In this document: piece by piece, positions 1 through 64,000 of the stretch
How positions within the stretch are numbered: position 1 is the stretch's first letter
Layout of the letters: each line of letters opens with the position of its first letter
NCBI GenBank assembly: GCA_038045405.1
Contig: JBBSYF010000001.1
Location: 1,832-65,831 of the forward strand
Length of the DNA: 64,000 nt
Reading direction: 5' to 3'
Source: Nanobdellota archaeon
GTDB lineage: Archaea > Nanobdellota > Nanobdellia > Pacearchaeales > GW2011-AR1
Notes under the pieces: generated by a model
The model's input: only the letters and a program-made list of their open reading frames with translations
Told to the model about the DNA's origin: nothing
The model's database searches: none
Program-made: the position numbers and the translations under genes

Positions 1-93
1 ACTGGTGAAATTATGCTTATGTTCAAAGCACTAACAGATACTACTGAGAAAAGGATAAGGAACATGCCTAAAAACGTTATCTTATTTGTCATT

Positions 94-149
94 TCTGATA
101 CTTATTTGATACTCGCATTTTATTTAAAAACATTCCGATTGATACTCTT
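94..149 (+). promoter_or_regulatory. Promoter with a repeated TGATACT motif around a TATA box
   Basis: TGATACT occurs three times (96-102, 108-114, 141-147). Two copies lie upstream and one downstream of the TATA-like tttatttaaaaa at 117-130. The ATG is at 150. Confidence 0.35.
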
Positions 150-323
150 ATGAGGATAAAAATCCAAAAATTAAGGGCAGGAACAGAATATCAATCATAT
201 CGAATAGCACTTCCAAAAGCGATAATTGAATCTAAAAATTTGGAAGATGCCGAGTTTGAACTTGAAGATAAAGGAGACAAATTAATCCTGAAAATTGTTA
301 GAAAGAAGATTAAAAGTAATTAG
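150..323 (+). CDS. Small AbrB/SpoVT-like DNA-binding protein (57 aa, below the ORF-track cutoff)
   Basis: Hand translation gives MRIKIQKLRAGTEYQSYRIALPKAIIESKNLEDAEFELEDKGDKLILKIVRKKIKSN. The 'IALPKAII...L.L...GD.LIL' pattern is typical of swapped-hairpin AbrB-type domains. Confidence 0.4.
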   Translation: MRIKIQKLRAGTEYQSYRIALPKAIIESKNLEDAEFELEDKGDKLILKIVRKKIKSN

Positions 324-544
324 GTTTTTATACACATTTTCCAAAAAATTTTATTCTTTAAGACAACTCTTTTAACTACCCCTTTTTTTTCAAGGTCTTC
401 TAACTTCTTTTTAGTAGTCGTCCAATGAATATTTAATGATTTAGCGAGAGTTCTAGTTGAAACATCTGTTCCAAGAGAATCTAAAAAAATAATTATCTCT
501 CTTTCATATTTATCGAGATATTTATACTCCCCTTCGCTCATCAT
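320..544 (-). CDS. Winged-helix DNA-binding protein (74 aa)
   Basis: The pattern 'REIIIFLDSLG..VSTRTLAKSLNIHWTTTKKKLEDLEKKGVVKRV' looks like a wHTH of the ArsR/MarR type. Confidence 0.45.
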   Translation of the reverse strand: MMSEGEYKYLDKYEREIIIFLDSLGTDVSTRTLAKSLNIHWTTTKKKLEDLEKKGVVKRVVLKNKIFWKMCIKT

Positions 545-842
545 TCACCTCTAATTTAATTTGAATTTTATCTGACTTTTTGGCTGGAATTTTAACAATA
601 AATTTAATTTTATTCCCTTCTTTTATATGCAATAGTCTCTCAAGGTCTTTTGGGATTATCACAAAAAGTTGCTTTGAGTTCTGAACGATAACTTCTTTGA
701 CAATTTCAATATCTTTTCTACTTTCCTGAGATTCTTCCAATAACCTTTTTACTTCTTTTTTTACATTTTCTTTCATTGTGTTTTCCTCAAATTTTTCAAT
801 TATCTTTTCAGCCGTCCCTTTTTTAGAATCATCTTTTCCCAT
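522..842 (-). CDS. Hypothetical protein with an AbrB-like C-terminal segment
   Basis: 'LFVIIPKDLERLLHIKEGNKIKFIVKI' resembles an AbrB/SpoVT strand-turn motif. The gene overlaps the downstream wHTH gene in operon fashion. Confidence 0.35.
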   Translation of the reverse strand: MGKDDSKKGTAEKIIEKFEENTMKENVKKEVKRLLEESQESRKDIEIVKEVIVQNSKQLFVIIPKDLERLLHIKEGNKIKFIVKIPAKKSDKIQIKLEVNDERRGV

Positions 843-954
843 TCTGAGAATAATATGTCTAATTATATAAATGTTACGTCTACCTTATGATTGACTTTAC
901 AAAATTGACACTGGCTAAACATTTATAAAGGAGATTGTATAGTAAATATTATGA

Positions 955-1938
955 TTGATTATACATAATCGTGTTATGGGAGCGATTATTGGGTGGTTTA
1001 TGGGACTACCCTTCTCAATCATAGGAAATGATAAAATGAAACAAATACTGAAAGACCCTCTTGAAAGGGAAAGAGCAAGATTTTTATCAGTTTGCTCTGA
1101 TTTTGTAGACGAGTTTGTTCGTCAGTCTCCACAAGGAGGAGGTAGACCAAAATTCCCTCCTAATGACCTTTTGAAGGCATTGTTAATACAATCCTTACAT
1201 GGTGTGTCTTTCCATAGGATACAATCTGATTTACATCTTGCCAAAATGCTTGGGTTCATTAATTCTGTCCCAAAGAAAAGCACATTAAGTAAATATATGA
1301 ATGACCCGTCATTAACTGATAAACTTGAAAGATTAATCCAAACTTGTGCTTTCAGTTTTATGAATTCTGAAGATACTTTAATTGTAGACTCAACATGGTT
1401 TGCTACGAAAATGTATACTGGCGGAAGCAAGATAGTCCATGATAAGGCAAATGCCCCCTTGGATAAGGTAAGAAAAGTTCATATCGGTTTCTTACCAAAT
1501 AGCAAAATAATTGCTTATGCAAAAGCAACAATTGGAACAACACATGATTGTCCCCTTTTCAAAGATATCGTTTCTACGGTAGTGAACAACGGTTTCAATA
1601 TAGACAAATTACTTGCTGACGCTGGTTACTTGAGCAAAGCTAACTATGCTTTATGTGAATCTCTTGGTATTAAAGGAGTTTTTATTAATTTCAAATCAAA
1701 CATAACTGGAAAACATCCTAAAAGCAAAGCTTGGCGTAATTCCTTTAATCTTTACAAAAACGAACCTGAAGTCTGGCATGAAAATTATCGTTACAGAGTT
1801 TTAATCGAAGCATTGTATTCAGCAATTAAAAAGAAATTTCTTCCTTGGTTACGAACTAAAACCGACACAGCCAGAGATAACGAAAGTTTATTGAAAATGT
1901 TGGCTTATAACTTAACTATTCTAGGTAGATATTATTAA
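955..1938 (+). CDS. DDE transposase, IS5/IS4-like
   Basis: Candidate DDE residues are present in 'LIVDSTWF', 'LLADAGY' and 'YRYRVLIEALYSAIKKKF' (the Y..R..IE..F..IK signature of IS5-type enzymes). The track start is a non-ATG codon, and an ATG at 976 is possible. No terminal inverted repeats were found. Confidence 0.6.
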   Translation: MIIHNRVMGAIIGWFMGLPFSIIGNDKMKQILKDPLERERARFLSVCSDFVDEFVRQSPQGGGRPKFPPNDLLKALLIQSLHGVSFHRIQSDLHLAKMLGFINSVPKKSTLSKYMNDPSLTDKLERLIQTCAFSFMNSEDTLIVDSTWFATKMYTGGSKIVHDKANAPLDKVRKVHIGFLPNSKIIAYAKATIGTTHDCPLFKDIVSTVVNNGFNIDKLLADAGYLSKANYALCESLGIKGVFINFKSNITGKHPKSKAWRNSFNLYKNEPEVWHENYRYRVLIEALYSAIKKKFLPWLRTKTDTARDNESLLKMLAYNLTILGRYY

Positions 1939-2303
1939 TTCAATATACCAAATGATTTAAGGAAAGCCAAGATTGCTAAAACTCCAATAACAGCTTCAAT
2001 AATCTTTCTCCAAAGAGACCAGTCATTTCTTCTGATATCTTCTAATCTTTGTAATTCCTTATAACCCTCTTTTGTTACTAAATAACTTAAGTCATATAAT
2101 TCTTCTTTTTTCTTTTCATAATCTTTTTCATCAATCAAATAGCCCTTGTCAATAAGTCTTTGTCTTTTTTCTGTTGATATGGGTGGTAAGGGTAATCTAA
2201 GGATTTCTTCCCTCGTATATTTGAAATATTGGTTTATTCCGTCTCTTACCTCTTTATCACTCTCTATCATATAACTTATTAATGGTTTTCTTATTTTTAA
2301 CAC
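1935..2303 (-). CDS. Hypothetical protein with a C-terminal TM helix
   Basis: The ORF is 122 aa. It has a hydrophobic C-terminus, 'IIEAVIGVLAILAFLKSFGIL'. Confidence 0.3.
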   Translation of the reverse strand: MLKIRKPLISYMIESDKEVRDGINQYFKYTREEILRLPLPPISTEKRQRLIDKGYLIDEKDYEKKKEELYDLSYLVTKEGYKELQRLEDIRRNDWSLWRKIIEAVIGVLAILAFLKSFGILN

Positions 2304-2370
2304 TTTTTAATTTACCTCCTACGATTTAATTAATAATAAATTTTATATAGCACGAAATATTGTACAGGAT

Positions 2371-2763
2371 ATGGCAAATTATCCGTTAATTATGACTTAT
2401 CTCCTCTCTTATCTTTTTCCTCTACTAATCGCATTGATTTGGGGGTTGGGATTCAAATTTAAATATAGTCCAAAATTAGCATGGGGAAATGCTTCATTCA
2501 TGATATTTGCTTTTGTTGCTTTAACTTATCGCAATAGGGCTCTTGTTGATGAAATAGCCGTTCCGTTAATCTTCTTATCTATTTCAATAATCTACTTTTT
2601 TGCACTGGTGTCTTTTTATGTTAAGGGATTAAAACAGGGAGTAAAATTTTGGAACTCTTTTTCGTGGAAAGTAATTACTTTTTTTGCACACCCCTTAATA
2701 GTGTACCCGACAGTTATAATAGTAAGTTTAATCGTTGATTTTAGATGGATTTTTTTTAGTTAG
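2371..2763 (+). CDS. Small polytopic membrane protein
   Basis: The ORF is 130 aa. It contains about four hydrophobic segments. Confidence 0.4.
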   Translation: MANYPLIMTYLLSYLFPLLIALIWGLGFKFKYSPKLAWGNASFMIFAFVALTYRNRALVDEIAVPLIFLSISIIYFFALVSFYVKGLKQGVKFWNSFSWKVITFFAHPLIVYPTVIIVSLIVDFRWIFFS

Positions 2764-2959
2764 ATTTATGGACGCTTATCTAAAAGTCATAGACAAAAAT
2801 TTAGTTTACGGACAGTGTCTATCTTTTTATATACAAGAAGACTTATACAAGTATTAGATTAAAATAATAGACCGACTTTTTTCTTTGTGCAAAACACTAT
2901 GTTGCACAGCGACGATAAATCAATTGTGCAAAGCCATTGAAACCAGAAGGTTTATAAAC

Positions 2960-2976
2960 CGAAACCTTTTTAAATA
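2960..2976 (+). promoter_or_regulatory. BRE/TATA promoter of tfb
   Basis: 'ccgaaacc' followed by 'tttttaaata' lies 25-35 nt upstream of the ATG at 3001. The same CGAAA-plus-TTTAAA arrangement recurs at 60598-60619 on the minus strand. Confidence 0.5.
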
Positions 2977-3000
2977 CTTCGTGAACTCTAAATCTTAAAA

Positions 3001-3927
3001 ATGGTCTTTATAAAAAAATGTCCCGAGTGCGGAAGTATTCATCTTACTTATGATTCTCATCTTGGTGAAATAATATGCAATGATTGTGGTTTAGTCGTCG
3101 AGGAAAAGATGGTTGATACGGGAATTGACTTACAAAGTAAGTTCGATAAGGGTGAAAAAAAGGGACGTGGTGGAGCACCAACGAGCATTCAAAAATTCGA
3201 CAAAGGACTAACAACCAACGTTGGAGAGATTTCTGATATATACAAGCTTGAGCCGAAACAAACTAGAAAATTCTTAAGATTAAAAAAGTGGCAAGAGCGT
3301 GTCTCAACGAGCATTGAACGTAATTTGCGTCTTGCAATGGCCGAACTTAGAGTTATAGCTTCTTATCTTAATCTTCCAAACGTCATTAGAGACGACGCAG
3401 CAAGAATTTACAACTATGTTCTTCAGCGTGGCCTCGTTCGAGGCAGAAGCATGGAATCTGTTATCGCTGCATGTCTTTACGCTGCATGTAGAAGTTACAA
3501 CATTCCAAGAACTTTGGATGAAATGGCAACAGCTTCCGACGTTGAAAGAAAAGAAATTGGAAGAACATATCGTTTCATCATAAGAAAACTTGGAATAAAA
3601 GTAAACCAAAGTTCTCCAAAGGATTACATTTCAAGATTCTCCTCAGTTCTCAAACTTTCTCCAAAAACGCAGAATGATGCTCTTAAGGTTCTGAAGAGAG
3701 CAGAAGAAGTTGAATTAACCTCTGGCCGTGGTCCAGCAGGAATTGCTGCTGCAGCATTATACGTCGCTGCTTTGATGAATGACGAAAAGAAAACTCAAAG
3801 AGAAGTTGCAGATATTGCAGGAATAACAGAAGTTACAATAAGAAACCGTTACAAAGAACTTATTGAAAAACTTAATCTAGAAGAAAAAATCAAACAGAAA
3901 GAAGTTGAATCTAAGAAGAAAGTTTGA
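3001..3927 (+). CDS. tfb: Transcription initiation factor IIB (TFB)
   Basis: An N-terminal zinc ribbon 'CPECGS...CNDCG' is followed by two cyclin-like repeats, including 'SMESVIAACLYAACR' and 'GRGPAGIAAAALYVAA'. Confidence 0.95.
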   Translation: MVFIKKCPECGSIHLTYDSHLGEIICNDCGLVVEEKMVDTGIDLQSKFDKGEKKGRGGAPTSIQKFDKGLTTNVGEISDIYKLEPKQTRKFLRLKKWQERVSTSIERNLRLAMAELRVIASYLNLPNVIRDDAARIYNYVLQRGLVRGRSMESVIAACLYAACRSYNIPRTLDEMATASDVERKEIGRTYRFIIRKLGIKVNQSSPKDYISRFSSVLKLSPKTQNDALKVLKRAEEVELTSGRGPAGIAAAALYVAALMNDEKKTQREVADIAGITEVTIRNRYKELIEKLNLEEKIKQKEVESKKKV

Positions 3928-4009
3928 TAATCAAGATTTTTAGTTCTCTAATATTTTTACTTAGAATATTACAATAATGCATAAAACTATTTATGGGATT
4001 GCTGAGGCA

Positions 4010-4267
4010 TTATTTATCTCCCAATTTGTTCCTTAAATTACCAAGTCTTGCTCTGTAAATTTTAAGAGAAGCGTCATCTTTAATCTTAAGAATTTCTAAT
4101 TTTACTTCAAGTGCCCTTAAAAGACCTTTGTCTATCTCTTTTGTATGGTATCTCGCTCTTTCAATTTCGTTTTCTTTGATATCTTTCTCTATTTTTAGGA
4201 AGTGCTCTTCAATTTCCTTCTTTAGGCTTTCTACACCCTTTTTTGTTCTTTTAGTTCTTTTAGCCAT
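4010..4267 (-). CDS. Hypothetical coiled-coil protein (85 aa)
   Basis: The sequence is charged and helical. The gene sits downstream of the nucleotidyltransferase gene and overlaps it. Confidence 0.3.
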   Translation of the reverse strand: MAKRTKRTKKGVESLKKEIEEHFLKIEKDIKENEIERARYHTKEIDKGLLRALEVKLEILKIKDDASLKIYRARLGNLRNKLGDK

Positions 4268-4992
4268 TTTTCAGATAAGTCAATAAGGTTTTTTACTTCT
4301 TGTGGAAAAGTATCGTTAACCTCTTTTTCTTCTCTCTTTACTCTTATATAAGTGGCATAATTTTTTTCCCCACATATTTTAAAAAAATCTGACTTGAAAT
4401 AAGTTTTCTTCAAGGCTAAACATTTTATTAAGTATAGTTCTCTCAATCTTAAAACAAGAGAATAAACAACCCCATCAAGAACTTTTTCATCATAATCTGT
4501 ACAAAAATTTACAAAGTCTTTATTCATTTTAAGCACACCTCTTATCTCTCCTAATGTCTTTTTAGGGTTAAAGGACTTTTTATTCTGAATATATTTTTCA
4601 ATAAGTTCTTTGTTTACTATAACATCTATTTCATTTAACATGCTTGCATAATACAAATTAGTTAGAAAATTTTTTGAGAGGCTTTCTTCTGAACATAAAA
4701 ATATTTCATAGTTTTTGTAAGTGATAAATTTATTTATTTCACTTGTTATAACCAAGATATCAATATCACTCCCCCTGTCATAATCTCCTCTAGAATAGCT
4801 ACCAAAAATATATATACCTTTTACCTCTTCATTTAAATTTTTGGTAAATAAAAAATCTAAAACATCTTTGGCAATTTCTGCTTTATCTGGCAAAAAAAGA
4901 GTTACAACTACTTGCTTATTTAACCATTTTCTCGGCAATAAAACGCCTGCTGAAGTTCCTACTTCTCTAGCTTGTTTTACTATAGTTTCCAT
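4231..4992 (-). CDS. Nucleotidyltransferase-domain protein with an AbrB-like N-terminus
   Basis: The minimal NTase motif 'GSYSRGDYDRGSDIDILV' is present. The N-terminus 'GTSAGVLLPRKWLNKQVVV' is AbrB-like. The start was moved to the internal ATG (METIVK) instead of the track start at 5079. Confidence 0.55.
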   Translation of the reverse strand: METIVKQAREVGTSAGVLLPRKWLNKQVVVTLFLPDKAEIAKDVLDFLFTKNLNEEVKGIYIFGSYSRGDYDRGSDIDILVITSEINKFITYKNYEIFLCSEESLSKNFLTNLYYASMLNEIDVIVNKELIEKYIQNKKSFNPKKTLGEIRGVLKMNKDFVNFCTDYDEKVLDGVVYSLVLRLRELYLIKCLALKKTYFKSDFFKICGEKNYATYIRVKREEKEVNDTFPQEVKNLIDLSEKWLKELKEQKRV

Positions 4993-5099
4993 ATTATAAT
5001 ATATTATAATACCACTTATAAACTTTATCTTTATCATAAGTTGTAATAAAATATTCAAATAACAAACTTTATTAAACAAAATAATTCTCTCATTTTAAC

Positions 5100-5183
5100 G
5101 CGGGAGTGCCGGAGCGGTCAAACGGGCTGCGCTTAGGACGCAGTAGCTTAGTGCTTGCATAGGTTCGAATCCTATCTCCCGCA
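5100..5183 (+). tRNA. tRNA-Leu(UAG)
   Basis: The cloverleaf folds by hand. The acceptor is GCGGGAG/CTCCCGC, the anticodon arm is CTGCG-CTTAGGA-CGCAG, there is a long variable arm, and the T arm is ATAGG-TTCGAAT-CCTAT. Confidence 0.9.
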
Positions 5184-5214
5184 TTTTGTAAAAAGCTTTA
5201 GAATTAACCTTAAA

Positions 5215-8200
5215 TTAAGCACATTCTGGGAATAATGCTTTTATTTCATCGTTAAAACCAAGAACATGTGATACATACTCGTTATTTCCTGTGCAACCCC
5301 ATCCATTATAGTTTCTTAATGCATACGTCCATCCAGAGTACTGTTTATTTGTACAGGTGAATGTTTTTGAATTGGAGTTGTATCCATTTATTAGAACATT
5401 GAGGCCGACGTTTATGTTAGTCTCAAAATCTGAAAGTTGTTTCTTACATTCTTCTAGGTTAGATGAAAGTCCATAAGTACCACAATGACCGATAAGTTGC
5501 CCAGCATTATTTTTGAACGCAATATTTATTTCCATGGTTCCTACACTCCCAAAGTTGTCACCATGAACGGTTTTGGTATAATCTCCTTCACAATACAAAG
5601 GATTTCCATTCTCTTGTGTCGGACTACATTGATGTATATCACTTTCCCTATATGCAACCTGTAAGGCCAAGCATTCAAAGTTTTTTGCTCCTGTTTGTTG
5701 TTTTACAACAGCATCGCTAAATTTAGCATCGCTTGTTTTCTTTGCTTCTGCTAGCTTAAGGATTTCTCTACCTAAAATTATTGAAGATAAATTCCTCTGA
5801 CAAGCAGGTAAATCTAAGCATTTCATTTTTCCATTTGTTTCTGTCGTTACTTCTTTTTGACAATCTTCAAATGTCGTGCATGTAAAGACAGTGGCGCCTG
5901 TCGTTGCAACTGCGGAGGTTGTAGCTGTTCCTGATGTTCCAGAGGTTCCTGAAGTCGATGATGTCCCGGATGCAGAATCAAGTCCAAAAAGTCTTTCGGC
6001 ACCCTGAATAGAATTTTTATCTCTCAAAATTGTTGCAATATTTTTGTTAAAAGAAGTTAAAGCAATCTGAGAATTTCCTATTGTGGTAATAGCATTTACA
6101 TCTGTCCACACATTTAGGTCACTTGAAATTTGCCAATTTTTTTTAGGAATGCTATACTTAAAGAATATTTTATCATCTTTTGTTAAAGTGAATATTTCTT
6201 CAGAGGAATATTCAACACTGTCTGTGACTAAAGACGGATTAGAAGAAAAATCCCCCCCGTCTCTTATATAAACTCTATTCATCAATTTAGAAAGACCTGC
6301 CGTGTAAGATTGACCATCTAGACTTTTAACGAATTCTTTATTTTTATCTGTTAATTGTGCAAACATCTGTTGATCAGTAAGCGTGCTTGAAGCAATAAAT
6401 GCACGTACTGTAGTTCTAAGACCGCCATCAGCATCTGAAGAAGAAACTGCTGTAGAAATCCATCTTTCTTTAGTCAATAGAGTGGATTTAGGATTTACAG
6501 ACCAATGCCAGTTACTTCCTGAAAAAGTGTAGTACAAATTAAATGCAATTGTGTCGTCTTTAAACTCAAAGATAGGATAGGTTATTTTTCCTATATTTTG
6601 CATTTCTTGTGCCTGAGGTGTTTGCGCTGGCACAACAAGAACGTCCCAATGATCCACTTCAAGGGCGTAAACCGCACCACTCACTTTGTTTCTGTATTGT
6701 TGCGCATTATCTCCACTTCTTTTTCCAACATCTTCAAAATTAGTTTTTATGTAAGCATCAAGTTGTGTGTTTAAACGTAAGTCAACTTTGTATCCGTTAG
6801 AATGACTGTACTGTCCTTCTGCATGATTCCCTTCCGTACCGCTTGTGATTGTTATTTCACAACCAGCGCATGATTGTTTAAGGTTCTCAATTTCTATTAA
6901 CGTTTGTTCTCGAACTCCTTGAAGGACAACTGTTCCATCTTTAACGCTGATTCCAGCACCAATCAAGGTTTTACGTGCAGTAGCTTCATTCACTGGAAGA
7001 TTGGATGGAGCTTCTGGAGTAGCAGGTTTTGCAGTTGTAGAAGTATCTGTATCTTTTGTTGGTCGTGTCGCTCGATATGCCTTCACGGCAATTGCTTTGT
7101 AAGCATTTGCCCTTAGAAGTGTTAGATAACCTTTTTTATCATTCTCTGAAACTCTGTTGTAAGCAGCAGCAATCAACCCTACTTTTTTAGAAAGATCTTT
7201 TTCTTTGTCGACAGAATCAACAAGATTAGTAAACTCGTCTGGAGTAAGTTCAGTACTTGAAAGAGCTTGATTAACATTCTTCACCGCATCATTTACTCCC
7301 TTCTCAGTTGAAACAGATCTTATCGTATCTTTAACGCTTTGTCCATCAAGCCAACATTTCATCTTTTCGTTTCCACAAATTCCAACTTCCGTCCATCTTT
7401 GATTTGCAGTTCCAACACCGGAGTCCGTTCCCGTTCCAGGATTAGTTGTTGCACAAACTCTCGTTATTCCTTGATTGTAAATTGCAGGATTAGCAAGTCC
7501 TTCTGCAGCAGATTGAATATTAGGAGTTAACAAATTCAATGCACTTGGAGTTCCTGAAATGCACGCTGCTTCAGTCTTTATGTTTGTTTGACTTGCTTGT
7601 GATGCAACTGCCTGTTCTGTAAGATAATTAATTCCAAACTCCGTTGTAACTTGTTTGAATCCACATTCTTCTTGATTGTTTACAACTATACAAAGTTCTT
7701 TGTATCCTGCAGGAGCGGGGAAGTCGGGAGTATCAGTTTTGAATTCTCCTCGTTTGATAAATCCATTTGCAACAATTCTTCTTTGGCCTGTATCTTCAAA
7801 GAAAGATCCTTCAGCTCCCTTAAGATAAACTTGATAGTAAGCTGGGAAATCTTTTCCTGCATATATGTGATAGAAAACTTTATACTGTGACATTGGGGGG
7901 TTCGTTGCAGTTGTTAATGGAATTTCATCAAATCTCCCATAGAATTGTGGAGGCACATCCGGAGTTGTTAAAGCATCTAATAAATTTCCTCCTTTTGGAG
8001 AAGCTATTGAAATCCAATTGTGACAAACTTCAGTCCCCACACCTTCCACTGTCCTTAACTTAAATGCATTGAATGAGTTTGATGCATAATACTGTGTGAA
8101 GAAATCAATAGAGTCTCCAGCTTTTTGCATTGCGTCCTGAACACCAAGATATTCTCCTCCTCCCCGAGTATTTTGTCCAAGAACAGAACCAATTATTTTA

Positions 8201-11200
8201 GGAGCAGCTATTTTTACAAGAGGAAGACTCTGTCTCCAGAAAAAGTCACACATATAAACAGAATTTATTTCATCACAAATTCCAACTTGCTGTCCAGTTT
8301 CTAAACTAGTTTGTAGGCATTGTTGGTAAGAGTTTGCAACACTCAAGTATCCAGAAAGTCCAGCATTAACTGCTGACAAACAAATAGGCACTTTAACATC
8401 GGGATAATTTGGGAGGCAAAGCATCAAGCCACCAATAACTCCCGATTGTATAACGTCTGCAACAGGGTAATCTCCCCCAAGGTCACATCTACTCGACGGA
8501 CAGATCACAGGGTCACAAACATTGAATAACAAGTTACAATCTGAGGGAGACATAAAATCTTGGCACTGAATACTTGGAATGTTTACTGCGGGAGAACCTA
8601 CCTGAATTTTATTTCTTGCTATGGTTACTTTAGTTATTCCAGGAGTACGCGCTCTTGCTTGTGATGCTTCTACAATTGCACTTTCTGCTCTACTGAAAAG
8701 ATCAGAAGACTCTCCAACACTAAGTCCGAATGCTTGTGTTTGTCCAGTTGCTCTTGGAACGAAATATTGACAGTCATCGTCCGAGGTACTCTGCTTTCTG
8801 TCTTCACCTATATTGCAAATGTAGAAGCTTGAAACTCTCACTGAATCATCATAAGGTTTTATTGCTCCCCCAACAGGAAGTATAGATTTAATTGCAGCAT
8901 ACCATCCATTCTTCAGATCAAATGGAACAGCTACAGGAAGTCCTTTGTAAGGTCCACTTTCAAAGTATGTAACTCTAGCGCTTCCGTCTGGATATGAATT
9001 CTGATATTTGTTGAGTACAAAAGAAGAGAACATTTCTTTTATCTTTTTAGATAATGGATTGTCTGCTGCTAAAAGATTTCCTGAAGAGCTATCATAAACG
9101 TTCTTTATTGTGTAAACATTCTGTCCTGCCAATTCCAATTCTAAAAGATAGTCAACATTGTTTAGATTAATTAACTTAACAGGTGTGCCTGCAGAAATTC
9201 CTAATGTATTTCCCTCTTTTGCAGTTGAGCCATAGTACACCCCTTCCTTTGAAAATTGGTCTTTGATAATTTCAGATAAAGGGTTGTCTACTTGTGCCTG
9301 CATTTTTTGTGAAAGAGCAGTTATAGCACTAATCTTTTCTTTGTTAGCATAAACACCCGTCAAAATCGAAGTTACTTGTGCTTTTGCAATCTCTCCAACT
9401 ATTCCCGGTTGATTCAGAAGTCCCGCATTTAATTCAAGGTCTCTTAGTTGAGTCGCAGAGATACTTTCTGAATTGAGGGAAGCAACAATTTCTGAAGCAG
9501 AAACATCTTTTCCCGAAACTTTGATATTAGGTATACCTGCAACATCTGTCTTAATCTTTTCTTTAGATGTCGTTAATTTTTGTTCTACATATTTTTTAGA
9601 ATCAACAGTCTGCTCGCCCGTAACATCTGTAGATATGACTGATTCTGTTGTAATCTCTTTATCATTCTTTGTTTGTTGGTCCATTGCCTGCGCATAAACA
9701 TTTACTGATGCGTCTATCTCATCAGAATTTCCAGTTAAACAAGAGTCAACACTCTTCCAAGGCCCCTTATTATTAATCTGAGCTCCTTTTTCAACAGCGT
9801 CCTTACATTTTTCAAACCATCCATTAGGCCCCCTCATGACTGTTTGTCTTGCAATTCCTTGCCCCCCAAGATTTGCTAAAAAGTTCTTTGCAGTAAGGAA
9901 AGCCCCAGTAGCAGCACAAACTTTTTTTTCCGTTTGTACTAATGTTCCAAGTTTTGAATTAATTCCTTCCCATTTTTCAATAGTTTTATTTAAGGATTCT
10001 ATTCTGCTTTTTGTTTTTTCCGGACTTAATTGTATTCCCCTCTTTTCAATTCCTATTTTGAAAGAGATATTTGCCTTGGATGTTTCATAATTTACATTTG
10101 GACTTATAGAAACACTTGCAAGTTTTTTCAAAGTTATTTTATTAACACTTATTTGGTACTTATTTGTCCCAACAATTGCATAAGAGTTCAGGTTTATCTT
10201 TACTGAATTAGAAGCCGTTCTCTCTTTTTGTACACCACTCACGTCAAATTCAGCATATTCATCTTCAAGTTTTGTCAAGATAATGAAGTCTGTAGCAGAA
10301 AGATACACTTTCTGGTATTGAGTGATTTGGTTAGGATAGTTTTCATATCCTGGTGCTACGTTTGTTACAGAAATGTCTGTGCTGTAGTCATCAAGGCTAG
10401 GTTCTTCTGCACCATCAAATTCTATTAAGTAAGTTTTCGAACCAATAGTAACCTCGCCTACTGAAACTTCCATGCTTGAAAGTTCCAAAGCATTCTTACA
10501 GATTGGGGGAATGTCTGAATTAGGATAACTCTCTGAAAATTCTTTGCAAAAGGTCGTAGCAGTTTTCTTTTGATTAGTTGTCCATGCTAATTCTATAATA
10601 TTTGTTAATGCTTTTTCTCCAAGCATTTGCATGTCTTCAGGAGGGTATGTTTCTGAAGCAAATTGATTAAGGATTGTTTCATAATCTTTCTTTGAACTCT
10701 CATAGTTCACTCTTGCTTTTACACCTTCAGGAGTAGTTGGAAATTCAGAATCAACAGCACTTGAAAAATCCATTATACCAACTTCTTTTCCGCCAACCGT
10801 CTCTTTCCCTTTTCCATAAAGAACCATATTGAAATTCCATCCTTTAAGGACGTTATTTGCACCTTTTTTAATGGTAGACATAATTTTATCAATCACTCCC
10901 CCATTCTCTTTAGTGGCAGTAGCAATCGTAGAAATTTCATTTTCAGTCAAGCTATTTTGTGTTGTTCTTCCTGCCAAAGGCAGATCAACAAGCATAGTAT
11001 AAGTAGACTCTAAAGTCTTGACGTTTTCTTCATTTCCTATAAATCCGATGTATACTCCTCTGTCCTTGTCGTCTTTGTCTTTGAATGTATAAAGTAAGTC
11101 TCCTATGCCAAATTCTTTTTCATTCTGCCCAGAAACTAAAAGGTTTAATTTAGGACTTACTGTCAAAGAGATAGTTGGAGACTTTGAATCCTGTTTGCAA

Positions 11201-12264
11201 CTAATATCCACTTTTTCAAAAAGGCCTCTTTTGTCTATTTTTTTAACGATACATTTATTCTCGAGGAATCTTTCTCCTTCCTTAATTTCAATAACATCTC
11301 CATTAACAACCAGTCTTGCCCTCGTGCCTGGATTCTCCAGCCCTAGAAGTGTAACCTTCAAATTTCCTAAACAATAATTAAATCCTGGTAAAGGAACTTG
11401 CATTGACTGCCCAATTTTTAAATTTGAAGAAGAAATTTTTATTTTTTCAACTGTTCTTCCTGTCCCATAACTGTTTCTATCAGAATAAATAGAAATGGTT
11501 GCACTATCGTCTCCAATTCCTTCTGCTCTCAAAAATCCTTTTCCCCTCCAGAATCCATACTGTTCTTGTCTTTCATTCCAATCAGAATCGCTCATCTCGG
11601 GAAGATAATATGAAGATGCTCCAACTCCAAATGCATTTTTAATATCATACATCAAAGTTGCCGTCAAGTTTCCTTGAACAAAATCAGGCATCGCACTTTC
11701 ATTTGGTTGTCTTCTTAAAACAATTACTGCGTAACCCATGTTATTTAAAATAGGCTCATTCATTTTTACATTCGAACCTAATAATGATGTTTCTAAAGCC
11801 GCTCTTGCGGGCGTATATGAAAGTCCTTGAACTTCCTTAGGGGCGTTGCCATTATACGAAAAAGAAATTCTGTTTATTGCTTTAACACCTATTAGGGGGT
11901 TTACCTGCATACCAATAATTGGGCAAAAAACTGGAGCGTTATTCTCCTCCAATAAGTCACTTCTTACAACGGAAGGTTGGCATCCATATGGGGAGATTTG
12001 AAGAACAAAATCCTGTCCCGTTTGGCACATCTCTTGATTAAATGTAAATAGAGAACTAGGCACCCCCCCTAATGGTGAGGCTAAAGGCGTATATGCAGTA
12101 CTTGTTCTAGAATATGAAGCTGCTGAAATAATGTTTAACAAGGACAAAACTAAGAATAAAACAGCAAAGGCTAAAACAAAACCTTTAACATAATTTGTAC
12201 TTACATTTTTTCCAATTAAAAGTTCACCTCTTTTTCTTCTCATCTCGTTTTCTCTTTTCATCAT
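5215..12264 (-). CDS. Giant secreted or surface protein (2349 aa) with C-terminal M15/LAS-like peptidase and SLT/lysozyme-like modules
   Basis: This is a single uninterrupted ORF. It has an N-terminal basic region plus hydrophobic helix, 'VKGFVLAFAVLFLVLSLL', and a Ser/Thr/Gly linker. 'ITSGTEGNHAEGQYSHSNGYKVDL...VDHWDV' resembles Zn DD/LD-peptidases. 'AYRES...GSVGTMEINI...ALRNYNGWG' resembles the lytic transglycosylase ES...GLMQ...YN motifs. Confidence 0.85.
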   Translation of the reverse strand: MMKRENEMRRKRGELLIGKNVSTNYVKGFVLAFAVLFLVLSLLNIISAASYSRTSTAYTPLASPLGGVPSSLFTFNQEMCQTGQDFVLQISPYGCQPSVVRSDLLEENNAPVFCPIIGMQVNPLIGVKAINRISFSYNGNAPKEVQGLSYTPARAALETSLLGSNVKMNEPILNNMGYAVIVLRRQPNESAMPDFVQGNLTATLMYDIKNAFGVGASSYYLPEMSDSDWNERQEQYGFWRGKGFLRAEGIGDDSATISIYSDRNSYGTGRTVEKIKISSSNLKIGQSMQVPLPGFNYCLGNLKVTLLGLENPGTRARLVVNGDVIEIKEGERFLENKCIVKKIDKRGLFEKVDISCKQDSKSPTISLTVSPKLNLLVSGQNEKEFGIGDLLYTFKDKDDKDRGVYIGFIGNEENVKTLESTYTMLVDLPLAGRTTQNSLTENEISTIATATKENGGVIDKIMSTIKKGANNVLKGWNFNMVLYGKGKETVGGKEVGIMDFSSAVDSEFPTTPEGVKARVNYESSKKDYETILNQFASETYPPEDMQMLGEKALTNIIELAWTTNQKKTATTFCKEFSESYPNSDIPPICKNALELSSMEVSVGEVTIGSKTYLIEFDGAEEPSLDDYSTDISVTNVAPGYENYPNQITQYQKVYLSATDFIILTKLEDEYAEFDVSGVQKERTASNSVKINLNSYAIVGTNKYQISVNKITLKKLASVSISPNVNYETSKANISFKIGIEKRGIQLSPEKTKSRIESLNKTIEKWEGINSKLGTLVQTEKKVCAATGAFLTAKNFLANLGGQGIARQTVMRGPNGWFEKCKDAVEKGAQINNKGPWKSVDSCLTGNSDEIDASVNVYAQAMDQQTKNDKEITTESVISTDVTGEQTVDSKKYVEQKLTTSKEKIKTDVAGIPNIKVSGKDVSASEIVASLNSESISATQLRDLELNAGLLNQPGIVGEIAKAQVTSILTGVYANKEKISAITALSQKMQAQVDNPLSEIIKDQFSKEGVYYGSTAKEGNTLGISAGTPVKLINLNNVDYLLELELAGQNVYTIKNVYDSSSGNLLAADNPLSKKIKEMFSSFVLNKYQNSYPDGSARVTYFESGPYKGLPVAVPFDLKNGWYAAIKSILPVGGAIKPYDDSVRVSSFYICNIGEDRKQSTSDDDCQYFVPRATGQTQAFGLSVGESSDLFSRAESAIVEASQARARTPGITKVTIARNKIQVGSPAVNIPSIQCQDFMSPSDCNLLFNVCDPVICPSSRCDLGGDYPVADVIQSGVIGGLMLCLPNYPDVKVPICLSAVNAGLSGYLSVANSYQQCLQTSLETGQQVGICDEINSVYMCDFFWRQSLPLVKIAAPKIIGSVLGQNTRGGGEYLGVQDAMQKAGDSIDFFTQYYASNSFNAFKLRTVEGVGTEVCHNWISIASPKGGNLLDALTTPDVPPQFYGRFDEIPLTTATNPPMSQYKVFYHIYAGKDFPAYYQVYLKGAEGSFFEDTGQRRIVANGFIKRGEFKTDTPDFPAPAGYKELCIVVNNQEECGFKQVTTEFGINYLTEQAVASQASQTNIKTEAACISGTPSALNLLTPNIQSAAEGLANPAIYNQGITRVCATTNPGTGTDSGVGTANQRWTEVGICGNEKMKCWLDGQSVKDTIRSVSTEKGVNDAVKNVNQALSSTELTPDEFTNLVDSVDKEKDLSKKVGLIAAAYNRVSENDKKGYLTLLRANAYKAIAVKAYRATRPTKDTDTSTTAKPATPEAPSNLPVNEATARKTLIGAGISVKDGTVVLQGVREQTLIEIENLKQSCAGCEITITSGTEGNHAEGQYSHSNGYKVDLRLNTQLDAYIKTNFEDVGKRSGDNAQQYRNKVSGAVYALEVDHWDVLVVPAQTPQAQEMQNIGKITYPIFEFKDDTIAFNLYYTFSGSNWHWSVNPKSTLLTKERWISTAVSSSDADGGLRTTVRAFIASSTLTDQQMFAQLTDKNKEFVKSLDGQSYTAGLSKLMNRVYIRDGGDFSSNPSLVTDSVEYSSEEIFTLTKDDKIFFKYSIPKKNWQISSDLNVWTDVNAITTIGNSQIALTSFNKNIATILRDKNSIQGAERLFGLDSASGTSSTSGTSGTSGTATTSAVATTGATVFTCTTFEDCQKEVTTETNGKMKCLDLPACQRNLSSIILGREILKLAEAKKTSDAKFSDAVVKQQTGAKNFECLALQVAYRESDIHQCSPTQENGNPLYCEGDYTKTVHGDNFGSVGTMEINIAFKNNAGQLIGHCGTYGLSSNLEECKKQLSDFETNINVGLNVLINGYNSNSKTFTCTNKQYSGWTYALRNYNGWGCTGNNEYVSHVLGFNDEIKALFPECA

Positions 12265-12282
12265 TTTAATTTTTTATTTAAA

Positions 12283-14163
12283 TCACTTAAAGTTTATATC
12301 CAAATTACTATCGCCAAATAAAACATAATTGTTTTGAAGTTTTTCAATTGTATCTGGCGTTGGAAGGCTCTTTGTATTTATCTCTAAAGTGTTTGAACTT
12401 GATAATTCAGATTCAAGTATATACTGACTCTGATTTCCTCCGCCAGCCAAAGCATTTGAAATAACTTGTGCAGGAACGGCTATATCAAAGCACTTCTTTT
12501 CTTCCAACCCTGCTATTCCCAAAACTCCTGCTCTTGGAACATTTATGCATTGCTGCGTTGTCGTTGCCCCTATAGTTATTGAGGTGTTCTTGTATACGTA
12601 AACTTGAACTTCATATTGCCCTTCTGCAAGTTGCACACTTCTCTGTTCAGGATAAGCAACTGTTTTAGAGAAATCTTGAGAAGTAAAGTAAATCATTGCT
12701 TCTCCATTATAGTTTACATTGTCTACTTTCAGTTGAATATTTTTATTGTAAAGTTTGTCCATAATAACATTAACGCTTCCTCCAGAAACTGTTGAAAACA
12801 AATACTTTATGTCTTTAAATCCTGAAGCTTTAGCAATAACATATCCATTCACACATTGAGGGAAGTTGTCGTCAAGCACTCCAGTCTCCGAAGTTGTACC
12901 AATAGCACAAGTATTTCCAAAACATTCGTAAGAAACATCTGCCTTCACCGCATGTCCATCCGTATCTGCTGTGCTTACCTGTACTTTTGTATTCTTGTAG
13001 GTACAGAATTCAGAATCACTTTCTGCAATAGCTGTTCCATTCAAAGAAACTCTTGGATTGTTATTTTGAAGAACAACAGCCATTGGGAACTGGAAGATTT
13101 CATCACCAGAAGAAACTTGAACTAAAACGGGATACTTCACACTGTAAACAAAGTGATATGGAACATAACAGAATCCTAGTATACCCAAGCCTTGTTGGTT
13201 CCCAACGGGATTTGAAACGAGCAGCGCTCCATCCGAAGGACTAACCTCTAAACTGCTTGTCCAGTTTCTTGAATTCAAAAATCTCACATCTTCCGTAACT
13301 CCGGGCACATTGACATTAAAGTAATCTTTGTCCCCACCACTATTCTTCAACGCAAGAGTGTTTACTTCTATAGCTTCTTGTAAGTCATCAAAGACTTTAT
13401 TTGCATTCCACACCATCGGAGAGCAAGTAACTTCAACCCCATCAACAGGAGCATAAAGTCTTAAAATATCAACAGAATAATTCTCCAAGAATAAACTTTT
13501 TTGCTCTTCATTATAAACTTTGATTGAGGAAGAATATAACTTTCCAAGATCAGAACTTACTATAACGTTATGTTTTTTCACAATGACGCTTTCATTTCCT
13601 ATGGCAATATTTAAGTTAAAGTTAAGTGTAACATCAACCTTATTGTTTTGGATGGAAACGCTTGAAGTAACCGGTTTTTCAAGATTAATTTCAAATCCTT
13701 GTTTGTAATAAGAATCAAAGTTACAGTTATCTACTTTTTCAGAAACAAACTGTCCAAGTTGTGTTTCCATAACTTCCTTCTTTGGAACTTGTTCTCGTTG
13801 AATGTTATTTCCAGAAACATAATACCAATAAGGGATTTGATTTCCCAGGAAATTAAGCTGTGATGAAAAAGGCATATATTTCGAACCAGGTTCAAACTCC
13901 GGAGTGTATATGTAACCCCCTTGACTTTCTAAAACACGAATTCCCGTTAAGGTATCTTGTTCAAGGCACGAAAGAAGAGTCGTATAAACTGGTTGAATAT
14001 CTGCCGGAATTTCAGGGTTTCCTAACGAGCCTCTCAAAAGAGCATAGGTTAACGCAGTTCCAACAACCAGCACTGCAATGATTATGAAAACGGTTACCTG
14101 CCCTTTCGTTTGGTTTGGTAAAAGCGAACGAGACCGAACTTGTGAGAGTCCTTTATTCTTCAT
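12283..14163 (-). CDS. Large secreted protein with a type IV pilin-like (class III) signal peptide
   Basis: The N-terminus is 'MKNKGLSQVRSRSLLPNQTKGQ/VTVFIIIAVLVVGTAL'. The start was taken at the internal ATG that overlaps the upstream stop (ATGA), whereas the track start at 14250 is TTG. Confidence 0.7.
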   Translation of the reverse strand: MKNKGLSQVRSRSLLPNQTKGQVTVFIIIAVLVVGTALTYALLRGSLGNPEIPADIQPVYTTLLSCLEQDTLTGIRVLESQGGYIYTPEFEPGSKYMPFSSQLNFLGNQIPYWYYVSGNNIQREQVPKKEVMETQLGQFVSEKVDNCNFDSYYKQGFEINLEKPVTSSVSIQNNKVDVTLNFNLNIAIGNESVIVKKHNVIVSSDLGKLYSSSIKVYNEEQKSLFLENYSVDILRLYAPVDGVEVTCSPMVWNANKVFDDLQEAIEVNTLALKNSGGDKDYFNVNVPGVTEDVRFLNSRNWTSSLEVSPSDGALLVSNPVGNQQGLGILGFCYVPYHFVYSVKYPVLVQVSSGDEIFQFPMAVVLQNNNPRVSLNGTAIAESDSEFCTYKNTKVQVSTADTDGHAVKADVSYECFGNTCAIGTTSETGVLDDNFPQCVNGYVIAKASGFKDIKYLFSTVSGGSVNVIMDKLYNKNIQLKVDNVNYNGEAMIYFTSQDFSKTVAYPEQRSVQLAEGQYEVQVYVYKNTSITIGATTTQQCINVPRAGVLGIAGLEEKKCFDIAVPAQVISNALAGGGNQSQYILESELSSSNTLEINTKSLPTPDTIEKLQNNYVLFGDSNLDINFK

Positions 14164-14288
14164 TTTTCTCTCCTTTCTAATTTTTTCTTTATCAATTCCA
14201 AAATTTCCGTATTGATATCTTTCTCTATACTTTTTTTGAATTTTTTCCAAAGCTCTTCATCTTCCACTAGAAGTAAATATTTTTTCAT
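14160..14288 (-). CDS. Small ribbon-helix-helix-like protein (42 aa, below the track cutoff)
   Basis: Hand translation gives MKKYLLLVEDEELWKKFKKSIEKDINTEILELIKKKLERREK, which has a beta-strand plus two helices in an RHH-like pattern. Its stop overlaps the ATG of the next gene. Confidence 0.35.
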   Translation of the reverse strand: MKKYLLLVEDEELWKKFKKSIEKDINTEILELIKKKLERREK

Positions 14289-14442
14289 AGTCCTCTTAGC
14301 TCACCAAGTCAGAAATGTTAAATTTTAGAAATATATAAATGTTTCTTAGTTAATTACTTAGTAAGTTAGTTACTAACAAAAATCAGTTGAGGTCAAGAAT
14401 AAAAAGAGGTAGTAAGTAGGTACAAACGTAAGTCCAAAAGAA

Positions 14443-14700
14443 TTAGTAAGATCTTGGTCGAATTACACTGGCTAACCCAAGAACAATTAATAGAACTCCG
14501 ACAGTGACATTAAATGGCTTTACAACTGCAACAGGCAAAGCCGGAACTTTAACCCACAAAAAAGTCAGATTTAAGAAGTAAAGTCCTAAAGCAATTCCTA
14601 AAATCAAAAGGAAAATTTTAAGTCCACTCGTTCTTGGAGGAACACCCATTCCTCCCATGTAAGGATTTCTATTGAACAGTCCCATAAAGAGAAGTAACAA
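14443..14700 (-). CDS. Small membrane protein
   Basis: The ORF is 85 aa. It has two hydrophobic helices. Confidence 0.35.
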   Translation of the reverse strand: MLLLFMGLFNRNPYMGGMGVPPRTSGLKIFLLILGIALGLYFLNLTFLWVKVPALPVAVVKPFNVTVGVLLIVLGLASVIRPRSY

Positions 14701-14807
14701 ACATTATATTTAAATATTTGGTGAAATTCCTAAAAGGACCAGGTCCCGTTGCCTATTGTTCAGAACAGAATAGAAAGATTAATAAATTAGTGGAAATTAA
14801 CTTAATA

Positions 14808-15857
14808 ATGAAATCAAGGGAAAGAAGAATAAAGCTAAAAAAGGGTGTTCAAAGAGAGATAATCCTTGAAGCTTCCAAAAGAGAAGGAAATATGAAGAAG
14901 ATGGCAGCAAAAGTAAAAGTCCCATACTCTACAATGAAGAATTACTCGGCAGAATACAGATTCTTACCGGAGAATTTATTTAATAATTTGTTAAAATTGT
15001 CCAACAAATCTACAGAAAATATTGATGCTTCTTACTTAGACTATAAATGGGGGCAACGCTTAGGAGGAAAATTGGGAATAAGAGCACTTGAAAAGAAATA
15101 TCCAGGTAAGATTAAGAAATGGAGAAGTTTAGCCATGAAAAAAGCACTAAGGACTAATCCACGTCTAAAAAAGATAAACTTACCCAAGATTAGTGAAGAG
15201 TTAGCAGAGTTTATAGGAATCTATTTAGGGGATGGTACAATGACAACAAATCAGATTAGAATAGTTGGCGATGCTAGGTACGATGTATTCTACTTCGAAT
15301 ACATATCTAAAATGGTTTATCATTTATTCGGGTTAAAAACTTCTTTAATAAAACATAAGGATACAAACACCTTTCTAGTTGTTGTTTATTCAAAGGCTTT
15401 ATGTGAGTTTATGAATCAAAATTTTAACTTGAAACCAGGAGATAAGATAAGAAATCAAAGCGGTATCCCTCAAAAGATTTTTCGGAATATAAATTTCGCA
15501 AAGGCTTGCTTAAGAGGGCTTATAGACACTGACGGATCGGTTTCAAGAAGGGGGAGAAACGGTAGTCAGTTTTGCATCCAATTCACTTCACACAATAAAA
15601 AACTTTTAGGTCAAGTGAAAAAAATAAACAAAAGACTTAAAATTTTTACATTTGGGGATGAAACAGGAACAGGTACGAATAAGTGGGAGAATATAGTCAA
15701 ATATTTTCAAATTGTTGGTAGCTCAAATCCAAAACACATAGTACGTTTTCTTTTAAGAAAAGAAGGTAGAGTTATTTATAGAGATGAATTGTCTTTTTAC
15801 TTCAAACAGGAAAGGTTTAAAGATTTAAATTTACCATTCAATTTAGGGGGCGTATAA
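14808..15857 (+). CDS. Free-standing double-motif LAGLIDADG homing endonuclease-like protein
   Basis: The two motifs are 'LAEFIGIYLGDGT' and 'CLRGLIDTDGS'. It is a paralog of the ORF at 32148-33059. The ATG at 14808 aligns with the paralog N-terminus, whereas the track start at 14718 is TTG. The last 10 nt overlap tRNA-Val. Confidence 0.8.
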   Translation: MKSRERRIKLKKGVQREIILEASKREGNMKKMAAKVKVPYSTMKNYSAEYRFLPENLFNNLLKLSNKSTENIDASYLDYKWGQRLGGKLGIRALEKKYPGKIKKWRSLAMKKALRTNPRLKKINLPKISEELAEFIGIYLGDGTMTTNQIRIVGDARYDVFYFEYISKMVYHLFGLKTSLIKHKDTNTFLVVVYSKALCEFMNQNFNLKPGDKIRNQSGIPQKIFRNINFAKACLRGLIDTDGSVSRRGRNGSQFCIQFTSHNKKLLGQVKKINKRLKIFTFGDETGTGTNKWENIVKYFQIVGSSNPKHIVRFLLRKEGRVIYRDELSFYFKQERFKDLNLPFNLGGV

Positions 15858-15918
15858 GCTAGCGGTAAACTGTGTCCTTGACGTGGACAATTCCCAAGTT
15901 CAACTCTTGGTACGCCCA
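15848..15918 (+). tRNA. tRNA-Val(GAC)
   Basis: The acceptor is GGGCGTA/TACGCCC and the anticodon arm is TGTCC-TTGACGT-GGACA. The T arm is CCAAG-TTCAACT-CTTGG. The D arm AGCT-AGCGGTA-AACT has one C-A mismatch. Confidence 0.75.
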
Positions 15919-15962
15919 TCCTTGACGTGGACAAAGCGCAGGTTCGATTCCTGTCAGGGCCA
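15919..15962 (+). pseudogene. 3' fragment of a second tRNA-Val(GAC) gene
   Basis: It begins with the 16-nt TCCTTGACGTGGACAA, identical to 15875-15890. It continues with a different T arm (GCAGG-TTCGATT-CCTGT) and acceptor strand (CAGGGCC-A). No matching 5' half (GGCCCTG) was seen nearby. Confidence 0.7.
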
Positions 15963-16004
15963 TTTTTTAACAACCTTTAAAAAGCCATTTTATCTTTTTC
16001 AAAT

Positions 16005-16322
16005 ATGAAGATTCCAAAGACAGTAAATAGGTACTGCCCACATTGTAATAAAAAGACAACTCAAAAAGTTAAGTTAGTCGGAACGGGTTTTAAGCGTGGT
16101 GCCTTAACAAGAGGAAGTATTATCAGAGCAAAGAAGAGAGGACGTGGAACGGGAATAGGAAACAAAGGAAAGTGGGGTTCTAAGCCAGCTATTTCAAAGA
16201 ATAAAAGAAAATCCAAAACAACAAAAAAGACAAACATAATGTACGTCTGTGGTGTTTGTGGAAAAGCAAAATATAGACAGGGAAGAAGAAATAAAAGAAC
16301 AGGGAAGGTAGTACAAGAATAA
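16005..16322 (+). CDS. rpl44e: 50S ribosomal protein L44e
   Basis: It has two CxxC pairs ('CPHCNKKT' and 'CGVCGKA'). The sequence is basic and the length is typical. Confidence 0.9.
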   Translation: MKIPKTVNRYCPHCNKKTTQKVKLVGTGFKRGALTRGSIIRAKKRGRGTGIGNKGKWGSKPAISKNKRKSKTTKKTNIMYVCGVCGKAKYRQGRRNKRTGKVVQE

Positions 16323-16323
16323 A

Positions 16324-16890
16324 ATGGCACAAGCAAAAAAAAGACAAAGATTTTTCGATGTGGACATGCCAATAATAGGCAAAGACACACAACTGTATGA
16401 TTATGAACTAGAAAATCTAAACGGTAAAATAATAAGTTATGACTTAACACGTCTTCTTAGAGGAAAAAGTGTTCTTTTAAAACTTAAAATAAAAATAGAG
16501 GGTGGCAAAGCTATTGCAGAACCTATTGAAATGGTCGTTCTTCCATACTTTATCAGAAGAATGATGAGGAAGGGAACAAATTACGTTGAAGACTCATTTT
16601 CTGCTGAATGCAAAGATGCAAAAGTAAGAATAAAACCTTTCCTTATCACAAGGAAAAAAGTTTCAAGAGCGATAAGAAAGGCTTTGAGAGACAAAGCAAG
16701 AGAAGAGCTAACTAACTATGTAAAAACAAAAGACACTGAAACTCTTTTCAATGAAATTATACAAAGTAAAATTCAGAAAAATTTGTCATTAGCTTTAAAA
16801 AAAGTTTACCCTCTTTCTCTTTGTGAAATAAGAATGTTCAAAGTAGAAAAAAAGTCTGGTGAGGGGAAGTTGACGGTTAAGAAACCGTAG
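16324..16890 (+). CDS. rps3ae: 30S ribosomal protein S3Ae
   Basis: 'FFDVDMP...', 'SYDLTRLL', 'KIKPFLITRKKVSRAIRKALR' and 'KKVYPLSLCEIRMFKV' match the S3Ae/S1e pattern. Confidence 0.85.
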   Translation: MAQAKKRQRFFDVDMPIIGKDTQLYDYELENLNGKIISYDLTRLLRGKSVLLKLKIKIEGGKAIAEPIEMVVLPYFIRRMMRKGTNYVEDSFSAECKDAKVRIKPFLITRKKVSRAIRKALRDKAREELTNYVKTKDTETLFNEIIQSKIQKNLSLALKKVYPLSLCEIRMFKVEKKSGEGKLTVKKP

Positions 16891-16900
16891 GTGTCTTACC

Positions 16901-17392
16901 ATGACAATCGAAAAAACATTAGTTCTTATCAAACCTGATGGAGTTCAGCGTGGTTTGATTGGTGAAATAATAAAAAGATTTGAACAGCGTGGTTTGAAAA
17001 TTGTTGGACTAAAACTCGTTAACCCTGATAAAAGTGCTGCTGAAGAACATTACACTGAAAGCATAGCAACAAAACATGGAAAGCATGTAAGAGACTATCT
17101 TCTGGATTACATAACAGAATCACCAATTATCGCAATAGCCATTCAGGGGGATAATGCAATTAAAGCAGTAAGAAAGATTGTTGGTTCAACCTACCCTGGA
17201 GAGGCAGACATTGGAACAATTCGGGGAGACTTTGCTCACGCAAGTAAAGAGTATGTAAAAGAGACTAACCAAGGTAAAAATCTTGTTCACGCATCAGAAA
17301 ACGAGGAAGATGCAAAGAGAGAACTTTCAATATGGTTCTCTATTGACGATATCCATGATTACACTCGTTCTGATGACAAGCATCTCATATAA
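16901..17392 (+). CDS. ndk: Nucleoside diphosphate kinase
   Basis: 'EKTLVLIKPDGVQRGLIGEIIKRFE', 'GTIRGDF' and 'NLVHASE' (containing the active-site His) are present. Confidence 0.9.
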   Translation: MTIEKTLVLIKPDGVQRGLIGEIIKRFEQRGLKIVGLKLVNPDKSAAEEHYTESIATKHGKHVRDYLLDYITESPIIAIAIQGDNAIKAVRKIVGSTYPGEADIGTIRGDFAHASKEYVKETNQGKNLVHASENEEDAKRELSIWFSIDDIHDYTRSDDKHLI

Positions 17393-17442
17393 GAAATTTT
17401 ATATAACTTTGAATTCTTACTAAGGCATATTCCAAAAAAAAT

Positions 17443-18462
17443 ATGAAAAGAGATTCTACGGACAAGCTGAGAAAGTCTATCAACAAAATAGACGAAGAGA
17501 TGTTAAATCTTTTATCAAAAAGACAACATCTGGCCAAAGAAGTAGGAACACTTAAGAAAAGTTTGAACATCCCCATATTTGATAAAGGAAGAGAGGAAGA
17601 AATTCTAAACAAAATTTCTAAAAGAGCGAAGAAATTAGAGTTAAAAGAAGAGTTTGTCGAAGAAATCTTTAGTGCAATATTCAAAAATTCAAGAGCTTCA
17701 CAACAAAGGCAGTTTAAAAATTTAAGTTGTAAAATAAAAAGGGTTGGACTTATAGGCTTTGGAAGGTTCGGGAAATTAATTGTTAAACATCTTTCTGGCG
17801 ATTTTAAATTTTACGTGTATGACAAAGCGAATAAGAAAGAAGAAATTAGAAAGAGTTATGCTACCCCCTCATCCCTTGAGGAAGTCTGTGAAAAAGAAAT
17901 AGTGATACTCGCAGTTCCGATCTCTAGAATGGAACGCACTCTAATAAAAATTAAGAATTTACTGAAAAGAAATGTGCTTGTTGTTGATGTATGTTCTGTA
18001 AAAGAATATCCTGTAAAATTGATGAAGAATATTCTGCCAAAGAATGTTCAAATACTGGCAACACACCCTCTTTTTGGACCAGATACAGCTTCTGATTCTC
18101 TCGAAGGAAGAAAAATTGCATTATGCAAGGTTAGAGTTTCAAGCAATTTGCACTCTCATATCAAAAGGTTTCTGGAAAGCAAAGGTTTGTTAGTTATAGA
18201 AACAACTCCAGACAAACATGATAGAGAAATTGCCAAGTCACTTGTTTTGACACACCTTATAGGAAGGGCTTTGATTGACATGAAAGCTTCTAACGTCAAT
18301 ATAGACACAAGAGGTTACAGGGATTTAATGAGAATACTTAACACGGTAAAAAATGACGTATGGCAACTTTTTGAAGATATGAATCACTATAACAAGTATT
18401 CAAAAAAAGTAAGAGGAAAGTTTGTTAAATCGATGAGTAGAATAAACAGAAAACTAAACTAA
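17443..18462 (+). CDS. Bifunctional chorismate mutase / prephenate dehydrogenase-like protein
   Basis: An N-terminal AroQ-type helix ('LRKSINKIDEEMLNLLSKRQHLAKEVG') is followed by a Rossmann motif ('VGLIGFGRFGKLI') and 'THPLFGP'. Confidence 0.75.
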   Translation: MKRDSTDKLRKSINKIDEEMLNLLSKRQHLAKEVGTLKKSLNIPIFDKGREEEILNKISKRAKKLELKEEFVEEIFSAIFKNSRASQQRQFKNLSCKIKRVGLIGFGRFGKLIVKHLSGDFKFYVYDKANKKEEIRKSYATPSSLEEVCEKEIVILAVPISRMERTLIKIKNLLKRNVLVVDVCSVKEYPVKLMKNILPKNVQILATHPLFGPDTASDSLEGRKIALCKVRVSSNLHSHIKRFLESKGLLVIETTPDKHDREIAKSLVLTHLIGRALIDMKASNVNIDTRGYRDLMRILNTVKNDVWQLFEDMNHYNKYSKKVRGKFVKSMSRINRKLN

Positions 18463-18578
18463 AACAAAATTTAAATACCCAAACATTTTGGTTCAAACAT
18501 GATATTTCAGCTACAAAGTTATTTCTGGTACTTTTAGGTAGCTGATGCTTTTAGCTCTAAATTCTTTTTAAATCTAAA

Positions 18579-19655
18579 ATGACTTCAAAAAATAATCACT
18601 CATGTTTAGTAGTAGATCAACGTATTCTTGAATATAAAACTCTAATTAGTCCTTACGATCTGAAAAAAGACTTGCCTCAAACAAGCAAAACAAAAGAAAC
18701 AACTATTTATGGAAGAAAGAGTATAGAAGACATCTTAGACGGGAAGGATTCTAAGATTACAATAATTGTCGGACCCTGTTCAATCCACAGTATTGAATCT
18801 GCTAAAGAGTATGCAACAAGGCTCAAGGAGATATCAGATAAAATCTCTGATAAGTTTTTGGTTGTGATGAGAACTTACTTTGAAAAGCCAAGAACAAGCG
18901 TCGGATGGAAAGGTTTCATCTATGATCCTCATCTTGATGGTTCAAATAACATAAATTGGGGCTTACACCTTTCTCGTGAATTTCTCTTACACAATGCAAG
19001 AATCGGATTACCTTCTGCTACAGAATATTTAGAAACGTTTACTCCGCAGTATAACTCGGATCTCATTTCTTGGTCGGCAATAGGAGCGAGAACAGTTGAA
19101 TCTCCACAGCATAGGCAGTTAGCTTCGGGACTTTCAATGCCAGTAGGGTTCAAGAATAATACAGAAGGGAATGTTAAAGTTGCAGTAAACGCTATGCTGT
19201 CTGCAAGAGAAGAGCACTCGTTTTTAGGAATAAATGAGCAAGGAACTCCGTGTGTTGTAATTACTTCTGGAAATCCATACACCCATATTGTCCTTAGAGG
19301 AAGCGAAACAAAAACAAATTACGACTATGAAAATGTTCGTGAAGCACAAAGTCAGCTTGAAGCTCACAAGCTTTCTCCAAAAATTATGATAGACTGTAAT
19401 CATGGAAACTCTAGCAAAGATTACAGAAATCAAGCAAGAGTCTTTGAAGATATACTCAACCAAATCAAAGAAGGAAATAAAAACATAATAGGAGTAATGA
19501 TAGAGTCTAACTTAAATCCGGGAAATCAGCAAATACCTCATAATCTCAACGGTTTTGATGCGAAAAAGTTAGCGTACGGAGTTTCAGTAACGGATTCATG
19601 TCTTGGATGGGAAGAGACTGAGGCTCTTCTGTTAAATGCCCACAGAAGTCTTTGA
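18579..19655 (+). CDS. 3-deoxy-7-phosphoheptulonate (DAHP) synthase, class I (AroG/F/H-like)
   Basis: 'IIVGPCSIH', 'MRTYFEKPRTSVGWKG', 'SWSAIGARTVESPQHRQLASG' and 'KIMIDCNHGNS' match the bacterial class I-alpha pattern. Confidence 0.85.
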   Translation: MTSKNNHSCLVVDQRILEYKTLISPYDLKKDLPQTSKTKETTIYGRKSIEDILDGKDSKITIIVGPCSIHSIESAKEYATRLKEISDKISDKFLVVMRTYFEKPRTSVGWKGFIYDPHLDGSNNINWGLHLSREFLLHNARIGLPSATEYLETFTPQYNSDLISWSAIGARTVESPQHRQLASGLSMPVGFKNNTEGNVKVAVNAMLSAREEHSFLGINEQGTPCVVITSGNPYTHIVLRGSETKTNYDYENVREAQSQLEAHKLSPKIMIDCNHGNSSKDYRNQARVFEDILNQIKEGNKNIIGVMIESNLNPGNQQIPHNLNGFDAKKLAYGVSVTDSCLGWEETEALLLNAHRSL

Positions 19656-19744
19656 AATGAGTCATTTACAAAACCTGAATTGAAAAGATTGGTTCAGGCA
19701 AATAAGAAATCTTTTAAACTGCTTATTCCCTTAGTTTTTCGTAA

Positions 19745-19816
19745 GCCTCGTTAGCTCAGGGGTAGAGCGGCAGTTTTGTAAACTGTAGGTCGGGGGTTCA
19801 AATCCCTCACGAGGCT
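19745..19816 (+). tRNA. tRNA-Thr(UGU)
   Basis: The acceptor is GCCTCGT/ACGAGGC and the D arm is GCTC-AGGGGTAG-AGC. The anticodon loop is TTTGTAA. The T arm is GGGGG-TTCAAAT-CCCTC. Confidence 0.9.
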
Positions 19817-19985
19817 TTGAATAGAGTGAAAAGACGCGTGTAGAAAAATTTCCTATTTTTACTCACGAGGCTTTTGAATGAAATGAAAAAGCAAGTAGAC
19901 GAAATTTATTTCAGTCACGAGGCTTTTGAGCAAAGCGAAAAAGTTCGTTGGAGAAATTCATTTCAACTCAGAGGCTTTTGAACTC
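19807..19985 (+). repeat. Tandem array (about 3.3 units of 52-56 bp) seeded in the 3' end of tRNA-Thr
   Basis: The head TCACGAGGCTTT(T)GA occurs at 19807, 19863 and 19915, with a variant TCAGAGGCTTTTGA at 19968. The unit bodies are related but diverged (..GAAAAAG....GT.GA.GAAATT.ATTTC..). Confidence 0.8.
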
Positions 19986-19987
19986 AA

Positions 19988-20461
19988 TCAAAAATCTTCT
20001 AAGATTCTTTCAAGTCTTTTCTTACCGCTTACTACAACATCTTTAGCAACATAAGCAGCATTAGCAGCAACAGCAATTAATCCAACAGCGCCAATAGCTT
20101 TCTTAGTTTTCTGAGCATAACTCATACGGAAAACTCCTTGAGCAAGATAGAATCCTTGATATCCCATAAATGCATTAGTTGCAGTTTCACCAAACTTGTC
20201 TTCAAAAAAGTAAGCAAAAGCAGCTTGGCTTAAAGCAGGAATGATAGTACAGATAACTGCATGCCCTATTGTCAAATCTTTCTCTTTCCACCCAATCCCT
20301 TCGGCAAGTCTCTTTTGGTACCTTCTCATTAACGCTCCACCTATTTCAAGAACATAAATGAAGTGGGCAATTTTTTTTGTTTTTTCCCAAGAAGAAGTTT
20401 CTGGGAGCTCATTAAATTCCGTGATTATTCCATCAACTTTAGTTTCGAGGTCATCTGTCAT
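19988..20461 (-). CDS. Hypothetical protein
   Basis: The ORF is 157 aa and partly hydrophobic. No recognisable motif was found. Confidence 0.3.
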   Translation of the reverse strand: MTDDLETKVDGIITEFNELPETSSWEKTKKIAHFIYVLEIGGALMRRYQKRLAEGIGWKEKDLTIGHAVICTIIPALSQAAFAYFFEDKFGETATNAFMGYQGFYLAQGVFRMSYAQKTKKAIGAVGLIAVAANAAYVAKDVVVSGKKRLERILEDF

Positions 20462-21012
20462 TTTTCAAGAATCTCAGCATTTCCATCTTCAATCAGAATT
20501 TTGGCAATTTCTTTAGAAATATTTGAGATTTCTCCCTTTGCAAAGGGTCCAACTCTTTCTCCATCCATACCCATAAATTCTCCAATATCATTTTTGAAAA
20601 CAACAAGTTCATTTTTGGAGTTGTCTTCTTTCTTACCTCCAAGAAGTTCAGCAAGGCTTTTGTCTGAAGTTTCTATATTCTTCATCATTTCTTCAAACAA
20701 AGATTTCTCAAATGAGAGCATATTATCAAAATCTTGTTTTGAAATGCCCGTTTCAGCAGCAATCAAAACCAAATCAAGTATTTTCTTCCTTCTTCTTGTC
20801 ATCAATTCTTTAAACAGAGTTGTAGCATTCTCAAGCTGCTTTTTTGTTTTTGCAATTATATCTGAAAAGATGTCATCATCCTTCGAAACAATCTCTTTTT
20901 TATCTTTGAGGTATTCAGCTATTTCTAATATGAAATTCTTTGAAAGAACTTGTAATTGGTCAGAATACCTCTCTTTTCTTGCAGCTTCATATAAGTCATT
21001 GTAGGTTATCAT
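20458..21012 (-). CDS. GINS subunit (Gins51/Gins15-like)
   Basis: The N-terminus 'YNDLYEAARKERYSDQLQVLSKNFILEIAEYL' and the C-terminal 'VGPFAKGEISNISKEIAKILIEDGNAEIL' match the archaeal GINS A and B domains. Confidence 0.6.
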   Translation of the reverse strand: MITYNDLYEAARKERYSDQLQVLSKNFILEIAEYLKDKKEIVSKDDDIFSDIIAKTKKQLENATTLFKELMTRRRKKILDLVLIAAETGISKQDFDNMLSFEKSLFEEMMKNIETSDKSLAELLGGKKEDNSKNELVVFKNDIGEFMGMDGERVGPFAKGEISNISKEIAKILIEDGNAEILEK

Positions 21013-21070
21013 AAAAATACAAATAGTAACGATTTTTAATAATTGTTGTGTTGGAAAAGGTCTAAAATTA

Positions 21071-22450
21071 TTATTTATTGAACCCTAACTTTTCAAGGAG
21101 TTCCTTTCCAGAAATCATCCCAAGTTTCCCGTTTCGCGCATTCTTCTCACAGAATTTTTCTCTTTTAATCAGGGTCGTATCAGGGCTTGTTGAAGGGATT
21201 GACATTTCAGTCTCGCCCCTATTAAGGTTTACAAGAGGGTTTTTCTTTGGATAAGCAGGTTTGAATTTCTGAAGAAATGATGCAAATCCAGTAGTTCTTG
21301 ATTTTGGAGGTGAGACATTATAAAATAGAACAGGAACCGGGTCTGCAGAGTGGTTTTTTAGTTTACAAGGAGTTGAATGATCTGCGGTAACAATCACTTT
21401 TATTCTATTTGGGGGAGCAAATTCCCTCAAAAAATTAAAAAGAGTTTTATCGACATACTCTATCATTGATTTTTTCTCAAACGGTTTGTTATCATGCCCC
21501 GGAATGTCTGTTTCTTTTATATGAATGTAAGCGTAGTCTACATCTTTATAATTTTTTTTCAATACTTTAATTGAAAAGGCACATGCTTCTTCCAGTCCTT
21601 CACGAAGGTTTTCATATGAATCTAAACTTTTCAATTTGGGGTAATCAAAAGAAAAAACTTTCATTCCACAAGTTTTGGCAAATCCAATTTCTAAAGGCAT
21701 GTAAGAAACAGAAAGCCATCTCTTGTAAAATTTTAATTTAGGGGTTTCAATGCCCGGGCCCCTCATAAGAATATAATTAGCAGGTAAGAGCCCTTTGATT
21801 CTTCTAGATTCATTAATAGGATGATGATTCAAAACCTCAAAAACCTTTTCGGTAAACTCTTTTAGTACATTAACTGTGTACTGAGCATTATCTTCCTCAT
21901 CTAAAGCTCTAATCACCCCCAATCTTTCTTGACTTGACATTCCGATTCCAGAATATGCAGGATCGTTTCCAGTAACATTATCTGAAAAACCACCACGCAA
22001 AACAAGAACAGCTCTGTGTTGAATTGTTGGTTTGAAAACAAATTCACATGGAAGTTTTATCTTACTTATTGCCTTTGCTAAAATCTCTGCTTCATAAGTA
22101 GTTAACGTTCTTCCCGCCCTTCTATCAATGATGTTCCCGTCTTTTGGAGAGTCAATCGTAGCAAAGTCCACTCTCAAAGCCAAATCCCCTCTAACAAGTT
22201 TGATGTCCGTCCCCCTTACTTCAAGTTGTCCTCTTGTACTATCTGTCAGATTATTTCCAAAAATAGAAACTATTGCCTCATCAGACTGTGGAACAAATCC
22301 CGGCTTCACAGAGTACATATATCCCATCTCCCCACGCGCAGCTAAAAAATCAAGATTTGGCGTCTCCGCCGCCTCAAGAGGAGTTTTATCTCCAAGTTGC
22401 TTGCATGGTAAGTCCCCCATTCCATCCATGACTACCAGTATTCCTTTCAT
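21071..22450 (-). CDS. apgM: 2,3-bisphosphoglycerate-independent phosphoglycerate mutase, archaeal type
   Basis: 'MKGILVVMDGMGD', 'TPNLDFLA' and 'VTADHSTPC' are present. Confidence 0.85.
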   Translation of the reverse strand: MKGILVVMDGMGDLPCKQLGDKTPLEAAETPNLDFLAARGEMGYMYSVKPGFVPQSDEAIVSIFGNNLTDSTRGQLEVRGTDIKLVRGDLALRVDFATIDSPKDGNIIDRRAGRTLTTYEAEILAKAISKIKLPCEFVFKPTIQHRAVLVLRGGFSDNVTGNDPAYSGIGMSSQERLGVIRALDEEDNAQYTVNVLKEFTEKVFEVLNHHPINESRRIKGLLPANYILMRGPGIETPKLKFYKRWLSVSYMPLEIGFAKTCGMKVFSFDYPKLKSLDSYENLREGLEEACAFSIKVLKKNYKDVDYAYIHIKETDIPGHDNKPFEKKSMIEYVDKTLFNFLREFAPPNRIKVIVTADHSTPCKLKNHSADPVPVLFYNVSPPKSRTTGFASFLQKFKPAYPKKNPLVNLNRGETEMSIPSTSPDTTLIKREKFCEKNARNGKLGMISGKELLEKLGFNK

Positions 22451-22615
22451 GAAATAAGCAAGGAGTTTTTCTTTATAAAAATTTATGTTTTAGTTGAATA
22501 AAAATTCAGTAAATACAAAGGGTTAATGTAAAAAACTGTTATAGTTAAAACTCACTTAATTTTGCACATAAAAGTAAGTTGAAAGTCTTATAAATATCTC
22601 AATCTTCTCAGAATC

Positions 22616-23749
22616 ATGTTCAAATTTCTTAAGGAAAAGCTCCAAAACTGGACAAAGAAGTTCTCGGAAGAAGAAAAGCCAAAAGAAAGGGCTAAGGGAA
22701 AATCTTCAAAGGCAAAGCCCCAAATGAAAAAAAGAGCAAAAACTCAACAACAAAAATCAGTTAAAGAAAGAGAGTACCGACAGCCAGAACTTAAAGAACT
22801 TAAAGAAATAGAGGAAGAAGAAAAAATAACGGCAGAAGAAGACCATGAAAGGCTCGGTTCTTTGTCCCTTTTCGATAGAATAAAATCAAAACTCACAAAA
22901 ATAAGAATTTCTGAAGAGGACTTTGAGCCATATGCGGAAGAATTAAACATGCTCCTTCTTGAGAATAACGTAGCTTTTGACGTTGCAGAAAAAATAATCT
23001 CTAAGTTAAAAGAAAAAATCTCGAACAAAGAACTTTCACGTAAGGAAGTCGGTCAAGAAATAAAATTAGCTTTGAAAGAAACGATAGAAGAAATCTTGAT
23101 TGAACCTTTTGATGTTTTAGACAAAATAAAAAGGAAAAATGAAAATTTCCCTAAAGAACCCTTTGTAATTCTTTTTGCAGGAATAAACGGAAGTGGAAAA
23201 ACAACAACGATTGCAAAGATTGCTAATTTCTTAGAAAAAAAAGATATTTCGTGCGTTCTAGCTGCGGGGGACACTTTCCGTGCAGCAAGCATTGAACAAA
23301 TAAAGAAACATGGAGAGAAGTTAGGAATAAAAGTGATAAGCCAGCAGTATGGCGCTGACCCTGCTTCTGTTGGCTTCGATGCAATAAGCTATGCAAAAAA
23401 GAACGGAATAAAATGTGTTCTCATTGACACAGCCGGAAGAATGCATACTGCAAAAAACTTGTTAAAAGAAATTGAAAAAATATCTAAGGTTTGTAAGCCA
23501 GACTTAAAACTTTTCATTGGAGAAAGCATAACCGGAAACGATGCAGTAGAACAAGCAAAGGGATTCGATGAAAGCATTGGAATAGATGGCATAATACTCA
23601 CAAAGGCAGATGTTGATGAAAAAGGCGGAACCGCATTGTCTGTCGGCTACACAACAAAGAAGCCAATTCTTTTCTTAGGAACTGGGCAAGAAATGGATAA
23701 GATAGAACCCTTCAACAAAAAGAAGTTTGTTGAGAAGTTGGGGTTGTAA
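22616..23749 (+). CDS. ftsY: Signal recognition particle receptor FtsY
   Basis: A charged N-terminus is followed by the NG domain motifs 'GINGSGKTTTIAK', 'DTAGR' and 'LTKADVDEKGG'. Confidence 0.9.
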   Translation: MFKFLKEKLQNWTKKFSEEEKPKERAKGKSSKAKPQMKKRAKTQQQKSVKEREYRQPELKELKEIEEEEKITAEEDHERLGSLSLFDRIKSKLTKIRISEEDFEPYAEELNMLLLENNVAFDVAEKIISKLKEKISNKELSRKEVGQEIKLALKETIEEILIEPFDVLDKIKRKNENFPKEPFVILFAGINGSGKTTTIAKIANFLEKKDISCVLAAGDTFRAASIEQIKKHGEKLGIKVISQQYGADPASVGFDAISYAKKNGIKCVLIDTAGRMHTAKNLLKEIEKISKVCKPDLKLFIGESITGNDAVEQAKGFDESIGIDGIILTKADVDEKGGTALSVGYTTKKPILFLGTGQEMDKIEPFNKKKFVEKLGL

Positions 23750-23755
23750 AAAAGT

Positions 23756-26356
23756 CTAATCGGACAAAAACTGTTTCATATATTGGTATGTCTCGGGATA
23801 TTTTGAAGAGTCTAAGAGGTTGCTGTGGAAACCACGGTTAAGTAATCCTTCACATTTTCCGTTTACTTTAACATTTTTAGCAAAATCAAGTTGAGCGTTC
23901 CTTGTTAAGACTATTCCATCCCCATCCCCTAAACTTAGAATACAACCAGAACCATAAATCACATAATATTTTACTCTGTCGGCATATTGTTCCCCTGAAT
24001 TTAATGAAGCAATAAAAGTACTATTTGCTTTCATTTGGGAACATTCGGTGTCTGCACCAAGCCAAGAGCATTTGTCCGCTACTACAGACCCTTCTATACC
24101 TTTATTTGGTGTTCCTACCATAATAAGTTTGTTTACTGAAGAATCGCCGCCATATTTTTTAATATAATCTCTAGCAACTAAGCCCCCCATAGAATGAGCT
24201 ACAATATTAACTTTGTTTCTGCCAGTTCGATATTTAACTAGCTCAACAACGGTTTTAAGTTTCTGGGCATAATCATCTATAGACTCTTGTTTTGAAGGAG
24301 CATTAACAATCTTTCCATCTGAACTGTAAACATTGTAGTAGTAAGTTGCTTTAACTGTGATTGGAAATTTAACCTTACCCCATTCACCGGCCATCACTTC
24401 GGAGTATTGGTCTGAGGGCCTTATTACTCCCCCTATTCTATATTTATCATTATATAAGGCTGATTGAAGGTTTGCAAAAGCATCTAAAGAGTATTCTGGA
24501 GAAGATGCATCAGAAAAAGAATGTCCGTGTAAGAATATAACGGGATAAGAGCCAGCATCGTCCGCACACTCAATACCTTCGCAGCACTTACTTGTCACAC
24601 CGAAACTAGTGCATTGATTTTCGTGTTCTGTGACATCTCCGACATTAGAGTTTGTTATTTGAGCGCCTTGAGCATTGGTTACATAATCAGTTTTTTTTAT
24701 TGAAAGATTAAGGTCTAAATTGCAGTAATCAGAGCTATATTTTTTAGAATCAGAAGAGAAATCTAAAATTTCTGGTGAATGAGGGTTATTCTTTTTCTCT
24801 AGTTTCTTAATTTCAGCAAATTTGACAGCATCAAATGGCCAGAGGGTTCTAAGGAGTCTCATAATCTTAAAAGAAAAAGAATTCGATTTAGTGACTCTTA
24901 ATTCAGAGAGTGTCTCATTCAAAACTAAGCAGGAACTAGAGGATTCTAAAGAGAGGTTCATCAGCTGTGTACTATTTAAAGAAATAAAGGAAAGAAGTTC
25001 ATTCTGGCAAGAAGTGTAGTCCTGATTTTTTATGCCTTCTTTGTTTATCATTCGACTTATATCTTTTCTCAGATTATTTATGCTATCAATATTAGAATTT
25101 ATGCTCACTAAGTTTTCATTGTAACTACTCACTTCAATTAAAGCAGTGTTATACTCATCGGTTCTTCTACTATCCTCTTGTTCGAACGTTGATTTTATTG
25201 AAGACAATTGTGAACAAAGATTTTTTATTCCTTCAAGATCTTTAGCATTTACTACAGAATACTGTATTGAAGAATTGAATTTAGATGACTCTAATAAAAC
25301 AAGATTATTACCATCCTTTATTATTCCTACAACCTTTTTGTCTAAATTAGAAGACTCAGAGTTTATTTGATTCTTTAATGATGAAACTTTGTCCTGAATA
25401 TCAGAATAGCTCGTGAACGAGCCCAACTCAAATGTGCTTTCTAAAGAATCAACTTGAGAGGACAAACCAGATACATCTTGTCCGAATAATTTGGCCTTCG
25501 CTTCAAGATTGGCAGAATCTTCCTTGAGTTTGTTTAAGTTATCTGTAACCTCATTATGGAGTTTAATTCTTTCTTCAATTGAACTGGATAAAACATTCAG
25601 GTTTGTATTTAACTGATTTAGTTGGTTTTGAAGATTAGGGTTTAGATTATTCTTTGCCTCTAGATAGTCTCCAGTATTAACCCAGAGGCTGTATAATTTA
25701 TTTGTAGAGTCATAATTACTTTTGTAACTATTGTAGTCGGAGTTATATGAGTTTAGACTGCTCTTCAAATCTGATATTAATACACTCTTAGGCAAAGCAT
25801 TCATTTTGGAATTTAGCGTATAAATAGTCGATTCTGAGTTTTTTAGGAGGTTACCAATAGAAGAAAGTAAGGGCTGAAGATAATTTTTTGCATTTTTTTC
25901 GTCAGGAGTTAAGTCGTAATTTAAGGTGACTGATGTCTCTTTATCTTTAAATGCGTCTGGAGAGCATAATAAAGGTACGTAAATCTTGCTACATTTGATT
26001 TTTAAGAGGTATTGGGAGTTCCCACTATCTTGTTGAGCAACTGTCTTTATGGGCGCTACAAATGTAGAAGTTAATTGAAAACTGCCACCCCCAGAAACAT
26101 TTCTGAGTCCTTGTGAGATTGTATGAGTGGAATCTTGAATCAGATCATAAGTACATTGCAAAGAACAAAGAGAGAGGGCATCATTTTTTACAGTAAACAC
26201 AATTTGTTGAGACTGTCCGTGGTTCAAGTTTAAAGATGGACTAGAAGGATTGTATTGAAGGTTGTTGTCTATTGCAATAATAGACCATTCTGCCGAAATC
26301 AAAGGTGGAATAAATAAAATAGAAACCAGAATCACAAAAAGACCCTTTTGTTCCAT
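23756..26356 (-). CDS. Secreted protein with a long Asn/Ser-rich coiled-coil region and a C-terminal alpha/beta-hydrolase (lipase/PGAP1-like) domain
   Basis: The signal-like N-terminus is 'MEQKGLFVILVSILFIPPLISA'. The nucleophile elbow is 'VAHSMGGLV', preceded by 'IFLHGHS'. The start was moved to the internal ATG because the track start at 26395 is TTG. Confidence 0.6.
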   Translation of the reverse strand: MEQKGLFVILVSILFIPPLISAEWSIIAIDNNLQYNPSSPSLNLNHGQSQQIVFTVKNDALSLCSLQCTYDLIQDSTHTISQGLRNVSGGGSFQLTSTFVAPIKTVAQQDSGNSQYLLKIKCSKIYVPLLCSPDAFKDKETSVTLNYDLTPDEKNAKNYLQPLLSSIGNLLKNSESTIYTLNSKMNALPKSVLISDLKSSLNSYNSDYNSYKSNYDSTNKLYSLWVNTGDYLEAKNNLNPNLQNQLNQLNTNLNVLSSSIEERIKLHNEVTDNLNKLKEDSANLEAKAKLFGQDVSGLSSQVDSLESTFELGSFTSYSDIQDKVSSLKNQINSESSNLDKKVVGIIKDGNNLVLLESSKFNSSIQYSVVNAKDLEGIKNLCSQLSSIKSTFEQEDSRRTDEYNTALIEVSSYNENLVSINSNIDSINNLRKDISRMINKEGIKNQDYTSCQNELLSFISLNSTQLMNLSLESSSSCLVLNETLSELRVTKSNSFSFKIMRLLRTLWPFDAVKFAEIKKLEKKNNPHSPEILDFSSDSKKYSSDYCNLDLNLSIKKTDYVTNAQGAQITNSNVGDVTEHENQCTSFGVTSKCCEGIECADDAGSYPVIFLHGHSFSDASSPEYSLDAFANLQSALYNDKYRIGGVIRPSDQYSEVMAGEWGKVKFPITVKATYYYNVYSSDGKIVNAPSKQESIDDYAQKLKTVVELVKYRTGRNKVNIVAHSMGGLVARDYIKKYGGDSSVNKLIMVGTPNKGIEGSVVADKCSWLGADTECSQMKANSTFIASLNSGEQYADRVKYYVIYGSGCILSLGDGDGIVLTRNAQLDFAKNVKVNGKCEGLLNRGFHSNLLDSSKYPETYQYMKQFLSD

Positions 26357-26433
26357 CCGTAAAAAGAGGGTATTCTTTTTTATAATTCTTTCCAAACCAC
26401 AAATTTATTAACTCTTAAATTGCTTCTAAAAAC

Positions 26434-29409
26434 ATGCTTGAAAAACTTGGAGAGGTTCTAAGAAAAGCAACAGATAAGGTAGCAAATGCTATATTCCTTG
26501 ACAAAAACCTCGTTGATTCTATAGTAAAAGACCTTCAACGTGCTCTTATAGAAGCAGACGTTAACGTTGCTCTAGTAAAAGATATTTCAGACCAAATTCG
26601 CAAGGCTGCAATGGATGAAAGAATTAATGGTTTGGAAAAGAAAGAGCATATGATTAAACTCCTTCATGACAGGCTTACAGAAATACTAGGAGAATACAAG
26701 CCATTAACATTGGCTGGTTCCCATGAGCAAAATAGGATAATGTTCTTGGGTTTGTACGGGGCAGGAAAATGTGTTCACCCAGATAGCAATGTTCAGTTAG
26801 CCAACGGAGAGATAATTAGAATTGAAGAACTTTATGAGAGATATGCAAAAAACTTCGAAGAAGAAAGTCTGGAGGATGGTAAAATAATTGAGATATCAAA
26901 CTCGAATCTTTTTGTGCCCTCTTTTAATCCCCTTACTGCAAAAATAGAAAATAAAAGAGCAACCCATTTATGGAAGCTAAACAAAAAAGATTTAGTAGAA
27001 ATTAAAGCAGAAAACGGTAATGATTTCTCGATTAAAGTAACCCCTGAACATCCTTTCTTTGCATTAAAAAATGGACAAATAAATAAGATTAGGGCAGATA
27101 ACTTAACAGAAAACGATTATATCGCAATTCCAAGAGAAATAGACATAAGAGGAAATCCGATAGATCTATCTAAAAGGATAAAGAACTTTAATCTGTCGGG
27201 AGTAAACGACAGAAGAAAAAAGCCGATTAATTTCCCTTCTTTTCTTAATCCCGAATTAGCAGAGTTTATCGGATATGTAATGGGAGATGGACACATAGGA
27301 AGCAGATATGTAGAAATTGTTACAGAGGACATGGAGATTATAGATAGAGTAATTTATCTCTCAAAAAATTTATTCGGTTTGAATGTCCTACCAAAAAGGG
27401 ATTTGAGAACAAAGAATATGGTTAAGCTGATAGTCATGTCCTCAACATTGGTGAAAATACTTTCTATTTTTGGCTTAAAACCAGGGAAAAAGGGTAAACA
27501 ATTAAAGATTTCAGATGAAATCTTAAGGTCAGATAAAGAAGTGATAAGGAGTTTTATAAGAGCATATTTTGACTGTGATTCTTATGCCGCAAAAAATAGA
27601 AGATCAATAGAACTTACGTCAGAAAGCAATATCCTGATTAAACAAATGAGTTTATTATTAAACAGGTTTAATATTGCCTCTACAACATCAAAAAAATTGA
27701 TTAATAGTGTTCCTTATTGGAGACTGATTATTAAGTCAAAATCAGCAGAATTATATTCTGATAGAATAGGGTATCTCATAGAAAGAAAACAAAAGATCAT
27801 AGACAGCTACAAGTTAATTGGGATAAATCAAGGGTGCGGAGATCAGGAAATGATTCCTCTGGGAAAAATTCTAAAAGAGATAAGGGAACAATTAGGATTT
27901 TCAATAGGAGAAATACAAGCAAATGCCGTCTTTAGTTATGGGGGGTACGAAGAAAAAGGTTTTATATCTAGAGAACACTTAAAAAAATTAATAAGTTATT
28001 ATAGAGGCAGAAAAGGGAGATTTTTCCAAATTCTTGATTCTATTTCAAGAAAAGAAAATATTTATGAAAAATATTCTAAAGAGGTAATAAATGGTTTGAC
28101 CCACTTCTTGGAAAATCAAGGTGTAATACACAAAGAAAGAGGAAATGTAACTTTAACAGAAAGTGGATTAGAATCACTCCAATCAATAAAAACTAATAAT
28201 TTAGTTGAAATATTAAGTAATCTTGAGCTTCTTTCAGAATCTGATGTTTTTTGGGTTTCAATTAAAGAAGTAAACAAAATAACAAACGAAAGGGGGGTAG
28301 TTTATGATTTAACAGTAGAAGATAATCATAGTTTCATAGCAGAGGGGTTTATAGTCCACAACACAACAACGATTGCAAAACTAGGGAATTATTTTGCAAA
28401 GCGTGGAAACAGAGTTGTTCTTGTTGGTCTTGATGTTCATCGTCCCGCGGCTGCAGAACAATTGAAACAGATGGCAGACAAAAACAAAATTCCATGTATT
28501 GTTGATTTAGAAGAAAAAAATCCAATTAAGATACTTAAAAAATACAAAAAAGAATTGAATGAATATGACGTTGTTCTTCTCGACACTGCGGGAAGACATT
28601 CTTTAGACAAAGATTTGATAAAAGAAATAAAATCAATCTCCGATGAGGCAAAGCCAACAGAAACAATTCTTGTAATGCCTGCTGATATAGGCCAAGCAGC
28701 AAAAAAACAGGCAAAAGAATTTCAAGAGGCAGTTAAGATTTCCGGTGTGATTATTACAAGAATGGACTCTACTGCTAAAGGGGGCGGCTCTTTGACAGCA
28801 TGTGCAGAAACAAAGGCACCAGTGTACTTTATTACAACAGGAGAAAAAATAAACGATATCGAAGAGTTCAATCCTAAATCTTTCCTTTCAAGATTGTTAG
28901 GTATGGGTGACCTTGAAGCATTGATGGAAAAAGTCCGTTCTGTAACCGGAGAAGATAAGCAGAAACAAATGCAAAAAAAGATGGAAGAGGGAAAGATATC
29001 CCTTGAAGACGTTATAGAACAAGTCAAATCAATGAATTCTCTTGGGGGTTTTGAAAAAATAAAGTCTATGATTCCCGGCTTTTCTTCAGCAAAAATTCCT
29101 GAAGGAACTCTTGAAAACCAAGAAGCAAAAGTTGCAAAATGGGAACATATAATAAAATCAATGACAAAAGAAGAGCGAGAAAATCCGGAACTTCTTGAAA
29201 AACAAACTCAAAGAATAGGGCGTGTTGCACAGGGTGCGGGAGTTAACAACAGCGATGTTCGTGCTCTTCTAAAACAGTACAAAATGTTAAATGAAATGAT
29301 AAAGTCAGGTATGGGCTCTGGAGGTATGGACATGTCTCAAGGAATGAGCCAAAAACAAATGCAAAAATTTGCAAAGAAATTTGGTAAGATGAAAAAGATG
29401 AGGTTTTAA
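26434..29409 (+). CDS. srp54: Signal recognition particle protein SRP54, interrupted by an intein
   Basis: The exteins carry 'GLYGAGK|TTTIAKL', 'DTAGR', 'TRMDSTAKGG' and a Met-rich M domain. The ORF is 991 aa in total, of which 460 aa is extein. Confidence 0.9.
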   Translation: MLEKLGEVLRKATDKVANAIFLDKNLVDSIVKDLQRALIEADVNVALVKDISDQIRKAAMDERINGLEKKEHMIKLLHDRLTEILGEYKPLTLAGSHEQNRIMFLGLYGAGKCVHPDSNVQLANGEIIRIEELYERYAKNFEEESLEDGKIIEISNSNLFVPSFNPLTAKIENKRATHLWKLNKKDLVEIKAENGNDFSIKVTPEHPFFALKNGQINKIRADNLTENDYIAIPREIDIRGNPIDLSKRIKNFNLSGVNDRRKKPINFPSFLNPELAEFIGYVMGDGHIGSRYVEIVTEDMEIIDRVIYLSKNLFGLNVLPKRDLRTKNMVKLIVMSSTLVKILSIFGLKPGKKGKQLKISDEILRSDKEVIRSFIRAYFDCDSYAAKNRRSIELTSESNILIKQMSLLLNRFNIASTTSKKLINSVPYWRLIIKSKSAELYSDRIGYLIERKQKIIDSYKLIGINQGCGDQEMIPLGKILKEIREQLGFSIGEIQANAVFSYGGYEEKGFISREHLKKLISYYRGRKGRFFQILDSISRKENIYEKYSKEVINGLTHFLENQGVIHKERGNVTLTESGLESLQSIKTNNLVEILSNLELLSESDVFWVSIKEVNKITNERGVVYDLTVEDNHSFIAEGFIVHNTTTIAKLGNYFAKRGNRVVLVGLDVHRPAAAEQLKQMADKNKIPCIVDLEEKNPIKILKKYKKELNEYDVVLLDTAGRHSLDKDLIKEIKSISDEAKPTETILVMPADIGQAAKKQAKEFQEAVKISGVIITRMDSTAKGGGSLTACAETKAPVYFITTGEKINDIEEFNPKSFLSRLLGMGDLEALMEKVRSVTGEDKQKQMQKKMEEGKISLEDVIEQVKSMNSLGGFEKIKSMIPGFSSAKIPEGTLENQEAKVAKWEHIIKSMTKEERENPELLEKQTQRIGRVAQGAGVNNSDVRALLKQYKMLNEMIKSGMGSGGMDMSQGMSQKQMQKFAKKFGKMKKMRF
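26770..28362 (+). mobile_element. Intein (531 aa) with a LAGLIDADG endonuclease domain, inserted in the SRP54 P-loop
   Basis: It begins with Cys ('CVHPD') and has a block B 'TPEHPF'. The LAGLIDADG motifs are 'LAEFIGYVMGDGHI' and 'IRAYFDCDSY'. It ends '..GFIVHN' and is followed by Thr at +1. Confidence 0.85.
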
Positions 29410-29417
29410 AAAATAAG

Positions 29418-29978
29418 ATGAAAAGGGCAATAATAGTTCATGGGTGGGATTTCAATCCAAGTATGAATTGGTATCCTTGGTTAAAGAGAGAATTAGAAGA
29501 AAGAGTGTATGAAGTAATCGTTCCAGAGATGCCTAATACAGAAGATCCAAAAATTAATTCTTGGATTTCACACTTGAAAAAAGTTATCAAAAATCTCGAT
29601 AGAGACACTCTTTTAATAGGCCACAGCATTGGATGTCAAACAGTAATGAGATATCTAGAAAAAGAAAGCTTCAACGATAAGTTAAAAGTTATATTTATTG
29701 CTGGGTGGTTTAAGCTAGATAATTTGGAGGGCAGTGAAGTTGAAAAAATAGCAAAACCTTGGTTAGAAACACCAATAGATTTCAATAAAGTCAAAAGTAA
29801 AATTAGTTCTCTTACAGTTTTCTTATCTGACAACGAACCATACAACTATATTGATTACAACTCTAAACTTTTTAAAGAAAAGCTAGGAGCAAAAACGATT
29901 ATTTTAAAAAACAAAGGACACTTTACTGAAGAAGATGGAATTAAACATATTCCAGAGATATTAGAGCTTATTAAATAA
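29418..29978 (+). CDS. Small alpha/beta serine hydrolase (YdeN/RBBP9-like)
   Basis: 'IIVHGW' and the nucleophile elbow 'IGHSIGC' are present. The ORF is 186 aa. Confidence 0.55.
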   Translation: MKRAIIVHGWDFNPSMNWYPWLKRELEERVYEVIVPEMPNTEDPKINSWISHLKKVIKNLDRDTLLIGHSIGCQTVMRYLEKESFNDKLKVIFIAGWFKLDNLEGSEVEKIAKPWLETPIDFNKVKSKISSLTVFLSDNEPYNYIDYNSKLFKEKLGAKTIILKNKGHFTEEDGIKHIPEILELIK

Positions 29979-29982
29979 AAAA

Positions 29983-30597
29983 TTATTCCTTTCCGAGAGC
30001 ATATTTGTAACCTACAAGAAACTCGTTACCACTCATTTCAATTTCTCCAGAGAAAGATTTGTAATTTATCTCACCGAAAATTCTTGAGCTGTCGTCAAAA
30101 TTAAATTCAATTCCACCACCAAGAAGAAATCCTGTACCTTGTGCACTTGTTTGTTCAGAGTAACCTCCTCCTTGAGCACCAGATTTCATTTGTGTTAGAG
30201 AAAATCCTGCTCTCGAATAAAATGCGCCGCCGCCGCCGCTCCACCTGCTCACATAATGCATAGTACCTTCGAAGGAAAGGAAAGAAACATCTGAAGTAAT
30301 TTTAACACCGGAAACTTTGAGTTCAGATTTGGCTCCTGAACTTGAGACACCAATTTCGCCCCTAAAATTCTCGCTAAAATCCCTAGTTACGCTTCCCTTA
30401 AAACCATCTATTGATTTGTAGAATTTTTTTATTTCAGGATCATTATCAACATAACGAATAAAAGATGAAGAGATATTTGTTTGGGGAGAAAATCTTCCAG
30501 ATGTGGACAACGAATCCTGAGCAAGAGAATTTTTCGAAACAGAGAGTAAGGCCACAGCACCAATAGGCAATAGCAGTTTTCTTAAAAGAGCACTCAT
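29983..30597 (-). CDS. Secreted protein resembling a bacterial outer-membrane beta-barrel (OmpW/OMP_b-brl-like)
   Basis: The signal peptide is 'LLLPIGAVALLSVSKNSLAQ'. Amphipathic strands alternate, the turns are Gly-rich, and the sequence includes 'GGGIEFNFDDSSRIFGEINYK' and 'FLVGYKYA'. Confidence 0.45.
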   Translation of the reverse strand: MSALLRKLLLPIGAVALLSVSKNSLAQDSLSTSGRFSPQTNISSSFIRYVDNDPEIKKFYKSIDGFKGSVTRDFSENFRGEIGVSSSGAKSELKVSGVKITSDVSFLSFEGTMHYVSRWSGGGGAFYSRAGFSLTQMKSGAQGGGYSEQTSAQGTGFLLGGGIEFNFDDSSRIFGEINYKSFSGEIEMSGNEFLVGYKYALGKE

Positions 30598-30682
30598 AAG
30601 TAATCTTTGTTAGGAAGATATTTAAACATTATTGTAACGTGATATACATCAAATTTAAAAAATAAAAATACCTTAAGATTAT

Positions 30683-31075
30683 ATGAAATACAAAATATTC
30701 CTCTTCGTTTTCATAATAGGGCTCATTAGCTCAATAATTATCACTTCAAACTCTTCAACAGGGATATGCCGGCCTGGAAATGGATGTGATACTGTAACAG
30801 GTTCTTCCTACGGCTCAACTTTAGGAATAAAGAACGCAACATATGGAGTTGTAATCTTTCCTCTGCTTATACTCCTCACCATTTTTCATATGAAAAAACC
30901 AAACAATCACACAAGAAGAATTCTACATCTTGCCGTGGGTTTTGGTGCACTTGTATCAATTTATTTCCTATATCTTCAAGTATTTGTAATAAAAGCTTTT
31001 TGTGAATTTTGTATTGTAATTGACATTGCGCTTCTCATAGGACTTGGTTTTATGTTCTATCTTTGGGAACATTAA
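30683..31075 (+). CDS. Vitamin K epoxide reductase (VKOR) family protein
   Basis: It has four TM segments, a loop Cys pair 'GICRPGNGC', the segment 'SSYGSTLGIKNATYG', and a CxxC motif 'CEFC' in the last helix. Confidence 0.65.
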   Translation: MKYKIFLFVFIIGLISSIIITSNSSTGICRPGNGCDTVTGSSYGSTLGIKNATYGVVIFPLLILLTIFHMKKPNNHTRRILHLAVGFGALVSIYFLYLQVFVIKAFCEFCIVIDIALLIGLGFMFYLWEH

Positions 31076-31088
31076 TTAAATAATTCAA

Positions 31089-31703
31089 ATGGTAGAAAAA
31101 ATAATTCAACAGGGAGCTGAAGCATCTATTATTCTTGATGAAAATAGAATAATCAAAAGAAGAATAAAAAAATCTTACAGGCTTGATATTCTCGATGAAA
31201 GAGTCAGGAAACAAAGAACTCGCTCTGAAGCAAAGCTAATTGAAAAGGCATCAAAAGTTATTCCTGTTCCAAAATTAGAAGAAGTTGACGAAAAAACCAA
31301 AGAGATAAAGATGCAATTCTTAGACGGTCAAAGACTTTCCGTTCATCTTGATTCTCTGCCTTTAACTAAACAAGAGAAGATATGCAAACAAATTGGAGAA
31401 AACATCGCGAAGCTTCATGATGTAGAAATAATTCACGGAGATTTAACAACGAGCAATATGATTTTACAGGGCTCAAAAGTTTATTTTATAGACTTCGGAC
31501 TGGGTTTCATAAGCCCAAAGGTTGAAGACAAAGCAGTTGATTTACACGTTCTACGACAAGCCCTAGAAGCAAAACATTTCAAACACTGGCAAGACTTGTT
31601 TGCACAAGTTCTTGCAGGTTACGCTATATCAAAAAACCATAAAAAAGTCCTCGAACAATTCAAGAAAGTTGAAACTCGTGGAAGGTATAAAGAACAGTAT
31701 TAA
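31089..31703 (+). CDS. bud32: Bud32/PRPK kinase (KEOPS subunit)
   Basis: 'IIQQGAEASI', 'IIHGDLTTSNMIL' and 'FIDFGL' are present. The ORF is about 200 aa. Confidence 0.8.
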   Translation: MVEKIIQQGAEASIILDENRIIKRRIKKSYRLDILDERVRKQRTRSEAKLIEKASKVIPVPKLEEVDEKTKEIKMQFLDGQRLSVHLDSLPLTKQEKICKQIGENIAKLHDVEIIHGDLTTSNMILQGSKVYFIDFGLGFISPKVEDKAVDLHVLRQALEAKHFKHWQDLFAQVLAGYAISKNHKKVLEQFKKVETRGRYKEQY

Positions 31704-32036
31704 TCATTTAGCATTCTTTAGACAATACTTTAACAAGCCGTATTGAGAGGTCCCGAAAAAACTCAAATTATTATTTTTTCTCCATTTCTTAAGAGAAAGA
31801 TCACTTACACTCTTCAAGTCTCTATTTATTGCTCGATACATCATTAAAGCGTCATCAAAAGTTATTTCTTCAATAGGCTTTCTTTCAAACTGAGAGATAC
31901 TCCTGATTAACATGCTCGGCACCCCTAATTGACAAGAAATTTCTCTCTTATCACCCCTATTCACTAAAATATATCCATTCATAACCTCTTCTTTTTGGCA
32001 ATATTTGAGCAAGTCATCTTTAGTTAGAAGTTCCAT
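31704..32036 (-). CDS. Hypothetical protein
   Basis: The ORF is 110 aa. No motif was recognised. Confidence 0.3.
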   Translation of the reverse strand: MELLTKDDLLKYCQKEEVMNGYILVNRGDKREISCQLGVPSMLIRSISQFERKPIEEITFDDALMMYRAINRDLKSVSDLSLKKWRKNNNLSFFGTSQYGLLKYCLKNAK

Positions 32037-32089
32037 CTGTTTCTCAGAAAAATAGCATTTATTAAAATTATTGTGGCTATTTGAAAGAA

Positions 32090-32162
32090 TAGCCCCACTC
32101 GGATTCGAACCGAGGTTTCAGCCTTCAAAGGGCCGCGAACTTGACCACTATTCTATGGGGCT
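32090..32162 (-). tRNA. tRNA-Gln(UUG)
   Basis: Read on the minus strand, the acceptor is AGCCCCA/TGGGGCT and the D arm is GAAT-AGTGGTCAA-GTTC. The anticodon arm is CGGCC-CTTTGAA-GGCTG. The T arm is CTCGG-TTCGAAT-CCGAG. Confidence 0.88.
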
Positions 32163-33059
32163 TTGGAGATTCCAAATCTTAACTTTGTTCAGATGCCTCG
32201 AATTTTTGAAACCAACTTCATTTAAAAATTTTCTCAATTCCGATTTTTTAGTGATTACTATGTCTTTTCCTTTAGTTATCTCTGAAACACCTATTCCTAG
32301 AGATAACAACCCTTTCCTTACATCTTTTAGTAAGGTATTGTTATAATTAGTAAAACAAATTTGATGAGAATTTTGATTTGTTAATTTGTAAACTGAACCG
32401 TCCGTATCAAATAGTCCTCTAAGACATGCCTTGAGATAAGAGTCTTTTTCTTTAATCCAAGAGGGAATTGTAACCTGATTTTTTATTTTGTTACCATGAT
32501 TTAGCCCATTAGAAATAAAAAAGTTTACCAATTGCTTGCTAGAAACCACTATATGCCTTCCATTGCTATCTTTAGGTAATTTTTCTTTGGGTTTTACGCC
32601 GAATAATTCTTCAAATAAAATTGAAATATAATTTAGGTGATATTCCTTGTCTAAATTCTTGTCACCTGCGATGTTAACTTGATAAACACCAATCTTCTTT
32701 CCTTTTTTGTAATAATTTATATTTCCATCTCCCAAGATAATGCCTATTAATTCAGCAAGCTTCTCGCTTCGTTCAGGTGTTCTTATTTTTATGGTAGACC
32801 CTAGAGAGTTAAGCCCTCCTTTAGATTGTCCCCAGAAAGTGTCTAGCTTATTTATAATGAATCTGTCAAAATTTCTATTGGTGATGGTGCTTAATTTAGA
32901 GTATAATTCTTCAGAAATTAATCTTCTCTCATTCTTCAAATCTCGATTTAAATAATCAGCCCCCATCCCAATTTTTTTAGCTAACTCTTTCCATGTTGAA
33001 TCACCTTTCGCTAATAAGATTAATTCTTTTTGCTTTCCTTTCTGCAGCTTTATTTTCAC
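32148..33059 (-). CDS. Free-standing double-motif LAGLIDADG homing endonuclease-like protein
   Basis: The motifs are 'LAELIGIILGDGN' and 'CLRGLFDTDGS'. It is a paralog of the gene at 14808-15857 and uses a GTG start. Its last 15 nt overlap the 5' end of tRNA-Gln. Confidence 0.8.
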   Translation of the reverse strand: MKIKLQKGKQKELILLAKGDSTWKELAKKIGMGADYLNRDLKNERRLISEELYSKLSTITNRNFDRFIINKLDTFWGQSKGGLNSLGSTIKIRTPERSEKLAELIGIILGDGNINYYKKGKKIGVYQVNIAGDKNLDKEYHLNYISILFEELFGVKPKEKLPKDSNGRHIVVSSKQLVNFFISNGLNHGNKIKNQVTIPSWIKEKDSYLKACLRGLFDTDGSVYKLTNQNSHQICFTNYNNTLLKDVRKGLLSLGIGVSEITKGKDIVITKKSELRKFLNEVGFKNSRHLNKVKIWNLQSPIE

Positions 33060-33109
33060 AGATTAAGTAAGAATCAGATATTTATATACTTTTTGACCGC
33101 TACACCACA

Positions 33110-33129
33110 TTCGAATCCTGGCGGGGCTA
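33110..33129 (+). pseudogene. tRNA 3'-end fragment (T loop, T stem and acceptor), inverted relative to tRNA-Gln
   Basis: TTCGAATCCTGGCGGGGCTA compares with the tRNA-Gln 3' end TTCGAATCCGAGTGGGGCTA. There is no 5' partner, and the 5' strand of the T stem is missing. Confidence 0.55.
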
Positions 33130-33181
33130 GGTGTATATTCTTCTAGATATAAACTTAAAAACTCAATTCATAAGTTATTTT

Positions 33182-33451
33182 ATGACAAAAGACTTAGAGC
33201 TGACTGTTGGTGGTTTGCCTGTTGTTTCAGAAGAAACTTTTTTGGAGGTTGTAACCACATATCCTTTAGTTTCAGGAACTAACAATCCTGAAACAAGAAT
33301 GAGGATAGAAAAAGAAAATCCTCAGATAGCAGAGGTAGTCAGAATAGGTATATCTGCTGCACCAAACCTTGCAGCTGGAGTATACTTCGAAATGGGATGT
33401 CAAATCACTTATGAACTTTTAAGAGCTCAGGGTATTTTTAATAAAGAATAG
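33182..33451 (+). CDS. Hypothetical protein
   Basis: The ORF is 89 aa from the first ATG. The track start at 33131 is GTG and overlaps the tRNA fragment. Confidence 0.3.
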   Translation: MTKDLELTVGGLPVVSEETFLEVVTTYPLVSGTNNPETRMRIEKENPQIAEVVRIGISAAPNLAAGVYFEMGCQITYELLRAQGIFNKE

Positions 33452-33468
33452 TCTCAAAAGTCCTAATT

Positions 33469-34269
33469 TTATTCCTTAAAAATTCTGTTATAAAAAATCT
33501 CTCTGTTAACTTCTTCTTGTTTTGGATCAAGACCGAAGAAGTTCCTGAAGTTGAAAGCACCTTCTTCATATTTTTCTCCAACAAGAACAGAAGCTAGTTT
33601 TTTGTATTCAATGCTTCCCTTAGACTTTGGACTGAATGTTGTCGATGGCTCCATCCTTGAAAGGGCCTTGAGAGCATTAAGATCGTAAGGGATAACTGCA
33701 AGAACAGGGACATCTAAAGTTTCTTCAATACTTGAGATGGAAATTTCAAAATCTTTTCCATGAACTTTGTTTAAAACAATTCCAGAGATAGGAACGCCTC
33801 TCTGTTTTGCCAATTTCACAGCTTTCATAGTAGCGGTTAATGTTGGATGATCCGGCGTTGTTATAGCAATAACTTGATCAGAAGCAAGAATGACCGATAG
33901 CGATTCTTCAGCTATAGATGGCCCGGAGTCTATAAGAATAATGTCATAATTTCTTTTTAATCCGTTAATTTTGTCCTTTAATCCAAGAGGGCTGGTTTCT
34001 GCTCTTTCAAAGATGGAAGCAGGCATCACATCAAAGTTTCCATGTTGATATATGGCATCTTTTGGTCTAGCCATTCTGTTCAAAACGTGATGTAGTGTTC
34101 TCTTTGGATCAACAATACCAAGATGAAGTCCAAGGCTTGGAGAGGACAAGTTTCCGTCGACTAAAAGAACTTTTTTTCCAATTTCTGCAAATGCAGCTCC
34201 GAGGGCCGCAACAACACTAGTTTTTCCAACACCGCCCTTCAAACTTATCACCCCTATTACTTTCCCCAT
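33469..34269 (-). CDS. MinD/ParA-family P-loop ATPase
   Basis: The deviant Walker A 'SLKGGVGKTS' and the Walker B 'IILIDSGP' are present. Confidence 0.8.
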   Translation of the reverse strand: MGKVIGVISLKGGVGKTSVVAALGAAFAEIGKKVLLVDGNLSSPSLGLHLGIVDPKRTLHHVLNRMARPKDAIYQHGNFDVMPASIFERAETSPLGLKDKINGLKRNYDIILIDSGPSIAEESLSVILASDQVIAITTPDHPTLTATMKAVKLAKQRGVPISGIVLNKVHGKDFEISISSIEETLDVPVLAVIPYDLNALKALSRMEPSTTFSPKSKGSIEYKKLASVLVGEKYEEGAFNFRNFFGLDPKQEEVNREIFYNRIFKE

Positions 34270-34353
34270 CCCATTAATAAAATTTTAATGTTTAAATTCT
34301 TTTACTTTTGAAGCACACATAAGATTTAAAAACAAACTCCTTTATCTAATAAA

Positions 34354-34725
34354 ATGCAGAAAAAAGCGAAAGCGAAAAAACGAGAAAAAGTGCCTTCAAA
34401 GAAGGTTTCTCAAGAAGAATTTGAGAAAAAAGTCTTAGAATTAGCTTCTACAGGACTAACAAGCGAAAAGATTGGAGAAGCCCTAAGAAGAGAAGGAATT
34501 CACCCTAAAGAACACGGAAAGAATATATCTTTAATTCTAAAAGAAAAGGGAAAATATGTATCTCCAGACCTGAAAAACGTGGAAGCTCAACTTGAAAAGA
34601 TAAAGAAACACTTTGAAAAGAACAAACAAGATAAAAGAGCTTTGAGAGACAGAGAAAGAACATTCTCAAAATTAAGAAAGCTTAAGAGATACCATAAAGT
34701 ACCTGATGTTAAAGTGAAAAAGTAG
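34354..34725 (+). CDS. rps15: 30S ribosomal protein S15 (S13e)
   Basis: 'GLTSEKIGEALRREGI', 'SPDLKNVEAQLEKIKKHFEKNKQDKRA' and 'KLRKLKRYH' match the family pattern. Confidence 0.75.
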   Translation: MQKKAKAKKREKVPSKKVSQEEFEKKVLELASTGLTSEKIGEALRREGIHPKEHGKNISLILKEKGKYVSPDLKNVEAQLEKIKKHFEKNKQDKRALRDRERTFSKLRKLKRYHKVPDVKVKK

Positions 34726-34768
34726 ACGGAATTATTCAAAGTAATTTTTAAGAAGAGGATTATACAAT

Positions 34769-36175
34769 ATGATAAAAGAGGGTGAGCTAATTTCTGAAAG
34801 TCTCGAAGAGAGCACTCCACTTTTAGAAGGATATAAAGAGAATATTTCTTTGGAAGAAAAAATAAAAAGAGTTTCAAAAATATTTCTTCAAAAATCAGAA
34901 AGCAGTGAGGTTGTAGTTGTTAGCCACTTTGATACTGATGGAATAACTTCTGCAGCTATTATGACTAAATGCCTAAGAAGATTAGACAGAAAGTTTTCAG
35001 TAAAAATTGTGAAGTCTTTGGAAAGTCCGTTTATTCATTCTCTTCCAAAAAATAAAATAATTCTTTTCCTCGACCTCTCTTCAGGGAGTTTAGGCCACAT
35101 ACAAGAAGCTGGATTGAGCAACGTTTTCATAATAGACCACCACGAACTTGATCGTGAAATTCCAAGAGAGGTTGAGATAGTCAACCCCCAGCTTCATCGC
35201 AAAGAAAAAATAAGTTCATCGGGGCTCACTTATCTTTTTTGCAAAGAGATAGATCCTGAAAGTAAAAAGTCTGCAAAACTTGCAGTCCTTGGAATGATTG
35301 GAGACTTGTTAGAAAAAGAAATAGATAAACTCAACAACGGAATATTAGAAGACGGAGAGATAAAGAAAAAACGTGGGCTTCTAATTTATCCGTCAACAAG
35401 ACCAATAAACCGTGCTTTGGAGTATTCTTCAAATCCGTATATCCCCGGAGTCACTGGAAATTCCCTTGGAGTTCTTGAACTTTTAAGAGAAGCCGGTTTA
35501 GAAGCCACAAGGGGACAATACAGAAGTTTAATGGAAATAACAGAAGATGAAATGAAAAGACTTGTAACAGCAATTGCGATTAGAAACCCTAAAGCTGCTG
35601 GAGAAATTGTTGGAGATATATTCTTAATCAAATTTTTTAACAAATTAGAAGATGCAAGAGAACTAAGTGCAATGGTTAATGCCTGTTCAAGACTTGGACA
35701 AAGCGGTGTTGCTTTGCGATTCTGTATGGAAGTTCCAGGTTCGAGAAAAGAGGCGGAAGAAATTCATATAAAATACAAACAGCACATAATTTCTGGACTT
35801 GATTTTGTTTCAAAAGCTGACAAGGTTGTTGGAAAAAGTTTTGTGATAATCAATGCTAAAGATCAGATAAAAGATACTATTGTTGGAACCATAGCAAGCA
35901 TTCTTTCAAACTCTTCTGTTTACGAAAAGGGAACAGTTATAACAACAATGGCATACTACGACGACAAAATAAAAGTTTCAGCGAGAGTTTGTGGCAGAAA
36001 CGCAAGTGGAAGTCAAAGAAACATTAGAGAAATCCTCAGCGGAGTTATGAATGAGGTAGGGGGAGAGGTGGGTGGACACGAATTCGCCGCAGGATGTATT
36101 CTAACAAGAGATAAAGAAAAGCAGTTTATTGAAGTTCTTAGTAAGGCTCTTGAAATAGAATTTGTAAAGATTTAA
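34769..36175 (+). CDS. DHH-family phosphoesterase, RecJ/GAN (Cdc45)-like
   Basis: 'VVSHFDTDGITSAAI' and 'IIDHH' give the DHH motifs. A DHHA1-like 'GGHEFAAG' lies near the C-terminus. Confidence 0.65.
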   Translation: MIKEGELISESLEESTPLLEGYKENISLEEKIKRVSKIFLQKSESSEVVVVSHFDTDGITSAAIMTKCLRRLDRKFSVKIVKSLESPFIHSLPKNKIILFLDLSSGSLGHIQEAGLSNVFIIDHHELDREIPREVEIVNPQLHRKEKISSSGLTYLFCKEIDPESKKSAKLAVLGMIGDLLEKEIDKLNNGILEDGEIKKKRGLLIYPSTRPINRALEYSSNPYIPGVTGNSLGVLELLREAGLEATRGQYRSLMEITEDEMKRLVTAIAIRNPKAAGEIVGDIFLIKFFNKLEDARELSAMVNACSRLGQSGVALRFCMEVPGSRKEAEEIHIKYKQHIISGLDFVSKADKVVGKSFVIINAKDQIKDTIVGTIASILSNSSVYEKGTVITTMAYYDDKIKVSARVCGRNASGSQRNIREILSGVMNEVGGEVGGHEFAAGCILTRDKEKQFIEVLSKALEIEFVKI

Positions 36176-36199
36176 AACCTCTTTTTCTCTTCCTAAAAT

Positions 36200-36916
36200 A
36201 TGACACTAGAAGAAGGAGAAATTGTTTTTTGCACTGTTGACAGAATAATAGGAACAAATGTATTTGTAAAACTCCTAGAAAACAATAGAGAAGTAGAAGG
36301 CTGTATTGTTATGAGTGAAATTGCACCAGGAAGAATAAGGAACATAAGAGATTATGTTGTTCCAAAGAAACAAATCGTTTGTAAAATCTTACGAATTTCT
36401 GGAGACAGAATAGACCTTTCCTTAAGGCGTGTAACACTTAAGGAACAAAAAGAGGTAAAAGAAAGATACAATCAAGAGAAGAGTTATGAAAGCATACTAA
36501 AAAGCGTTCTTGGTGAAAATGCTGAAAAAATAAAAGGAATAATTTCTAAAAACGGAAAAGTCTACGACTTCTTAAACGAAGCAAAAGAGAATCCTAAAGA
36601 ACTTGAAGAATTAACAAGTAAGGATGATGCAAAAAAAATACTTGACATTATAAATGCTCAGCAAAAAAAGAAGAAAATTGTGTTAAAAAGAGAAATATCC
36701 TTAACAGCGACGGACACTCTTGGAATTGAAACAATAAAAAAACTCTTAACAAACATAAAAGAGGCAAAAATAAGTTACATCTCTGCTGGAAATTACGTTC
36801 TAAAAATAGAATCCGACGACTTAAAGAAAGCAGACAATGAACTTCGAGATATTCTTGTAGAACTTGAAAAAGATGCAAAAAAAGTAGGGGCAGAGTTTAG
36901 CATTATCAAGAAGTAA
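36200..36916 (+). CDS. eif2a: Translation initiation factor 2 alpha subunit (aIF2-alpha)
   Basis: The N-terminal S1 domain reads 'EGEIVFCTVDRIIGTNVFVKLLE...MSEIAPGRIRNIRDYV...RIDLSLRRV'. Confidence 0.8.
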   Translation: MTLEEGEIVFCTVDRIIGTNVFVKLLENNREVEGCIVMSEIAPGRIRNIRDYVVPKKQIVCKILRISGDRIDLSLRRVTLKEQKEVKERYNQEKSYESILKSVLGENAEKIKGIISKNGKVYDFLNEAKENPKELEELTSKDDAKKILDIINAQQKKKKIVLKREISLTATDTLGIETIKKLLTNIKEAKISYISAGNYVLKIESDDLKKADNELRDILVELEKDAKKVGAEFSIIKK

Positions 36917-37002
36917 AACCAATTCTCAAATTTTCTTTAATTTTTCTCTTGTCTGAAACCAACAATCACAAAACTTAAAAAGATATTTTTTAGTGAAGTT
37001 AT

Positions 37003-37413
37003 ATGAAAGAGATGAATGATTTTAAAGTAATAGTTCTCGGCATCATATACGACCCAAAGAGGAAGAAAATACTTATTGGCAAGAGAGAAAATGATCCTTT
37101 TGTTAAAAAATTAGGATGGACTCCTCCTGGAGGAAGAGTTTCCCACGGTGAAGACTTGGAAATTTCTCTTAAAATCAAAGTCAAAGAACAAACGGGACTT
37201 GAAGTAGCAAATTTAGGGCATATTTTCTCAATGATTCCTAAAGAAAAAAAGGATTTCATGCTTGTTATCCACCTCTGCGAGGCCGTCAAAGGAAAAGAGA
37301 AGGTTGGTGGCAATTTAAAGGAGCTAAAGTGGGTCAATCCTGAAGAACTTGATAATTACTTCAACATAGCTTACCATCCTCATTTGAAAGAGTACATTCT
37401 TAACCTGAAATGA
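37003..37413 (+). CDS. NUDIX hydrolase
   Basis: A Nudix-box-like segment 'GGRVSHGEDLEISLKIKVKEQTGL' is present. The ORF is 136 aa. Confidence 0.6.
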   Translation: MKEMNDFKVIVLGIIYDPKRKKILIGKRENDPFVKKLGWTPPGGRVSHGEDLEISLKIKVKEQTGLEVANLGHIFSMIPKEKKDFMLVIHLCEAVKGKEKVGGNLKELKWVNPEELDNYFNIAYHPHLKEYILNLK

Positions 37414-37553
37414 AACTCCGTAAATGCAAATCTTGCGAGAGCTACACTTTAAAGGAAGTTTGCGACAAATGTAAAGGAAAAACTTCTGACGCCCATTACA
37501 AATTCATAAAAGTACGTTCTCAAGAAAACCAGGAAACAAAAGTCAAGAATTAA
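37410..37553 (+). CDS. nop10: H/ACA RNP protein Nop10 (47 aa, below the track cutoff)
   Basis: Hand translation gives MKLRKCKSCESYTLKEVCDKCKGKTSDAHYKFIKVRSQENQETKVKN, with a zinc ribbon C..C..YTL...C..C as in Nop10. The ATG overlaps the upstream stop. Confidence 0.7.
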   Translation: MKLRKCKSCESYTLKEVCDKCKGKTSDAHYKFIKVRSQENQETKVKN

Positions 37554-37616
37554 TCCAAACTAACTATTAATTTTCAACAGGTTATTTCATTAACTTTTTA
37601 TCTTTGCCTTGTGTTA

Positions 37617-38222
37617 CTATGCCAATTCTTTCTGCCCTATCTCTTCCTTCACAATTTCCATATCTTTTTCCCACAAACCAATAAGACTTCTGTTGTAAAT
37701 AATCGCCGCAGGATGAAATAAAGGTATGAGCTTTATTTTAACTCCATGAAAGTCCATTATTCTTATTTTCCCATGAACTTGTGTTATTCCGGGCATTTTG
37801 TCCATCCTTTCAACCTCGCCATCAGAAAGAAAGAACTTAGTAGAATAATTTCCCAAAGAACAAACCACCTTTGGCTTTATTTCCTTTATTTGTTCAATCA
37901 ACCAAGGCGTATGGGCCTTTATTTCTTCTGGGCTCGGACCCCTATTCTCTGGCGGGCGATATTTTAGTATATTAGTGATATACACGTCATTTAGAGCCAA
38001 CCCTACTTTAGAAAGCAAAATATCAAGGTTTTTCCCTGCTGCACCAACAAAAGGCTTGCCTTGTTCGTCCTCATTGCGTCCTGCTGCTTCACCAACAAAC
38101 ATGATTTCAGCTTCAGCATTCCCTTTTCCAAAAACAAGGTTGAGAGCACCCTCTTTTAAGGGAAGGTTTGCTTTCCTGCAATCCTCTTCAAGTTTGTCAA
38201 GGATTTCCTTCTTACTTAGCAT
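37617..38222 (-). CDS. udg: Uracil-DNA glycosylase, family 4
   Basis: 'IMFVGEAAGRNEDEQGKPFVGAAGKNLD' and 'HPAA' are present. Confidence 0.85.
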   Translation of the reverse strand: MLSKKEILDKLEEDCRKANLPLKEGALNLVFGKGNAEAEIMFVGEAAGRNEDEQGKPFVGAAGKNLDILLSKVGLALNDVYITNILKYRPPENRGPSPEEIKAHTPWLIEQIKEIKPKVVCSLGNYSTKFFLSDGEVERMDKMPGITQVHGKIRIMDFHGVKIKLIPLFHPAAIIYNRSLIGLWEKDMEIVKEEIGQKELA

Positions 38223-38415
38223 TTTTAGTCAACATTTTTAGCATGTTTATGTATTCTGGCTCAATTAGATTTAGAAGAAAAGATTATTTTTAAGAATTTG
38301 GATTCAAATTACTCCCCCATCAATAAAAAATTTTAATAGTAAAAGCACTATGTAAGCTTAAATTAAATTGATTTTACCAAATTAAAAGGTTCAAATCAAT
38401 CTTAAAAATCTAATC

Positions 38416-40005
38416 CTACTTCTTCCTTACTACAGCCCAAATCAACAATGCAAGAACAACAACCCCTATAACAACCCAAAGCCATGTAAGATTACTACTA
38501 CCGGCATTTCCAGTTGTTCCATCGCTGCCAGTACCTGCATTATCACTTGTAGCAACATTCTCTGATATTGCGAAGTAACTAAAGGAGCTTACCTCAGCAT
38601 CATAGTAATATGAAGTACTGTCTTCAGATGAAAGAGTTGTTGAAAGTTCATTCCATTTCTTTCCAGTTTCATCAAACTTGGAAACAATAACCTTGTTCTT
38701 ATCAGAGACTTTTGATTTCTCAACTTTGAATTGAACTTTTGCAGTAGCCAACTTGTCTGCAAGATTCTGAGTACTTATTTGAACATACTGATAAACTGTT
38801 CCAGTCTTTGCAACTGAAACTGCAGCAGGTTTAGTGTCATACTTTGTTACAGTAACCTGAACGTTTTGCGCAGGGTTATTTACTGTTATTTCTATTTGTT
38901 TCACTCCAGTTGTAGCATCTGCGAATTTCACAACAGAAGCTACTCCAGGTTTTATTTCAGAAACAGTGTTAGTAACTGGTTTTGGTGTAGTTGATGCTCC
39001 ACCACCGCCAGCACCACCGCCACACGCGTTTGTAGAGAATGTTTTTGTTGCAGAACCAGTGTTTCCTGCGACATCAGTACAAGTAACAACATAAGTATAG
39101 GCATTTGCACAACTTAATCCAGATTCTGTCAAGCTCGTTGTTCCTGAAACAGTTGCTCCAGATCTATCGACTGTGCAAGAACTTGTTGCAGTATAAGTAT
39201 CTGTTAATCCTATATTAAGTGTTAATGAACTTTTATCAGAACTTGCCAAAGAAAGTTCAACTTGGGGTCCTGTTCCGTCAATGAAGACTGCTTGTGTAGC
39301 ATTTACTCCAATAAGATTTGCATTCCAATATGTTGTATTTCTACCCGCATATATGTTAATTGTCTGGTTTGCTTCTGCAATGCCCTTCAAAGATAATGTA
39401 GTTGTATTACATGTTCCAACAGTATTATCGGCATTGGGAGTCACAGAAAGGGTTTGATTTGTTCCATTAACATTGACCATACAAACAGTTCCTCGAGTAA
39501 TGTTAATATCAGCAACCGAAATATTTATTGTAAGATTAGTATTTGGGAGTTTTAGTGTCCCATTGACATATCCTACTGAAATTATCGTTGGTGCTGTATT
39601 GTCTATTACAATTCCGGTCGCATTTGTTGAATTTAAAGCAGCAACTCCTGCTGCTGTTGTATTTACTGCTGTTATATTAAATATAGAAGAAGAAACATTT
39701 GCATTTAATGCTGAAGTGCTAAATGCACAGGTAACATTACCATTCGTGGCAATAGAAGTATTACCACATAATGTTGCCCAGTCACCTAATGTTCCATTCC
39801 ACCATTTAACAGTAAAGTTATAAGCACCAGTAATATTCGTTACATTCGCAATAACAGTGAATGTTCCAGTTATATTAGCACTTGCCACAGGGTTCAGTAT
39901 AGTAAAATTAGTTACCTCAGCACTCACAAAACTCGTTGAAACTAAAATAATTGCGAATAAGAACAAAATTCCCAGAACATTAAAATTTTTATTTCTCATC
40001 TTCAT
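38416..40005 (-). CDS. Surface (S-layer-like) glycoprotein with a PGF-pre-PGF-like domain and a C-terminal TM anchor
   Basis: It has a signal peptide and very many N-x-S/T sequons. An Ig/HYR-like segment 'VVTCTDVAGNTGS' and the motif 'FSYFAISE' are present. The C-terminal helix 'LWVVIGVVVLALLIWAVV' is followed by RKK. Confidence 0.65.
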   Translation of the reverse strand: MKMRNKNFNVLGILFLFAIILVSTSFVSAEVTNFTILNPVASANITGTFTVIANVTNITGAYNFTVKWWNGTLGDWATLCGNTSIATNGNVTCAFSTSALNANVSSSIFNITAVNTTAAGVAALNSTNATGIVIDNTAPTIISVGYVNGTLKLPNTNLTINISVADINITRGTVCMVNVNGTNQTLSVTPNADNTVGTCNTTTLSLKGIAEANQTINIYAGRNTTYWNANLIGVNATQAVFIDGTGPQVELSLASSDKSSLTLNIGLTDTYTATSSCTVDRSGATVSGTTSLTESGLSCANAYTYVVTCTDVAGNTGSATKTFSTNACGGGAGGGGASTTPKPVTNTVSEIKPGVASVVKFADATTGVKQIEITVNNPAQNVQVTVTKYDTKPAAVSVAKTGTVYQYVQISTQNLADKLATAKVQFKVEKSKVSDKNKVIVSKFDETGKKWNELSTTLSSEDSTSYYYDAEVSSFSYFAISENVATSDNAGTGSDGTTGNAGSSNLTWLWVVIGVVVLALLIWAVVRKK

Positions 40006-40157
40006 CCTCTTTACTGTTTATCTTAATTTCATAACCTTTATAAATATTTCTTTTGGGAAAAGTTTTGGGGAAATTTAAATCTGCTTTTAATTACCTTATT
40101 TTTATTCTGCGAGGACAAGAAATATATAGACAGCATTTGTTTATTTAAAAATAAAAA

Positions 40158-40229
40158 GCCCTCATAGTTAAACGGATATAATTTTTCCTTGCGGAGGAAA
40201 AGTTCGAGGTTCGATTCCTCGTGGGGGCA
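40158..40229 (+). tRNA. tRNA-Arg(GCG)
   Basis: The acceptor is GCCCTCA/TGGGGGC (one G-U pair). The anticodon arm is TTTCC-TTGCGGA-GGAAA. The T arm is CGAGG-TTCGATT-CCTCG. Confidence 0.88.
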
Positions 40230-40320
40230 TTTGCATAGCAAATGAACACTGACGAAATTTTCCAATTTCAGTCTGTGGTGGCGTTAATCCTCAAGCTTCA
40301 AAAAATGAAGCAACAGAAGA

Positions 40321-40366
40321 TTTATAAACATTCATTAATAATGAATAATTATTCACTTTAAGTGAA
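40321..40366 (+). promoter_or_regulatory. TATA box plus two palindromes upstream of the MNT/HEPN pair
   Basis: The TATA-like tttataaac lies at 40321-40329. Palindromes are ATTCATTA-A-TAATGAAT (40330-40346) and TTCACTT-T-AAGTGAA (40352-40366). The ATG is at 40376. Confidence 0.45.
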
Positions 40367-40375
40367 AACTATAAG

Positions 40376-40960
40376 ATGATACCTAAAAACACGAAGAAGA
40401 TAATACTCTACTTACTGAGAAATCTGGAACTGGTTAATATTAATCAGATTTCTAAGAAGTTAAGTATAAGTGTAGGCAGTGCATTTAAAATTTTAAAAGA
40501 TTTGGGGAAGGATAATCTCGTCTTATCTTCTAACTTAGGAAATGCTAAGTTCTATCGAATTAATTTAAACAATGAAGAAACAATGAGATGGTGTGAAATT
40601 CTTCTGTCGGAAGAAAGAAGAAACCTAAAGGGATACCCTAAAGTCTATGCAGAAGAAATACAAAAATTTGAACAAGCAGAGTTAATTATTTTATTTGGCT
40701 CTGTTCTGAGCAACAAAGATTTTAATGATGTAGATGTTTTGTTTATAACAAGCAAACCTAAAGAAATTACAAAATTTTGTTTAAATCTATCGAAGATAAG
40801 AACAAAACCTGTTGTTCCATTGATTCTAAAGAAAGAAGACTTAATTAATGAAATAAAAAACAAGAAAGAAGTAGTTTTAGATATAATCAAAACAGGGATT
40901 ATATTAAAGGGTGAATCAGCGTTATTAAAGGTGCTAAAAGATGTCAAACAGCAAAGATAG
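40376..40960 (+). CDS. wHTH-fused minimal nucleotidyltransferase (MNT, antitoxin-like)
   Basis: An N-terminal wHTH ('INQISKKLSISVGSAFKILKDL') is followed by the NTase motif 'LFGSVLSNKDFNDVDVLF'. Confidence 0.7.
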   Translation: MIPKNTKKIILYLLRNLELVNINQISKKLSISVGSAFKILKDLGKDNLVLSSNLGNAKFYRINLNNEETMRWCEILLSEERRNLKGYPKVYAEEIQKFEQAELIILFGSVLSNKDFNDVDVLFITSKPKEITKFCLNLSKIRTKPVVPLILKKEDLINEIKNKKEVVLDIIKTGIILKGESALLKVLKDVKQQR

Positions 40961-41417
40961 ATTAAGTTGGTGTCTTGAAAATGAAAAGAGAATGAGAAAG
41001 ATTAAGCCAAATGATAGTCTTTCTAAAGAACATATAGGGAAGGCAAAACATAACTTGAAAGCATCCGATTATAACATTCAAGGACACTTTGATGACTGGG
41101 CTGTTTCTCAATCTTATTATGCAATGTATCATGCGCTTTTAGCAATTCTGTTTAAGAAAGGTTTTGAATCAAAAAATCACGAATGCACAATAAGCACAGT
41201 AGAATTTTTAATTGAAACTAAAGAGATTAATTTGGATATGGAAGATTTATCTTTTATCAGAACAACTGAACAGATGACTACTAAAGACGCCAAGTCATTA
41301 AGAGAAGAATTTCAATATGGAACAAAAACAGATGTAAACAAAGTTCTACTGACTGAACTCCTACAAAAATCTAAAGTTATTGTTGAGAAAATAGAAGTTA
41401 TATTAAACGAGATGTAG
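40941..41417 (+). CDS. HEPN-domain protein (toxin-like partner of the MNT)
   Basis: 'AKHNLKASDYN', 'DWAVSQSYYAMYHALLAILF' and 'SKNHECT' are present. The gene overlaps the upstream MNT gene by 20 nt. Confidence 0.65.
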   Translation: MSNSKDRLSWCLENEKRMRKIKPNDSLSKEHIGKAKHNLKASDYNIQGHFDDWAVSQSYYAMYHALLAILFKKGFESKNHECTISTVEFLIETKEINLDMEDLSFIRTTEQMTTKDAKSLREEFQYGTKTDVNKVLLTELLQKSKVIVEKIEVILNEM

Positions 41418-41435
41418 ATTAAATCTCAAATAGTA

Positions 41436-41486
41436 GGGGGAAAACGTTGGAGACTTAATCTTTAGGGTTAAGTAATCGTGGGGCAT
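41436..41486 (+). pseudogene. Degenerate copy of the tRNA-Arg 3' half (possible att remnant)
   Basis: GGGGGAAAACGTTGGAG...TCGTGGGGCAT compares with the tRNA GGAGGAAAAGTTCGAGG...TCGTGGGGGCAT. The middle part (T loop) is replaced. Confidence 0.4.
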
Positions 41487-41500
41487 ATTTAATTCAAGAC

Positions 41501-41743
41501 TTATTTTTTCTTCTTTAATCGAATCTTTGTATAAACAGCTGACTCTAAATCTTCAAAGAGACTGTTAAGCACTAAGGCAAACGAATGAATTCTAATTTTT
41601 TTAGGAAATTTTCCCATATAACTAATCTCCTTGACTATTGGAAGTTTTTCTACTAAATCTGCTCTCTTTAGACCATCGCTCTCTAACCAATCTTTCCAAA
41701 ATTTGATTTCATAGTCTCCAAATTCTTTATTCTTCTTTTTCAT
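41501..41743 (-). CDS. Hypothetical protein
   Basis: The ORF is 80 aa. No motif was recognised. Confidence 0.3.
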   Translation of the reverse strand: MKKKNKEFGDYEIKFWKDWLESDGLKRADLVEKLPIVKEISYMGKFPKKIRIHSFALVLNSLFEDLESAVYTKIRLKKKK

Positions 41744-41823
41744 CTACCAAAAGAGACTCTTTAATTTTTAAGTTTGTGCTTTAATTTATGAATGAAAAGA
41801 ACCATTTCCTTTTTACCATTTAT

Positions 41824-42882
41824 TTACTCCAACTCATCAACAACGCCAGCATCAGTAACGTGAAATATTGTTTCGGTGTCTGGAAGATTTGGAGAATCAA
41901 TAAGTTTTGCAACTCTGCTTCCTTGTTTTCCACGACGCAAATAAATTCTGTAAGTTGAAGCGTGTCCTACAATATGTCCTCCGATTGCCGTCGTTGGGTC
42001 TCCAAACATTTGTGCAGGGTTTGCCATAACTTGATTTGTAACATAAACTGCAAGATTATGTGTCTCTGCAAGTTTCATAAGTTGATGCATATACCTATTA
42101 AGTTTTTGTTGTCTGTCTGCTAATTGTCCTCTTCCAGCAAACTCTGCTCTAAAGTGGGCAGTCAAAGAGTCAACAATAAGAAGTTTTATTGGTTCCCCAT
42201 CTTTAATCATTTCTGCAACTTTATCAAGCAAAAGAATTTGATGATCTGAATTAAAGGCACGAGCAACAAAAATATTTTTGAGAACCTTATCGGGATTTAG
42301 TTCAAGTTTTTCTGCAATCTGCTTTATTCTTGAAGGTCTAAACGTTCCTTCAGTGTCCATAAAAACGCATTTTCCGTTTGCCCCACCCATATCAATAGGA
42401 TACTGAACATTAATTGCTAGAGTCAACCCAACTTGAGTCTTTCCACTTCCGTAAGCCCCGAAAGCCTCTGTGATGGACCTGCTTTCAATACCCCTCCCCC
42501 CTAAAAGATTGTCAAAGTTTTTGCTTCCAGTTTTTATGTAAATTATATTCTCTCTTTTTTTTGCATATTCTGCCCCATCAACAAACCCCAAGTCTAACAT
42601 CTTTCTTGCTGCTTGAATCGCTTTCCTTGCAACAGCAGGACTAATGCCAGCAGTATCCCCTAAATCACTAGGAGTCATTACAGCAATTGTCATTAAGTCA
42701 TAAATTCCTGCGGATTCAAGCTTCGCGGAAACAGCAGGCCCTATACCAGGTAAGTCGGTAATTTTTGGTTCTTTGTTCTCTTTTCCTTCTTTGTTTCTTT
42801 TCCCTTCTTCTTTTCCGTCTTCTTCCTCAGAAATAGCTTCTTTAATTTTTTTAACTTCGTCCTTAGATGTCATAAAAACCAA
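41824..42882 (-). CDS. radA: DNA repair and recombination protein RadA
   Basis: The HhH segment 'LPGIGPAVSAKLESAGI' and Walker A 'GAYGSGKTQ' are present, as are 'VFMDTEGTFRP' and 'LLIVDSL'. A slightly later ATG start is possible. Confidence 0.93.
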   Translation of the reverse strand: MVFMTSKDEVKKIKEAISEEEDGKEEGKRNKEGKENKEPKITDLPGIGPAVSAKLESAGIYDLMTIAVMTPSDLGDTAGISPAVARKAIQAARKMLDLGFVDGAEYAKKRENIIYIKTGSKNFDNLLGGRGIESRSITEAFGAYGSGKTQVGLTLAINVQYPIDMGGANGKCVFMDTEGTFRPSRIKQIAEKLELNPDKVLKNIFVARAFNSDHQILLLDKVAEMIKDGEPIKLLIVDSLTAHFRAEFAGRGQLADRQQKLNRYMHQLMKLAETHNLAVYVTNQVMANPAQMFGDPTTAIGGHIVGHASTYRIYLRRGKQGSRVAKLIDSPNLPDTETIFHVTDAGVVDELE

Positions 42883-43022
42883 AGCGTTAACTTCTTTATA
42901 AAGATTTTTTGCCTGCGTGATATATATTGATAAGACAGGGATTTTGTAGAAACTTCTGAGGCCCTTGATGTAGGAAAGGGATGGATAATTATATCTCTGT
43001 AACGGACAATGTTTTTTAGTAG

Positions 43023-43376
43023 TTACATATTTCTATAACTTCTAGGATGTCTGTCTCTGTCTATATTCTTAGAAGAATATCCAACTATAAATAAGCAACC
43101 TATGATAATAAAAAAGGATATTACATCCTGATTAAAGGACACATCAAAATACCACACATAAAAAATCAGTGCGGCAAGGATGACAAAAAGAATAATTTTG
43201 GGGGTAAAACTTCTTGGCTTAGCAGGGTTACTTTCAGCCCAATCAATTAAAAACATTAAAACTATTGCGACAGTAAAAACTATTGTATTCTGGCTAAACT
43301 CAACATGAAAATACCAAATATAACCTATAAGCGCAGCAACTATTGCCAAAAGAAAAATCTTAGTTTTAAAACCCAT
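43023..43376 (-). CDS. Small membrane protein with an internal duplication
   Basis: Two similar halves are visible ('LIGYIWYFHVEFSQNTIVF' and 'LIFYVWYFDVSFNQDVISF'). The start was moved to the internal ATG to avoid overlapping RPA. Confidence 0.4.
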   Translation of the reverse strand: MGFKTKIFLLAIVAALIGYIWYFHVEFSQNTIVFTVAIVLMFLIDWAESNPAKPRSFTPKIILFVILAALIFYVWYFDVSFNQDVISFFIIIGCLFIVGYSSKNIDRDRHPRSYRNM

Positions 43377-43425
43377 TTGAAGTATAATTATTTGTTCTTT
43401 AAAAATGTTCTCATGTTTTTGTTTT

Positions 43426-44370
43426 CTACTTTTTCTCCAACCCAGCAATCACTAAATCAATATCAACATCTTTCAAGTCGTTTACAATAAATTCCGGCGT
43501 ATTGAAAAAAGCGTTGTTTCTAACATTTCCAGAGAAAACCATTTCCTTTCCAAGAATAGCTTCTTTCTGTTGAGATAAAACTTCTAAATTTTCAAGGTCG
43601 GTCATTCCTAGCTTGCCCATAACATCATGAAATAATACTGCCCTTATTGATTCAGTTCCATCATCAAGAACAAGGCTAGCAACTGCCCTCTTCTCTGGAA
43701 CAACTTTTTCATGAGTCAGGCATACCCACGCATCTCCATCGCTTGTTACTTTCTTTTTACATCCAGGACAAACATTAAAAAATTTAGGTTCGAATGCTTG
43801 GACTATGAAGGCTCGCGTTGAAACATTTTCCCCGTTTTTGAAGTCAGAAATATTTTTTTCCCTTACAACTTTCGTCGTAACAACTTCACTAATAATCTCG
43901 CTGCTTGGTTTTATTTGAGAAAAATTTCCTAGGTGCAGTTCGCTATCTCTCATAGAAGCATTTCCAATTTCAACAACCGTTCCTTCTTTTATCTCTCCTT
44001 TTTCAATCAATGCAACATGATTAGTATCCCACAAAACTACTTTTATATTAGAAGTATTATCAGCAATCCAAAAATTCGCAACTTTACTTTCATCTCCTTT
44101 CTTTGTTTTGAAACTCCTCACGGGGAAAAGATTTATCACTTTTCCAACAACACTTACATTCCTCATTCCCGGAAGCAATTCATCCACCTTCAACTTCTCG
44201 CCTTCAAAAGAAACTCCAAGTTCAGAAGCAACTACTTGTGCTGCCCCTTCGGGACTTATTAATCCTGAAAGTTTTGATCTCTTTGCTTGAATTCTACTTT
44301 CAACCTCATTTACAAGAAGTCCAGATTTCGCTGCAATTTTCTCAACTATTCTCTCATAATTTCCTTGCAT
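43426..44370 (-). CDS. Replication protein A (RPA)-like ssDNA-binding protein
   Basis: OB-fold segments are present ('VSVVGKVINLFPVRSFKTKKGDESKVANFWIADNT'). There is a zinc-finger-like 'CPGCKKKV...CLTHEKV'. Confidence 0.7.
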   Translation of the reverse strand: MQGNYERIVEKIAAKSGLLVNEVESRIQAKRSKLSGLISPEGAAQVVASELGVSFEGEKLKVDELLPGMRNVSVVGKVINLFPVRSFKTKKGDESKVANFWIADNTSNIKVVLWDTNHVALIEKGEIKEGTVVEIGNASMRDSELHLGNFSQIKPSSEIISEVVTTKVVREKNISDFKNGENVSTRAFIVQAFEPKFFNVCPGCKKKVTSDGDAWVCLTHEKVVPEKRAVASLVLDDGTESIRAVLFHDVMGKLGMTDLENLEVLSQQKEAILGKEMVFSGNVRNNAFFNTPEFIVNDLKDVDIDLVIAGLEKK

Positions 44371-44494
44371 TTTAATTTATTAAAGTGCATGGCGGAATTT
44401 AAATTCCAGCCTGCATAAGTCAAAAAGAAATTTGATGTTTTTAAGGATTGTTATAAAAATAAACTTTTATAAACCTCTTTCTTTAGTTGAATAT

Positions 44495-44767
44495 ATGTCA
44501 GTAGTCGCAGTAAAAATAAAGCTTATGCCCACCTCACCAGCAACAGATATGAAGCTTCTAGAGAAAGATGTAATCAAATTGCTAGAAGAAGAAAAAGTAA
44601 AGAACCCCAATTTTGAGATTCAACCTATTGCATTTGGGCTAAAAGCCCTTATCATAATGTTCGGTTGGCCTGAAGATAAAGAGTTAGAGCCTCTTGAAGA
44701 AAAGTTCAGCCAAATCAATGACGTTAATTCTGTTGAAGTGCTTGATATTCGAAGGGCGATTGGGTAA
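44495..44767 (+). CDS. ef1b: Elongation factor 1-beta (aEF-1beta)
   Basis: 'VAVKIKLMPTSPATDM' and 'IQPIAFGLKALIIMF' are present. The start was moved to the ATG at 44495, giving 90 aa. Confidence 0.8.
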   Translation: MSVVAVKIKLMPTSPATDMKLLEKDVIKLLEEEKVKNPNFEIQPIAFGLKALIIMFGWPEDKELEPLEEKFSQINDVNSVEVLDIRRAIG

Positions 44768-44801
44768 TTCTCTTGTTCTTAGTTAAATATATTAACATTA
44801 T

Positions 44802-45476
44802 TTGCGACATGTATTCATGTTAACAAAAGAACAAGCCGAAGCAGTAAAGAAACAAATAATTCATCATATTGAAGAAAGTTTTCCTGAAGACAAGAAGAGT
44901 TTTGCTAGGAAAAGAATAGAGTCTATGGCTTCTGAAGAGCTTGAAGAATTTCTCAAGAAAAATAATCTTTCAATGAATCAAACAAGCCAAGAGGCTAACG
45001 GAAAGTCACCACAATGTGTTTTTTGTTCAATTATCTCTGGAGACATCTCTTCCCACAAAATTGATGAGAATGAGTTTGCAATTGCAGTTCTAGAAATAAA
45101 TCCAATTTCTAAAGGGCATATTCTTGTTATTCCAAAAGAGCATTCTGCCAGTCACAAGAAAGAACAAAAGAAGAGTATAGAAAAATTAGTAAAAGACATC
45201 TCAAAATTATTAGAACAAAAGCTAAAACCAAAAAAAGTGATAATTTCTCATTCAAATCTCTTCGGACATGGAACAACAAGTGTAATTCCTCAGTTCAATA
45301 ATGAAACAGCAGAATCAGAAAGACATTCTGCAACTCCCGAGGAAATTTCAGAATTGCAAAAGCTTCTTTCAACGAGAAAAGAAAATCCTACAAAAAAAGT
45401 AGAAAAAATAAAAGTCAAGAAGTCAAAGCCTGAAAGAATTGAAGAAAAAACTTGGCTTCCAAGAAGAATTCCTTAA
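44802..45476 (+). CDS. HIT-like protein with a degenerate histidine triad
   Basis: 'CVFCSIISGD' and 'ISKGHILVIPKEH' look like the HIT fold. However, the canonical HxHxH is replaced by 'SHSNLFGHG'. Confidence 0.5.
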   Translation: MRHVFMLTKEQAEAVKKQIIHHIEESFPEDKKSFARKRIESMASEELEEFLKKNNLSMNQTSQEANGKSPQCVFCSIISGDISSHKIDENEFAIAVLEINPISKGHILVIPKEHSASHKKEQKKSIEKLVKDISKLLEQKLKPKKVIISHSNLFGHGTTSVIPQFNNETAESERHSATPEEISELQKLLSTRKENPTKKVEKIKVKKSKPERIEEKTWLPRRIP

Positions 45477-45578
45477 GGCTCGCATTTGCTCGCTACGCTC
45501 GCTTTAAAAATTAAAAAATTAACATAGTGAAATCAAGCTTTTATTATTAAAAATTTTTTCTACGTTCATATTTTTGTT

Positions 45579-46421
45579 TTAGAACAAAAGTTGCCAATTT
45601 CCATTTTTCCAAAGCCAAGTAAATATTAAAAAACTAATCAAAAACGCTGGAGAGAAAGGAATTCCATGCCTTATTAAAACAAACTTCTGACTTTTTTTCA
45701 GCTGTTTAATTTGTTCTTTCGCCAGCCCATCCCATGTTGCCTTTATCACTTTTCCTTTAACACGAACATCTTTGTAAAGCCAGTCTCCTTCGGTAAGTTC
45801 ACTTGTTCTCGTCTTCTTTATCATGCATGATTCATCAACTGCCTTGGCATACATGTAAACATAAGGGATAAAGAACACAACTACTGCTAAATAGACTAAA
45901 ATTTCATCTAAGAAGAAACCTACAACAGACAAGAGGAGTGCAAAGAACAAAACTAAAAAACTTGCTTTAAAGTGGGTTTTAAACTGCTTTCTAAATTCTT
46001 TTTTGAATTGTTCAAAGTTTCTTATACTGAAAAAAAGACTCCCTAATAAACTGTACACCGCCCCAACAAGGAGAAAGATAATAAAAAATATTACAAAAAA
46101 CTCGAGATTCCTCGTGAAACTTTCTTGAAGAGGAAGAATAGCCCCTAATGCAATCATCAGTTTTGCATCTCCTCCTGCGAACATCTTTCCATAATAAAAC
46201 GCGTTTCCCAATAAAAAGAAAATACCAAGTCCAATCAAGCCTTGATAAAAAAATCCAAAACCTTGCATGGAAAACAGCGAATAAAAAAACCTAAAGCCAA
46301 GAGCAAAAACAATCAACGAAAAGTTAAGCCAGTCTGCTATTTCTCTTTTCCTCAAATCCTGAACAACTGCAAAAGTCATCCAAACCAACGCAAGTGAAAA
46401 TAAGAAAATTGTTTCTATCAT
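45579..46421 (-). CDS. A24-family prepilin/preflagellin peptidase
   Basis: It is polytopic. The catalytic Asp contexts 'VQDLRKREIADWLN' and 'FAGGDAKLM' are present, and there is an extra C-terminal soluble domain. Confidence 0.85.
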   Translation of the reverse strand: MIETIFLFSLALVWMTFAVVQDLRKREIADWLNFSLIVFALGFRFFYSLFSMQGFGFFYQGLIGLGIFFLLGNAFYYGKMFAGGDAKLMIALGAILPLQESFTRNLEFFVIFFIIFLLVGAVYSLLGSLFFSIRNFEQFKKEFRKQFKTHFKASFLVLFFALLLSVVGFFLDEILVYLAVVVFFIPYVYMYAKAVDESCMIKKTRTSELTEGDWLYKDVRVKGKVIKATWDGLAKEQIKQLKKSQKFVLIRHGIPFSPAFLISFLIFTWLWKNGNWQLLF

Positions 46422-46539
46422 AATATAAATCAGAAAACTAAATTTATAAAATGCACGAATAAGATTAGTTAAAAGCAGTGTTAATAGAATAAAATCAAGA
46501 TGTTAAGATTAAAAGTGATTTAACTAGAGTTTTTAATTT

Positions 46540-46650
46540 TTATCTTCTCTTAACTCTTCCCTTTCCGCCAGCTCGATAAGGATGTTTCTTCCTTTCCTTT
46601 CTTTTATCTTTTCCCTTATTTCTTCTCTCTGATGAAACATAGTCTGACAT
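46540..46650 (-). CDS. Possible very basic 36-aa peptide
   Basis: Hand translation gives MSDYVSSERRNKGKDKRKERKKHPYRAGGKGRVKRR. Its composition resembles small ribosomal proteins, but no family was recognised. Confidence 0.2.
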   Translation of the reverse strand: MSDYVSSERRNKGKDKRKERKKHPYRAGGKGRVKRR

Positions 46651-46787
46651 GATTCAGTAAAGAAGGTTCAATTTAAAAAAGTTGGGATGAGGTTGTTAAG
46701 GGCTTAATATAAACACAAGGCTAATAAAAAATTAGTTAGTAGAAGTTACAGTGTACAATGTTTGCTATTAAAATTAATCGGGGAGTT

Positions 46788-47210
46788 TTAAGCACAACTG
46801 ATAGAAGAACAAGCTTCGATGTCATAAGCAGAGTACTTTGCATCAGAAGAGAAAGTTTTACATGTTCCTTTCCTGTCAGCTTCAGCAAGTCCATCAGCTT
46901 TCAAAGTTCTTGGTGCAGTACAGAAATCATACTGACTTCCTGTTGCACATGCAGAACCACATGCAGTAACTACATTTTGAACATTATTTGAAGGTAAGAA
47001 AGGAAGAACTTTATCCCATCCTATTCTAAATCCTAAAACTAGAACAACAAGAACAATAACACCGAGAATTATTAAAATAATAGTAGTCGTGCTCATCTCT
47101 TGAGCTTTCTTACTCTTAGGCAAAAATCCGCTCCCACCACCAAAGATACCACCTGTTTTCTTAGTCATATTAGATTCAGGGTTATTTTGTTTAAAAATGT
47201 TTTTGTTCAT
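46788..47210 (-). CDS. Type IV pilin-like protein
   Basis: The class III signal is 'KSKKAQ/EMSTTTIILIILGVIVLVVLVLGF'. The C-terminus is Cys-rich. Confidence 0.7.
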   Translation of the reverse strand: MNKNIFKQNNPESNMTKKTGGIFGGGSGFLPKSKKAQEMSTTTIILIILGVIVLVVLVLGFRIGWDKVLPFLPSNNVQNVVTACGSACATGSQYDFCTAPRTLKADGLAEADRKGTCKTFSSDAKYSAYDIEACSSISCA

Positions 47211-47226
47211 GATTGTTCACAATCTA

Positions 47227-47535
47227 CTAAGGAAGATTATACCTTACAGACACACCATCTTTTTCCATTTGAATAAATTGACCCTGAACATCAGATTTAA
47301 CTCCTAAGAGTTGTTCTATTTCGCCTTGGCTCATTCCAATGCTGCTGTAAAAAGATATCTTTTCTTTTTCTATTGCTACTTTTTCTGGGAGGTCAATTGA
47401 GTTAAAGTTATTTTTTGTAGCTTTGTTTGAAATATAAAAACTCAAGATAGCAAGAAGGCACACTGCAAGGACTCCAATCACAAGAATTACTATTGGAATA
47501 TCTCCGCGTCTGTTTTTTATTCTTAGATTTTTCAT
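47227..47535 (-). CDS. Type IV pilin-like protein
   Basis: The N-terminus is 'MKNLRIKNRRGD/IPIVILVIGVLAVCLLAILSF'. The start was moved to the ATG immediately after the upstream stop. Confidence 0.6.
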   Translation of the reverse strand: MKNLRIKNRRGDIPIVILVIGVLAVCLLAILSFYISNKATKNNFNSIDLPEKVAIEKEKISFYSSIGMSQGEIEQLLGVKSDVQGQFIQMEKDGVSVRYNLP

Positions 47536-47536
47536 T

Positions 47537-48031
47537 TTATTTTTTCCCGTAAAGCATGAGGTTGAGATTATTTTGCTCATCTAATTTAATTGTTTGTGAA
47601 ACATGTGGACTTGAAGGGCTGAACTCTTCCTTTACGCCGAACCCTCTTCTTCCAAAGAAACTGTTTTCGGAAGAAAGTCCTTGGTTGTCAATTACTCCAA
47701 GCCATACTTTGGAGTATTCATTTGAGTAATATCCAGAGAAAACCTTTATTGAAAGATTCCCATTAGCCTCACTAAAAAACTTATCTTGTTTTATTTGTTC
47801 ATAAATCGTTTTTCCACCATCATCTTTAGTCAGGGTATAAGAAAGCAAAGACTTTGAAGCCAAAACATCTGTCGTTTTAATATTCTTTACCCCGCCACCC
47901 TTACTAAATGCGAATGAGACGGAAAAGATAGATATTGCAAGGATGACGACTATGGCTATAGTTGCAACAAACCAGGTTATAGTATCACCTACTTGTGCTT
48001 TATTATTTTGTATTTTAGTTTTATTTAACAT
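47537..48031 (-). CDS. Type IV pilin-like protein
   Basis: The N-terminus is 'NNKAQ/VGDTITWFVATIAIVVILAISIF'. Confidence 0.6.
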   Translation of the reverse strand: MLNKTKIQNNKAQVGDTITWFVATIAIVVILAISIFSVSFAFSKGGGVKNIKTTDVLASKSLLSYTLTKDDGGKTIYEQIKQDKFFSEANGNLSIKVFSGYYSNEYSKVWLGVIDNQGLSSENSFFGRRGFGVKEEFSPSSPHVSQTIKLDEQNNLNLMLYGKK

Positions 48032-48524
48032 TTTTCTCAGTTTTCCTCACCACAGAAAGGATGTTTACTTGATATTGATTATTTTGTTTGTCGATTGAGT
48101 AAAAGCTTCTGTTCAAACATGTTGGAGAATTCTTCGATGCAGGTTCACAAAAATCTTTCAAATTAGAATTTCCTGCTGACACTTCAACAACCTTTACTTT
48201 AGAATTAAACTCGAGAACTTCTAATTTAACATAAAATTGCTCTTGAGTTTTCCAATCGTAAGCGTCTTCAACTTCAAAGTTTAGACGGCATTTAGTCATG
48301 AAACCATTTTGAAATACAGGAGTTAAAACTTCTTCATTAAGATAACCATTAGTTGAAACACAGTCTGCAATTCTATTTGTCAGTACATTTGCTTCCAGTT
48401 CTCTTATATCATAAGGCTTTCCGTAAAAAGAAATCACCATGTATGAAATTCCAGCAGCAACTAAGAATAAAATTACAAACCAATAAACAGAGATTATCTT
48501 ATCTCCACCTTTTTTATTTTTCAT
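48021..48524 (-). CDS. Type IV pilin-like protein
   Basis: The N-terminus is 'MKNKKGG/DKIISVYWFVILFLVAAGISYMVI'. Confidence 0.6.
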   Translation of the reverse strand: MKNKKGGDKIISVYWFVILFLVAAGISYMVISFYGKPYDIRELEANVLTNRIADCVSTNGYLNEEVLTPVFQNGFMTKCRLNFEVEDAYDWKTQEQFYVKLEVLEFNSKVKVVEVSAGNSNLKDFCEPASKNSPTCLNRSFYSIDKQNNQYQVNILSVVRKTEKNVK

Positions 48525-48931
48525 TTTTCTCCTATAACAAAGTAATACCCTTTGTTGTTTGTGGTATCAAAATTAGCCTTTACATTTACGTCGTTAAAAA
48601 AAGAATAACTTCCCAAAGAATTTTCTGCTCCTTTTTCACGAAGCTGAACCTTTACTGTATTGCCCTCGATAAATACAATCTTATCAAGAGGCCACTTTTC
48701 TTTTTTGGCAATTTTAACAGCATCTTCCATGTTTAAGCTGATTGTCATTCCTGGTTTTGCAGAGTCTATAAGAAGAGCTATTTCTTTTGAGTATCTTTCC
48801 TCGAGAACTGCTGCACTTCCCATCTTGGAGAACAAAAACAAAATCAGAATAGACAGGAAAACGATATTCAGAATAATAAAAATAAGATTCTCTGTTAAAA
48901 TATTTCCTTTTTTGTTTTTCAGAATTTTCAT
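48521..48931 (-). CDS. Type IV pilin-like protein
   Basis: The N-terminus is 'KNKKG/NILTENLIFIILNIVFLSILILF'. Confidence 0.6.
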   Translation of the reverse strand: MKILKNKKGNILTENLIFIILNIVFLSILILFLFSKMGSAAVLEERYSKEIALLIDSAKPGMTISLNMEDAVKIAKKEKWPLDKIVFIEGNTVKVQLREKGAENSLGSYSFFNDVNVKANFDTTNNKGYYFVIGEK

Positions 48932-48932
48932 T

Positions 48933-49691
48933 TTATGCTTTCGTTATGAACTCGTCACATCCAAATTGTGAATTGATACCATCAGATTTTAGGTAGTAGG
49001 GATAAATGAAAACATCACTCGTAGCTTTTCCCCAGTATGCACCCTGCTTCACACCAGTAACAACTGCGTATTTTCCATCACTTATGATTAAGTCCTTGTC
49101 TAAGTCTACTTGTAAATAAGAAATCTTGCTCTGAAAGTCATTTATATCGTTAGAACCGTAGAGATATGAAAAATAAGTTCTATCTCCTTTTTGGGTTGAA
49201 CTCAAGTAGTTATAAAATTCTCGATAGGTTATTTGTGCGTTTTTGTCTGAAACATCCTTATCAAATTCAACCACAGAGCATACAGCGCAGCTATCCGTTC
49301 CCCATCCAGACCTATCGCTAATTCCCAAATAGTTCGCTTTCCCCTCCCCAAACTGCCACCAACAATCAGACATCTTATCTGCAAGAACTTTCATAATTGC
49401 TTCTTTGTTCGAAGCATCCACCTTTACATTTGAAGAAGAGCTTAAGCCAGCGCAATCACTTCCTCCCGACACGCAAGTGTAATCTGTTCTGCAATCTAAT
49501 GAACCAACAAAACCTTCAGTTTTTGATTTTAAAACAACAGAGTTGTGGCAAATTTCTTTGTTCGTTTGCTCTCCGAGATTTAGCCTAAAAAAAAGAATAA
49601 GGATTACAACAAAACTAACAATAATAACAATAAGCCCTACGAGTTGTGCCGTTGTCAATTCTGCTTTTTTATTCATTTTATTTTCACCCAT
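48933..49691 (-). CDS. Type IV pilin-like protein, Cys-rich
   Basis: The N-terminus is 'MNKKAE/LTTAQLVGLIVIIVSFVVILILF'. The mature part contains several Cys residues. Confidence 0.6.
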   Translation of the reverse strand: MGENKMNKKAELTTAQLVGLIVIIVSFVVILILFFRLNLGEQTNKEICHNSVVLKSKTEGFVGSLDCRTDYTCVSGGSDCAGLSSSSNVKVDASNKEAIMKVLADKMSDCWWQFGEGKANYLGISDRSGWGTDSCAVCSVVEFDKDVSDKNAQITYREFYNYLSSTQKGDRTYFSYLYGSNDINDFQSKISYLQVDLDKDLIISDGKYAVVTGVKQGAYWGKATSDVFIYPYYLKSDGINSQFGCDEFITKA

Positions 49692-49695
49692 ATTC

Positions 49696-49803
49696 CTACC
49701 CCATAACTCCTAGTTTCCTAAGTAAAAGATAAACACCTGCAAGAGCTAATCCGAAAAACACTATCCAAGTTAAATATTTTATCAAGTCTTCAATGTTGTC
49801 CAT
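49696..49803 (-). CDS. 35-aa single-TM peptide (below the track cutoff)
   Basis: Hand translation gives MDNIEDLIKYLTWIVFFGLALAGVYLLLRKLGVMG. It sits between pilin genes on the same strand. Confidence 0.35.
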   Translation of the reverse strand: MDNIEDLIKYLTWIVFFGLALAGVYLLLRKLGVMG

Positions 49804-49817
49804 TTTATTTTTTAAGT

Positions 49818-50297
49818 TTACGCTGATGAGATTATCTTACTTTTGTAGTCTACCTTAATTGTTATTGGAGGGTTCGCTATTTCAATATTTCCCCCATCTA
49901 TTTGAAATTTATCTTCGGTGTTTACACATACACCCTCACCGTCACAACTTTCCGCATTATCTTCTTTACAGATGCAGATACATTTGTTCCATCCTAAATT
50001 AGAACAAGATTTTGGAAACTGAAATTGTGTAGTTTTGAACATCGCAATGCCAGTCTCAACATCATGTGGCCAAGTTCCAATATTCCATCCTTTAGGATTG
50101 TAAACGTCTATCAAAGTGCTTTCCGCGTTTATTCCTTGAACAAGAAAATCTATTGACTCTTTCGCAAACTCTAAATCTTTTGCATTTTTCCCATTATTAT
50201 AAAGAGAAAAAAGGAGAAAGGCTAAAAGTCCAATAGAAATAACAGCAATTACAATCTTCAACGTTTCTTCTGCAAGTAGAAACCCTTTTTTGTTCAT
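49818..50297 (-). CDS. Type IV pilin-like protein, Cys-rich
   Basis: The N-terminus is 'MNKKG/FLLAEETLKIVIAVISIGLLAFLLF'. The C-terminal half includes 'CSNLGWNKCICICKEDNAESCDGEGVC'. Confidence 0.65.
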   Translation of the reverse strand: MNKKGFLLAEETLKIVIAVISIGLLAFLLFSLYNNGKNAKDLEFAKESIDFLVQGINAESTLIDVYNPKGWNIGTWPHDVETGIAMFKTTQFQFPKSCSNLGWNKCICICKEDNAESCDGEGVCVNTEDKFQIDGGNIEIANPPITIKVDYKSKIISSA

Positions 50298-50461
50298 TTT
50301 AAAATTCCTAGTAGCACTTTAACTGGCTGATCTGGGACTGTGTTATTGAAAAAATCTATCACAGAACCTTTGAAAAAGTGATAAACTCCATAAATAACAG
50401 CAACGAAAACGAGAACACCTATAATTATTTTGATTAAATTTTCTACCGTTAGTTGTGTCAT
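50294..50461 (-). CDS. 55-aa single-TM peptide (below the track cutoff)
   Basis: Hand translation gives MTQLTVENLIKIIIGVLVFVAVIYGVYHFFKG... Its stop overlaps the next ATG (ATGA). Confidence 0.4.
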   Translation of the reverse strand: MTQLTVENLIKIIIGVLVFVAVIYGVYHFFKGSVIDFFNNTVPDQPVKVLLGILK

Positions 50462-50462
50462 T

Positions 50463-50615
50463 TTATCTGAAAATATTCTTTATGTTATCTATCAAAGAAA
50501 TCCCTTTTCCTTTTAGTATGAATATTGTAATCGTCAGTATAAAGAGCATTGCAACAGCCATTAAAAGCCAGATAAGGTAGTCTGGAATAATCCCTTTGAC
50601 ATCTCTTTTTTTCAT
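50463..50615 (-). CDS. 50-aa pilin-like peptide (below the track cutoff)
   Basis: Hand translation gives MKKRDVKG/IIPDYLIWLLMAVAMLFILTITIFIL... Confidence 0.4.
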   Translation of the reverse strand: MKKRDVKGIIPDYLIWLLMAVAMLFILTITIFILKGKGISLIDNIKNIFR

Positions 50616-50652
50616 GGATAAAAAAACAAACACGATTTAATAAATTTAACTC

Positions 50653-52833
50653 TTAACCCAAATTTCCGAGAACAACAGAAGTTAAGACAAACAATGCCAG
50701 AGTAGATATTACTGACGTTACAAAGAAGAGTATCATCGCACTTGTTAGGTTCTTTCCAGTCTTATTCGTTCTTTCAAGCTTATCTTCTCCAGAGTCTATT
50801 GTTACAAGAGTTCTCGTTAATATGAAGACTATCTGAATGAGATAAATCCCAATTATTAACTGAAGGAAATAAGGAGGTATCATCTTTGAAACATCAAAGA
50901 TGTCCATGATTGCTCCAATGTTTCCAAAGCCAGCAGCAGACTCTCCAGAGAGTTCAGAAAGATTCAGCTTCGTTAAGATAGCAGTTATCATTGCAGCCAG
51001 TCCCACAACAACTCCAGAAAGAAGTGGAGCTAAGAAAGACATGTTGCTTCTCATGTCTGAAACAACCTCTGCAAGCATATCTCTCAATCGTTCATTAATC
51101 TGATGGATGTTTTTTACATATTCTGAAATGCTCATCATGCTTATTGCCGCAATTTGCAACCCTTTTTTCGATGATTCCACAAGAATCCTCATACTTGTAG
51201 CAATTAAATCTGAAGGATAGTAGATTATTGCACCTTTGTTAGGGTCAAATATTGCTCTTTCAACGCTCATTCCCATTTGTCTTATATTATAATTAACTCT
51301 CATAAAAAAGTCTTCAGACACTAAACCCTTTGAAGACTCTGCAATTTTTCCGAAAGCAATTTCTGGAGGAACCTCATTTCCTATTCTATTTCCCAATTGA
51401 AATAAGGAATTGTTAAATTCAGTTTCAAGTTGTTTCGTTCTTTCTCTTTCAATAATCATATCTTTTGTCCTATCTTTGAAAGCTATAGCAAAGAACATCG
51501 CAGCACCAAGAGGAATGAACATGCTGAGTATCAAAGAGCCTACGCCGAATGGCCCAGCGATTTTTCCGGCATCATTTGAAAAGCCAAAGAAATTTTCTTT
51601 TCCAAAGAACGTTAATCCAATTTGTGAAAAAGTAAAATCTTTCTGCAATCCAATCAAAGAAGGTATTGGAGTGTATTGAAATACAAAAGGTAATATTCCC
51701 AGGATTAAGAAAGGAAGTGCAATAAAGAATGCTTTCCAATAAGGTTTTTTACTTTTGTATTTGTAGTAAAGAGGATTTCTTTCAAGTAAAGAAGTCTCTC
51801 CATAACCGCCGGGGCGCAAGAAGATTATTTTGTCTGTCAAGTAGAAAACAAAGAATGGCACAATTAGATTAAACAGAATAAAAATATGAATCCAAGTTAA
51901 CATTCCTCCAAGCATCGCAGTTGCAAGAGGTAATAACGCCAATCCTAAAGTAGGAAGCACAACCCCTAACATGTAAACGTTTGTTAATGGGCTCCGAACG
52001 TCATGAGTGAACTTCAACATTTTTTCATAAACTCCTTCAAGAACAACTCGCAAGGATTTCTCCAAACTCAAAATTCTACGAGAATTATCAGGCTCATACA
52101 AACTGCTTTCAATTAAATGAAATGCTTCAATGAACTCGACAGAATAATCTCTCCATGTTTCAAGGTAGTTATCTAAACTTTCCTTTATCGTTGAAAATTT
52201 TCCTATTTGAACATTGTAAAAAACTTTCTTGAAATCTAAAGCTAAGGGATAGCTTAAATGTTCTGAAGCAAACTCTACAGCCCTCTCTAAATTTGAAGTG
52301 TGTCTCATGTAAACAACAATGTACAATATTGCTGGAACCATCTGACTGCTTGCCTTCAACCGCCATTTATTCGCAAGTCTTGCCGGATAATCTTTCATAA
52401 AATAGAATGCAAAGAAGGAAAGAACAGACATTAGAAAGAAAAATAAGAACGGAAAAGAAGCAAGATTTCCATTAATTAAGACTATTGAAAAGGATAAGAC
52501 AAGCCCTATGAAAAAAACACTAAGGAAAGAAACTACGCTTAGCGTCAAAGGTTGCCAAGCTTCTAAATCAAGATGTGCTATTTCAAGTTGTCTTCTAATT
52601 TTCGCTTCGTCCTTTTCTGAAACTTTTAACTTGATAAGATTCCCAAGGCTTTTACACCATTTTTCATATCTTGAAGTCTCTGGTGCCATCTCGTCTTTAA
52701 ATTTAACATAAGACTGGCTGTAATCTCCGGAACCAACGCCACGAGCATTAAAAGTGGAAACTTGTGAGTCTATCTTACTTCCATATTCTCTAAGAATGTC
52801 ATCAACTTCTTTTTTTTCAGGTGGCATTTTCAA
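50653..52833 (-). CDS. Polytopic membrane platform protein (FlaJ/TadC/PilC-like)
   Basis: The ORF is 726 aa with many TM helices separated by two cytoplasmic helical domains. It lies immediately downstream of the secretion ATPase. Position and topology support the call, and no strict motif was identified. Confidence 0.55.
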   Translation of the reverse strand: MKMPPEKKEVDDILREYGSKIDSQVSTFNARGVGSGDYSQSYVKFKDEMAPETSRYEKWCKSLGNLIKLKVSEKDEAKIRRQLEIAHLDLEAWQPLTLSVVSFLSVFFIGLVLSFSIVLINGNLASFPFLFFFLMSVLSFFAFYFMKDYPARLANKWRLKASSQMVPAILYIVVYMRHTSNLERAVEFASEHLSYPLALDFKKVFYNVQIGKFSTIKESLDNYLETWRDYSVEFIEAFHLIESSLYEPDNSRRILSLEKSLRVVLEGVYEKMLKFTHDVRSPLTNVYMLGVVLPTLGLALLPLATAMLGGMLTWIHIFILFNLIVPFFVFYLTDKIIFLRPGGYGETSLLERNPLYYKYKSKKPYWKAFFIALPFLILGILPFVFQYTPIPSLIGLQKDFTFSQIGLTFFGKENFFGFSNDAGKIAGPFGVGSLILSMFIPLGAAMFFAIAFKDRTKDMIIERERTKQLETEFNNSLFQLGNRIGNEVPPEIAFGKIAESSKGLVSEDFFMRVNYNIRQMGMSVERAIFDPNKGAIIYYPSDLIATSMRILVESSKKGLQIAAISMMSISEYVKNIHQINERLRDMLAEVVSDMRSNMSFLAPLLSGVVVGLAAMITAILTKLNLSELSGESAAGFGNIGAIMDIFDVSKMIPPYFLQLIIGIYLIQIVFILTRTLVTIDSGEDKLERTNKTGKNLTSAMILFFVTSVISTLALFVLTSVVLGNLG

Positions 52834-52895
52834 CTCTTTTGTAGATGATATAGAGAATAAAAACTAATTAATAAATGTTAACTTAAGAACAACCT

Positions 52896-55211
52896 TCACA
52901 CCTTCTGCTTCTTTAATTCCTCACTAAACCACTTCAGCCAAAGAGGATAAACTTTTTCCATTAGAGGTAATCCAATTTCTTGTCGAACTTCGTCAGAAAT
53001 TCTGTGGAACGCATGATTTGCTTGTGCATTAAACTCTGCTTCGAGAATTTTATAATTATTTATTCTCTTTGCAGTATTCACAATTTCTTCCTTAATTTTT
53101 GCTCTTAGCAGAATATTATCCCAAACAGCATCCCAGTTTCCAGCCCAACCTTTTACATTAGAAGCAACATCTTTGATAATCTCACTGTCGCCATTAATCA
53201 AATCTTCCGTCGGCTCCAGCTCGTCGGTTTCAACATTATACTTGAACAAATCAACAAACCCTTTTTCTTCTAAAGGATCAACTTTCCAATGTTTTCTAAC
53301 TTCGGAAATTTGAACAACTCTTTTCCAAGAGTGCAATCCATCTGCGGTCTTTATCGGGTTTGCTACGATAATTATGTCCGTTGCTTTAAAACTCGTAGCA
53401 GGAACTTTAAGGTCATTAACAACTCTGTCAAAAACCCCATAAGGTGAAGCACCGTGAATCGTTCCTGCAACTACATTTGCCAACGCTCCAACCCTCATCG
53501 CTTCATACAAAGCCTGTGCTTCTACGCTTCTTACTTCCCCTATAATCAAACTGCTGTCCCCCAATCTTAAACTGGTTCTTATTCCATCATCGGCAGAAAC
53601 TTCCGTAGTTGTTTTCAAAAGCGCAGACCGAACTTTCATTCTGAGGATGTCATATTTTAATTTCCTCATAGACTCAACGGGAAGTTCTAAGGAGTCTTCA
53701 ATTACAATAACACGATACTTAGGAATAATTTCCAACATTAAACTTCCAAGCAAACTAGTTTTTCCGCTGCTTCTTGTACCAGCCACAAGTAGTGTTCTCG
53801 AACCATCAACCAAAAAACTTAGAAAACCTGCAGCAAGAGGATTTATCATTTTATTTTGTACAAACAAAGGTAATGTCCAAGGCTCCTCCCTATGTCTTCT
53901 AATTGCATACGACAGCCCATCTGGACTCAACGGCCTTTGTACTATCGCTATTCTCGCTCTAACTTGCCCAAGCTTTGAAGAACTTCCTAGCTCAAGTTGA
54001 GTATCAAGTATTGGATTTGCTTCATCTAACGGCCTCCCAGAAATTAATCTAAATTTCGCAGCCCAGGAGTCTATGTCCTCTTGACTTGGAATTATATTTG
54101 TTAAACATTCATCAAACTCTTGGTGACGAACAAAAATAGGAATCATTGAAACCGGTGCATTCAAAGAAATATCTTGAAGTTTTTTATCTTGAAGTAAAAC
54201 TTCAATAAGCCCAAAGCCGATGGTATGCCTTACAAGAATTGTTGCCAGTTTGTTCAAGTCTTGATAAGAAACTTTCAAACCTTTGCTTTGTGCCAAATCT
54301 TGGAGCAAATCTTTTGAAATATTAAAAAAAACTTGTCTTGTTCTTTCAGTATCTGTAAATTCCTCTGCCTTTGGTTGGTGTTCTATCAATACTCCTCTTG
54401 CTAAATTCAAAAGCATTCCTTGATCCTCGGGTAAAATATTTTCCGGAGGCACTAAATGGTAAATTAATTTTGGCTCATCTCTTTTTTTTAAAATAGTTAC
54501 AAGAGACGTATCGTAATCCTCACTTGAGATTTCGTACTGGTCTACAATCTCTGCTTCTTCCGGCAAATCAGAAATAAGTCTTGTAAATGTAAAATTAGGG
54601 ATAACATCAGGTCGAAAAAGTTTTTCGTATATGTTTCTACTTCCTTTTTTGTAATCTTGCATATAAGGAATAGCCTCGCTGATGAGACTCAGTTTTTCCA
54701 TCATCAACAAAGTTTTTTCTAACAAGCTTATGTAACTAGATTGGTCATTTCTGTATTGTGCCCCTATTTTTTCAAGATTTATTCTTGCTTGAAGAATTAT
54801 TTTCCTTAACTCAAAGTAAGCGGAAATAGAATCTCTTTTCAAAAAGGAAAGGAAGGTAAAAATTTCATTATACCTATTGGGAAAAAATTGGTCATGTCCA
54901 GTTGTTAGTTTATCTTTCGAGAGAATTTTTTCTTGTTGAACAAGGTATGTGTAAAAGTGAGCAATCTCAAGCAAAAAATTTGTTTCTTTGAAATCATAGT
55001 TGTAGTTTTTTTGTTGAAGAAAAACAACTCTTGAAACATTTGGATTTTCAGCAAGAGCATCAACAGTTTTTTCCATAACCTCTGGAGATTCAGCAAGGCT
55101 TGGAACAAACGGGGCGCCCATATAATTTATGTAAAGAATGTCTTCTCCCCCTTCACGCCTAACTTCGTAAGAATAAAGTGTTTGTCCTCCTTTTCCACCT
55201 GTTTGCGCCAT
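52896..55211 (-). CDS. Type II/IV secretion-system ATPase (FlaI/PilB/VirB11 superfamily)
   Basis: Walker A 'GTRSSGKTSLL' and Walker B 'VIVIEDSLEL' are present. 'GEVRSVEAQALYEAMRVG' and the His box 'GTIHGAS' are also present. The N-terminal region is long. Confidence 0.85.
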   Translation of the reverse strand: MAQTGGKGGQTLYSYEVRREGGEDILYINYMGAPFVPSLAESPEVMEKTVDALAENPNVSRVVFLQQKNYNYDFKETNFLLEIAHFYTYLVQQEKILSKDKLTTGHDQFFPNRYNEIFTFLSFLKRDSISAYFELRKIILQARINLEKIGAQYRNDQSSYISLLEKTLLMMEKLSLISEAIPYMQDYKKGSRNIYEKLFRPDVIPNFTFTRLISDLPEEAEIVDQYEISSEDYDTSLVTILKKRDEPKLIYHLVPPENILPEDQGMLLNLARGVLIEHQPKAEEFTDTERTRQVFFNISKDLLQDLAQSKGLKVSYQDLNKLATILVRHTIGFGLIEVLLQDKKLQDISLNAPVSMIPIFVRHQEFDECLTNIIPSQEDIDSWAAKFRLISGRPLDEANPILDTQLELGSSSKLGQVRARIAIVQRPLSPDGLSYAIRRHREEPWTLPLFVQNKMINPLAAGFLSFLVDGSRTLLVAGTRSSGKTSLLGSLMLEIIPKYRVIVIEDSLELPVESMRKLKYDILRMKVRSALLKTTTEVSADDGIRTSLRLGDSSLIIGEVRSVEAQALYEAMRVGALANVVAGTIHGASPYGVFDRVVNDLKVPATSFKATDIIIVANPIKTADGLHSWKRVVQISEVRKHWKVDPLEEKGFVDLFKYNVETDELEPTEDLINGDSEIIKDVASNVKGWAGNWDAVWDNILLRAKIKEEIVNTAKRINNYKILEAEFNAQANHAFHRISDEVRQEIGLPLMEKVYPLWLKWFSEELKKQKV

Positions 55212-55269
55212 TATGTACTCAAAAGACTAAAGGACTTTAAAATATTTTATGTTAGGAAGAATTTAGTTT

Positions 55270-58200
55270 CTAATTTCCTCCGAATACTCCTTTAACCCAT
55301 CGAACTAATTTTTTAAAGAAACCTACGTTCACTTCAGTGCATTTACTTTCTGAACAAAGATTGCTCTTACATTCGAAGTTATTTCCACAAGATTCATCAA
55401 CATTTTTTTGTCTTACGAATTTTGTTTCATCAGAGCAGTAGTCTATGTTAGACCTATGCCCCAAATTGTAACATTTTTGCCCAACTAAACATCCATTACA
55501 ATTTTCAGATGAACTTCTTTTAGATGTTGAAGGTGTTGAAGAGCTAGCAACAGCAGCAGATGCTGAAGGAGAGTTTACTAAGCTAGAAGAAGTTGTTGAA
55601 AAAGTTAACATATAGTCTTCCGTATCTTTATTTCCAGCGAGGTCAACACATCTTATATAAACTTTATTTGTGCCTGCTGACACTAAAAAACCCGCTCGGC
55701 TATGAGAAACTTTATACTGTGAATTGGAAGTATAAGTAAATGAATTTGGCATTTTATCGTATTCAACTTTTGATGTTAATGCGTATTTACATCTAGATTC
55801 TTCGTCAGTTTCTATAGATATTGTAGTTTGAGTCGTTTCTGATAGAAGAGTTCCACTCGGCTTTCCACTTGATATTTTTGGAGCAATAGTGTCTATTAAA
55901 GCTGCTGTGCCAGAAGATGCTCTATTTGGATTAACAGTCATATCTTTGGAAACAGTGCCACCAGGACCATTACACGTTAAAGTAAACTTAGAACTGTTTA
56001 TTACTCCCCCACCGACACATCCAACACAGAATATACCTTTCTGGCTTGGAGTAACTAAACCATAAGAATTGAAAACATTATCGTTATACAGTGTTCCATT
56101 CCTAAACATCTGACATCTATTGATGTTAGTTGCACTCCAGTTTAAAACTACTGAACCACCAGAGACCACACTAACAGGAGCATAAGAACCGCCATAATTA
56201 AAATCAAGGGTTGGAGCAGAAGAAGAGGTTGGATTAGAAGAACAGTAAGCAGAAGGATTTGTAAAAGATATTGTGCTTGTAGCATAGGTTTCTGTACCAG
56301 TAAGTTTACATTTAACATTAAACGTGTTAAGCCCGACAGAGATAGGAACTTCTGCTCTGATGTCTAATCTATCCCCAACATTTGTAACAGAGGGCATAGA
56401 CTTCATCAAGTTGTAGTCTGTACTTGTTTTAGAATATCTACACTCAGAAATTCGATTAGGCCAAACTATGATAGTTGCCTCATCCTGTCGACAATTCATA
56501 TATCCAGAACCAGTATATCCACCCAACGTTCCAGAGGGCGAAGTTGAAACAATTGAAAAAGCAGGACAATCTCTTTTTTCTGTAATAACAGAATCACACG
56601 AACCACATGTCCTTGTTTGTTTATTACTACTGTCGCATGCTATAGAGTACATTATGTGCGGAGGACAAGTGGCTGCTGAAGGAGCCGGAGTACAACACAA
56701 TCCACCATAACACGTTTTTGCATTTCCGCATACTGCTAAAGTATTCGTTGCAGTGCATTCTGTTCCGCCTTTCAAAAGATCTTGGCATCTTGTTTTGAAA
56801 GATTGTGATGTTAAATCTAAAGTAGGATCAAAAGCATTTCCAATTAACAAATCTTGTGCTAAAATTTTTATGTCTCCATTTCCGTAAACAGTTGCACTTC
56901 CTATTCCATAAACAAAACAAGATGAAAGAGCTTGGTCCAATCTCCACTGTCTCCATGAAGAGCCATAACCGTCTCCAACCAATCCTATATCAGCCATTTT
57001 CTGTGAACACTGAGGGATATTCATATTTTGGCATACTCTAGAAACTGATTGGGCAACAAGTGATTTTTTAGAAGAATCAAGTGCTTTTACAAAGTTATAC
57101 CTTTCCAACCACCCGGATGGGGGACCGTTCGTTGATGAACCTAAAGGAACTTCAAAATAATAATAACCAAGAAGATAATTCGCAACAACATTTCCTGCTT
57201 CATTTTGAATTTGAGAACAACTGTTGCTCAGCCCAATCATTGCCATAGAAATATCTCCGTTTGCTATCCCAACTCTTAATCCACTAGATGGTGCAAAATT
57301 CAAGCATGCGTAATTTTTCCATCCACCTCCAGTACCAAAACAACCAGCATAATCACAATAACATCCTGCAGGATCATTAATAATTAATTCTCCATCTGGA
57401 GTTTTACAATTAGGGTCAGTAGTGCCAACAGCGGGAAAGCATCCATTCCATCCACACTTGTTTGCTGTTCCCGTAGGAGTACAAGAACCAACATCACAAG
57501 ACCATCCTTGTGTACCAGGAACATTATTTTTCCATCCTCCCGTCGCAGAACATTTTGTATTATCTGGATTTCCAGTACATGGTGCATTCGTTTGAGTTGC
57601 AAGTATTCTTTTCCTTCCATCATCATAACAAAAGGCTTTGCTTATGTCTTCGTATCCCCATTGACATGTTGGAGGAGTTGTTGAAATGCAACCTTGGGTT
57701 TCTGTTTTAGGAGTAGCACAGTTGGAAGAAGTACAACTTCTTGTTTGCTGATTGTTTACACATGATACTGTTGACCAATCCGGGAGATTGCAATTAGGAG
57801 TACATGCAGCCGCAGTTGTTTTGCATTCTGCAACATTATTTGTTGTTTGACAAGTTTGTCCTGCCGTAGTACATGCCGTTGCAGTACCCCACACACCACA
57901 ACTATTTGTTGAAGATGTTACTACACATGTTTGTATTTGCGCCCCACTTGCCCCACCACACTTTTTTGTTCCAACAGTACATGCTGTTGTTGGACATCCT
58001 GTTCCGGCATTTTGCACACAACTTGCTTTTTTTGTATTTAAGTCATATTCACATTTTTGTGTTGAAGTACATGCAGTTTTATCTGCAAATTTAATACAAT
58101 TATTTACTGTATCTTTAACACATACTAAAGGAACATTTCTGTAATAGGAACACATTTCATCACCTACACCACCCCCTGCACAAAATGAGTCTGTAGGTGT

Positions 58201-58530
58201 ACATGCCTTTAGTGGGGCCACATAGGTACAAGCGTCTGTCTCTTGTTTATCCGAAGCACAGTTATTCAAATCAGTGCACGTTCTCGTACGTTGGCTATTT
58301 GTTCCGCAAGCAGACCAGTCTCCGCAACTCCAACCGGAGGTGCATGAAGAAGTAGAACAAAAACCAAGCCAGTTGCAGTATTGATCCGTATTACAGTCAT
58401 CATTAGTCTCGCATGATCGAATGACACTCCCAGTAATTTTTCCAAAAGAATTAGTTAAAAAATTTGCGGAAGCAAATGAAGAAACAAGAATCAGTATAAA
58501 GATTACACTAAAGAACAGCCCTCTTTTCAT
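55270..58530 (-). CDS. Cysteine-rich secreted protein with TSP1-like repeats and Ig/HYR-like domains (putative adhesin)
   Basis: The Sec-type signal is 'MKRGLFFSVIFILILVSSFASA/N'. Repeats include 'WSCGDWSACGTNSQRTRTCTDLNNC', 'DWSTVSCVNNQQTRSCTSSNC' and 'IACDSSNKQTRTCGSC'. An Ig/HYR-like segment 'YIRCVDLAGN' is present. The start was taken at the internal ATG, whereas the track start is 58590. Confidence 0.75.
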   Translation of the reverse strand: MKRGLFFSVIFILILVSSFASANFLTNSFGKITGSVIRSCETNDDCNTDQYCNWLGFCSTSSCTSGWSCGDWSACGTNSQRTRTCTDLNNCASDKQETDACTYVAPLKACTPTDSFCAGGGVGDEMCSYYRNVPLVCVKDTVNNCIKFADKTACTSTQKCEYDLNTKKASCVQNAGTGCPTTACTVGTKKCGGASGAQIQTCVVTSSTNSCGVWGTATACTTAGQTCQTTNNVAECKTTAAACTPNCNLPDWSTVSCVNNQQTRSCTSSNCATPKTETQGCISTTPPTCQWGYEDISKAFCYDDGRKRILATQTNAPCTGNPDNTKCSATGGWKNNVPGTQGWSCDVGSCTPTGTANKCGWNGCFPAVGTTDPNCKTPDGELIINDPAGCYCDYAGCFGTGGGWKNYACLNFAPSSGLRVGIANGDISMAMIGLSNSCSQIQNEAGNVVANYLLGYYYFEVPLGSSTNGPPSGWLERYNFVKALDSSKKSLVAQSVSRVCQNMNIPQCSQKMADIGLVGDGYGSSWRQWRLDQALSSCFVYGIGSATVYGNGDIKILAQDLLIGNAFDPTLDLTSQSFKTRCQDLLKGGTECTATNTLAVCGNAKTCYGGLCCTPAPSAATCPPHIMYSIACDSSNKQTRTCGSCDSVITEKRDCPAFSIVSTSPSGTLGGYTGSGYMNCRQDEATIIVWPNRISECRYSKTSTDYNLMKSMPSVTNVGDRLDIRAEVPISVGLNTFNVKCKLTGTETYATSTISFTNPSAYCSSNPTSSSAPTLDFNYGGSYAPVSVVSGGSVVLNWSATNINRCQMFRNGTLYNDNVFNSYGLVTPSQKGIFCVGCVGGGVINSSKFTLTCNGPGGTVSKDMTVNPNRASSGTAALIDTIAPKISSGKPSGTLLSETTQTTISIETDEESRCKYALTSKVEYDKMPNSFTYTSNSQYKVSHSRAGFLVSAGTNKVYIRCVDLAGNKDTEDYMLTFSTTSSSLVNSPSASAAVASSSTPSTSKRSSSENCNGCLVGQKCYNLGHRSNIDYCSDETKFVRQKNVDESCGNNFECKSNLCSESKCTEVNVGFFKKLVRWVKGVFGGN

Positions 58531-58623
58531 TTTAGACTTAAACAAATTCAGATTTAAATTGTTTTCCGTTTTTGTTAACATAACAAGCACAACAAATTTA
58601 AACCGTTTTCTCCTCTAGTTATA

Positions 58624-58971
58624 ATGGCGGGTGAACAAAATTATGGTGATTCTCAAGGTGGACAACTTACTTCTGAATTTGCAACAAAGCTCCGAGACTT
58701 AGAAGAAAAGCAGAGAATGATAAAAGACAGGCTTCTTCTTATAGGACAAAATCTTGTTGAAACAAAGGAAAAAACAAACTCTGACATCCTTGAAATAAAA
58801 AGAGATTTAGAAATTATTAAGTCTACAATGAACAGACTTGTTTCTTTTTTAGAAACAGCATCTCAGGAATTTTCCAAATTTGCAAGAAAAGAGGACCTTG
58901 AAATTCTTTCAAAGCAAGCGAAGATGTTTCAACCTCTTAATTTTGTATTAAAAAAAGATTTGAAAAATTAA
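58624..58971 (+). CDS. Coiled-coil protein (115 aa)
   Basis: The sequence has a heptad-like charged pattern. The gene is divergently oriented from the pilus operon. Confidence 0.4.
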   Translation: MAGEQNYGDSQGGQLTSEFATKLRDLEEKQRMIKDRLLLIGQNLVETKEKTNSDILEIKRDLEIIKSTMNRLVSFLETASQEFSKFARKEDLEILSKQAKMFQPLNFVLKKDLKN

Positions 58972-59008
58972 AAGATAATTAAATAAAACCAAAATAACTT
59001 ATATAAAA

Positions 59009-59893
59009 ATGGGAACATTAGAACAGGTAATGGATTTGAAAAGTAAAGGAACTTCTGATTCTGATATCATAAGCATCCTAAAAGAACAAGGCATTTCCCC
59101 AAAAGCAATAAGCGAAGCTCTTAGTCAGGCAAAAATAAAGGGGGCAGTTTCTTCTGGAAATGGAAACGATGAAGGAATGGAAAGATCAATTCTAAGACCA
59201 GACACAGCAGAAGACCTTCCTACAGAAGGTTCAATCTCTGACGAAGATTTAACACCCCCACCCAGAGGGTTACCTGCTTTCATGCAACAAAGAAGTTATG
59301 TTCCACTCCATCAAGAGGAGGGTGAAGAGGTATACGTTCCACAACCTCAAGAAGACGCAGGTAATTATAATACTCAAGCACAGGGGTATCAATACCAACC
59401 ACAAGAATATACTCAACAAGAAGGTTCAGAGTATCAACCAGGGGCAATGGCTTCTTCAGATACAGACACTATAATAGAGATTTCGGAACAAGTCTTTGCA
59501 GAAAGAATGAAAGGAGCAGTAAAACAACTTGAATCTTTAATTGAATTCAAAACTCTCTCAGAAACGAAGATAGAAAACATTTCTCATCGACTTGCAAGAT
59601 TAGAAGCCTCGATTGACAAACTTCAGATAGCAATACTTGAAAAAGTGGGTTCTTATGGTAGGGGGTTGGACACTGTTAAAAAAGAAATGGAAATGGTTGA
59701 AGATTCCTTCAGTAAGATTGTAAATAAGGTTGCAGAAAAACATTCTGGCGCAGAACATTATCAAACGCAACACCTTGCACAACAACATCACACTCAATCA
59801 CAGCCCCAACATACTACACATAGAATTGAAAAGAAAACAACAGTTGTTCACAAATCTCAAAAGCCAGCAGCAAAAAAACATTCTAAGAAATAA
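59009..59893 (+). CDS. Protein with a small N-terminal helical domain, an acidic Q/E/P-rich linker and a C-terminal coiled coil
   Basis: The N-terminal domain reads 'LEQVMDLKSKGTSDSDIISILKEQGISPKAISEALSQA'. A low-complexity region follows. The coiled coil includes 'LESLIEFKTLSETKIENISHRLARLEASIDKLQ'. Confidence 0.4.
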   Translation: MGTLEQVMDLKSKGTSDSDIISILKEQGISPKAISEALSQAKIKGAVSSGNGNDEGMERSILRPDTAEDLPTEGSISDEDLTPPPRGLPAFMQQRSYVPLHQEEGEEVYVPQPQEDAGNYNTQAQGYQYQPQEYTQQEGSEYQPGAMASSDTDTIIEISEQVFAERMKGAVKQLESLIEFKTLSETKIENISHRLARLEASIDKLQIAILEKVGSYGRGLDTVKKEMEMVEDSFSKIVNKVAEKHSGAEHYQTQHLAQQHHTQSQPQHTTHRIEKKTTVVHKSQKPAAKKHSKK

Positions 59894-60010
59894 GAAAATT
59901 TTAATTTAAACATTTAGATAAAATAATTTTTTAACGTAGTAAAATCGATATAACTTAAACCGTAAGTTTTACATTAATACTTTATTCTTTCCCAACTTCT
60001 GAACTAAGAA

Positions 60011-60577
60011 TTAAGGCGCTCTGTACATAGGTGTTGGATAAGGAGGTGTTGCTGGTGTACTAACACCCACAACAGCACCGATAGCAACTAACACAATTAC
60101 CACCGTAGTAATCAAGGGTAAATTAGCATAAATCCAATATCCTATATTAGAAGTTCCAAATCCCAAATCTCCAAAAGATTTTGTGATGACAACTAAGAAA
60201 ACAATAACTGCAACTCCCATAAGGAGATAGTTCCACTTATGTGTTGGATCGGCAGGCATAAAGAGGCCCGTTAGTATCATAAGAACGAGAATTACAGAGA
60301 GTCCTATACCTAATCTTGGAAATATATCAGAGAAAAAAATTGGAACTACATTAAACTGCAAAGATAAAAGCCCAATAACTAATGCTATAACCGCATTAAG
60401 CCCTTTATTTGCTTCTCCAAAAATTTTGGCTCTCGTTAATATTCCAAAGATAACAGTGAATATCAAAAGGAATGGAAGAACATAAGCAAAAAATCCTGCT
60501 TGCTCCCAATAAGAAAGTAGGTCACCTACACTACCACCGTAGAATCCACCCATTGCTAAAAATAGTCCGCTAAACAT
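60011..60577 (-). CDS. Polytopic membrane protein (paralog of 60704-61204)
   Basis: It shares 'FxLPFLLIFxxxFGxLxxxKIFG' with its neighbour. The start was taken at the ATG at 60577, whereas the track start is TTG. Confidence 0.5.
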   Translation of the reverse strand: MFSGLFLAMGGFYGGSVGDLLSYWEQAGFFAYVLPFLLIFTVIFGILTRAKIFGEANKGLNAVIALVIGLLSLQFNVVPIFFSDIFPRLGIGLSVILVLMILTGLFMPADPTHKWNYLLMGVAVIVFLVVITKSFGDLGFGTSNIGYWIYANLPLITTVVIVLVAIGAVVGVSTPATPPYPTPMYRAP

Positions 60578-60599
60578 ATTCTCATTTGCCAAATATTCT

Positions 60600-60679
60600 T
60601 TAAATAGTTTTCGAGACTATACTATAGAAAAGTATTTTTGAAAAAACAACGATTTTTGATTAAATAGTTTTCGAGACTA
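60600..60679 (-). promoter_or_regulatory. Duplicated BRE/TATA promoter module (two copies exactly 60 bp apart)
   Basis: The plus-strand TTAAATAGTTTTCGAGACTA occurs at 60600-60619 and at 60660-60679. On the minus strand this reads TCTCGAAAACTATTTAA. The proximal copy lies about 22-31 nt upstream of the ATG at 60577. Confidence 0.5.
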
Positions 60680-60703
60680 AAATATAAAGAAATATTTTAC
60701 GAA

Positions 60704-61204
60704 TTACTTTCCAGGTTTAAGAACAAGTGCAAGTGCTGCTATTACAACAACAACAAAAGAGGCATTAGTCCAAAAGTCCTTGCTCCAACCACTCTTAAAG
60801 ACAAAATCATATACACTTACAAAAAATATACCTTGAACCCCAAGAGCCCAAAGAAGAGCAGCAACTGTAGCAATAACAATAACCAATCCAATGAAATATC
60901 TTAATCCTGCTGGGGCTTCATTGAACTTAAGAGTATCACCTGCAACAAATCCCCAAAGTAAAAGTGCTACAAACATTGTTACAAGTGCGATTGTTAAAAA
61001 GAGAATAAGATTTCCAACAACTAGCTTAGGAAATATAGCACCAACAAAGATTAAACCTATTACAAAAGCAATACCTGCGTTAAGTTGTTTAGCTTGACCA
61101 AAAATCTTTGACTTCTCCAAAACTCCGAAAGCTATAAAGAATATTAGAAGGAAAGGGAATATGAACTGAGTAAAAACCCAGTGTTGTAATATCGTTTCAG
61201 CCAT
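60704..61204 (-). CDS. Polytopic membrane protein (paralog of 60011-60577)
   Basis: 'FIFPFLLIFFIAFGVLEKSKIFGQAKQLNAGIAFVIGLIF' aligns with the neighbouring gene. Confidence 0.5.
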   Translation of the reverse strand: MAETILQHWVFTQFIFPFLLIFFIAFGVLEKSKIFGQAKQLNAGIAFVIGLIFVGAIFPKLVVGNLILFLTIALVTMFVALLLWGFVAGDTLKFNEAPAGLRYFIGLVIVIATVAALLWALGVQGIFFVSVYDFVFKSGWSKDFWTNASFVVVVIAALALVLKPGK

Positions 61205-61277
61205 TAGTTAAGAAATGATAAAGCGTATTTAAATATTTTCATGTTATACTTATAACTAGCAAAAATTAGTTAGGAAC

Positions 61278-61574
61278 TTAGGCTTCACTTACTTCTTCCA
61301 TGCCCATTCCCATTCCAGACTCAGAACTTGGAAGTGCTGCTTTGCTTATGATGAAAACATCACTTATTGCTCTAACAAACTGATGAGGAATGATTACACC
61401 ACGAGCGCCACCGATTAAAGACATGATACTTCCACCAACTCTTATTCTCCAGCCGTCTATCTTGTTCTCTTGTAAGTTAGCTTCTTCAATCTCTCCGAAG
61501 TATTCTCCAGAGTCCGTATAGACTCTTGCTCCCAAAACTTCTGTTACTTTCTTTACTCTCATATTAAAATTCAT
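61278..61574 (-). CDS. PRC-barrel domain protein
   Basis: 'VTEVLGARVYTDSGEYFGEIEEANLQENKIDGWRIRVGG' is typical of archaeal PRC-barrel proteins. Confidence 0.6.
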   Translation of the reverse strand: MNFNMRVKKVTEVLGARVYTDSGEYFGEIEEANLQENKIDGWRIRVGGSIMSLIGGARGVIIPHQFVRAISDVFIISKAALPSSESGMGMGMEEVSEA

Positions 61575-61725
61575 TCAAGTTTATTTAAATACTTTTCCGT
61601 AATTCACCACCATAATTATTTAGCAGTTTTCGAGTACAAAAATGAACAAAACATCTAGGGAAAGCTAAAAAACAGGGTTTAGTAAAAATGGCAAACTTTA
61701 TAAAAAAATAATTCGTGACTAAAAC

Positions 61726-62352
61726 ATGTTAAACAAGAAAGAAACCATTTCGATTGTTATTGCAACCATAATTCTCACACTGGCAGTAAGTTTTTTTAAT
61801 GGAATAGAAACTTTTCTTTTTGCACTTCTTTCTGTTTTTCTTGTGGTTTTCATAAATGTTCTCGCTAAAAAGATTGGAAGTTTTTATATGGATTCTGAAA
61901 TAGAAATTGAATTGTGGAAAGTACAAAGATTTGGACTCAGACCTGGACAACACCTTAATAGACCTTTTCCAGCAGGAATATTCCTTCCAATAATCTTTGG
62001 GATTTTATCTCTTGGGAGATTTGTGTGGATGGCTGCTCTTACCTTCGAAGTAAAACCTAAAGCATACCGAGCTGCAAAAAGACATGGTCTTTATTCATAC
62101 TCTGAGATGACGGAGTCACATATAGGGTATATTGCTGCTGTTGGAATTTTCGCCAACTTAATATTTGCTTTCATTGGTTATCTTCTTGGTTTCTCAGAAT
62201 TCTCAAGATTGAACATCTATTATGTCTTCTTTAACATGCTTCCATTTTCCGACTTAGATGGAAATAAAATATTTTTCGGAAATATTGTCTTGTGGAGTTT
62301 GTTAGCAGCACTCTCATTAATAGGACTTAGTTATGCTTTCTTCCTTGTATAA
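61726..62352 (+). CDS. M50 (site-2 protease)-like membrane protein lacking HExxH
   Basis: The conserved 'NMLPFSDLDGNKIF' (NxxPxxxLDG) is present. At the position where HExxH is expected, the sequence reads 'FINVLAKKIG'. Confidence 0.5.
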   Translation: MLNKKETISIVIATIILTLAVSFFNGIETFLFALLSVFLVVFINVLAKKIGSFYMDSEIEIELWKVQRFGLRPGQHLNRPFPAGIFLPIIFGILSLGRFVWMAALTFEVKPKAYRAAKRHGLYSYSEMTESHIGYIAAVGIFANLIFAFIGYLLGFSEFSRLNIYYVFFNMLPFSDLDGNKIFFGNIVLWSLLAALSLIGLSYAFFLV

Positions 62353-62457
62353 TTCTTTAGAAAAAAGAATTTAATAAAAAAGATAAAGATTAACAAGAAG
62401 AAACATTATATAGGGGTTTATTGATTAACACTTATCTAAAAAAGATTTATCGTTAAT

Positions 62458-64000
62458 ATGGAATTTTTACAAAACGTTACTCCAAGAGAATATCAAAAAG
62501 CTATTCTTGAAACATGTATAAAAAAGAATTGCTTAGTAGTTCTTCCAACAGGGTTGGGAAAAACCCTCATTGCCCTTATGCTAACAATTGAAAGGATGAA
62601 ACAATTTCCGGGAGAGAAAGTTGTTTTTCTTGCTCCAACAAGACCTTTAGCAGAACAACATTTGAGATACTTCAAGGAATACCTTCCAGAACTCTTCGGA
62701 GATATGCAGTTATTTACTGGAGAGGTAGATGCTGCAAATAGAAAAAAGATATGGCAAACATCGGATATCATTTTCTCTACACCCCAGTGCATTGCAAATG
62801 ATGTAAAGAAGGGATTGTATGACCTAAAAGAAGTCTGTCTTCTAATTGAAGATGAAGCACATAGATGCATAAACAACTATGATTACAATTACGTTGCAGA
62901 AAGATACAAGAAGCAATCAACAAACCCTAGAATTCTTGGAATGACTGCTTCCCCAGGAAGTGAAGCACCTCGAATTAAAGAAATTTGTAGAAATCTTTCA
63001 ATAGAAGCCGTAGAGTTGCGTACGAGAGAGAGTCCTGATGTAAAAAATTATTTAAAAGAATTAGAAACAGAAAAAGTAATGGTTGATCTCCCGGAAGATT
63101 TTGTTAAGATGAGAGACTCTCTTCTGAGACTTTTCCAAGAGTACATCTCAGAGTTACGAGGAAGAAGAACTCTTTTTGGAGCTCCAACAAAATCTGAACT
63201 GATAAGACTCCAGAAAAAACTCTTCTTAGACATCGCGAAAGGAAATAAAAATTTTAACATTCTTCTTTCAGTCAGTGCATGTGCCCAAGCGATAAAGATA
63301 CAACACGCAATAGAACTTTTAGAAACACAAACTCACGCTGGATTTAACAAGTACCTTAAAGAGTTGTTCAGAAAGGCAGCAGCCAAAGAAAGTAAAGGTG
63401 TTGTTCGCCTTGTTTCAAAACCTGAATTTAATTATGTCTTCATGAAATCAAACGAAGCTCTTGCATCTGGTTTAGAGCATCCTAAAGTTCTGAAGTTGGT
63501 TGAACTTGTTACTTTAGAAAAAGAAAAAAACAAAGACGTAAAAATAATTGTCTTTACTCAATTTAGAGACACTGCAAAGATGATTTCTAGCAAGATAAAT
63601 GAGATTCAAGGTTTGCACTCGAAAGTTTTCGTTGGGCAAACAAAGAAAACAGATACGGAAACTAACAAAAAAACAGGAGTCAAAGACATATCTGGGTTGA
63701 GTCAAAAAGAACAGAGACAAGTGATAGTAGATTTCTCTTCTGGAAAAACTAATGTTTTGTGTGCCACTTCTATAGGAGAAGAGGGCTTAGACATCCCTGA
63801 AGTTAACATCGTAATATTTTACGAACCCGTTCCATCAGCAATCAGAACAATACAACGTGGAGGAAGAACAGCACGATTAATCGACGGAAAAATAATCATG
63901 CTAATAACAAGAAAAACCCGTGACGAAGCATACTTTTACATCTCAAAAGCAAAAGAGAAAAAGATGCATTCTGCGATAAGCTCAATTAAAGATGGTTTTA
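62458..64000 (+). CDS. hef: Hef/FANCM-type helicase, N-terminal part (runs off the window end)
   Basis: Hand translation from the ATG at 62458 gives 'REYQKAILETCIKKNCLVVLPTGLGKTLIA', 'IEDEAHRC' (DEAH box), 'LGMTASPG', 'VLCATSIGEEGLDIPE' and 'IQRGGRTAR'. The ORF is absent from the track because it has no stop within the window. Confidence 0.85.
   Translation, partial: MEFLQNVTPREYQKAILETCIKKNCLVVLPTGLGKTLIALMLTIERMKQFPGEKVVFLAPTRPLAEQHLRYFKEYLPELFGDMQLFTGEVDAANRKKIWQTSDIIFSTPQCIANDVKKGLYDLKEVCLLIEDEAHRCINNYDYNYVAERYKKQSTNPRILGMTASPGSEAPRIKEICRNLSIEAVELRTRESPDVKNYLKELETEKVMVDLPEDFVKMRDSLLRLFQEYISELRGRRTLFGAPTKSELIRLQKKLFLDIAKGNKNFNILLSVSACAQAIKIQHAIELLETQTHAGFNKYLKELFRKAAAKESKGVVRLVSKPEFNYVFMKSNEALASGLEHPKVLKLVELVTLEKEKNKDVKIIVFTQFRDTAKMISSKINEIQGLHSKVFVGQTKKTDTETNKKTGVKDISGLSQKEQRQVIVDFSSGKTNVLCATSIGEEGLDIPEVNIVIFYEPVPSAIRTIQRGGRTARLIDGKIIMLITRKTRDEAYFYISKAKEKKMHSAISSIKDGF

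Follow-up and report, generated by a model that had tools for sequence, protein, structure and literature searches.

tRNA genes and partial copies in the window

The window, that is the whole stretch of 64,000 nucleotides analyzed here, comes from a tiny groundwater archaeon of a Pacearchaeota-type (DPANN) genus, with a genome of 567 kb. Using ARAGORN and Rfam, we recovered five tRNA genes, exactly where a preliminary description of this DNA had placed them. As presented in Table 1, four of them have partial 3'-end copies, as had been claimed, and no copy was found for tRNA-Leu, which had been called clean. These copies are real, but more than one phenomenon is involved: the Val and Gln loci have the layout of an endonuclease-tRNA replacement, the Arg locus has an att-like tail copy after an inserted toxin-antitoxin pair and the Thr locus has a gene-less array, which argues against a single mechanism.

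Table 1. Positions of the tRNA genes, partial copies and associated genes in the window.
Feature	Position	Strand	Basis or remark
tRNA-Leu(UAG)	5100..5183	+	no copies
Old tRNA-Val promoter AACATTATATTTAAATATTT	14700..14719	+	now ahead of the endonuclease gene; matches the G021 upstream sequence
Decayed 5' half of old tRNA-Val, positions 1 to ~27	14742..14768	+	comparison with G021
Double-motif LAGLIDADG homing-endonuclease gene, Val lineage, free-standing	14808..15857	+	Pfam LAGLIDADG_3, E 1.9e-12
tRNA-Val(GAC) of the putative cassette	15848..15918	+	ARAGORN and Rfam, 53.8 bits
3' part of old tRNA-Val, positions 28-73, 44 nt	15919..15962	+	followed by a T-run (TTTTTT)
tRNA-Thr(UGU)	19744..19817	+	ARAGORN and Rfam, 70.2 bits
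Tandem array of gene-less 52-56-nt units	19806..19994	+	Tandem Repeats Finder: period 52, 74-78% matches
tRNA-Gln(UUG) of the putative cassette	32090..32162	-	D- and T-arms differ from the genus type in a comparison with the tRNA-Gln(UUG) genes of 15 relatives
Double-motif LAGLIDADG homing-endonuclease gene, Gln lineage, free-standing	32148..33059	-	Pfam LAGLIDADG_3, E 2e-15
D-arm-like fragment GTGTAGCGGTCAA	33093..33105	-	cassette orientation; direct sequence reading; weak alone
3' end of old tRNA-Gln(UUG), positions 49-73, 25 nt	33105..33129	+	inverted relative to the present gene
tRNA-Arg(GCG)	40158..40229	+	ARAGORN and Rfam, 59.6 bits
MNT-type nucleotidyltransferase and HEPN pair	40376..41417	+	Pfam Polbeta/NTP_transf_2 and HEPN; between the tRNA and the displaced tail
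tRNA-Arg tail copy, TCGTGGGG-CA vs TCGTGGGGGCA, 10/11 nt	41476..41485	+	p ~0.004

The tRNA-Val locus

The tRNA-Val gene is preceded by an endonuclease gene whose stop overlaps the tRNA 5' end by 10 nt, and the TATA-like box of this tRNA lies inside the final codons of the endonuclease gene. The endonuclease likely starts at ATG 14808 (the longest frame opens at TTG 14718) and carries the motifs IGIYLGDG and LRGLIDTDG; the PDB matches of its residues 149-277 were V-ATPase chains. Orthologues with 48-56% identity were observed ahead of tRNA-Val in G006, G007 and G041, and the tRNA allele GGGCGTA...TACGCCC is shared with G006, G017 and G016.

The 44-nt piece that directly follows the gene had been described as a copy of its 3' end. 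Its length and position were confirmed, but it belongs to a different tRNA-Val(GAC): after 16 nt identical to the anticodon arm of the gene, it continues with its own T-arm and acceptor end (CAGGGCCA). It is similar to the 3' portion of an intact tRNA-Val that immediately precedes the L44e gene in G023, G014 and G009. This stump is the sole orphan T-arm in the genome and scored higher than all 300 background segments. The other half of the old gene lies upstream of the endonuclease gene. Comparison with G021, which has an intact ancestral tRNA-Val, identified the old promoter, and the motif AACATTATATTTAAATATTT also stands ahead of the endonuclease gene in G006, G007 and G041. The 5' stub begins exactly 24 nt past the TATA box, with the same spacing as in G021, and agrees with the ancestral 5' half in 18 of 27 positions when one gap is allowed.

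The two Val pieces could be the exons of a working split or intron-containing tRNA-Val, with the endonuclease gene in a 1.15-kb intervening sequence, and the GGTCCCG of the 5' stub still pairs with CAGGGCC at 6 of 7 positions. However, the stub has lost conserved elements, namely G18G19, two D-stem pairs and the entire 5' strand of the anticodon stem; the supposed intron would hold a complete tRNA-Val(GAC), and the stump is down to 17 nt in G017. We rejected this candidate as highly improbable. A second reading takes all four copies as ordinary attL/attR scars of integrase-mediated integration, the integrase and most of the cargo having since decayed; integration into tRNA genes is a known source of partial copies in archaea, including copies that were later inverted (PMC9897764, PMC3293823). 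At Val, however, the T-arm and acceptor end of the stump differ from those of the gene, the stump abuts the gene with no cargo between them, the endonuclease gene is preceded by the old 5' half and both strands of the acceptor stem have been replaced, and an att crossover cannot produce such an arrangement. Neither the Val nor the Gln stump is identical to the 3' segment of its own gene, so these are not direct repeats. Moreover, the window holds no recombinase, and the few of the genome are not beside these loci. Overall, integration scars are an improbable explanation for the four copies.

Comparison of the tRNA-Val/L44e site across the genus revealed presence/absence polymorphism together with decayed copies, as in a homing cycle. 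The orthologous site is empty in G023, G014 and G009, and it holds an intact endonuclease gene with a 44-46-nt stump in the studied genome (G000) and G006. In G007 and G041 the endonuclease gene contains 3-5 stop codons, G041 retaining a 45-nt stump, and in G017 it has been lost, leaving the new tRNA and the 17-nt stump.

The tRNA-Gln locus

A similar organization was observed on the opposite strand at tRNA-Gln, where the endonuclease stop lies 15 nt within the tRNA gene. The two endonucleases share 35% identity (E 5e-37) and each has two LAGLIDADG motifs (IGIILGDG and LRGLFDTDG for Gln), every motif with an acidic residue. The Gln enzyme clusters with the G010 endonuclease located ahead of tRNA-Gln(CUG), with a support of 99/96.

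We found the 20-nt inverted copy that had been noted here, TTCGAATCCTGGCGGGGCTA, at 33110-33129, 948 nt upstream of tRNA-Gln on the opposite strand; it matches the present gene at 17 of 20 positions and scored above all 300 background segments. The match of the 25-nt stump to the genus-typical CCAGGTTCGAATCCTGGCGGGGCTA is 23/25, and the D-arm-like fragment next to it has AGCGGTCAA in common with the D-arms of tRNA-Gln in the genus. The strand of the stump is also the one that carries tRNA-Gln, beside a ParA-like gene, in most relatives. A hairpin directly behind the tRNA-Gln gene was not significant.

Endonuclease-tRNA cassettes in the genus and their proposed origin

We then considered loci holding homologues of these endonucleases, and a tRNA gene on the same strand lies directly downstream in 15 of 20. 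In the studied genome, five of the eight free-standing LAGLIDADG frames are ahead of a tRNA (Val, Gln, Gly, Ile and Pro); two have no nearby tRNA, which counts against the association. Further cassettes with 3' stumps were found at Gly(CCC) in G009, at Thr(GGU) in G046 (31 nt) and at Arg(GCG) in G018 (24 nt). In the endonuclease tree, sequences cluster by tRNA isotype across genomes and not by genome, with 99-100% support; this clustering fits long vertical descent at one locus equally well as repeated homing. Our literature search found no published description of endonuclease-tRNA cassettes.

The homing-endonuclease genes had previously been taken for cargo. Instead, each reads into a complete replacement tRNA and is itself located between the two stumps of the old gene, and they are likely the agent at Val and Gln. 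We propose that a free-standing LAGLIDADG endonuclease gene and a complete tRNA gene, of the isotype attacked by the endonuclease, move together as a cassette. The cassette would have entered the resident tRNA gene, at Val where the D-stem meets the anticodon stem; the putative target site of the Val endonuclease is deduced from this insertion point only. The new tRNA does not join the old 3' part in homologous register, so this first entry must have been illegitimate. After entry, the old promoter and 5' stub would front the endonuclease gene, the promoter hidden in the final codons of that gene would drive the replacement tRNA, and the old 3' part would remain as a dead stump. The replacement allele would escape cutting because it differs from the old allele next to the entry point, on its 5' side. 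Later, the endonuclease gene would decay and be lost, leaving the new tRNA and the stump. At Gln, a subsequent inversion, an extra step that this history requires, may have placed the stump on the other strand.

Sequences behind tRNA-Arg and tRNA-Thr

A degenerate copy of the 3' half of tRNA-Arg had been reported downstream of the gene. The wider alignment was not significant (p 0.17), and what holds is the tail copy of 10/11 nt: allowing one edit, three instances of the 11-mer are present in 1.13 Mb besides the gene itself, and p is ~0.004 for the 1.6-kb interval. This copy closes a 1.25-kb insertion, whose MNT/HEPN cargo includes no recombinase and had no homologue at the Arg locus in the 29 other genomes sampled. 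The interval is an insertion hotspot across the genus, with a 12/12 copy beside radA flanking 1.29 kb in G020 and a 22-nt copy in G043. The order tRNA, cargo, tail copy and the G020 repeat are what integration scars would leave, and both fit the layout of archaeal integrative elements, in which a full and a partial tRNA copy bracket the insert and inversions can separate their strands (PMC9897764; PMC3293823), as for the partial gene of Caldiarchaeum tRNA-Thr(GGU) (PMC3293823). These elements nevertheless span 1.8-23 kb, encode a recombinase and have a repeat identical to the end of the gene. The Val and Gln loci depart from them further, with stumps that differ from the gene and a homing endonuclease as sole enzyme.

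Behind tRNA-Thr, we confirmed the three extra tandem copies of the tail that had been described, with a length of 11-12 nt and not 14-15 nt (19862-19873, 12/12; 19915-19925, 11/11; 19967-19977, with one deletion). Tandem Repeats Finder gave 2.3-2.6 copies per overlapping row, and about 3.6 units span 19806-19994. Each unit opens with the final 11-12 nt of the tRNA, followed by TTTGAAT.AA.TGAAAAAG. A homologous array bearing the tail of its own tRNA was observed in the related species G006, and the same unit lies behind tRNA-Leu(AAG) in a third species (G001). Overall, this type of unit is found behind three different isotypes in different genomes. In 42 genomes we found three exact occurrences of the 17-mer core of the unit, each no more than 5 nt from the 3' end of a tRNA. 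The tails stay identical while the spacers fall to 50-60% identity, which points to selection or ongoing conversion and which a pure scar model fails to explain.

Such conservation could mean that selection maintains the Thr-type units, and perhaps also the Arg tail, for a function in the tRNA transcript (as repeated terminators, 3'-processing sites or small RNAs). A T-run follows each tail, the folding of the array is slightly better than that of shuffled sequences (z = -2.0), and the E. coli tRNA-linked repeats, three of which yield processed small RNAs, share this design (PMC8144298). We nevertheless regard a transcript function as rather unlikely: a tail copy stands behind tRNA-Thr(UGU) in only 4 of 22 relatives' genes, plus G006, the same unit follows three isotypes, the array has no Rfam match, and the spacers hold no strand complementary to the tail, so that an acceptor-like helix is not possible.

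We favor the addition of DNA directly behind the discriminator base, with the tRNA tail repeated at the far end: the 1.25-kb MNT/HEPN module at Arg(GCG) and three 40-nt gene-less units at Thr(UGU). A possible agent is insertion that duplicated the target, with unequal exchange afterwards, or, alternatively, recombination by an enzyme supplied in trans. Taken together, the four partial copies probably record at least two processes operating without an integrase, replacement by endonuclease-tRNA cassettes at Val and Gln and addition of DNA behind the discriminator base at Arg and Thr.

Tail copies and recombinases genome-wide

To evaluate tail copies beyond the window, we scanned the genome for exact 10-mer copies within 2 kb downstream of each tRNA. 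Copies were detected for Thr(UGU), Arg(UCG) and His, and for Lys with an N run in between, and the reversed, upstream and 5'-end controls gave 0 copies. In a sample of the genus, tail copies were found at 7 of 102 tRNA genes, compared with 0-1 in controls. The occurrence at Arg(UCG) and His answers the concern that the pattern might be a local coincidence. It is hardly credible that chance matching, or assembly errors in a genome recovered from a metagenome, produced the copies, a reading already largely refuted: the tRNA-Lys duplicate on contig C11 flanks the N run and is probably an artefact, and the extended Arg alignment is not significant, but the Val and Thr architectures recur in independently assembled genomes and the background and positional controls yield 0-1 matches.

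No tyrosine or serine recombinase (PF00589, PF00239) or Y1 transposase was found within the window, in agreement with the earlier claim that it has no integrase. The genome encodes one Xer-like tyrosine recombinase, one resolvase and three Y1 transposases, and these loci are adjacent to none of them; its sole PF00589/PF00239 matches are at C1:99218 and C1:89167. Of the two origins suggested earlier, these results support a mechanism other than an integrase that acts on the tRNA genes of this lineage, and in this DPANN genus mobile DNA probably inserts mainly at tRNA genes.

Relation to known systems

Mobile endonuclease ORFs of fungal mitochondria, as in Allomyces atp6, carry a substitute gene terminus, so that no splicing is needed, and leave a remnant downstream. 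In both cases the endonuclease gene supplies a replacement for the displaced host part; however, atp6 is a protein-coding target of which only the terminus is replaced, whereas here the replacement is an entire tRNA gene, including its promoter. A homing endonuclease that supplies a substitute for the essential gene it destroys would have no need of an intron.

SegB of phage T4, a free-standing homing endonuclease of the GIY-YIG family whose gene lies in the phage tRNA gene cluster, recognizes the T-psi-C stem-loop motif of tRNA genes and drives the co-inheritance of itself and neighboring tRNA genes (PMC2330249). SegB and the present cassettes share a free-standing endonuclease gene among tRNA genes. 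In contrast to this phage system, for which no stumps of an overwritten gene are described, the archaeal cassettes contain LAGLIDADG genes on a cellular chromosome, leave stumps, have each lineage tied to one isotype and have an endonuclease frame that runs into the tRNA.

The tail-bearing units are by design the archaeal counterpart of the E. coli tRNA-linked repeats, unexplained since 1978: in both, a tRNA or rRNA gene is directly followed by one to five short units that each repeat the 3' end of the gene, and most units have no known function (PMC8144298). This layout was found at Thr(UGU), with three extra tails, and at Arg(UCG) on contig C18, with one. The likeness is one of design only: identity at the end of the E. 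coli units extends over 18-19 bp, and the three behind rRNA operons measure about 100 bp or more, compared with tails of 11-12 nt and units of 52 nt in the archaeon.

Archaeal tRNA fragments are routinely read as integrase scars, and two of the four cases here appear to come from a different process. The cassettes offer a concrete route for the breakage and replacement of tRNA genes, with leftover pieces, in small archaeal genomes, and bear on the origin of split and multi-intron tRNA genes. More tentatively, isotype-specific LAGLIDADG lineages might be serial replacers of DPANN tRNA genes, and the units behind Thr, Arg(UCG) and Leu a second, gene-less mobile DNA targeting the tRNA 3' end. If so, tRNA acceptor, D- and T-arm sequences would turn over fast, with a steady supply of 5' and 3' fragments as raw material for split tRNA genes and odd tRNA introns in archaea. 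Annotation is affected as well: stumps may be mistaken for tRNA genes, and the reading frame of the endonuclease extends into the tRNA gene.

Probable replacement of tRNA-Val(GAC) by an endonuclease-tRNA cassette

The genome analyzed here (Nanobdellota archaeon GCA_038045405.1, hereafter G000; 567 kb, 29 contigs, 34% G+C) was compared with related genomes of the same genus (designated by other G numbers). In the window, ARAGORN and Rfam agreed on five tRNA genes: Leu(UAG), Val(GAC), Thr(UGU), Gln(UUG) and Arg(GCG). Immediately 3' of the tRNA-Val discriminator base, we observed TCCTTGACGTGGACAAAGCGCAGGTTCGATTCCTGTCAGGGCCA and then TTTTTT. The first 16 nt of this stump, the leftover 3' part of an old, overwritten tRNA gene, repeat the anticodon arm of the present gene, and its T-arm and acceptor end (CAGGGCC) come from a different tRNA-Val. 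An intact tRNA-Val(GAC) is found directly upstream of the L44e gene in same-genus genomes (e.g., G023, G014 and G009), and the 3' part of the G023 gene (GGCCTTG...CAGGGCCA) closely resembles the G000 stump. The allele GGGCGTA...TACGCCC is present instead in G000, G006 and G017, where 44, 46 and 17 nt of the old gene, respectively, come after it.

Upstream of the new tRNA-Val lies a LAGLIDADG_3 frame, the stop codon of which falls 10 nt into the tRNA gene. Alignment with G021 showed that the old tRNA-Val promoter AACATTATATTTAAATATTT is kept, and GGTCCCGTTGCCTATTGTTCAGAACAG, exactly 24 nt past the old TATA box, matches the old tRNA-Val 5' half at 18 of 27 positions, with G18G19 and the D-stem pairs gone. 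Taken together, the promoter and 5' half upstream and the old 3' part downstream place a 1.15-kb cassette, made of a free-standing endonuclease gene and a complete tRNA, between approximately positions 27 and 28 of the old tRNA-Val. The likely endonuclease start codon is located downstream of the 5' stub, so the old tRNA promoter probably now drives the endonuclease. TATA-like boxes occur 26-33 nt before the new tRNA-Val, within the last codons of the endonuclease gene (G000, G006, G017). A split tRNA was rejected, as a genome search for a 5' partner of the stump recovered nothing but the decayed stub that precedes the endonuclease gene.

Different stages of decay were observed at the Val site. 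The orthologous endonuclease genes of G007 and G041 carry 3-5 stop codons, and G041 retains 45 nt of its own old allele as a stump. In G017 the endonuclease gene is gone apart from approximately 60 nt at its 3' end, and the new tRNA remains together with the 17-nt stump. Since G016 possesses the new allele behind an ordinary promoter, this allele may have been native to a single lineage and acquired there.

Coordinates of the features (window positions, or contig positions in G000, where C1 is JBBSYF010000001.1 and the window spans C1:1832-65831)
Feature	Sequence	Position	Strand
Old tRNA-Val promoter	window	14700-14719	
Likely Val endonuclease start (ATG)	window	14808	
tRNA-Val(GAC)	window	15848-15918	
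52-nt period, Thr(UGU) array	window	19806-19994	
991-aa frame, probably an intein	window	26434-29409	
LAGLIDADG_3 match in this frame	window	~27538-27771	
Gln stump	window	33105-33129	+
Apparent false tRNA-Leu(caa) call	C1	89847-90219	
Apparent tRNA-SeC(tca) miscall	C1	114762-114865	
tRNA-Asp tail copy	C9	16390	-
tRNA-Lys(UUU) duplication, probably an artefact	C11	13604-13833	
Y1 transposase gene	C15	39736-40083	
Region behind tRNA-Arg(UCG)	C18	17549-17680	
Y1 transposase gene	C20	929-1276	
Y1 transposase gene	C20	18447-18794	
Gene cassettes behind tRNA-His	C20	22904-25754	
tRNA-Thr(CGU) tail copy	C24	504	+

A probable cassette with a paralogous endonuclease at tRNA-Gln(UUG)

A minus-strand endonuclease, paralogous to the Val enzyme (35% identity, E 5e-37), ends 15 nt inside tRNA-Gln(UUG), and the D- and T-arms of this tRNA are unlike the genus type. 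On the plus strand, just beyond the endonuclease start, CCACATTCGAATCCTGGCGGGGCTA agrees at 23 of 25 positions with the tRNA-Gln 3' end typical of the genus. Most relatives have tRNA-Gln(UUG) on the plus strand, which is that of the stump, beside a ParA-like gene. The stump therefore marks the old gene, relative to which the cassette is now inverted. A D-arm-like 13-mer adjoins the stump in the orientation of the cassette. A single inversion between acceptor-strand repeats did not reproduce the observed order, and the succession of rearrangements at this locus is one that we infer. A 7-bp hairpin (GGCTATT/AATAGCC) directly 3' of tRNA-Gln was not significant (p 0.98); the 20-nt inverted 3' copy of the preliminary description is located elsewhere.

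Cassettes elsewhere in the genus and comparison with known systems

Further cassettes with stumps were found at Gly(CCC) in G009, Thr(GGU) in G046 (31 nt) and Arg(GCG) in G018 (24 nt), the last stump being similar to the intact G000 Arg gene. A tRNA is located directly downstream on the same strand at 15 of 20 loci with endonuclease homologues, and a tRNA-Thr-like sequence follows at least three more. Five of the eight free-standing LAGLIDADG frames of G000 precede a tRNA (Val, Gln, Gly(UCC), Ile and Pro), one converges on tRNA-Cys and two are without a nearby tRNA. In the endonuclease protein tree, the Val, Gln, Gly(UCC) and Ile isotype groups each unite sequences from different genomes (99-100% support), and the G000 copies are not grouped together.

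Endonuclease ORFs of fungal mitochondria bring a substitute gene end, and by analogy the cassette would work in the same way. It would also resemble T4 SegB, an endonuclease that recognises a motif in tRNA genes and takes adjacent tRNA genes along with it (PMC2330249). In contrast to integrase scars (PMC9897764, PMC3293823), the stump is here not a copy of the present gene. A full-text literature search found no published description of endonuclease-tRNA replacement cassettes in archaea. The whole of G000 encodes one Xer-like tyrosine recombinase, one resolvase and three Y1 transposases (IS200/IS605-type), none of them in the window or beside the copy-bearing tRNA loci, which bears out the earlier statement that the window holds no integrase. 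No TnpB-type match was detected in G000.

The LAGLIDADG_3 domain is also present in a 991-aa window frame, probably an intein, and in four other G000 frames of 868-1238 aa. Two ARAGORN calls were set aside: a tRNA-Leu(caa) with a 280-nt intron does not convincingly match the genuine tRNA-Leu(CAA) and resembles a false call within apparently coding sequence, with a resolvase gene upstream, and a tRNA-SeC(tca) looks like a miscall that reads as an intron-bearing tRNA-Gly(UCC) preceded by an endonuclease gene.

Tail-bearing units behind tRNA-Thr(UGU) and other tRNA genes

Tandem Repeats Finder detected a 52-nt period at tRNA-Thr(UGU). Each unit comprises CTCACGAGGCTT, the tRNA tail (its last nucleotides), then TTTGAAT.AA.TGAAAAAG and a variable part with weak hairpin structure. 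A homologous array in G006 has three units, the tails of which (CTCACAGGCTT) are those of G006's own tRNA; three base pairs distinguish the tRNA-Thr acceptor stems of the two genomes. The exact 17-mer TGAATGAAATGAAAAAG occurs 3 times in 42 genomes, versus approximately 0.02 expected, always no more than 5 nt from the 3' end of a tRNA: Thr (G000, G006) and Leu(AAG) (G001), where a copy of the tRNA-Leu(AAG) tail follows. With two mismatches allowed, the pattern gave mostly noise in this A-rich genome, and only these three exact matches are informative. Behind tRNA-Arg(UCG), on contig C18, we observed one diverged, Thr-related unit of 40 nt and then an exact 11-nt tail copy; past this copy, the hairpin TGACGCGAACTTCCTGTTCGCGGA occurs twice, with what looks like a shortened tail-unit junction between.

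The tails of the units are perfectly kept and their spacers only 50-60% alike; either units were added repeatedly and each took up the local tail, or selection or conversion acts on the tails. In design the units correspond to the tRNA-linked repeats of E. coli (PMC8144298). A C/D-box small RNA was rejected because the units contain no C or D boxes. An nhmmer profile of the Thr and Arg(UCG) units recovered only the training copies in G000. A family of related 70-100-nt insertions (GTGTGAGRAACCC..AGGARGTTCTCATTCAA), distinct from the units of G000 and G006, lies behind tRNA-Thr(UGU) in G004 (locus L034) and G012 (locus L045); after the insertion the tRNA-Thr 3' end is repeated over approximately 14 nt and 20 nt, respectively. 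Behind tRNA-Gln(UUG), G022 (locus L129) has a copy of approximately 21 nt of the 3' end past a 66-nt spacer, 74-79 nt behind the gene, and G003 (locus L138) repeats at least 10 nt of the tail exactly at that offset; both add to the tail-bearing units.

Tail copies across the genome

The genome-wide scan proposed in the preliminary description revealed copies beyond the window, at Arg(UCG) and His. When the last 40 nt of each tRNA were compared with 2 kb on either side, against 300 background segments, only four non-trivial cases equalled or exceeded the top background: Val, Thr, Gln (upstream, opposite strand) and Arg(UCG). Within 2 kb downstream, exact 10-mer copies of the tail were found for Thr(UGU), Arg(UCG), His (two copies) and Lys, and none in the G000 controls (reversed tails, upstream regions, opposite strand, 5' heads). 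The Lys case, in which the 3' part of tRNA-Lys(UUU) is duplicated to either side of a run of N, probably reflects faulty scaffolding or a withheld stretch. In a genus sample biased towards the four studied loci, 7 of 102 tRNA genes had a tail copy within 400 nt, versus 0, 0 and 1 in the controls.

The region behind tRNA-His contains gene cassettes; three paralogues among them resemble low-molecular-weight phosphatase or ArsC-type proteins. Two junctions in this region have approximately 40 identical nt in common (CTAACCCGATGTATGTTCAACTGGTTACTCCTTCCGCCCT), ending in the tRNA-His tail, and the flanking genes are far more diverged; the locus looks like a tRNA-anchored cassette array. Exact 11-12-nt tail copies of tRNA-Asp (contig C10) and tRNA-Thr(CGU) (contig C6) lie near the ends of other contigs, oriented as downstream copies would be if the contigs were neighbours. 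Before the Asp copy stands CTAACCCG, as it does at the His junctions.

The tRNA-Arg(GCG) locus

In several relatives 4-40 nt separate the end of tRNA-Arg(GCG) from the radA stop codon, and in others 0.3-1.3 kb of unrelated DNA. An exact 12-nt copy of the tRNA-Arg tail lies beside radA in G020, 1.29 kb behind the gene, and G043 has a 22-nt tail copy. The extended alignment described earlier as a degenerate copy of the tRNA-Arg 3' half was not significant. In G000, the only sampled genome with this MNT/HEPN pair at the locus, the pair follows the tRNA and precedes TCGTGGGG-CA, a near-match that is rare in the genome (p ~0.004 for the interval). In several relatives the radA frame reaches 825-852 aa, which suggests an intein there.

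What the first reader, a model, noticed from the sequence alone, without database searches (positions are those of the whole stretch)
32090..33129. Second, paralogous LAGLIDADG gene with the same architecture: it reads into tRNA-Gln(UUG) and has an inverted tRNA 3'-end fragment on its other side
The minus-strand ORF at 32148-33059 ends 15 nt inside tRNA-Gln(UUG) at 32090-32162. Just upstream of its GTG start, on the opposite strand, lies TTCGAATCCTGGCGGGGCTA (33110-33129). This is a T-loop, T-stem and acceptor 3' end nearly identical to that of tRNA-Gln (TTCGAATCCGAGTGGGGCTA), with no 5' half. Two paralogous endonuclease genes each fused to the 5' edge of a different tRNA and each flanked by a partial tRNA copy argues for a recurring mechanism rather than chance adjacency.
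Basis: partly seen in the sequence, partly recalled or inferred. Interest (0 to 1): 0.72.

Follow-up and report, generated by a model that had tools for sequence, protein, structure and literature searches.

The report
Homing endonuclease gene nested in tRNA genes
A family of DNA-cutting "selfish" genes in tiny DPANN archaea sits inside tRNA genes, carries a spare copy of the part of the tRNA it displaces, and leaves tRNA fragments behind, which may help explain why tRNA genes in these organisms are so often broken up.

Summary
tRNA-Gln(UUG) lies at 32090-32162(-). A 303-aa LAGLIDADG ORF (32148-33059, -) stops 15 nt inside it. A 20-nt inverted tRNA-Gln 3' end lies at 33110-33129.

The link to tRNA genes is family-wide:
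- In 75 of 85 related loci the ORF ends inside a same-strand tRNA, mostly Gln but also Glu, Val and others. Among distant viral LAGLIDADG genes the count was 0 of 65.
- The stop codon is the tRNA's own UAG, at positions 13-15 or 8-10.

It is a same-strand relic of the tRNA 5' part, the D arm ending in GGTCAA (33093-33108). A TATA-like box follows it, about 25 nt before the start codon.

The inverted 3' piece is specific to this lineage. It is the remnant of another tRNA-Gln that normally precedes the small ORF at 33182-33451. It lies in a recombination tract that an otherwise ~100%-identical strain lacks.

Best reading: a free-standing homing endonuclease element inserted in the tRNA D loop, carrying a replacement tRNA 5' part (a whole tRNA at the Val locus). 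Cleavage and mobility are inferred, not shown. I found no published description.

The parts
32090..32162 (-). Intact tRNA-Gln(UUG). Its first 15 nt also encode the last four codons and the stop codon of the endonuclease ORF.
   Evidence: ARAGORN; Rfam tRNA model 63.7 bits; sequence.
32148..33059 (-). LAGLIDADG homing-endonuclease-like gene, 303 aa. It has an N-terminal HTH-like domain (residues ~1-75) and a two-motif I-DmoI-like core (residues ~99-300). Its stop codon is the UAG at tRNA positions 13-15.
   Evidence: ORF list. Pfam PF14528 E=2e-15. Both catalytic Asp residues (LGDG, DTDG) are invariant in 29 sequences. AF2 model pLDDT 89. Foldseek matches I-Tsp061I and I-DmoI at TMt 0.70-0.72. 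dN/dS is 0.05-0.16 between syntenic orthologs, 0.26 against the near-identical strain.
33080..33089 (-). TATA-like box (GTATATAAAT on the minus strand), about 26 nt upstream of the GTG start. Inferred promoter of a leaderless endonuclease mRNA.
   Evidence: Sequence. The box is conserved at the same distance in 38 aligned loci, consensus TTTATAAA about 22 nt before the ATG. Promoter function is inferred, not tested.
33093..33108 (-). 5' relic of a tRNA-Gln gene: the D arm, GTGGTGTAGCGGTCAA, ending at D-loop position ~21, on the same strand as the endonuclease gene. This is the family-wide partner of the element.
   Evidence: Direct repeat with the D loop of the intact tRNA (D12). Present at 34-40 nt from the start codon in relatives. 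Significant against within-locus nulls in 36 of 74 loci. Alignment columns 80-99% conserved.
33110..33129 (+). Inverted 3' relic (T loop, T stem 3' strand, acceptor 3' strand, discriminator; positions 54-73) of another tRNA-Gln gene. It is joined to the 5' relic without homology.
   Evidence: 17/20 to the local tRNA-Gln, 0 expected by chance. It is 20/20 identical to the tRNA-Gln 3' end of L010. It is absent from syntenic relatives L081-L085. In L087/L088 an intact tRNA-Gln sits at the same 52-53 nt distance before the homologous small ORF.
33182..33451 (+). Small ORF (89 aa, no known family). Its native neighbour is a tRNA-Gln gene. Together with the 3' relic it forms the 364 nt (33109-33472) that the near-identical strain lacks.
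   Evidence: Only 5 homologs found. Contexts. blastn of L082/L083 against the window.
32755..33472 (.). Recombination tract. Against a strain that is ~100% identical on both sides, this stretch is either missing (33109-33472) or only 60-77% identical (32755-33108). The diverged part covers the relic, the promoter and the first ~100 codons of the endonuclease.
   Evidence: ParA dS is 0.011 while HEG dS is 0.30 for the same pair of strains.
14742..14768 (+). Paralogous Val locus: a decayed 5' relic (GGTCCCGTTGCCTATTGTTCAGAACAG), followed by a TATA-like box at about 14777-14790.
   Evidence: It aligns with the family's upstream consensus and is conserved in L090. Weak on its own.
14808..15857 (+). 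Paralogous LAGLIDADG gene (35% identical). It reads 10 nt into tRNA-Val(GAC); the stop is TAA at tRNA positions 8-10.
15848..15918 (+). Intact tRNA-Val(GAC) linked to the paralog. It is identical (71/71, by eye) in L091, although the endonucleases there are only 67% identical.
   Evidence: ARAGORN; Rfam 53.8 bits.
15919..15962 (+). 3' relic (positions ~29-73) of an older, canonical tRNA-Val(GAC), directly abutting the intact tRNA-Val.
   Evidence: Sequence. Relatives carry lineage-specific relics at the same place with different start points and T stems. L092's relic still has an intron at the canonical position.

Best explanation
This is a free-standing LAGLIDADG homing-endonuclease element that lives inside tRNA genes of DPANN archaea.

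Anatomy (shown). On one strand, in order:
1. A relic of the tRNA's 5' part, ending at the D-loop sequence GGTCAA.
2. A TATA-like box.
3. The endonuclease gene.
4. A complete tRNA. Its first 10-15 nt supply the last codons of the ORF and a built-in UAG stop (tRNA positions 13-15 or 8-10).

So the element sits in the D loop of a resident tRNA gene and brings a new copy of the displaced 5' part. At the Val locus it brings a whole tRNA, leaving relics of the old gene on both sides. The tRNA stays functional.

Mechanism (inferred).
- The enzyme cuts element-free tRNA genes of the same kind near position 21/22.
- The break is repaired from an element-bearing copy.
- Homologous repair leaves only the 5' relic. 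Illegitimate joining also leaves a 3' relic.
- The conserved D-arm relic next to the TATA box may serve as an operator or as a homology arm.

This window. The inverted 3' piece at 33110-33129 is the remnant of a second tRNA-Gln that used to precede the small ORF. It was joined head-to-head to the element's 5' relic. The whole block reached this strain by recombination, with one endpoint inside the endonuclease gene.
For: tRNA run-in.
- 75 of 85 loci have a tRNA (7/7 acceptor pairing plus T loop) starting at the ORF end. The overlap is 15 nt in 40 loci and 10 nt in 21.
- ARAGORN identifies Gln, Glu, Tyr, Pro, Ser and Val.
- 0 of 65 distant viral LAGLIDADG ORFs end in a tRNA.
- 93 of the 120 best database homologs end in a tRNA-encoded peptide.

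5' relic.
- Seen by eye in most loci.
- Significant in 36 of 74 loci, always 34-40 nt before the ATG in the full-length subfamily. Consensus.
- A short-ORF subfamily (L044, L048) has a relic of positions 1-13/14 only. This points to insertion inside the tRNA rather than in front of it.

Replacement.
- Val loci carry the same linked tRNA but lineage-specific 3' relics.
- 7 of 73 Gln/Glu loci have a second copy of the tRNA 3' end downstream.

Enzyme.
- Both catalytic Asp residues are invariant.
- The predicted fold is I-DmoI/I-Tsp061I-like.
- dN/dS is 0.05-0.16 between syntenic orthologs and 0.26 against the near-identical strain.

Presence/absence and exchange.
- L089 is an element-free allele of the same Bud32-tRNA-Gln...small ORF-ParA locus.
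- A near-identical strain differs only in the tract 32755-33472.

No intron ribozyme. Rfam finds no group I or II intron in the window at E up to 1.
Against: - Cleavage and homing were not and could not be tested here.
- The gene has stayed at one syntenic locus across species whose ParA is only 64-65% identical. It is more conserved than its neighbours: HEG 79% against ParA 64% and Bud32 69%. That is unusual for a purely selfish endonuclease, which should decay after fixation.
- I found no consistent base differences that would make the linked tRNA immune to its own enzyme.
- Only one element-free syntenic allele was found, and it is not a close relative.
- The D-arm relic is conserved although synonymous sites are saturated. 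It therefore probably has a function that the simple relic model does not predict.
- CPR bacterial homologs show the run-in but no 5' relic.
Confidence: 0.6

Rival explanations
1. Domesticated protein. The element is no longer mobile. The HTH-LAGLIDADG protein is kept by the host for a function tied to its tRNA, for example regulating transcription of the tRNA by binding the D-arm relic, or helping to process intron-rich tRNA-Gln/Glu precursors. LAGLIDADG maturases and WhiA show that such changes of function occur.
For: - Strong purifying selection, with higher conservation than the flanking housekeeping genes at a syntenic locus.
- The D-arm relic is conserved next to the TATA box despite saturated synonymous divergence.
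- 40 of 75 linked tRNAs carry introns.
- Foldseek also lists the bI3 maturase, I-AniI and WhiA among the matches.
Against: - Both catalytic Asp residues are invariant, whereas WhiA has lost them (established knowledge).
- The family has moved between tRNA identities: Gln, Glu, Val, Pro, Tyr, Ser.
- tRNA relics on both sides of the Val unit are the footprint of insertion.
- An element-free syntenic allele exists.
- The element is a recombination hot spot between near-identical strains.
Confidence: 0.22
2. Intron-encoded endonuclease. The ~1.1-kb stretch is an archaeal bulge-helix-bulge intron in the D loop. The upstream relic is the real 5' exon and is spliced to the tRNA body, as in rRNA introns that encode I-DmoI.
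For: - The closest solved structures are archaeal intron-encoded I-DmoI and I-Tsp061I.
- Short introns sit at the same D-loop position in many linked tRNAs.
- In some loci the relic is a perfect 22-24-nt copy that includes the acceptor strand (L032, L034, L043, L071).
Against: - In the window and its syntenic relatives the relic lacks the acceptor strand. In the relatives (L081-L085) the ParA stop codon abuts the D-arm piece. The relic therefore cannot be exon 1.
- In some loci (e.g. L001, L006) the relic's acceptor strand would mispair with the tRNA's 3' strand.
- The downstream tRNA is complete on its own in every locus.
- Bacterial (CPR) homologs show the same run-in although bacteria lack this splicing system.
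Confidence: 0.05
3. Integrase-type integrative element or chance. The partial tRNA copies are att-site duplications left by a tyrosine-recombinase element, or the adjacency and fragments are coincidental.
For: tRNA genes are classic integration targets, and integration leaves partial tRNA repeats (established knowledge).
Against: - The ~1.1-kb unit holds no integrase gene; it holds only the LAGLIDADG ORF.
- The duplicated part is the 5' portion, not the 3' att core.
- The statistics exclude chance.
Confidence: 0.02

Closest known systems
I-DmoI / I-Tsp061I (archaeal LAGLIDADG endonucleases encoded in rRNA bulge-helix-bulge introns)
   Same: Monomeric two-motif LAGLIDADG fold (Foldseek TMt 0.70-0.72; phmmer E=0.002). 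Archaeal host. The target is a stable-RNA gene.
   Different: - Here there is no intron; the gene is free-standing.
- It has an extra N-terminal HTH-like domain.
- It sits in a tRNA gene, not an rRNA gene.
- The host gene is kept intact by duplicating its 5' part instead of by RNA splicing.
Phage T4 SegB and other free-standing phage homing endonucleases ('intronless homing'; from my own knowledge, and SegB is mentioned in PMC13096335)
   Same: A free-standing endonuclease gene lodged among tRNA genes. It promotes inheritance of its own tRNA region by cutting the rival allele.
   Different: - SegB is a GIY-YIG enzyme in a phage genome.
- It lies between genes.
- It does not overlap a tRNA and does not duplicate part of one.
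Mitochondrial free-standing HEGs that insert at gene ends and bring a replacement end (e.g. the Allomyces atp6 case; from memory, not checked here)
   Same: The mobile ORF brings a substitute copy of the segment it displaces. The old segment stays behind as a pseudogene fragment.
   Different: - Those cases involve protein-coding genes in organelles, with 3' ends replaced in frame.
- Here the host gene is an archaeal tRNA gene, the 5' part is replaced, and the stop codon comes from conserved tRNA nucleotides.
tRNA-targeting integrative elements (tyrosine integrases)
   Same: tRNA genes are the landing site, and partial tRNA repeats mark the borders.
   Different: No integrase is present. The 5' rather than the 3' part is duplicated. 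The unit is only ~1.1 kb.
Split and intron-disrupted tRNA genes of Nanoarchaeum and other DPANN (PMC5829648; PMC10714607)
   Same: Same superphylum. tRNA 5' and 3' parts are physically separated. There are many non-canonical introns, and Gln and Glu tRNAs are involved.
   Different: An intact tRNA is always present here. The separated pieces are relics rather than expressed halves. No complementary leader sequences were found.
Synthetic 'cleave and rescue' gene-drive elements (from my own knowledge)
   Same: A nuclease is paired with a copy of the essential gene it targets.
   Different: That system is engineered and uses Cas9. Here, resistance of the linked tRNA to the enzyme is only a conjecture.

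Membership tests
LAGLIDADG homing endonucleases (two-motif, monomeric) | Two LAGLIDADG motifs, each ending in a catalytic acidic residue | tested here: met
   LGDG (D111) and DTDG (D220) are invariant in 29 aligned sequences. Pfam PF14528 scores 57 bits against a cutoff of 22.5.
LAGLIDADG homing endonucleases (two-motif, monomeric) | Tandem alpha-beta-beta-alpha-beta-beta-alpha fold | tested here: met
   AF2 model with pLDDT 89. Foldseek probability 1.00 to I-Tsp061I, I-DmoI and intein endonucleases.
LAGLIDADG homing endonucleases (two-motif, monomeric) | Site-specific cleavage of a long DNA target | not testable with these tools
   Needs purified protein and tRNA-gene substrates.
LAGLIDADG homing endonucleases (two-motif, monomeric) | Mobility: presence/absence at a homologous site, or transfer between sites | tested here: inconclusive
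   There is one element-free syntenic allele (L089). The family is found at several tRNA identities. There is a recombination tract between near-identical strains. No recent, clean plus/minus pair was found.
Archaeal BHB-intron-encoded endonucleases | The gene lies in an intron whose flanking exons together make the RNA gene | tested here: not met
   The upstream relic lacks the acceptor strand in the window and in L081-L085. The downstream tRNA is complete.
Group I / group II intron-encoded endonucleases | Surrounding ribozyme structure | tested here: not met
   No intron family was found in the window at E up to 1.
Integrase-type tRNA-targeting integrative elements | A recombinase gene, with direct repeats of the tRNA 3' part at both ends | tested here: not met
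   The unit contains only the LAGLIDADG ORF. The repeated part is the tRNA 5' portion.
Split tRNA genes (Nanoarchaeum type) | Separate 5' and 3' half genes, both required, with no intact copy | tested here: not met
   An intact tRNA lies at every locus. The relics are truncated or decayed.
WhiA-like LAGLIDADG transcription factors | Catalytic residues lost; HTH domain C-terminal | tested here: not met
   The catalytic Asp residues are retained. The HTH-like domain is N-terminal. PF14527 scores 18.4 bits, below its cutoff of 23.2.

The most novel reading that the evidence does not exclude
These elements are a natural 'cleave and rescue' system and a direct source of disrupted tRNA genes.
- The enzyme destroys resident tRNA genes, while the element supplies a replacement tRNA that it cannot cut.
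- In many loci the protection would come from an intron at exactly the D-loop position where the element inserts.
- Each insertion physically separates tRNA 5' and 3' pieces.

This would give a concrete route to the non-canonical introns and split tRNA genes of DPANN archaea, whose origin is described as unclear (PMC5829648).
Probability: 0.25. Interest if true: 0.85.

Novelty: new variant of a known kind. Interest (0 to 1): 0.64.

Why it matters
Homing endonucleases are known from introns, inteins and phage intergenic regions. An archaeal family that nests in tRNA genes and keeps them working by carrying a spare 5' part appears to be undescribed; eight literature searches found nothing. The family is not rare. 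It has 87 clusters (at 50% identity) at E<=1e-30 and about 490 confirmed loci in species-level genomes.

Three consequences follow.
1. A mobile element that cuts tRNA genes at the D loop would be a specific, testable agent for the heavy disruption of tRNA genes in DPANN archaea (introns at odd positions, split genes).
2. Such an element would supply the selective pressure that has long been proposed for intron 'immunity'.
3. There is a practical issue for annotation. Gene callers extend these ORFs into or through tRNAs, and tRNA finders miss many of the linked, intron-bearing tRNAs.

The enzymes would also be new long-target nucleases with tRNA-gene specificity.

Tried and rejected
- **Split or permuted tRNA half.** I looked for a matching 5' half of the 33110-33129 piece (AGCCCCG...) and of the old tRNA-Val (GGCCCTG) anywhere in the window and found none. 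Rejected.
- **Intron ribozyme around the ORF.** There are no Rfam hits. Rejected.
- **Hairpin or structured junction at 33085-33145.** The fold is no better than shuffles (z = 0.38). Rejected.
- **Rfam as a detector of tRNA fragments.** It is too insensitive; it missed both known relics at E up to 1. I used pattern and alignment tests instead.
- **T-loop motif scan of all loci.** It is noisy in AT-rich DNA, but it revealed tRNAs that ARAGORN had missed.
- **Immunity by base changes.** I compared relics, linked tRNAs and element-free tRNAs by eye and saw no consistent difference. Left open.
- **Short D-loop introns as collapsed copies of the element.** Their ends do not resemble the element's ends. 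Not supported, not excluded.
- **Virus-borne copies.** Viral contigs hold only distant LAGLIDADG genes (up to 35% identity) with no tRNA link.
- **Literature.** Eight searches and three papers read gave no description of tRNA-linked LAGLIDADG genes in archaea.
- **Exact history of the head-to-head relic junction.** It could not be reconstructed from the available alleles.
Full report
**1. Observation**

The window holds five tRNA genes. One is tRNA-Gln(UUG) at 32090-32162 on the minus strand (ARAGORN; Rfam 63.7 bits).

The minus-strand ORF 32148-33059 (GTG start, 303 aa) ends with ...CAA AGC CCC ATA GAA TAG. Its last 15 nt are the first 15 nt of the tRNA.

The protein has a LAGLIDADG_3 domain (E=2e-15) and an N-terminal HTH-like region. 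It is 35% identical to the ORF that reads into tRNA-Val(GAC) at 15848.

The 20-mer at 33110-33129(+) matches the tRNA-Gln 3' end at 17/20. No other site in the window matches, and none is expected by chance.

**2. The link to tRNA genes holds across the family**

A database search gave 699 homologs. They come from Pacearchaeota, Woesearchaeota and Nanoarchaeota, are about 300 aa long, and are about 50% identical. In the alignment most of them end in S-P-[IVM]-V. That peptide is the translation of AGC CCC RTR GTN, the 5' end of archaeal tRNA-Gln. Three of them read through the whole tRNA.

I fetched 80 loci from species-level genomes and five from the closest relatives. I then looked for a tRNA at the ORF end, requiring 7/7 acceptor pairing and a T loop.
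- 75 of 85 loci have one.
- The overlap is 15 nt in 40 loci, 10 nt in 21 and 2 nt in 3.
- These overlaps are explained by conserved tRNA nucleotides that spell UAG: U13-A14-G15, U8-A9-G10, and N(-1)-A1-G2. An ORF entering in any frame is therefore stopped at once.
- ARAGORN alone found fewer tRNAs, because 40 of the 75 linked tRNAs carry introns.
- Identities are mostly Gln (50 start with AGCC). Glu, Pro, Tyr and Ser also occur, the last two in CPR bacteria, and Val in the paralogous clade.
- As a control, none of 65 distant LAGLIDADG ORFs in viral contigs ends at a tRNA.

**3. The recurrent partial copy is a 5' relic, not the inverted 3' end**

Upstream of nearly every full-length member lies a same-strand copy of the tRNA 5' part that ends at the D-loop sequence GGTCAA. 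An example is L001: AGCCCCATAGTTCAGTGGTCAA. The copy ends 34-40 nt before the start codon. About 10 nt after it comes a TATA-like box.
- A local-alignment test against random windows of the same locus is significant in 36 of 74 loci (29 at the resolution limit).
- The aligned consensus is GTAGTnTAG-TGGTCAA-aAGT-(A)n-TTTATAAA, then about 22 nt, then ATG.
- In a short-ORF subfamily the relic is only positions 1-13/14 (L044, L048).

In the window this relic is GTGGTGTAGCGGTCAA at 33093-33108(-), with GTATATAAAT at 33080-33089(-). The repeat finder reports it as a direct repeat of the D loop of the intact tRNA (D12).

The unit is therefore: 5' relic, promoter, endonuclease gene, then a new 5' part fused to the tRNA body. 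That is an insertion in the D loop with duplication of the displaced 5' part.

**4. What the inverted 3' piece is**

Five syntenic relatives have endonucleases 69-88% identical to the window's. They show this order: ParA stop codon, D-arm relic, TATA, endonuclease, tRNA-Gln, then (with up to three other genes between) a Bud32/RIO-type kinase. None of them has an inverted piece.

The strain behind L082/L083 is 99.5-100% identical to the window on both sides. It lacks 33109-33472 and is only 60-77% identical over 32755-33108. Identity returns to 100% at 32754, inside the endonuclease gene. For the same pair, ParA dS is 0.011 and endonuclease dS is 0.30. A block holding the small ORF, the 3' piece, the relic, the promoter and the first third of the gene was therefore exchanged by recombination.

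The small ORF (33182-33451) belongs to a rare family. In L087/L088 its homolog lies 53 nt downstream of an intact, element-free tRNA-Gln on the same strand. In the window the 3' piece lies 52 nt upstream of it. The piece is 20/20 identical to the tRNA-Gln 3' end of L010.

It is therefore the last 20 nt of a resident tRNA-Gln whose remainder was lost. It was joined head-to-head, without homology, to the element's 5' relic. The junction has no notable structure.

L089 is an element-free version of the same neighbourhood: Bud32, tRNA-Gln, a 200-aa ORF, the small ORF, ParA. It is about as distant from the window as the element-bearing L081.

**5. The Val paralog**

Relatives (52-70% identical) also read into tRNA-Val(GAC). 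The window and L091 share an identical linked tRNA-Val, and L090 matches over the 45 nt that its contig retains. It has unusual D and T arms.

Behind it each lineage keeps a different 3' relic of a canonical tRNA-Val:
- from position ~29 in the window (15919-15962);
- from position ~39 in L091;
- from position ~27 in L092, which still has an intron at the canonical site.

The T stems of these relics differ. A decayed 5' relic lies upstream (14742-14768). Here the unit carries a whole replacement tRNA and interrupts the old gene. Seven of 73 Gln/Glu loci likewise have a second copy of the tRNA 3' end 70-180 nt downstream.

**6. The protein**

Both catalytic aspartates are invariant. The AF2 model is confident (pLDDT 89). 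Its core matches intein endonucleases, I-Tsp061I and I-DmoI (TMt 0.70-0.72). By sequence, I-DmoI is the closest solved protein (E=0.002). NCBIfam has no model for the family.

dN/dS between syntenic orthologs is 0.05-0.16 (0.26 against the near-identical strain L082). The protein is more conserved than ParA or Bud32 across the same species pairs. The family has 87 clusters at 50% identity with E<=1e-30.

**7. Mechanism**

Shown: the anatomy, its recurrence, the relics, an intact catalytic core, an element-free allele, and a recombination tract.

Inferred:
- The enzyme cuts element-free tRNA genes near the D loop.
- Repair from an element-bearing copy inserts the unit.
- Homologous repair on the 3' side leaves no 3' relic. 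In L081 the tRNA 3' end still abuts Bud32, as it does in the element-free L089.
- Illegitimate repair leaves a 3' relic (the Val locus, and this window's head-to-head junction).
- The TATA box about 26 nt before the start codon suggests a leaderless mRNA.
- If the ORF and the tRNA share a transcript, RNase P cleavage would remove the stop codon, so tRNA maturation and endonuclease translation would exclude each other. This is speculation.

Two things remain unexplained.
- The D-arm relic stays conserved where synonymous sites are saturated. That suggests a cis function, such as an operator, as is known for I-TevI (from my own knowledge).
- Most introns of the linked tRNAs sit at the same D-loop position where the relic ends. 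That fits the idea of introns as protection against the enzyme, but I had no control set of unlinked tRNAs.

**8. Rivals**

Domestication is the serious rival, because of the long syntenic retention and the tight constraint. The retained catalytic residues, the spread over several tRNA identities, the insertion footprints and the element-free allele speak against it as the sole explanation.

The archaeal-intron reading fails for three reasons. The relic often lacks or mismatches the acceptor strand. The downstream tRNA is always complete. Bacterial homologs show the same run-in.

Integrase elements and chance are excluded.

**9. Novelty**

Eight full-text searches and three papers read gave no description of tRNA-nested LAGLIDADG genes. 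The literature notes LAGLIDADG genes in rRNA introns of DPANN and CPR (PMC6125680, PMC7143001, PMC10714607). It states that the mechanism of tRNA gene disruption is unclear (PMC5829648).

I rate this a new variant of a known kind: a homing endonuclease element with a new host site and a new way of preserving the host gene.

Noticed in passing
L010, L016, L025, L032, L034, L036, L040, L042, L046 and others (tRNA directly after the endonuclease ORF): 40 of 75 endonuclease-linked tRNAs carry introns. Most of these sit in the D loop right after GGTCAA (about position 20-22), the same point where the upstream 5' relic ends. Only a few sit at the canonical 37/38 site. I had no control set of unlinked tRNAs.
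   Followed up: partly
L003 3295-3308, L005 ~1539-1552, L010 ~2682-2695, L012 ~4963-4976, L029 ~6071-6084, L075 ~675-688; also after the unlinked tRNA-Gln of L038 (4736-4810): A second, near-identical copy of the last 12-14 nt of the tRNA lies 70-130 nt downstream of the tRNA. The spacer is homologous between L010 and L012 and contains an inverted T-loop-like GGATTCGAAC. It could be a 3' relic, a T-loop intron or a small insertion.
   Followed up: partly
L059 ~5690-5760, L067 ~1895-1950, L068 ~5640-5666: The linked tRNA-Gln genes appear to have an intron inside the T loop (GGTTCGAA|...|AATCC...GGGGCTA).
   Followed up: no
window 33182-33451 (+); L087 1539-1799; L089 1064-1333: An 86-89-aa ORF family with no known domain and very few members (5 database hits). 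It repeatedly lies next to a tRNA-Gln gene and, in two lineages, converges on ParA.
   Followed up: partly
window 31915-32034 and 31555-31674: Two further short patches are only 75-87% identical to the otherwise identical strain L083. They lie in the 110-aa ORF and at the end of the Bud32-like kinase gene. This suggests frequent small recombination imports in this region.
   Followed up: no
L073 5001-5808, L077 5001-5710, L079 3559-4424: Homologs in CPR/Patescibacteria and an Omnitrophota bin end within or directly before bacterial tRNA-Tyr or tRNA-Ser genes (3 nt before the tRNA in L077). No 5' relic was detected. The association therefore crosses the domain boundary.
   Followed up: partly
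P0018, P0086, P0101 (database proteins): Public gene calls extend these endonuclease ORFs through the whole tRNA, giving spurious C-terminal tails such as ...GSNPGGA (translated T arm and acceptor). This is an annotation artefact worth flagging.
   Followed up: yes
L086 (760-kb contig, 99.6% identical to window 30182-36452): This looks like a near-complete genome of the same organism, but with frameshifts. The endonuclease is called as 194 aa and the DHH/RecJ-like gene is split in two, probably from long-read assembly errors.
   Followed up: no
L089 250-256; L081 3975-3978: The stop codon of the Bud32/RIO-type kinase gene overlaps or abuts the 3' end of the convergent tRNA-Gln gene, both with and without the element. 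The tRNA body has therefore kept its place.
   Followed up: partly
window 15848-15918; L091 913-983: The linked tRNA-Val(GAC) is 71/71 identical between loci whose endonucleases are only 67% identical. Its D arm is unusual compared with the canonical tRNA-Val relic next to it, and its T loop reads TTCAACT.
   Followed up: partly
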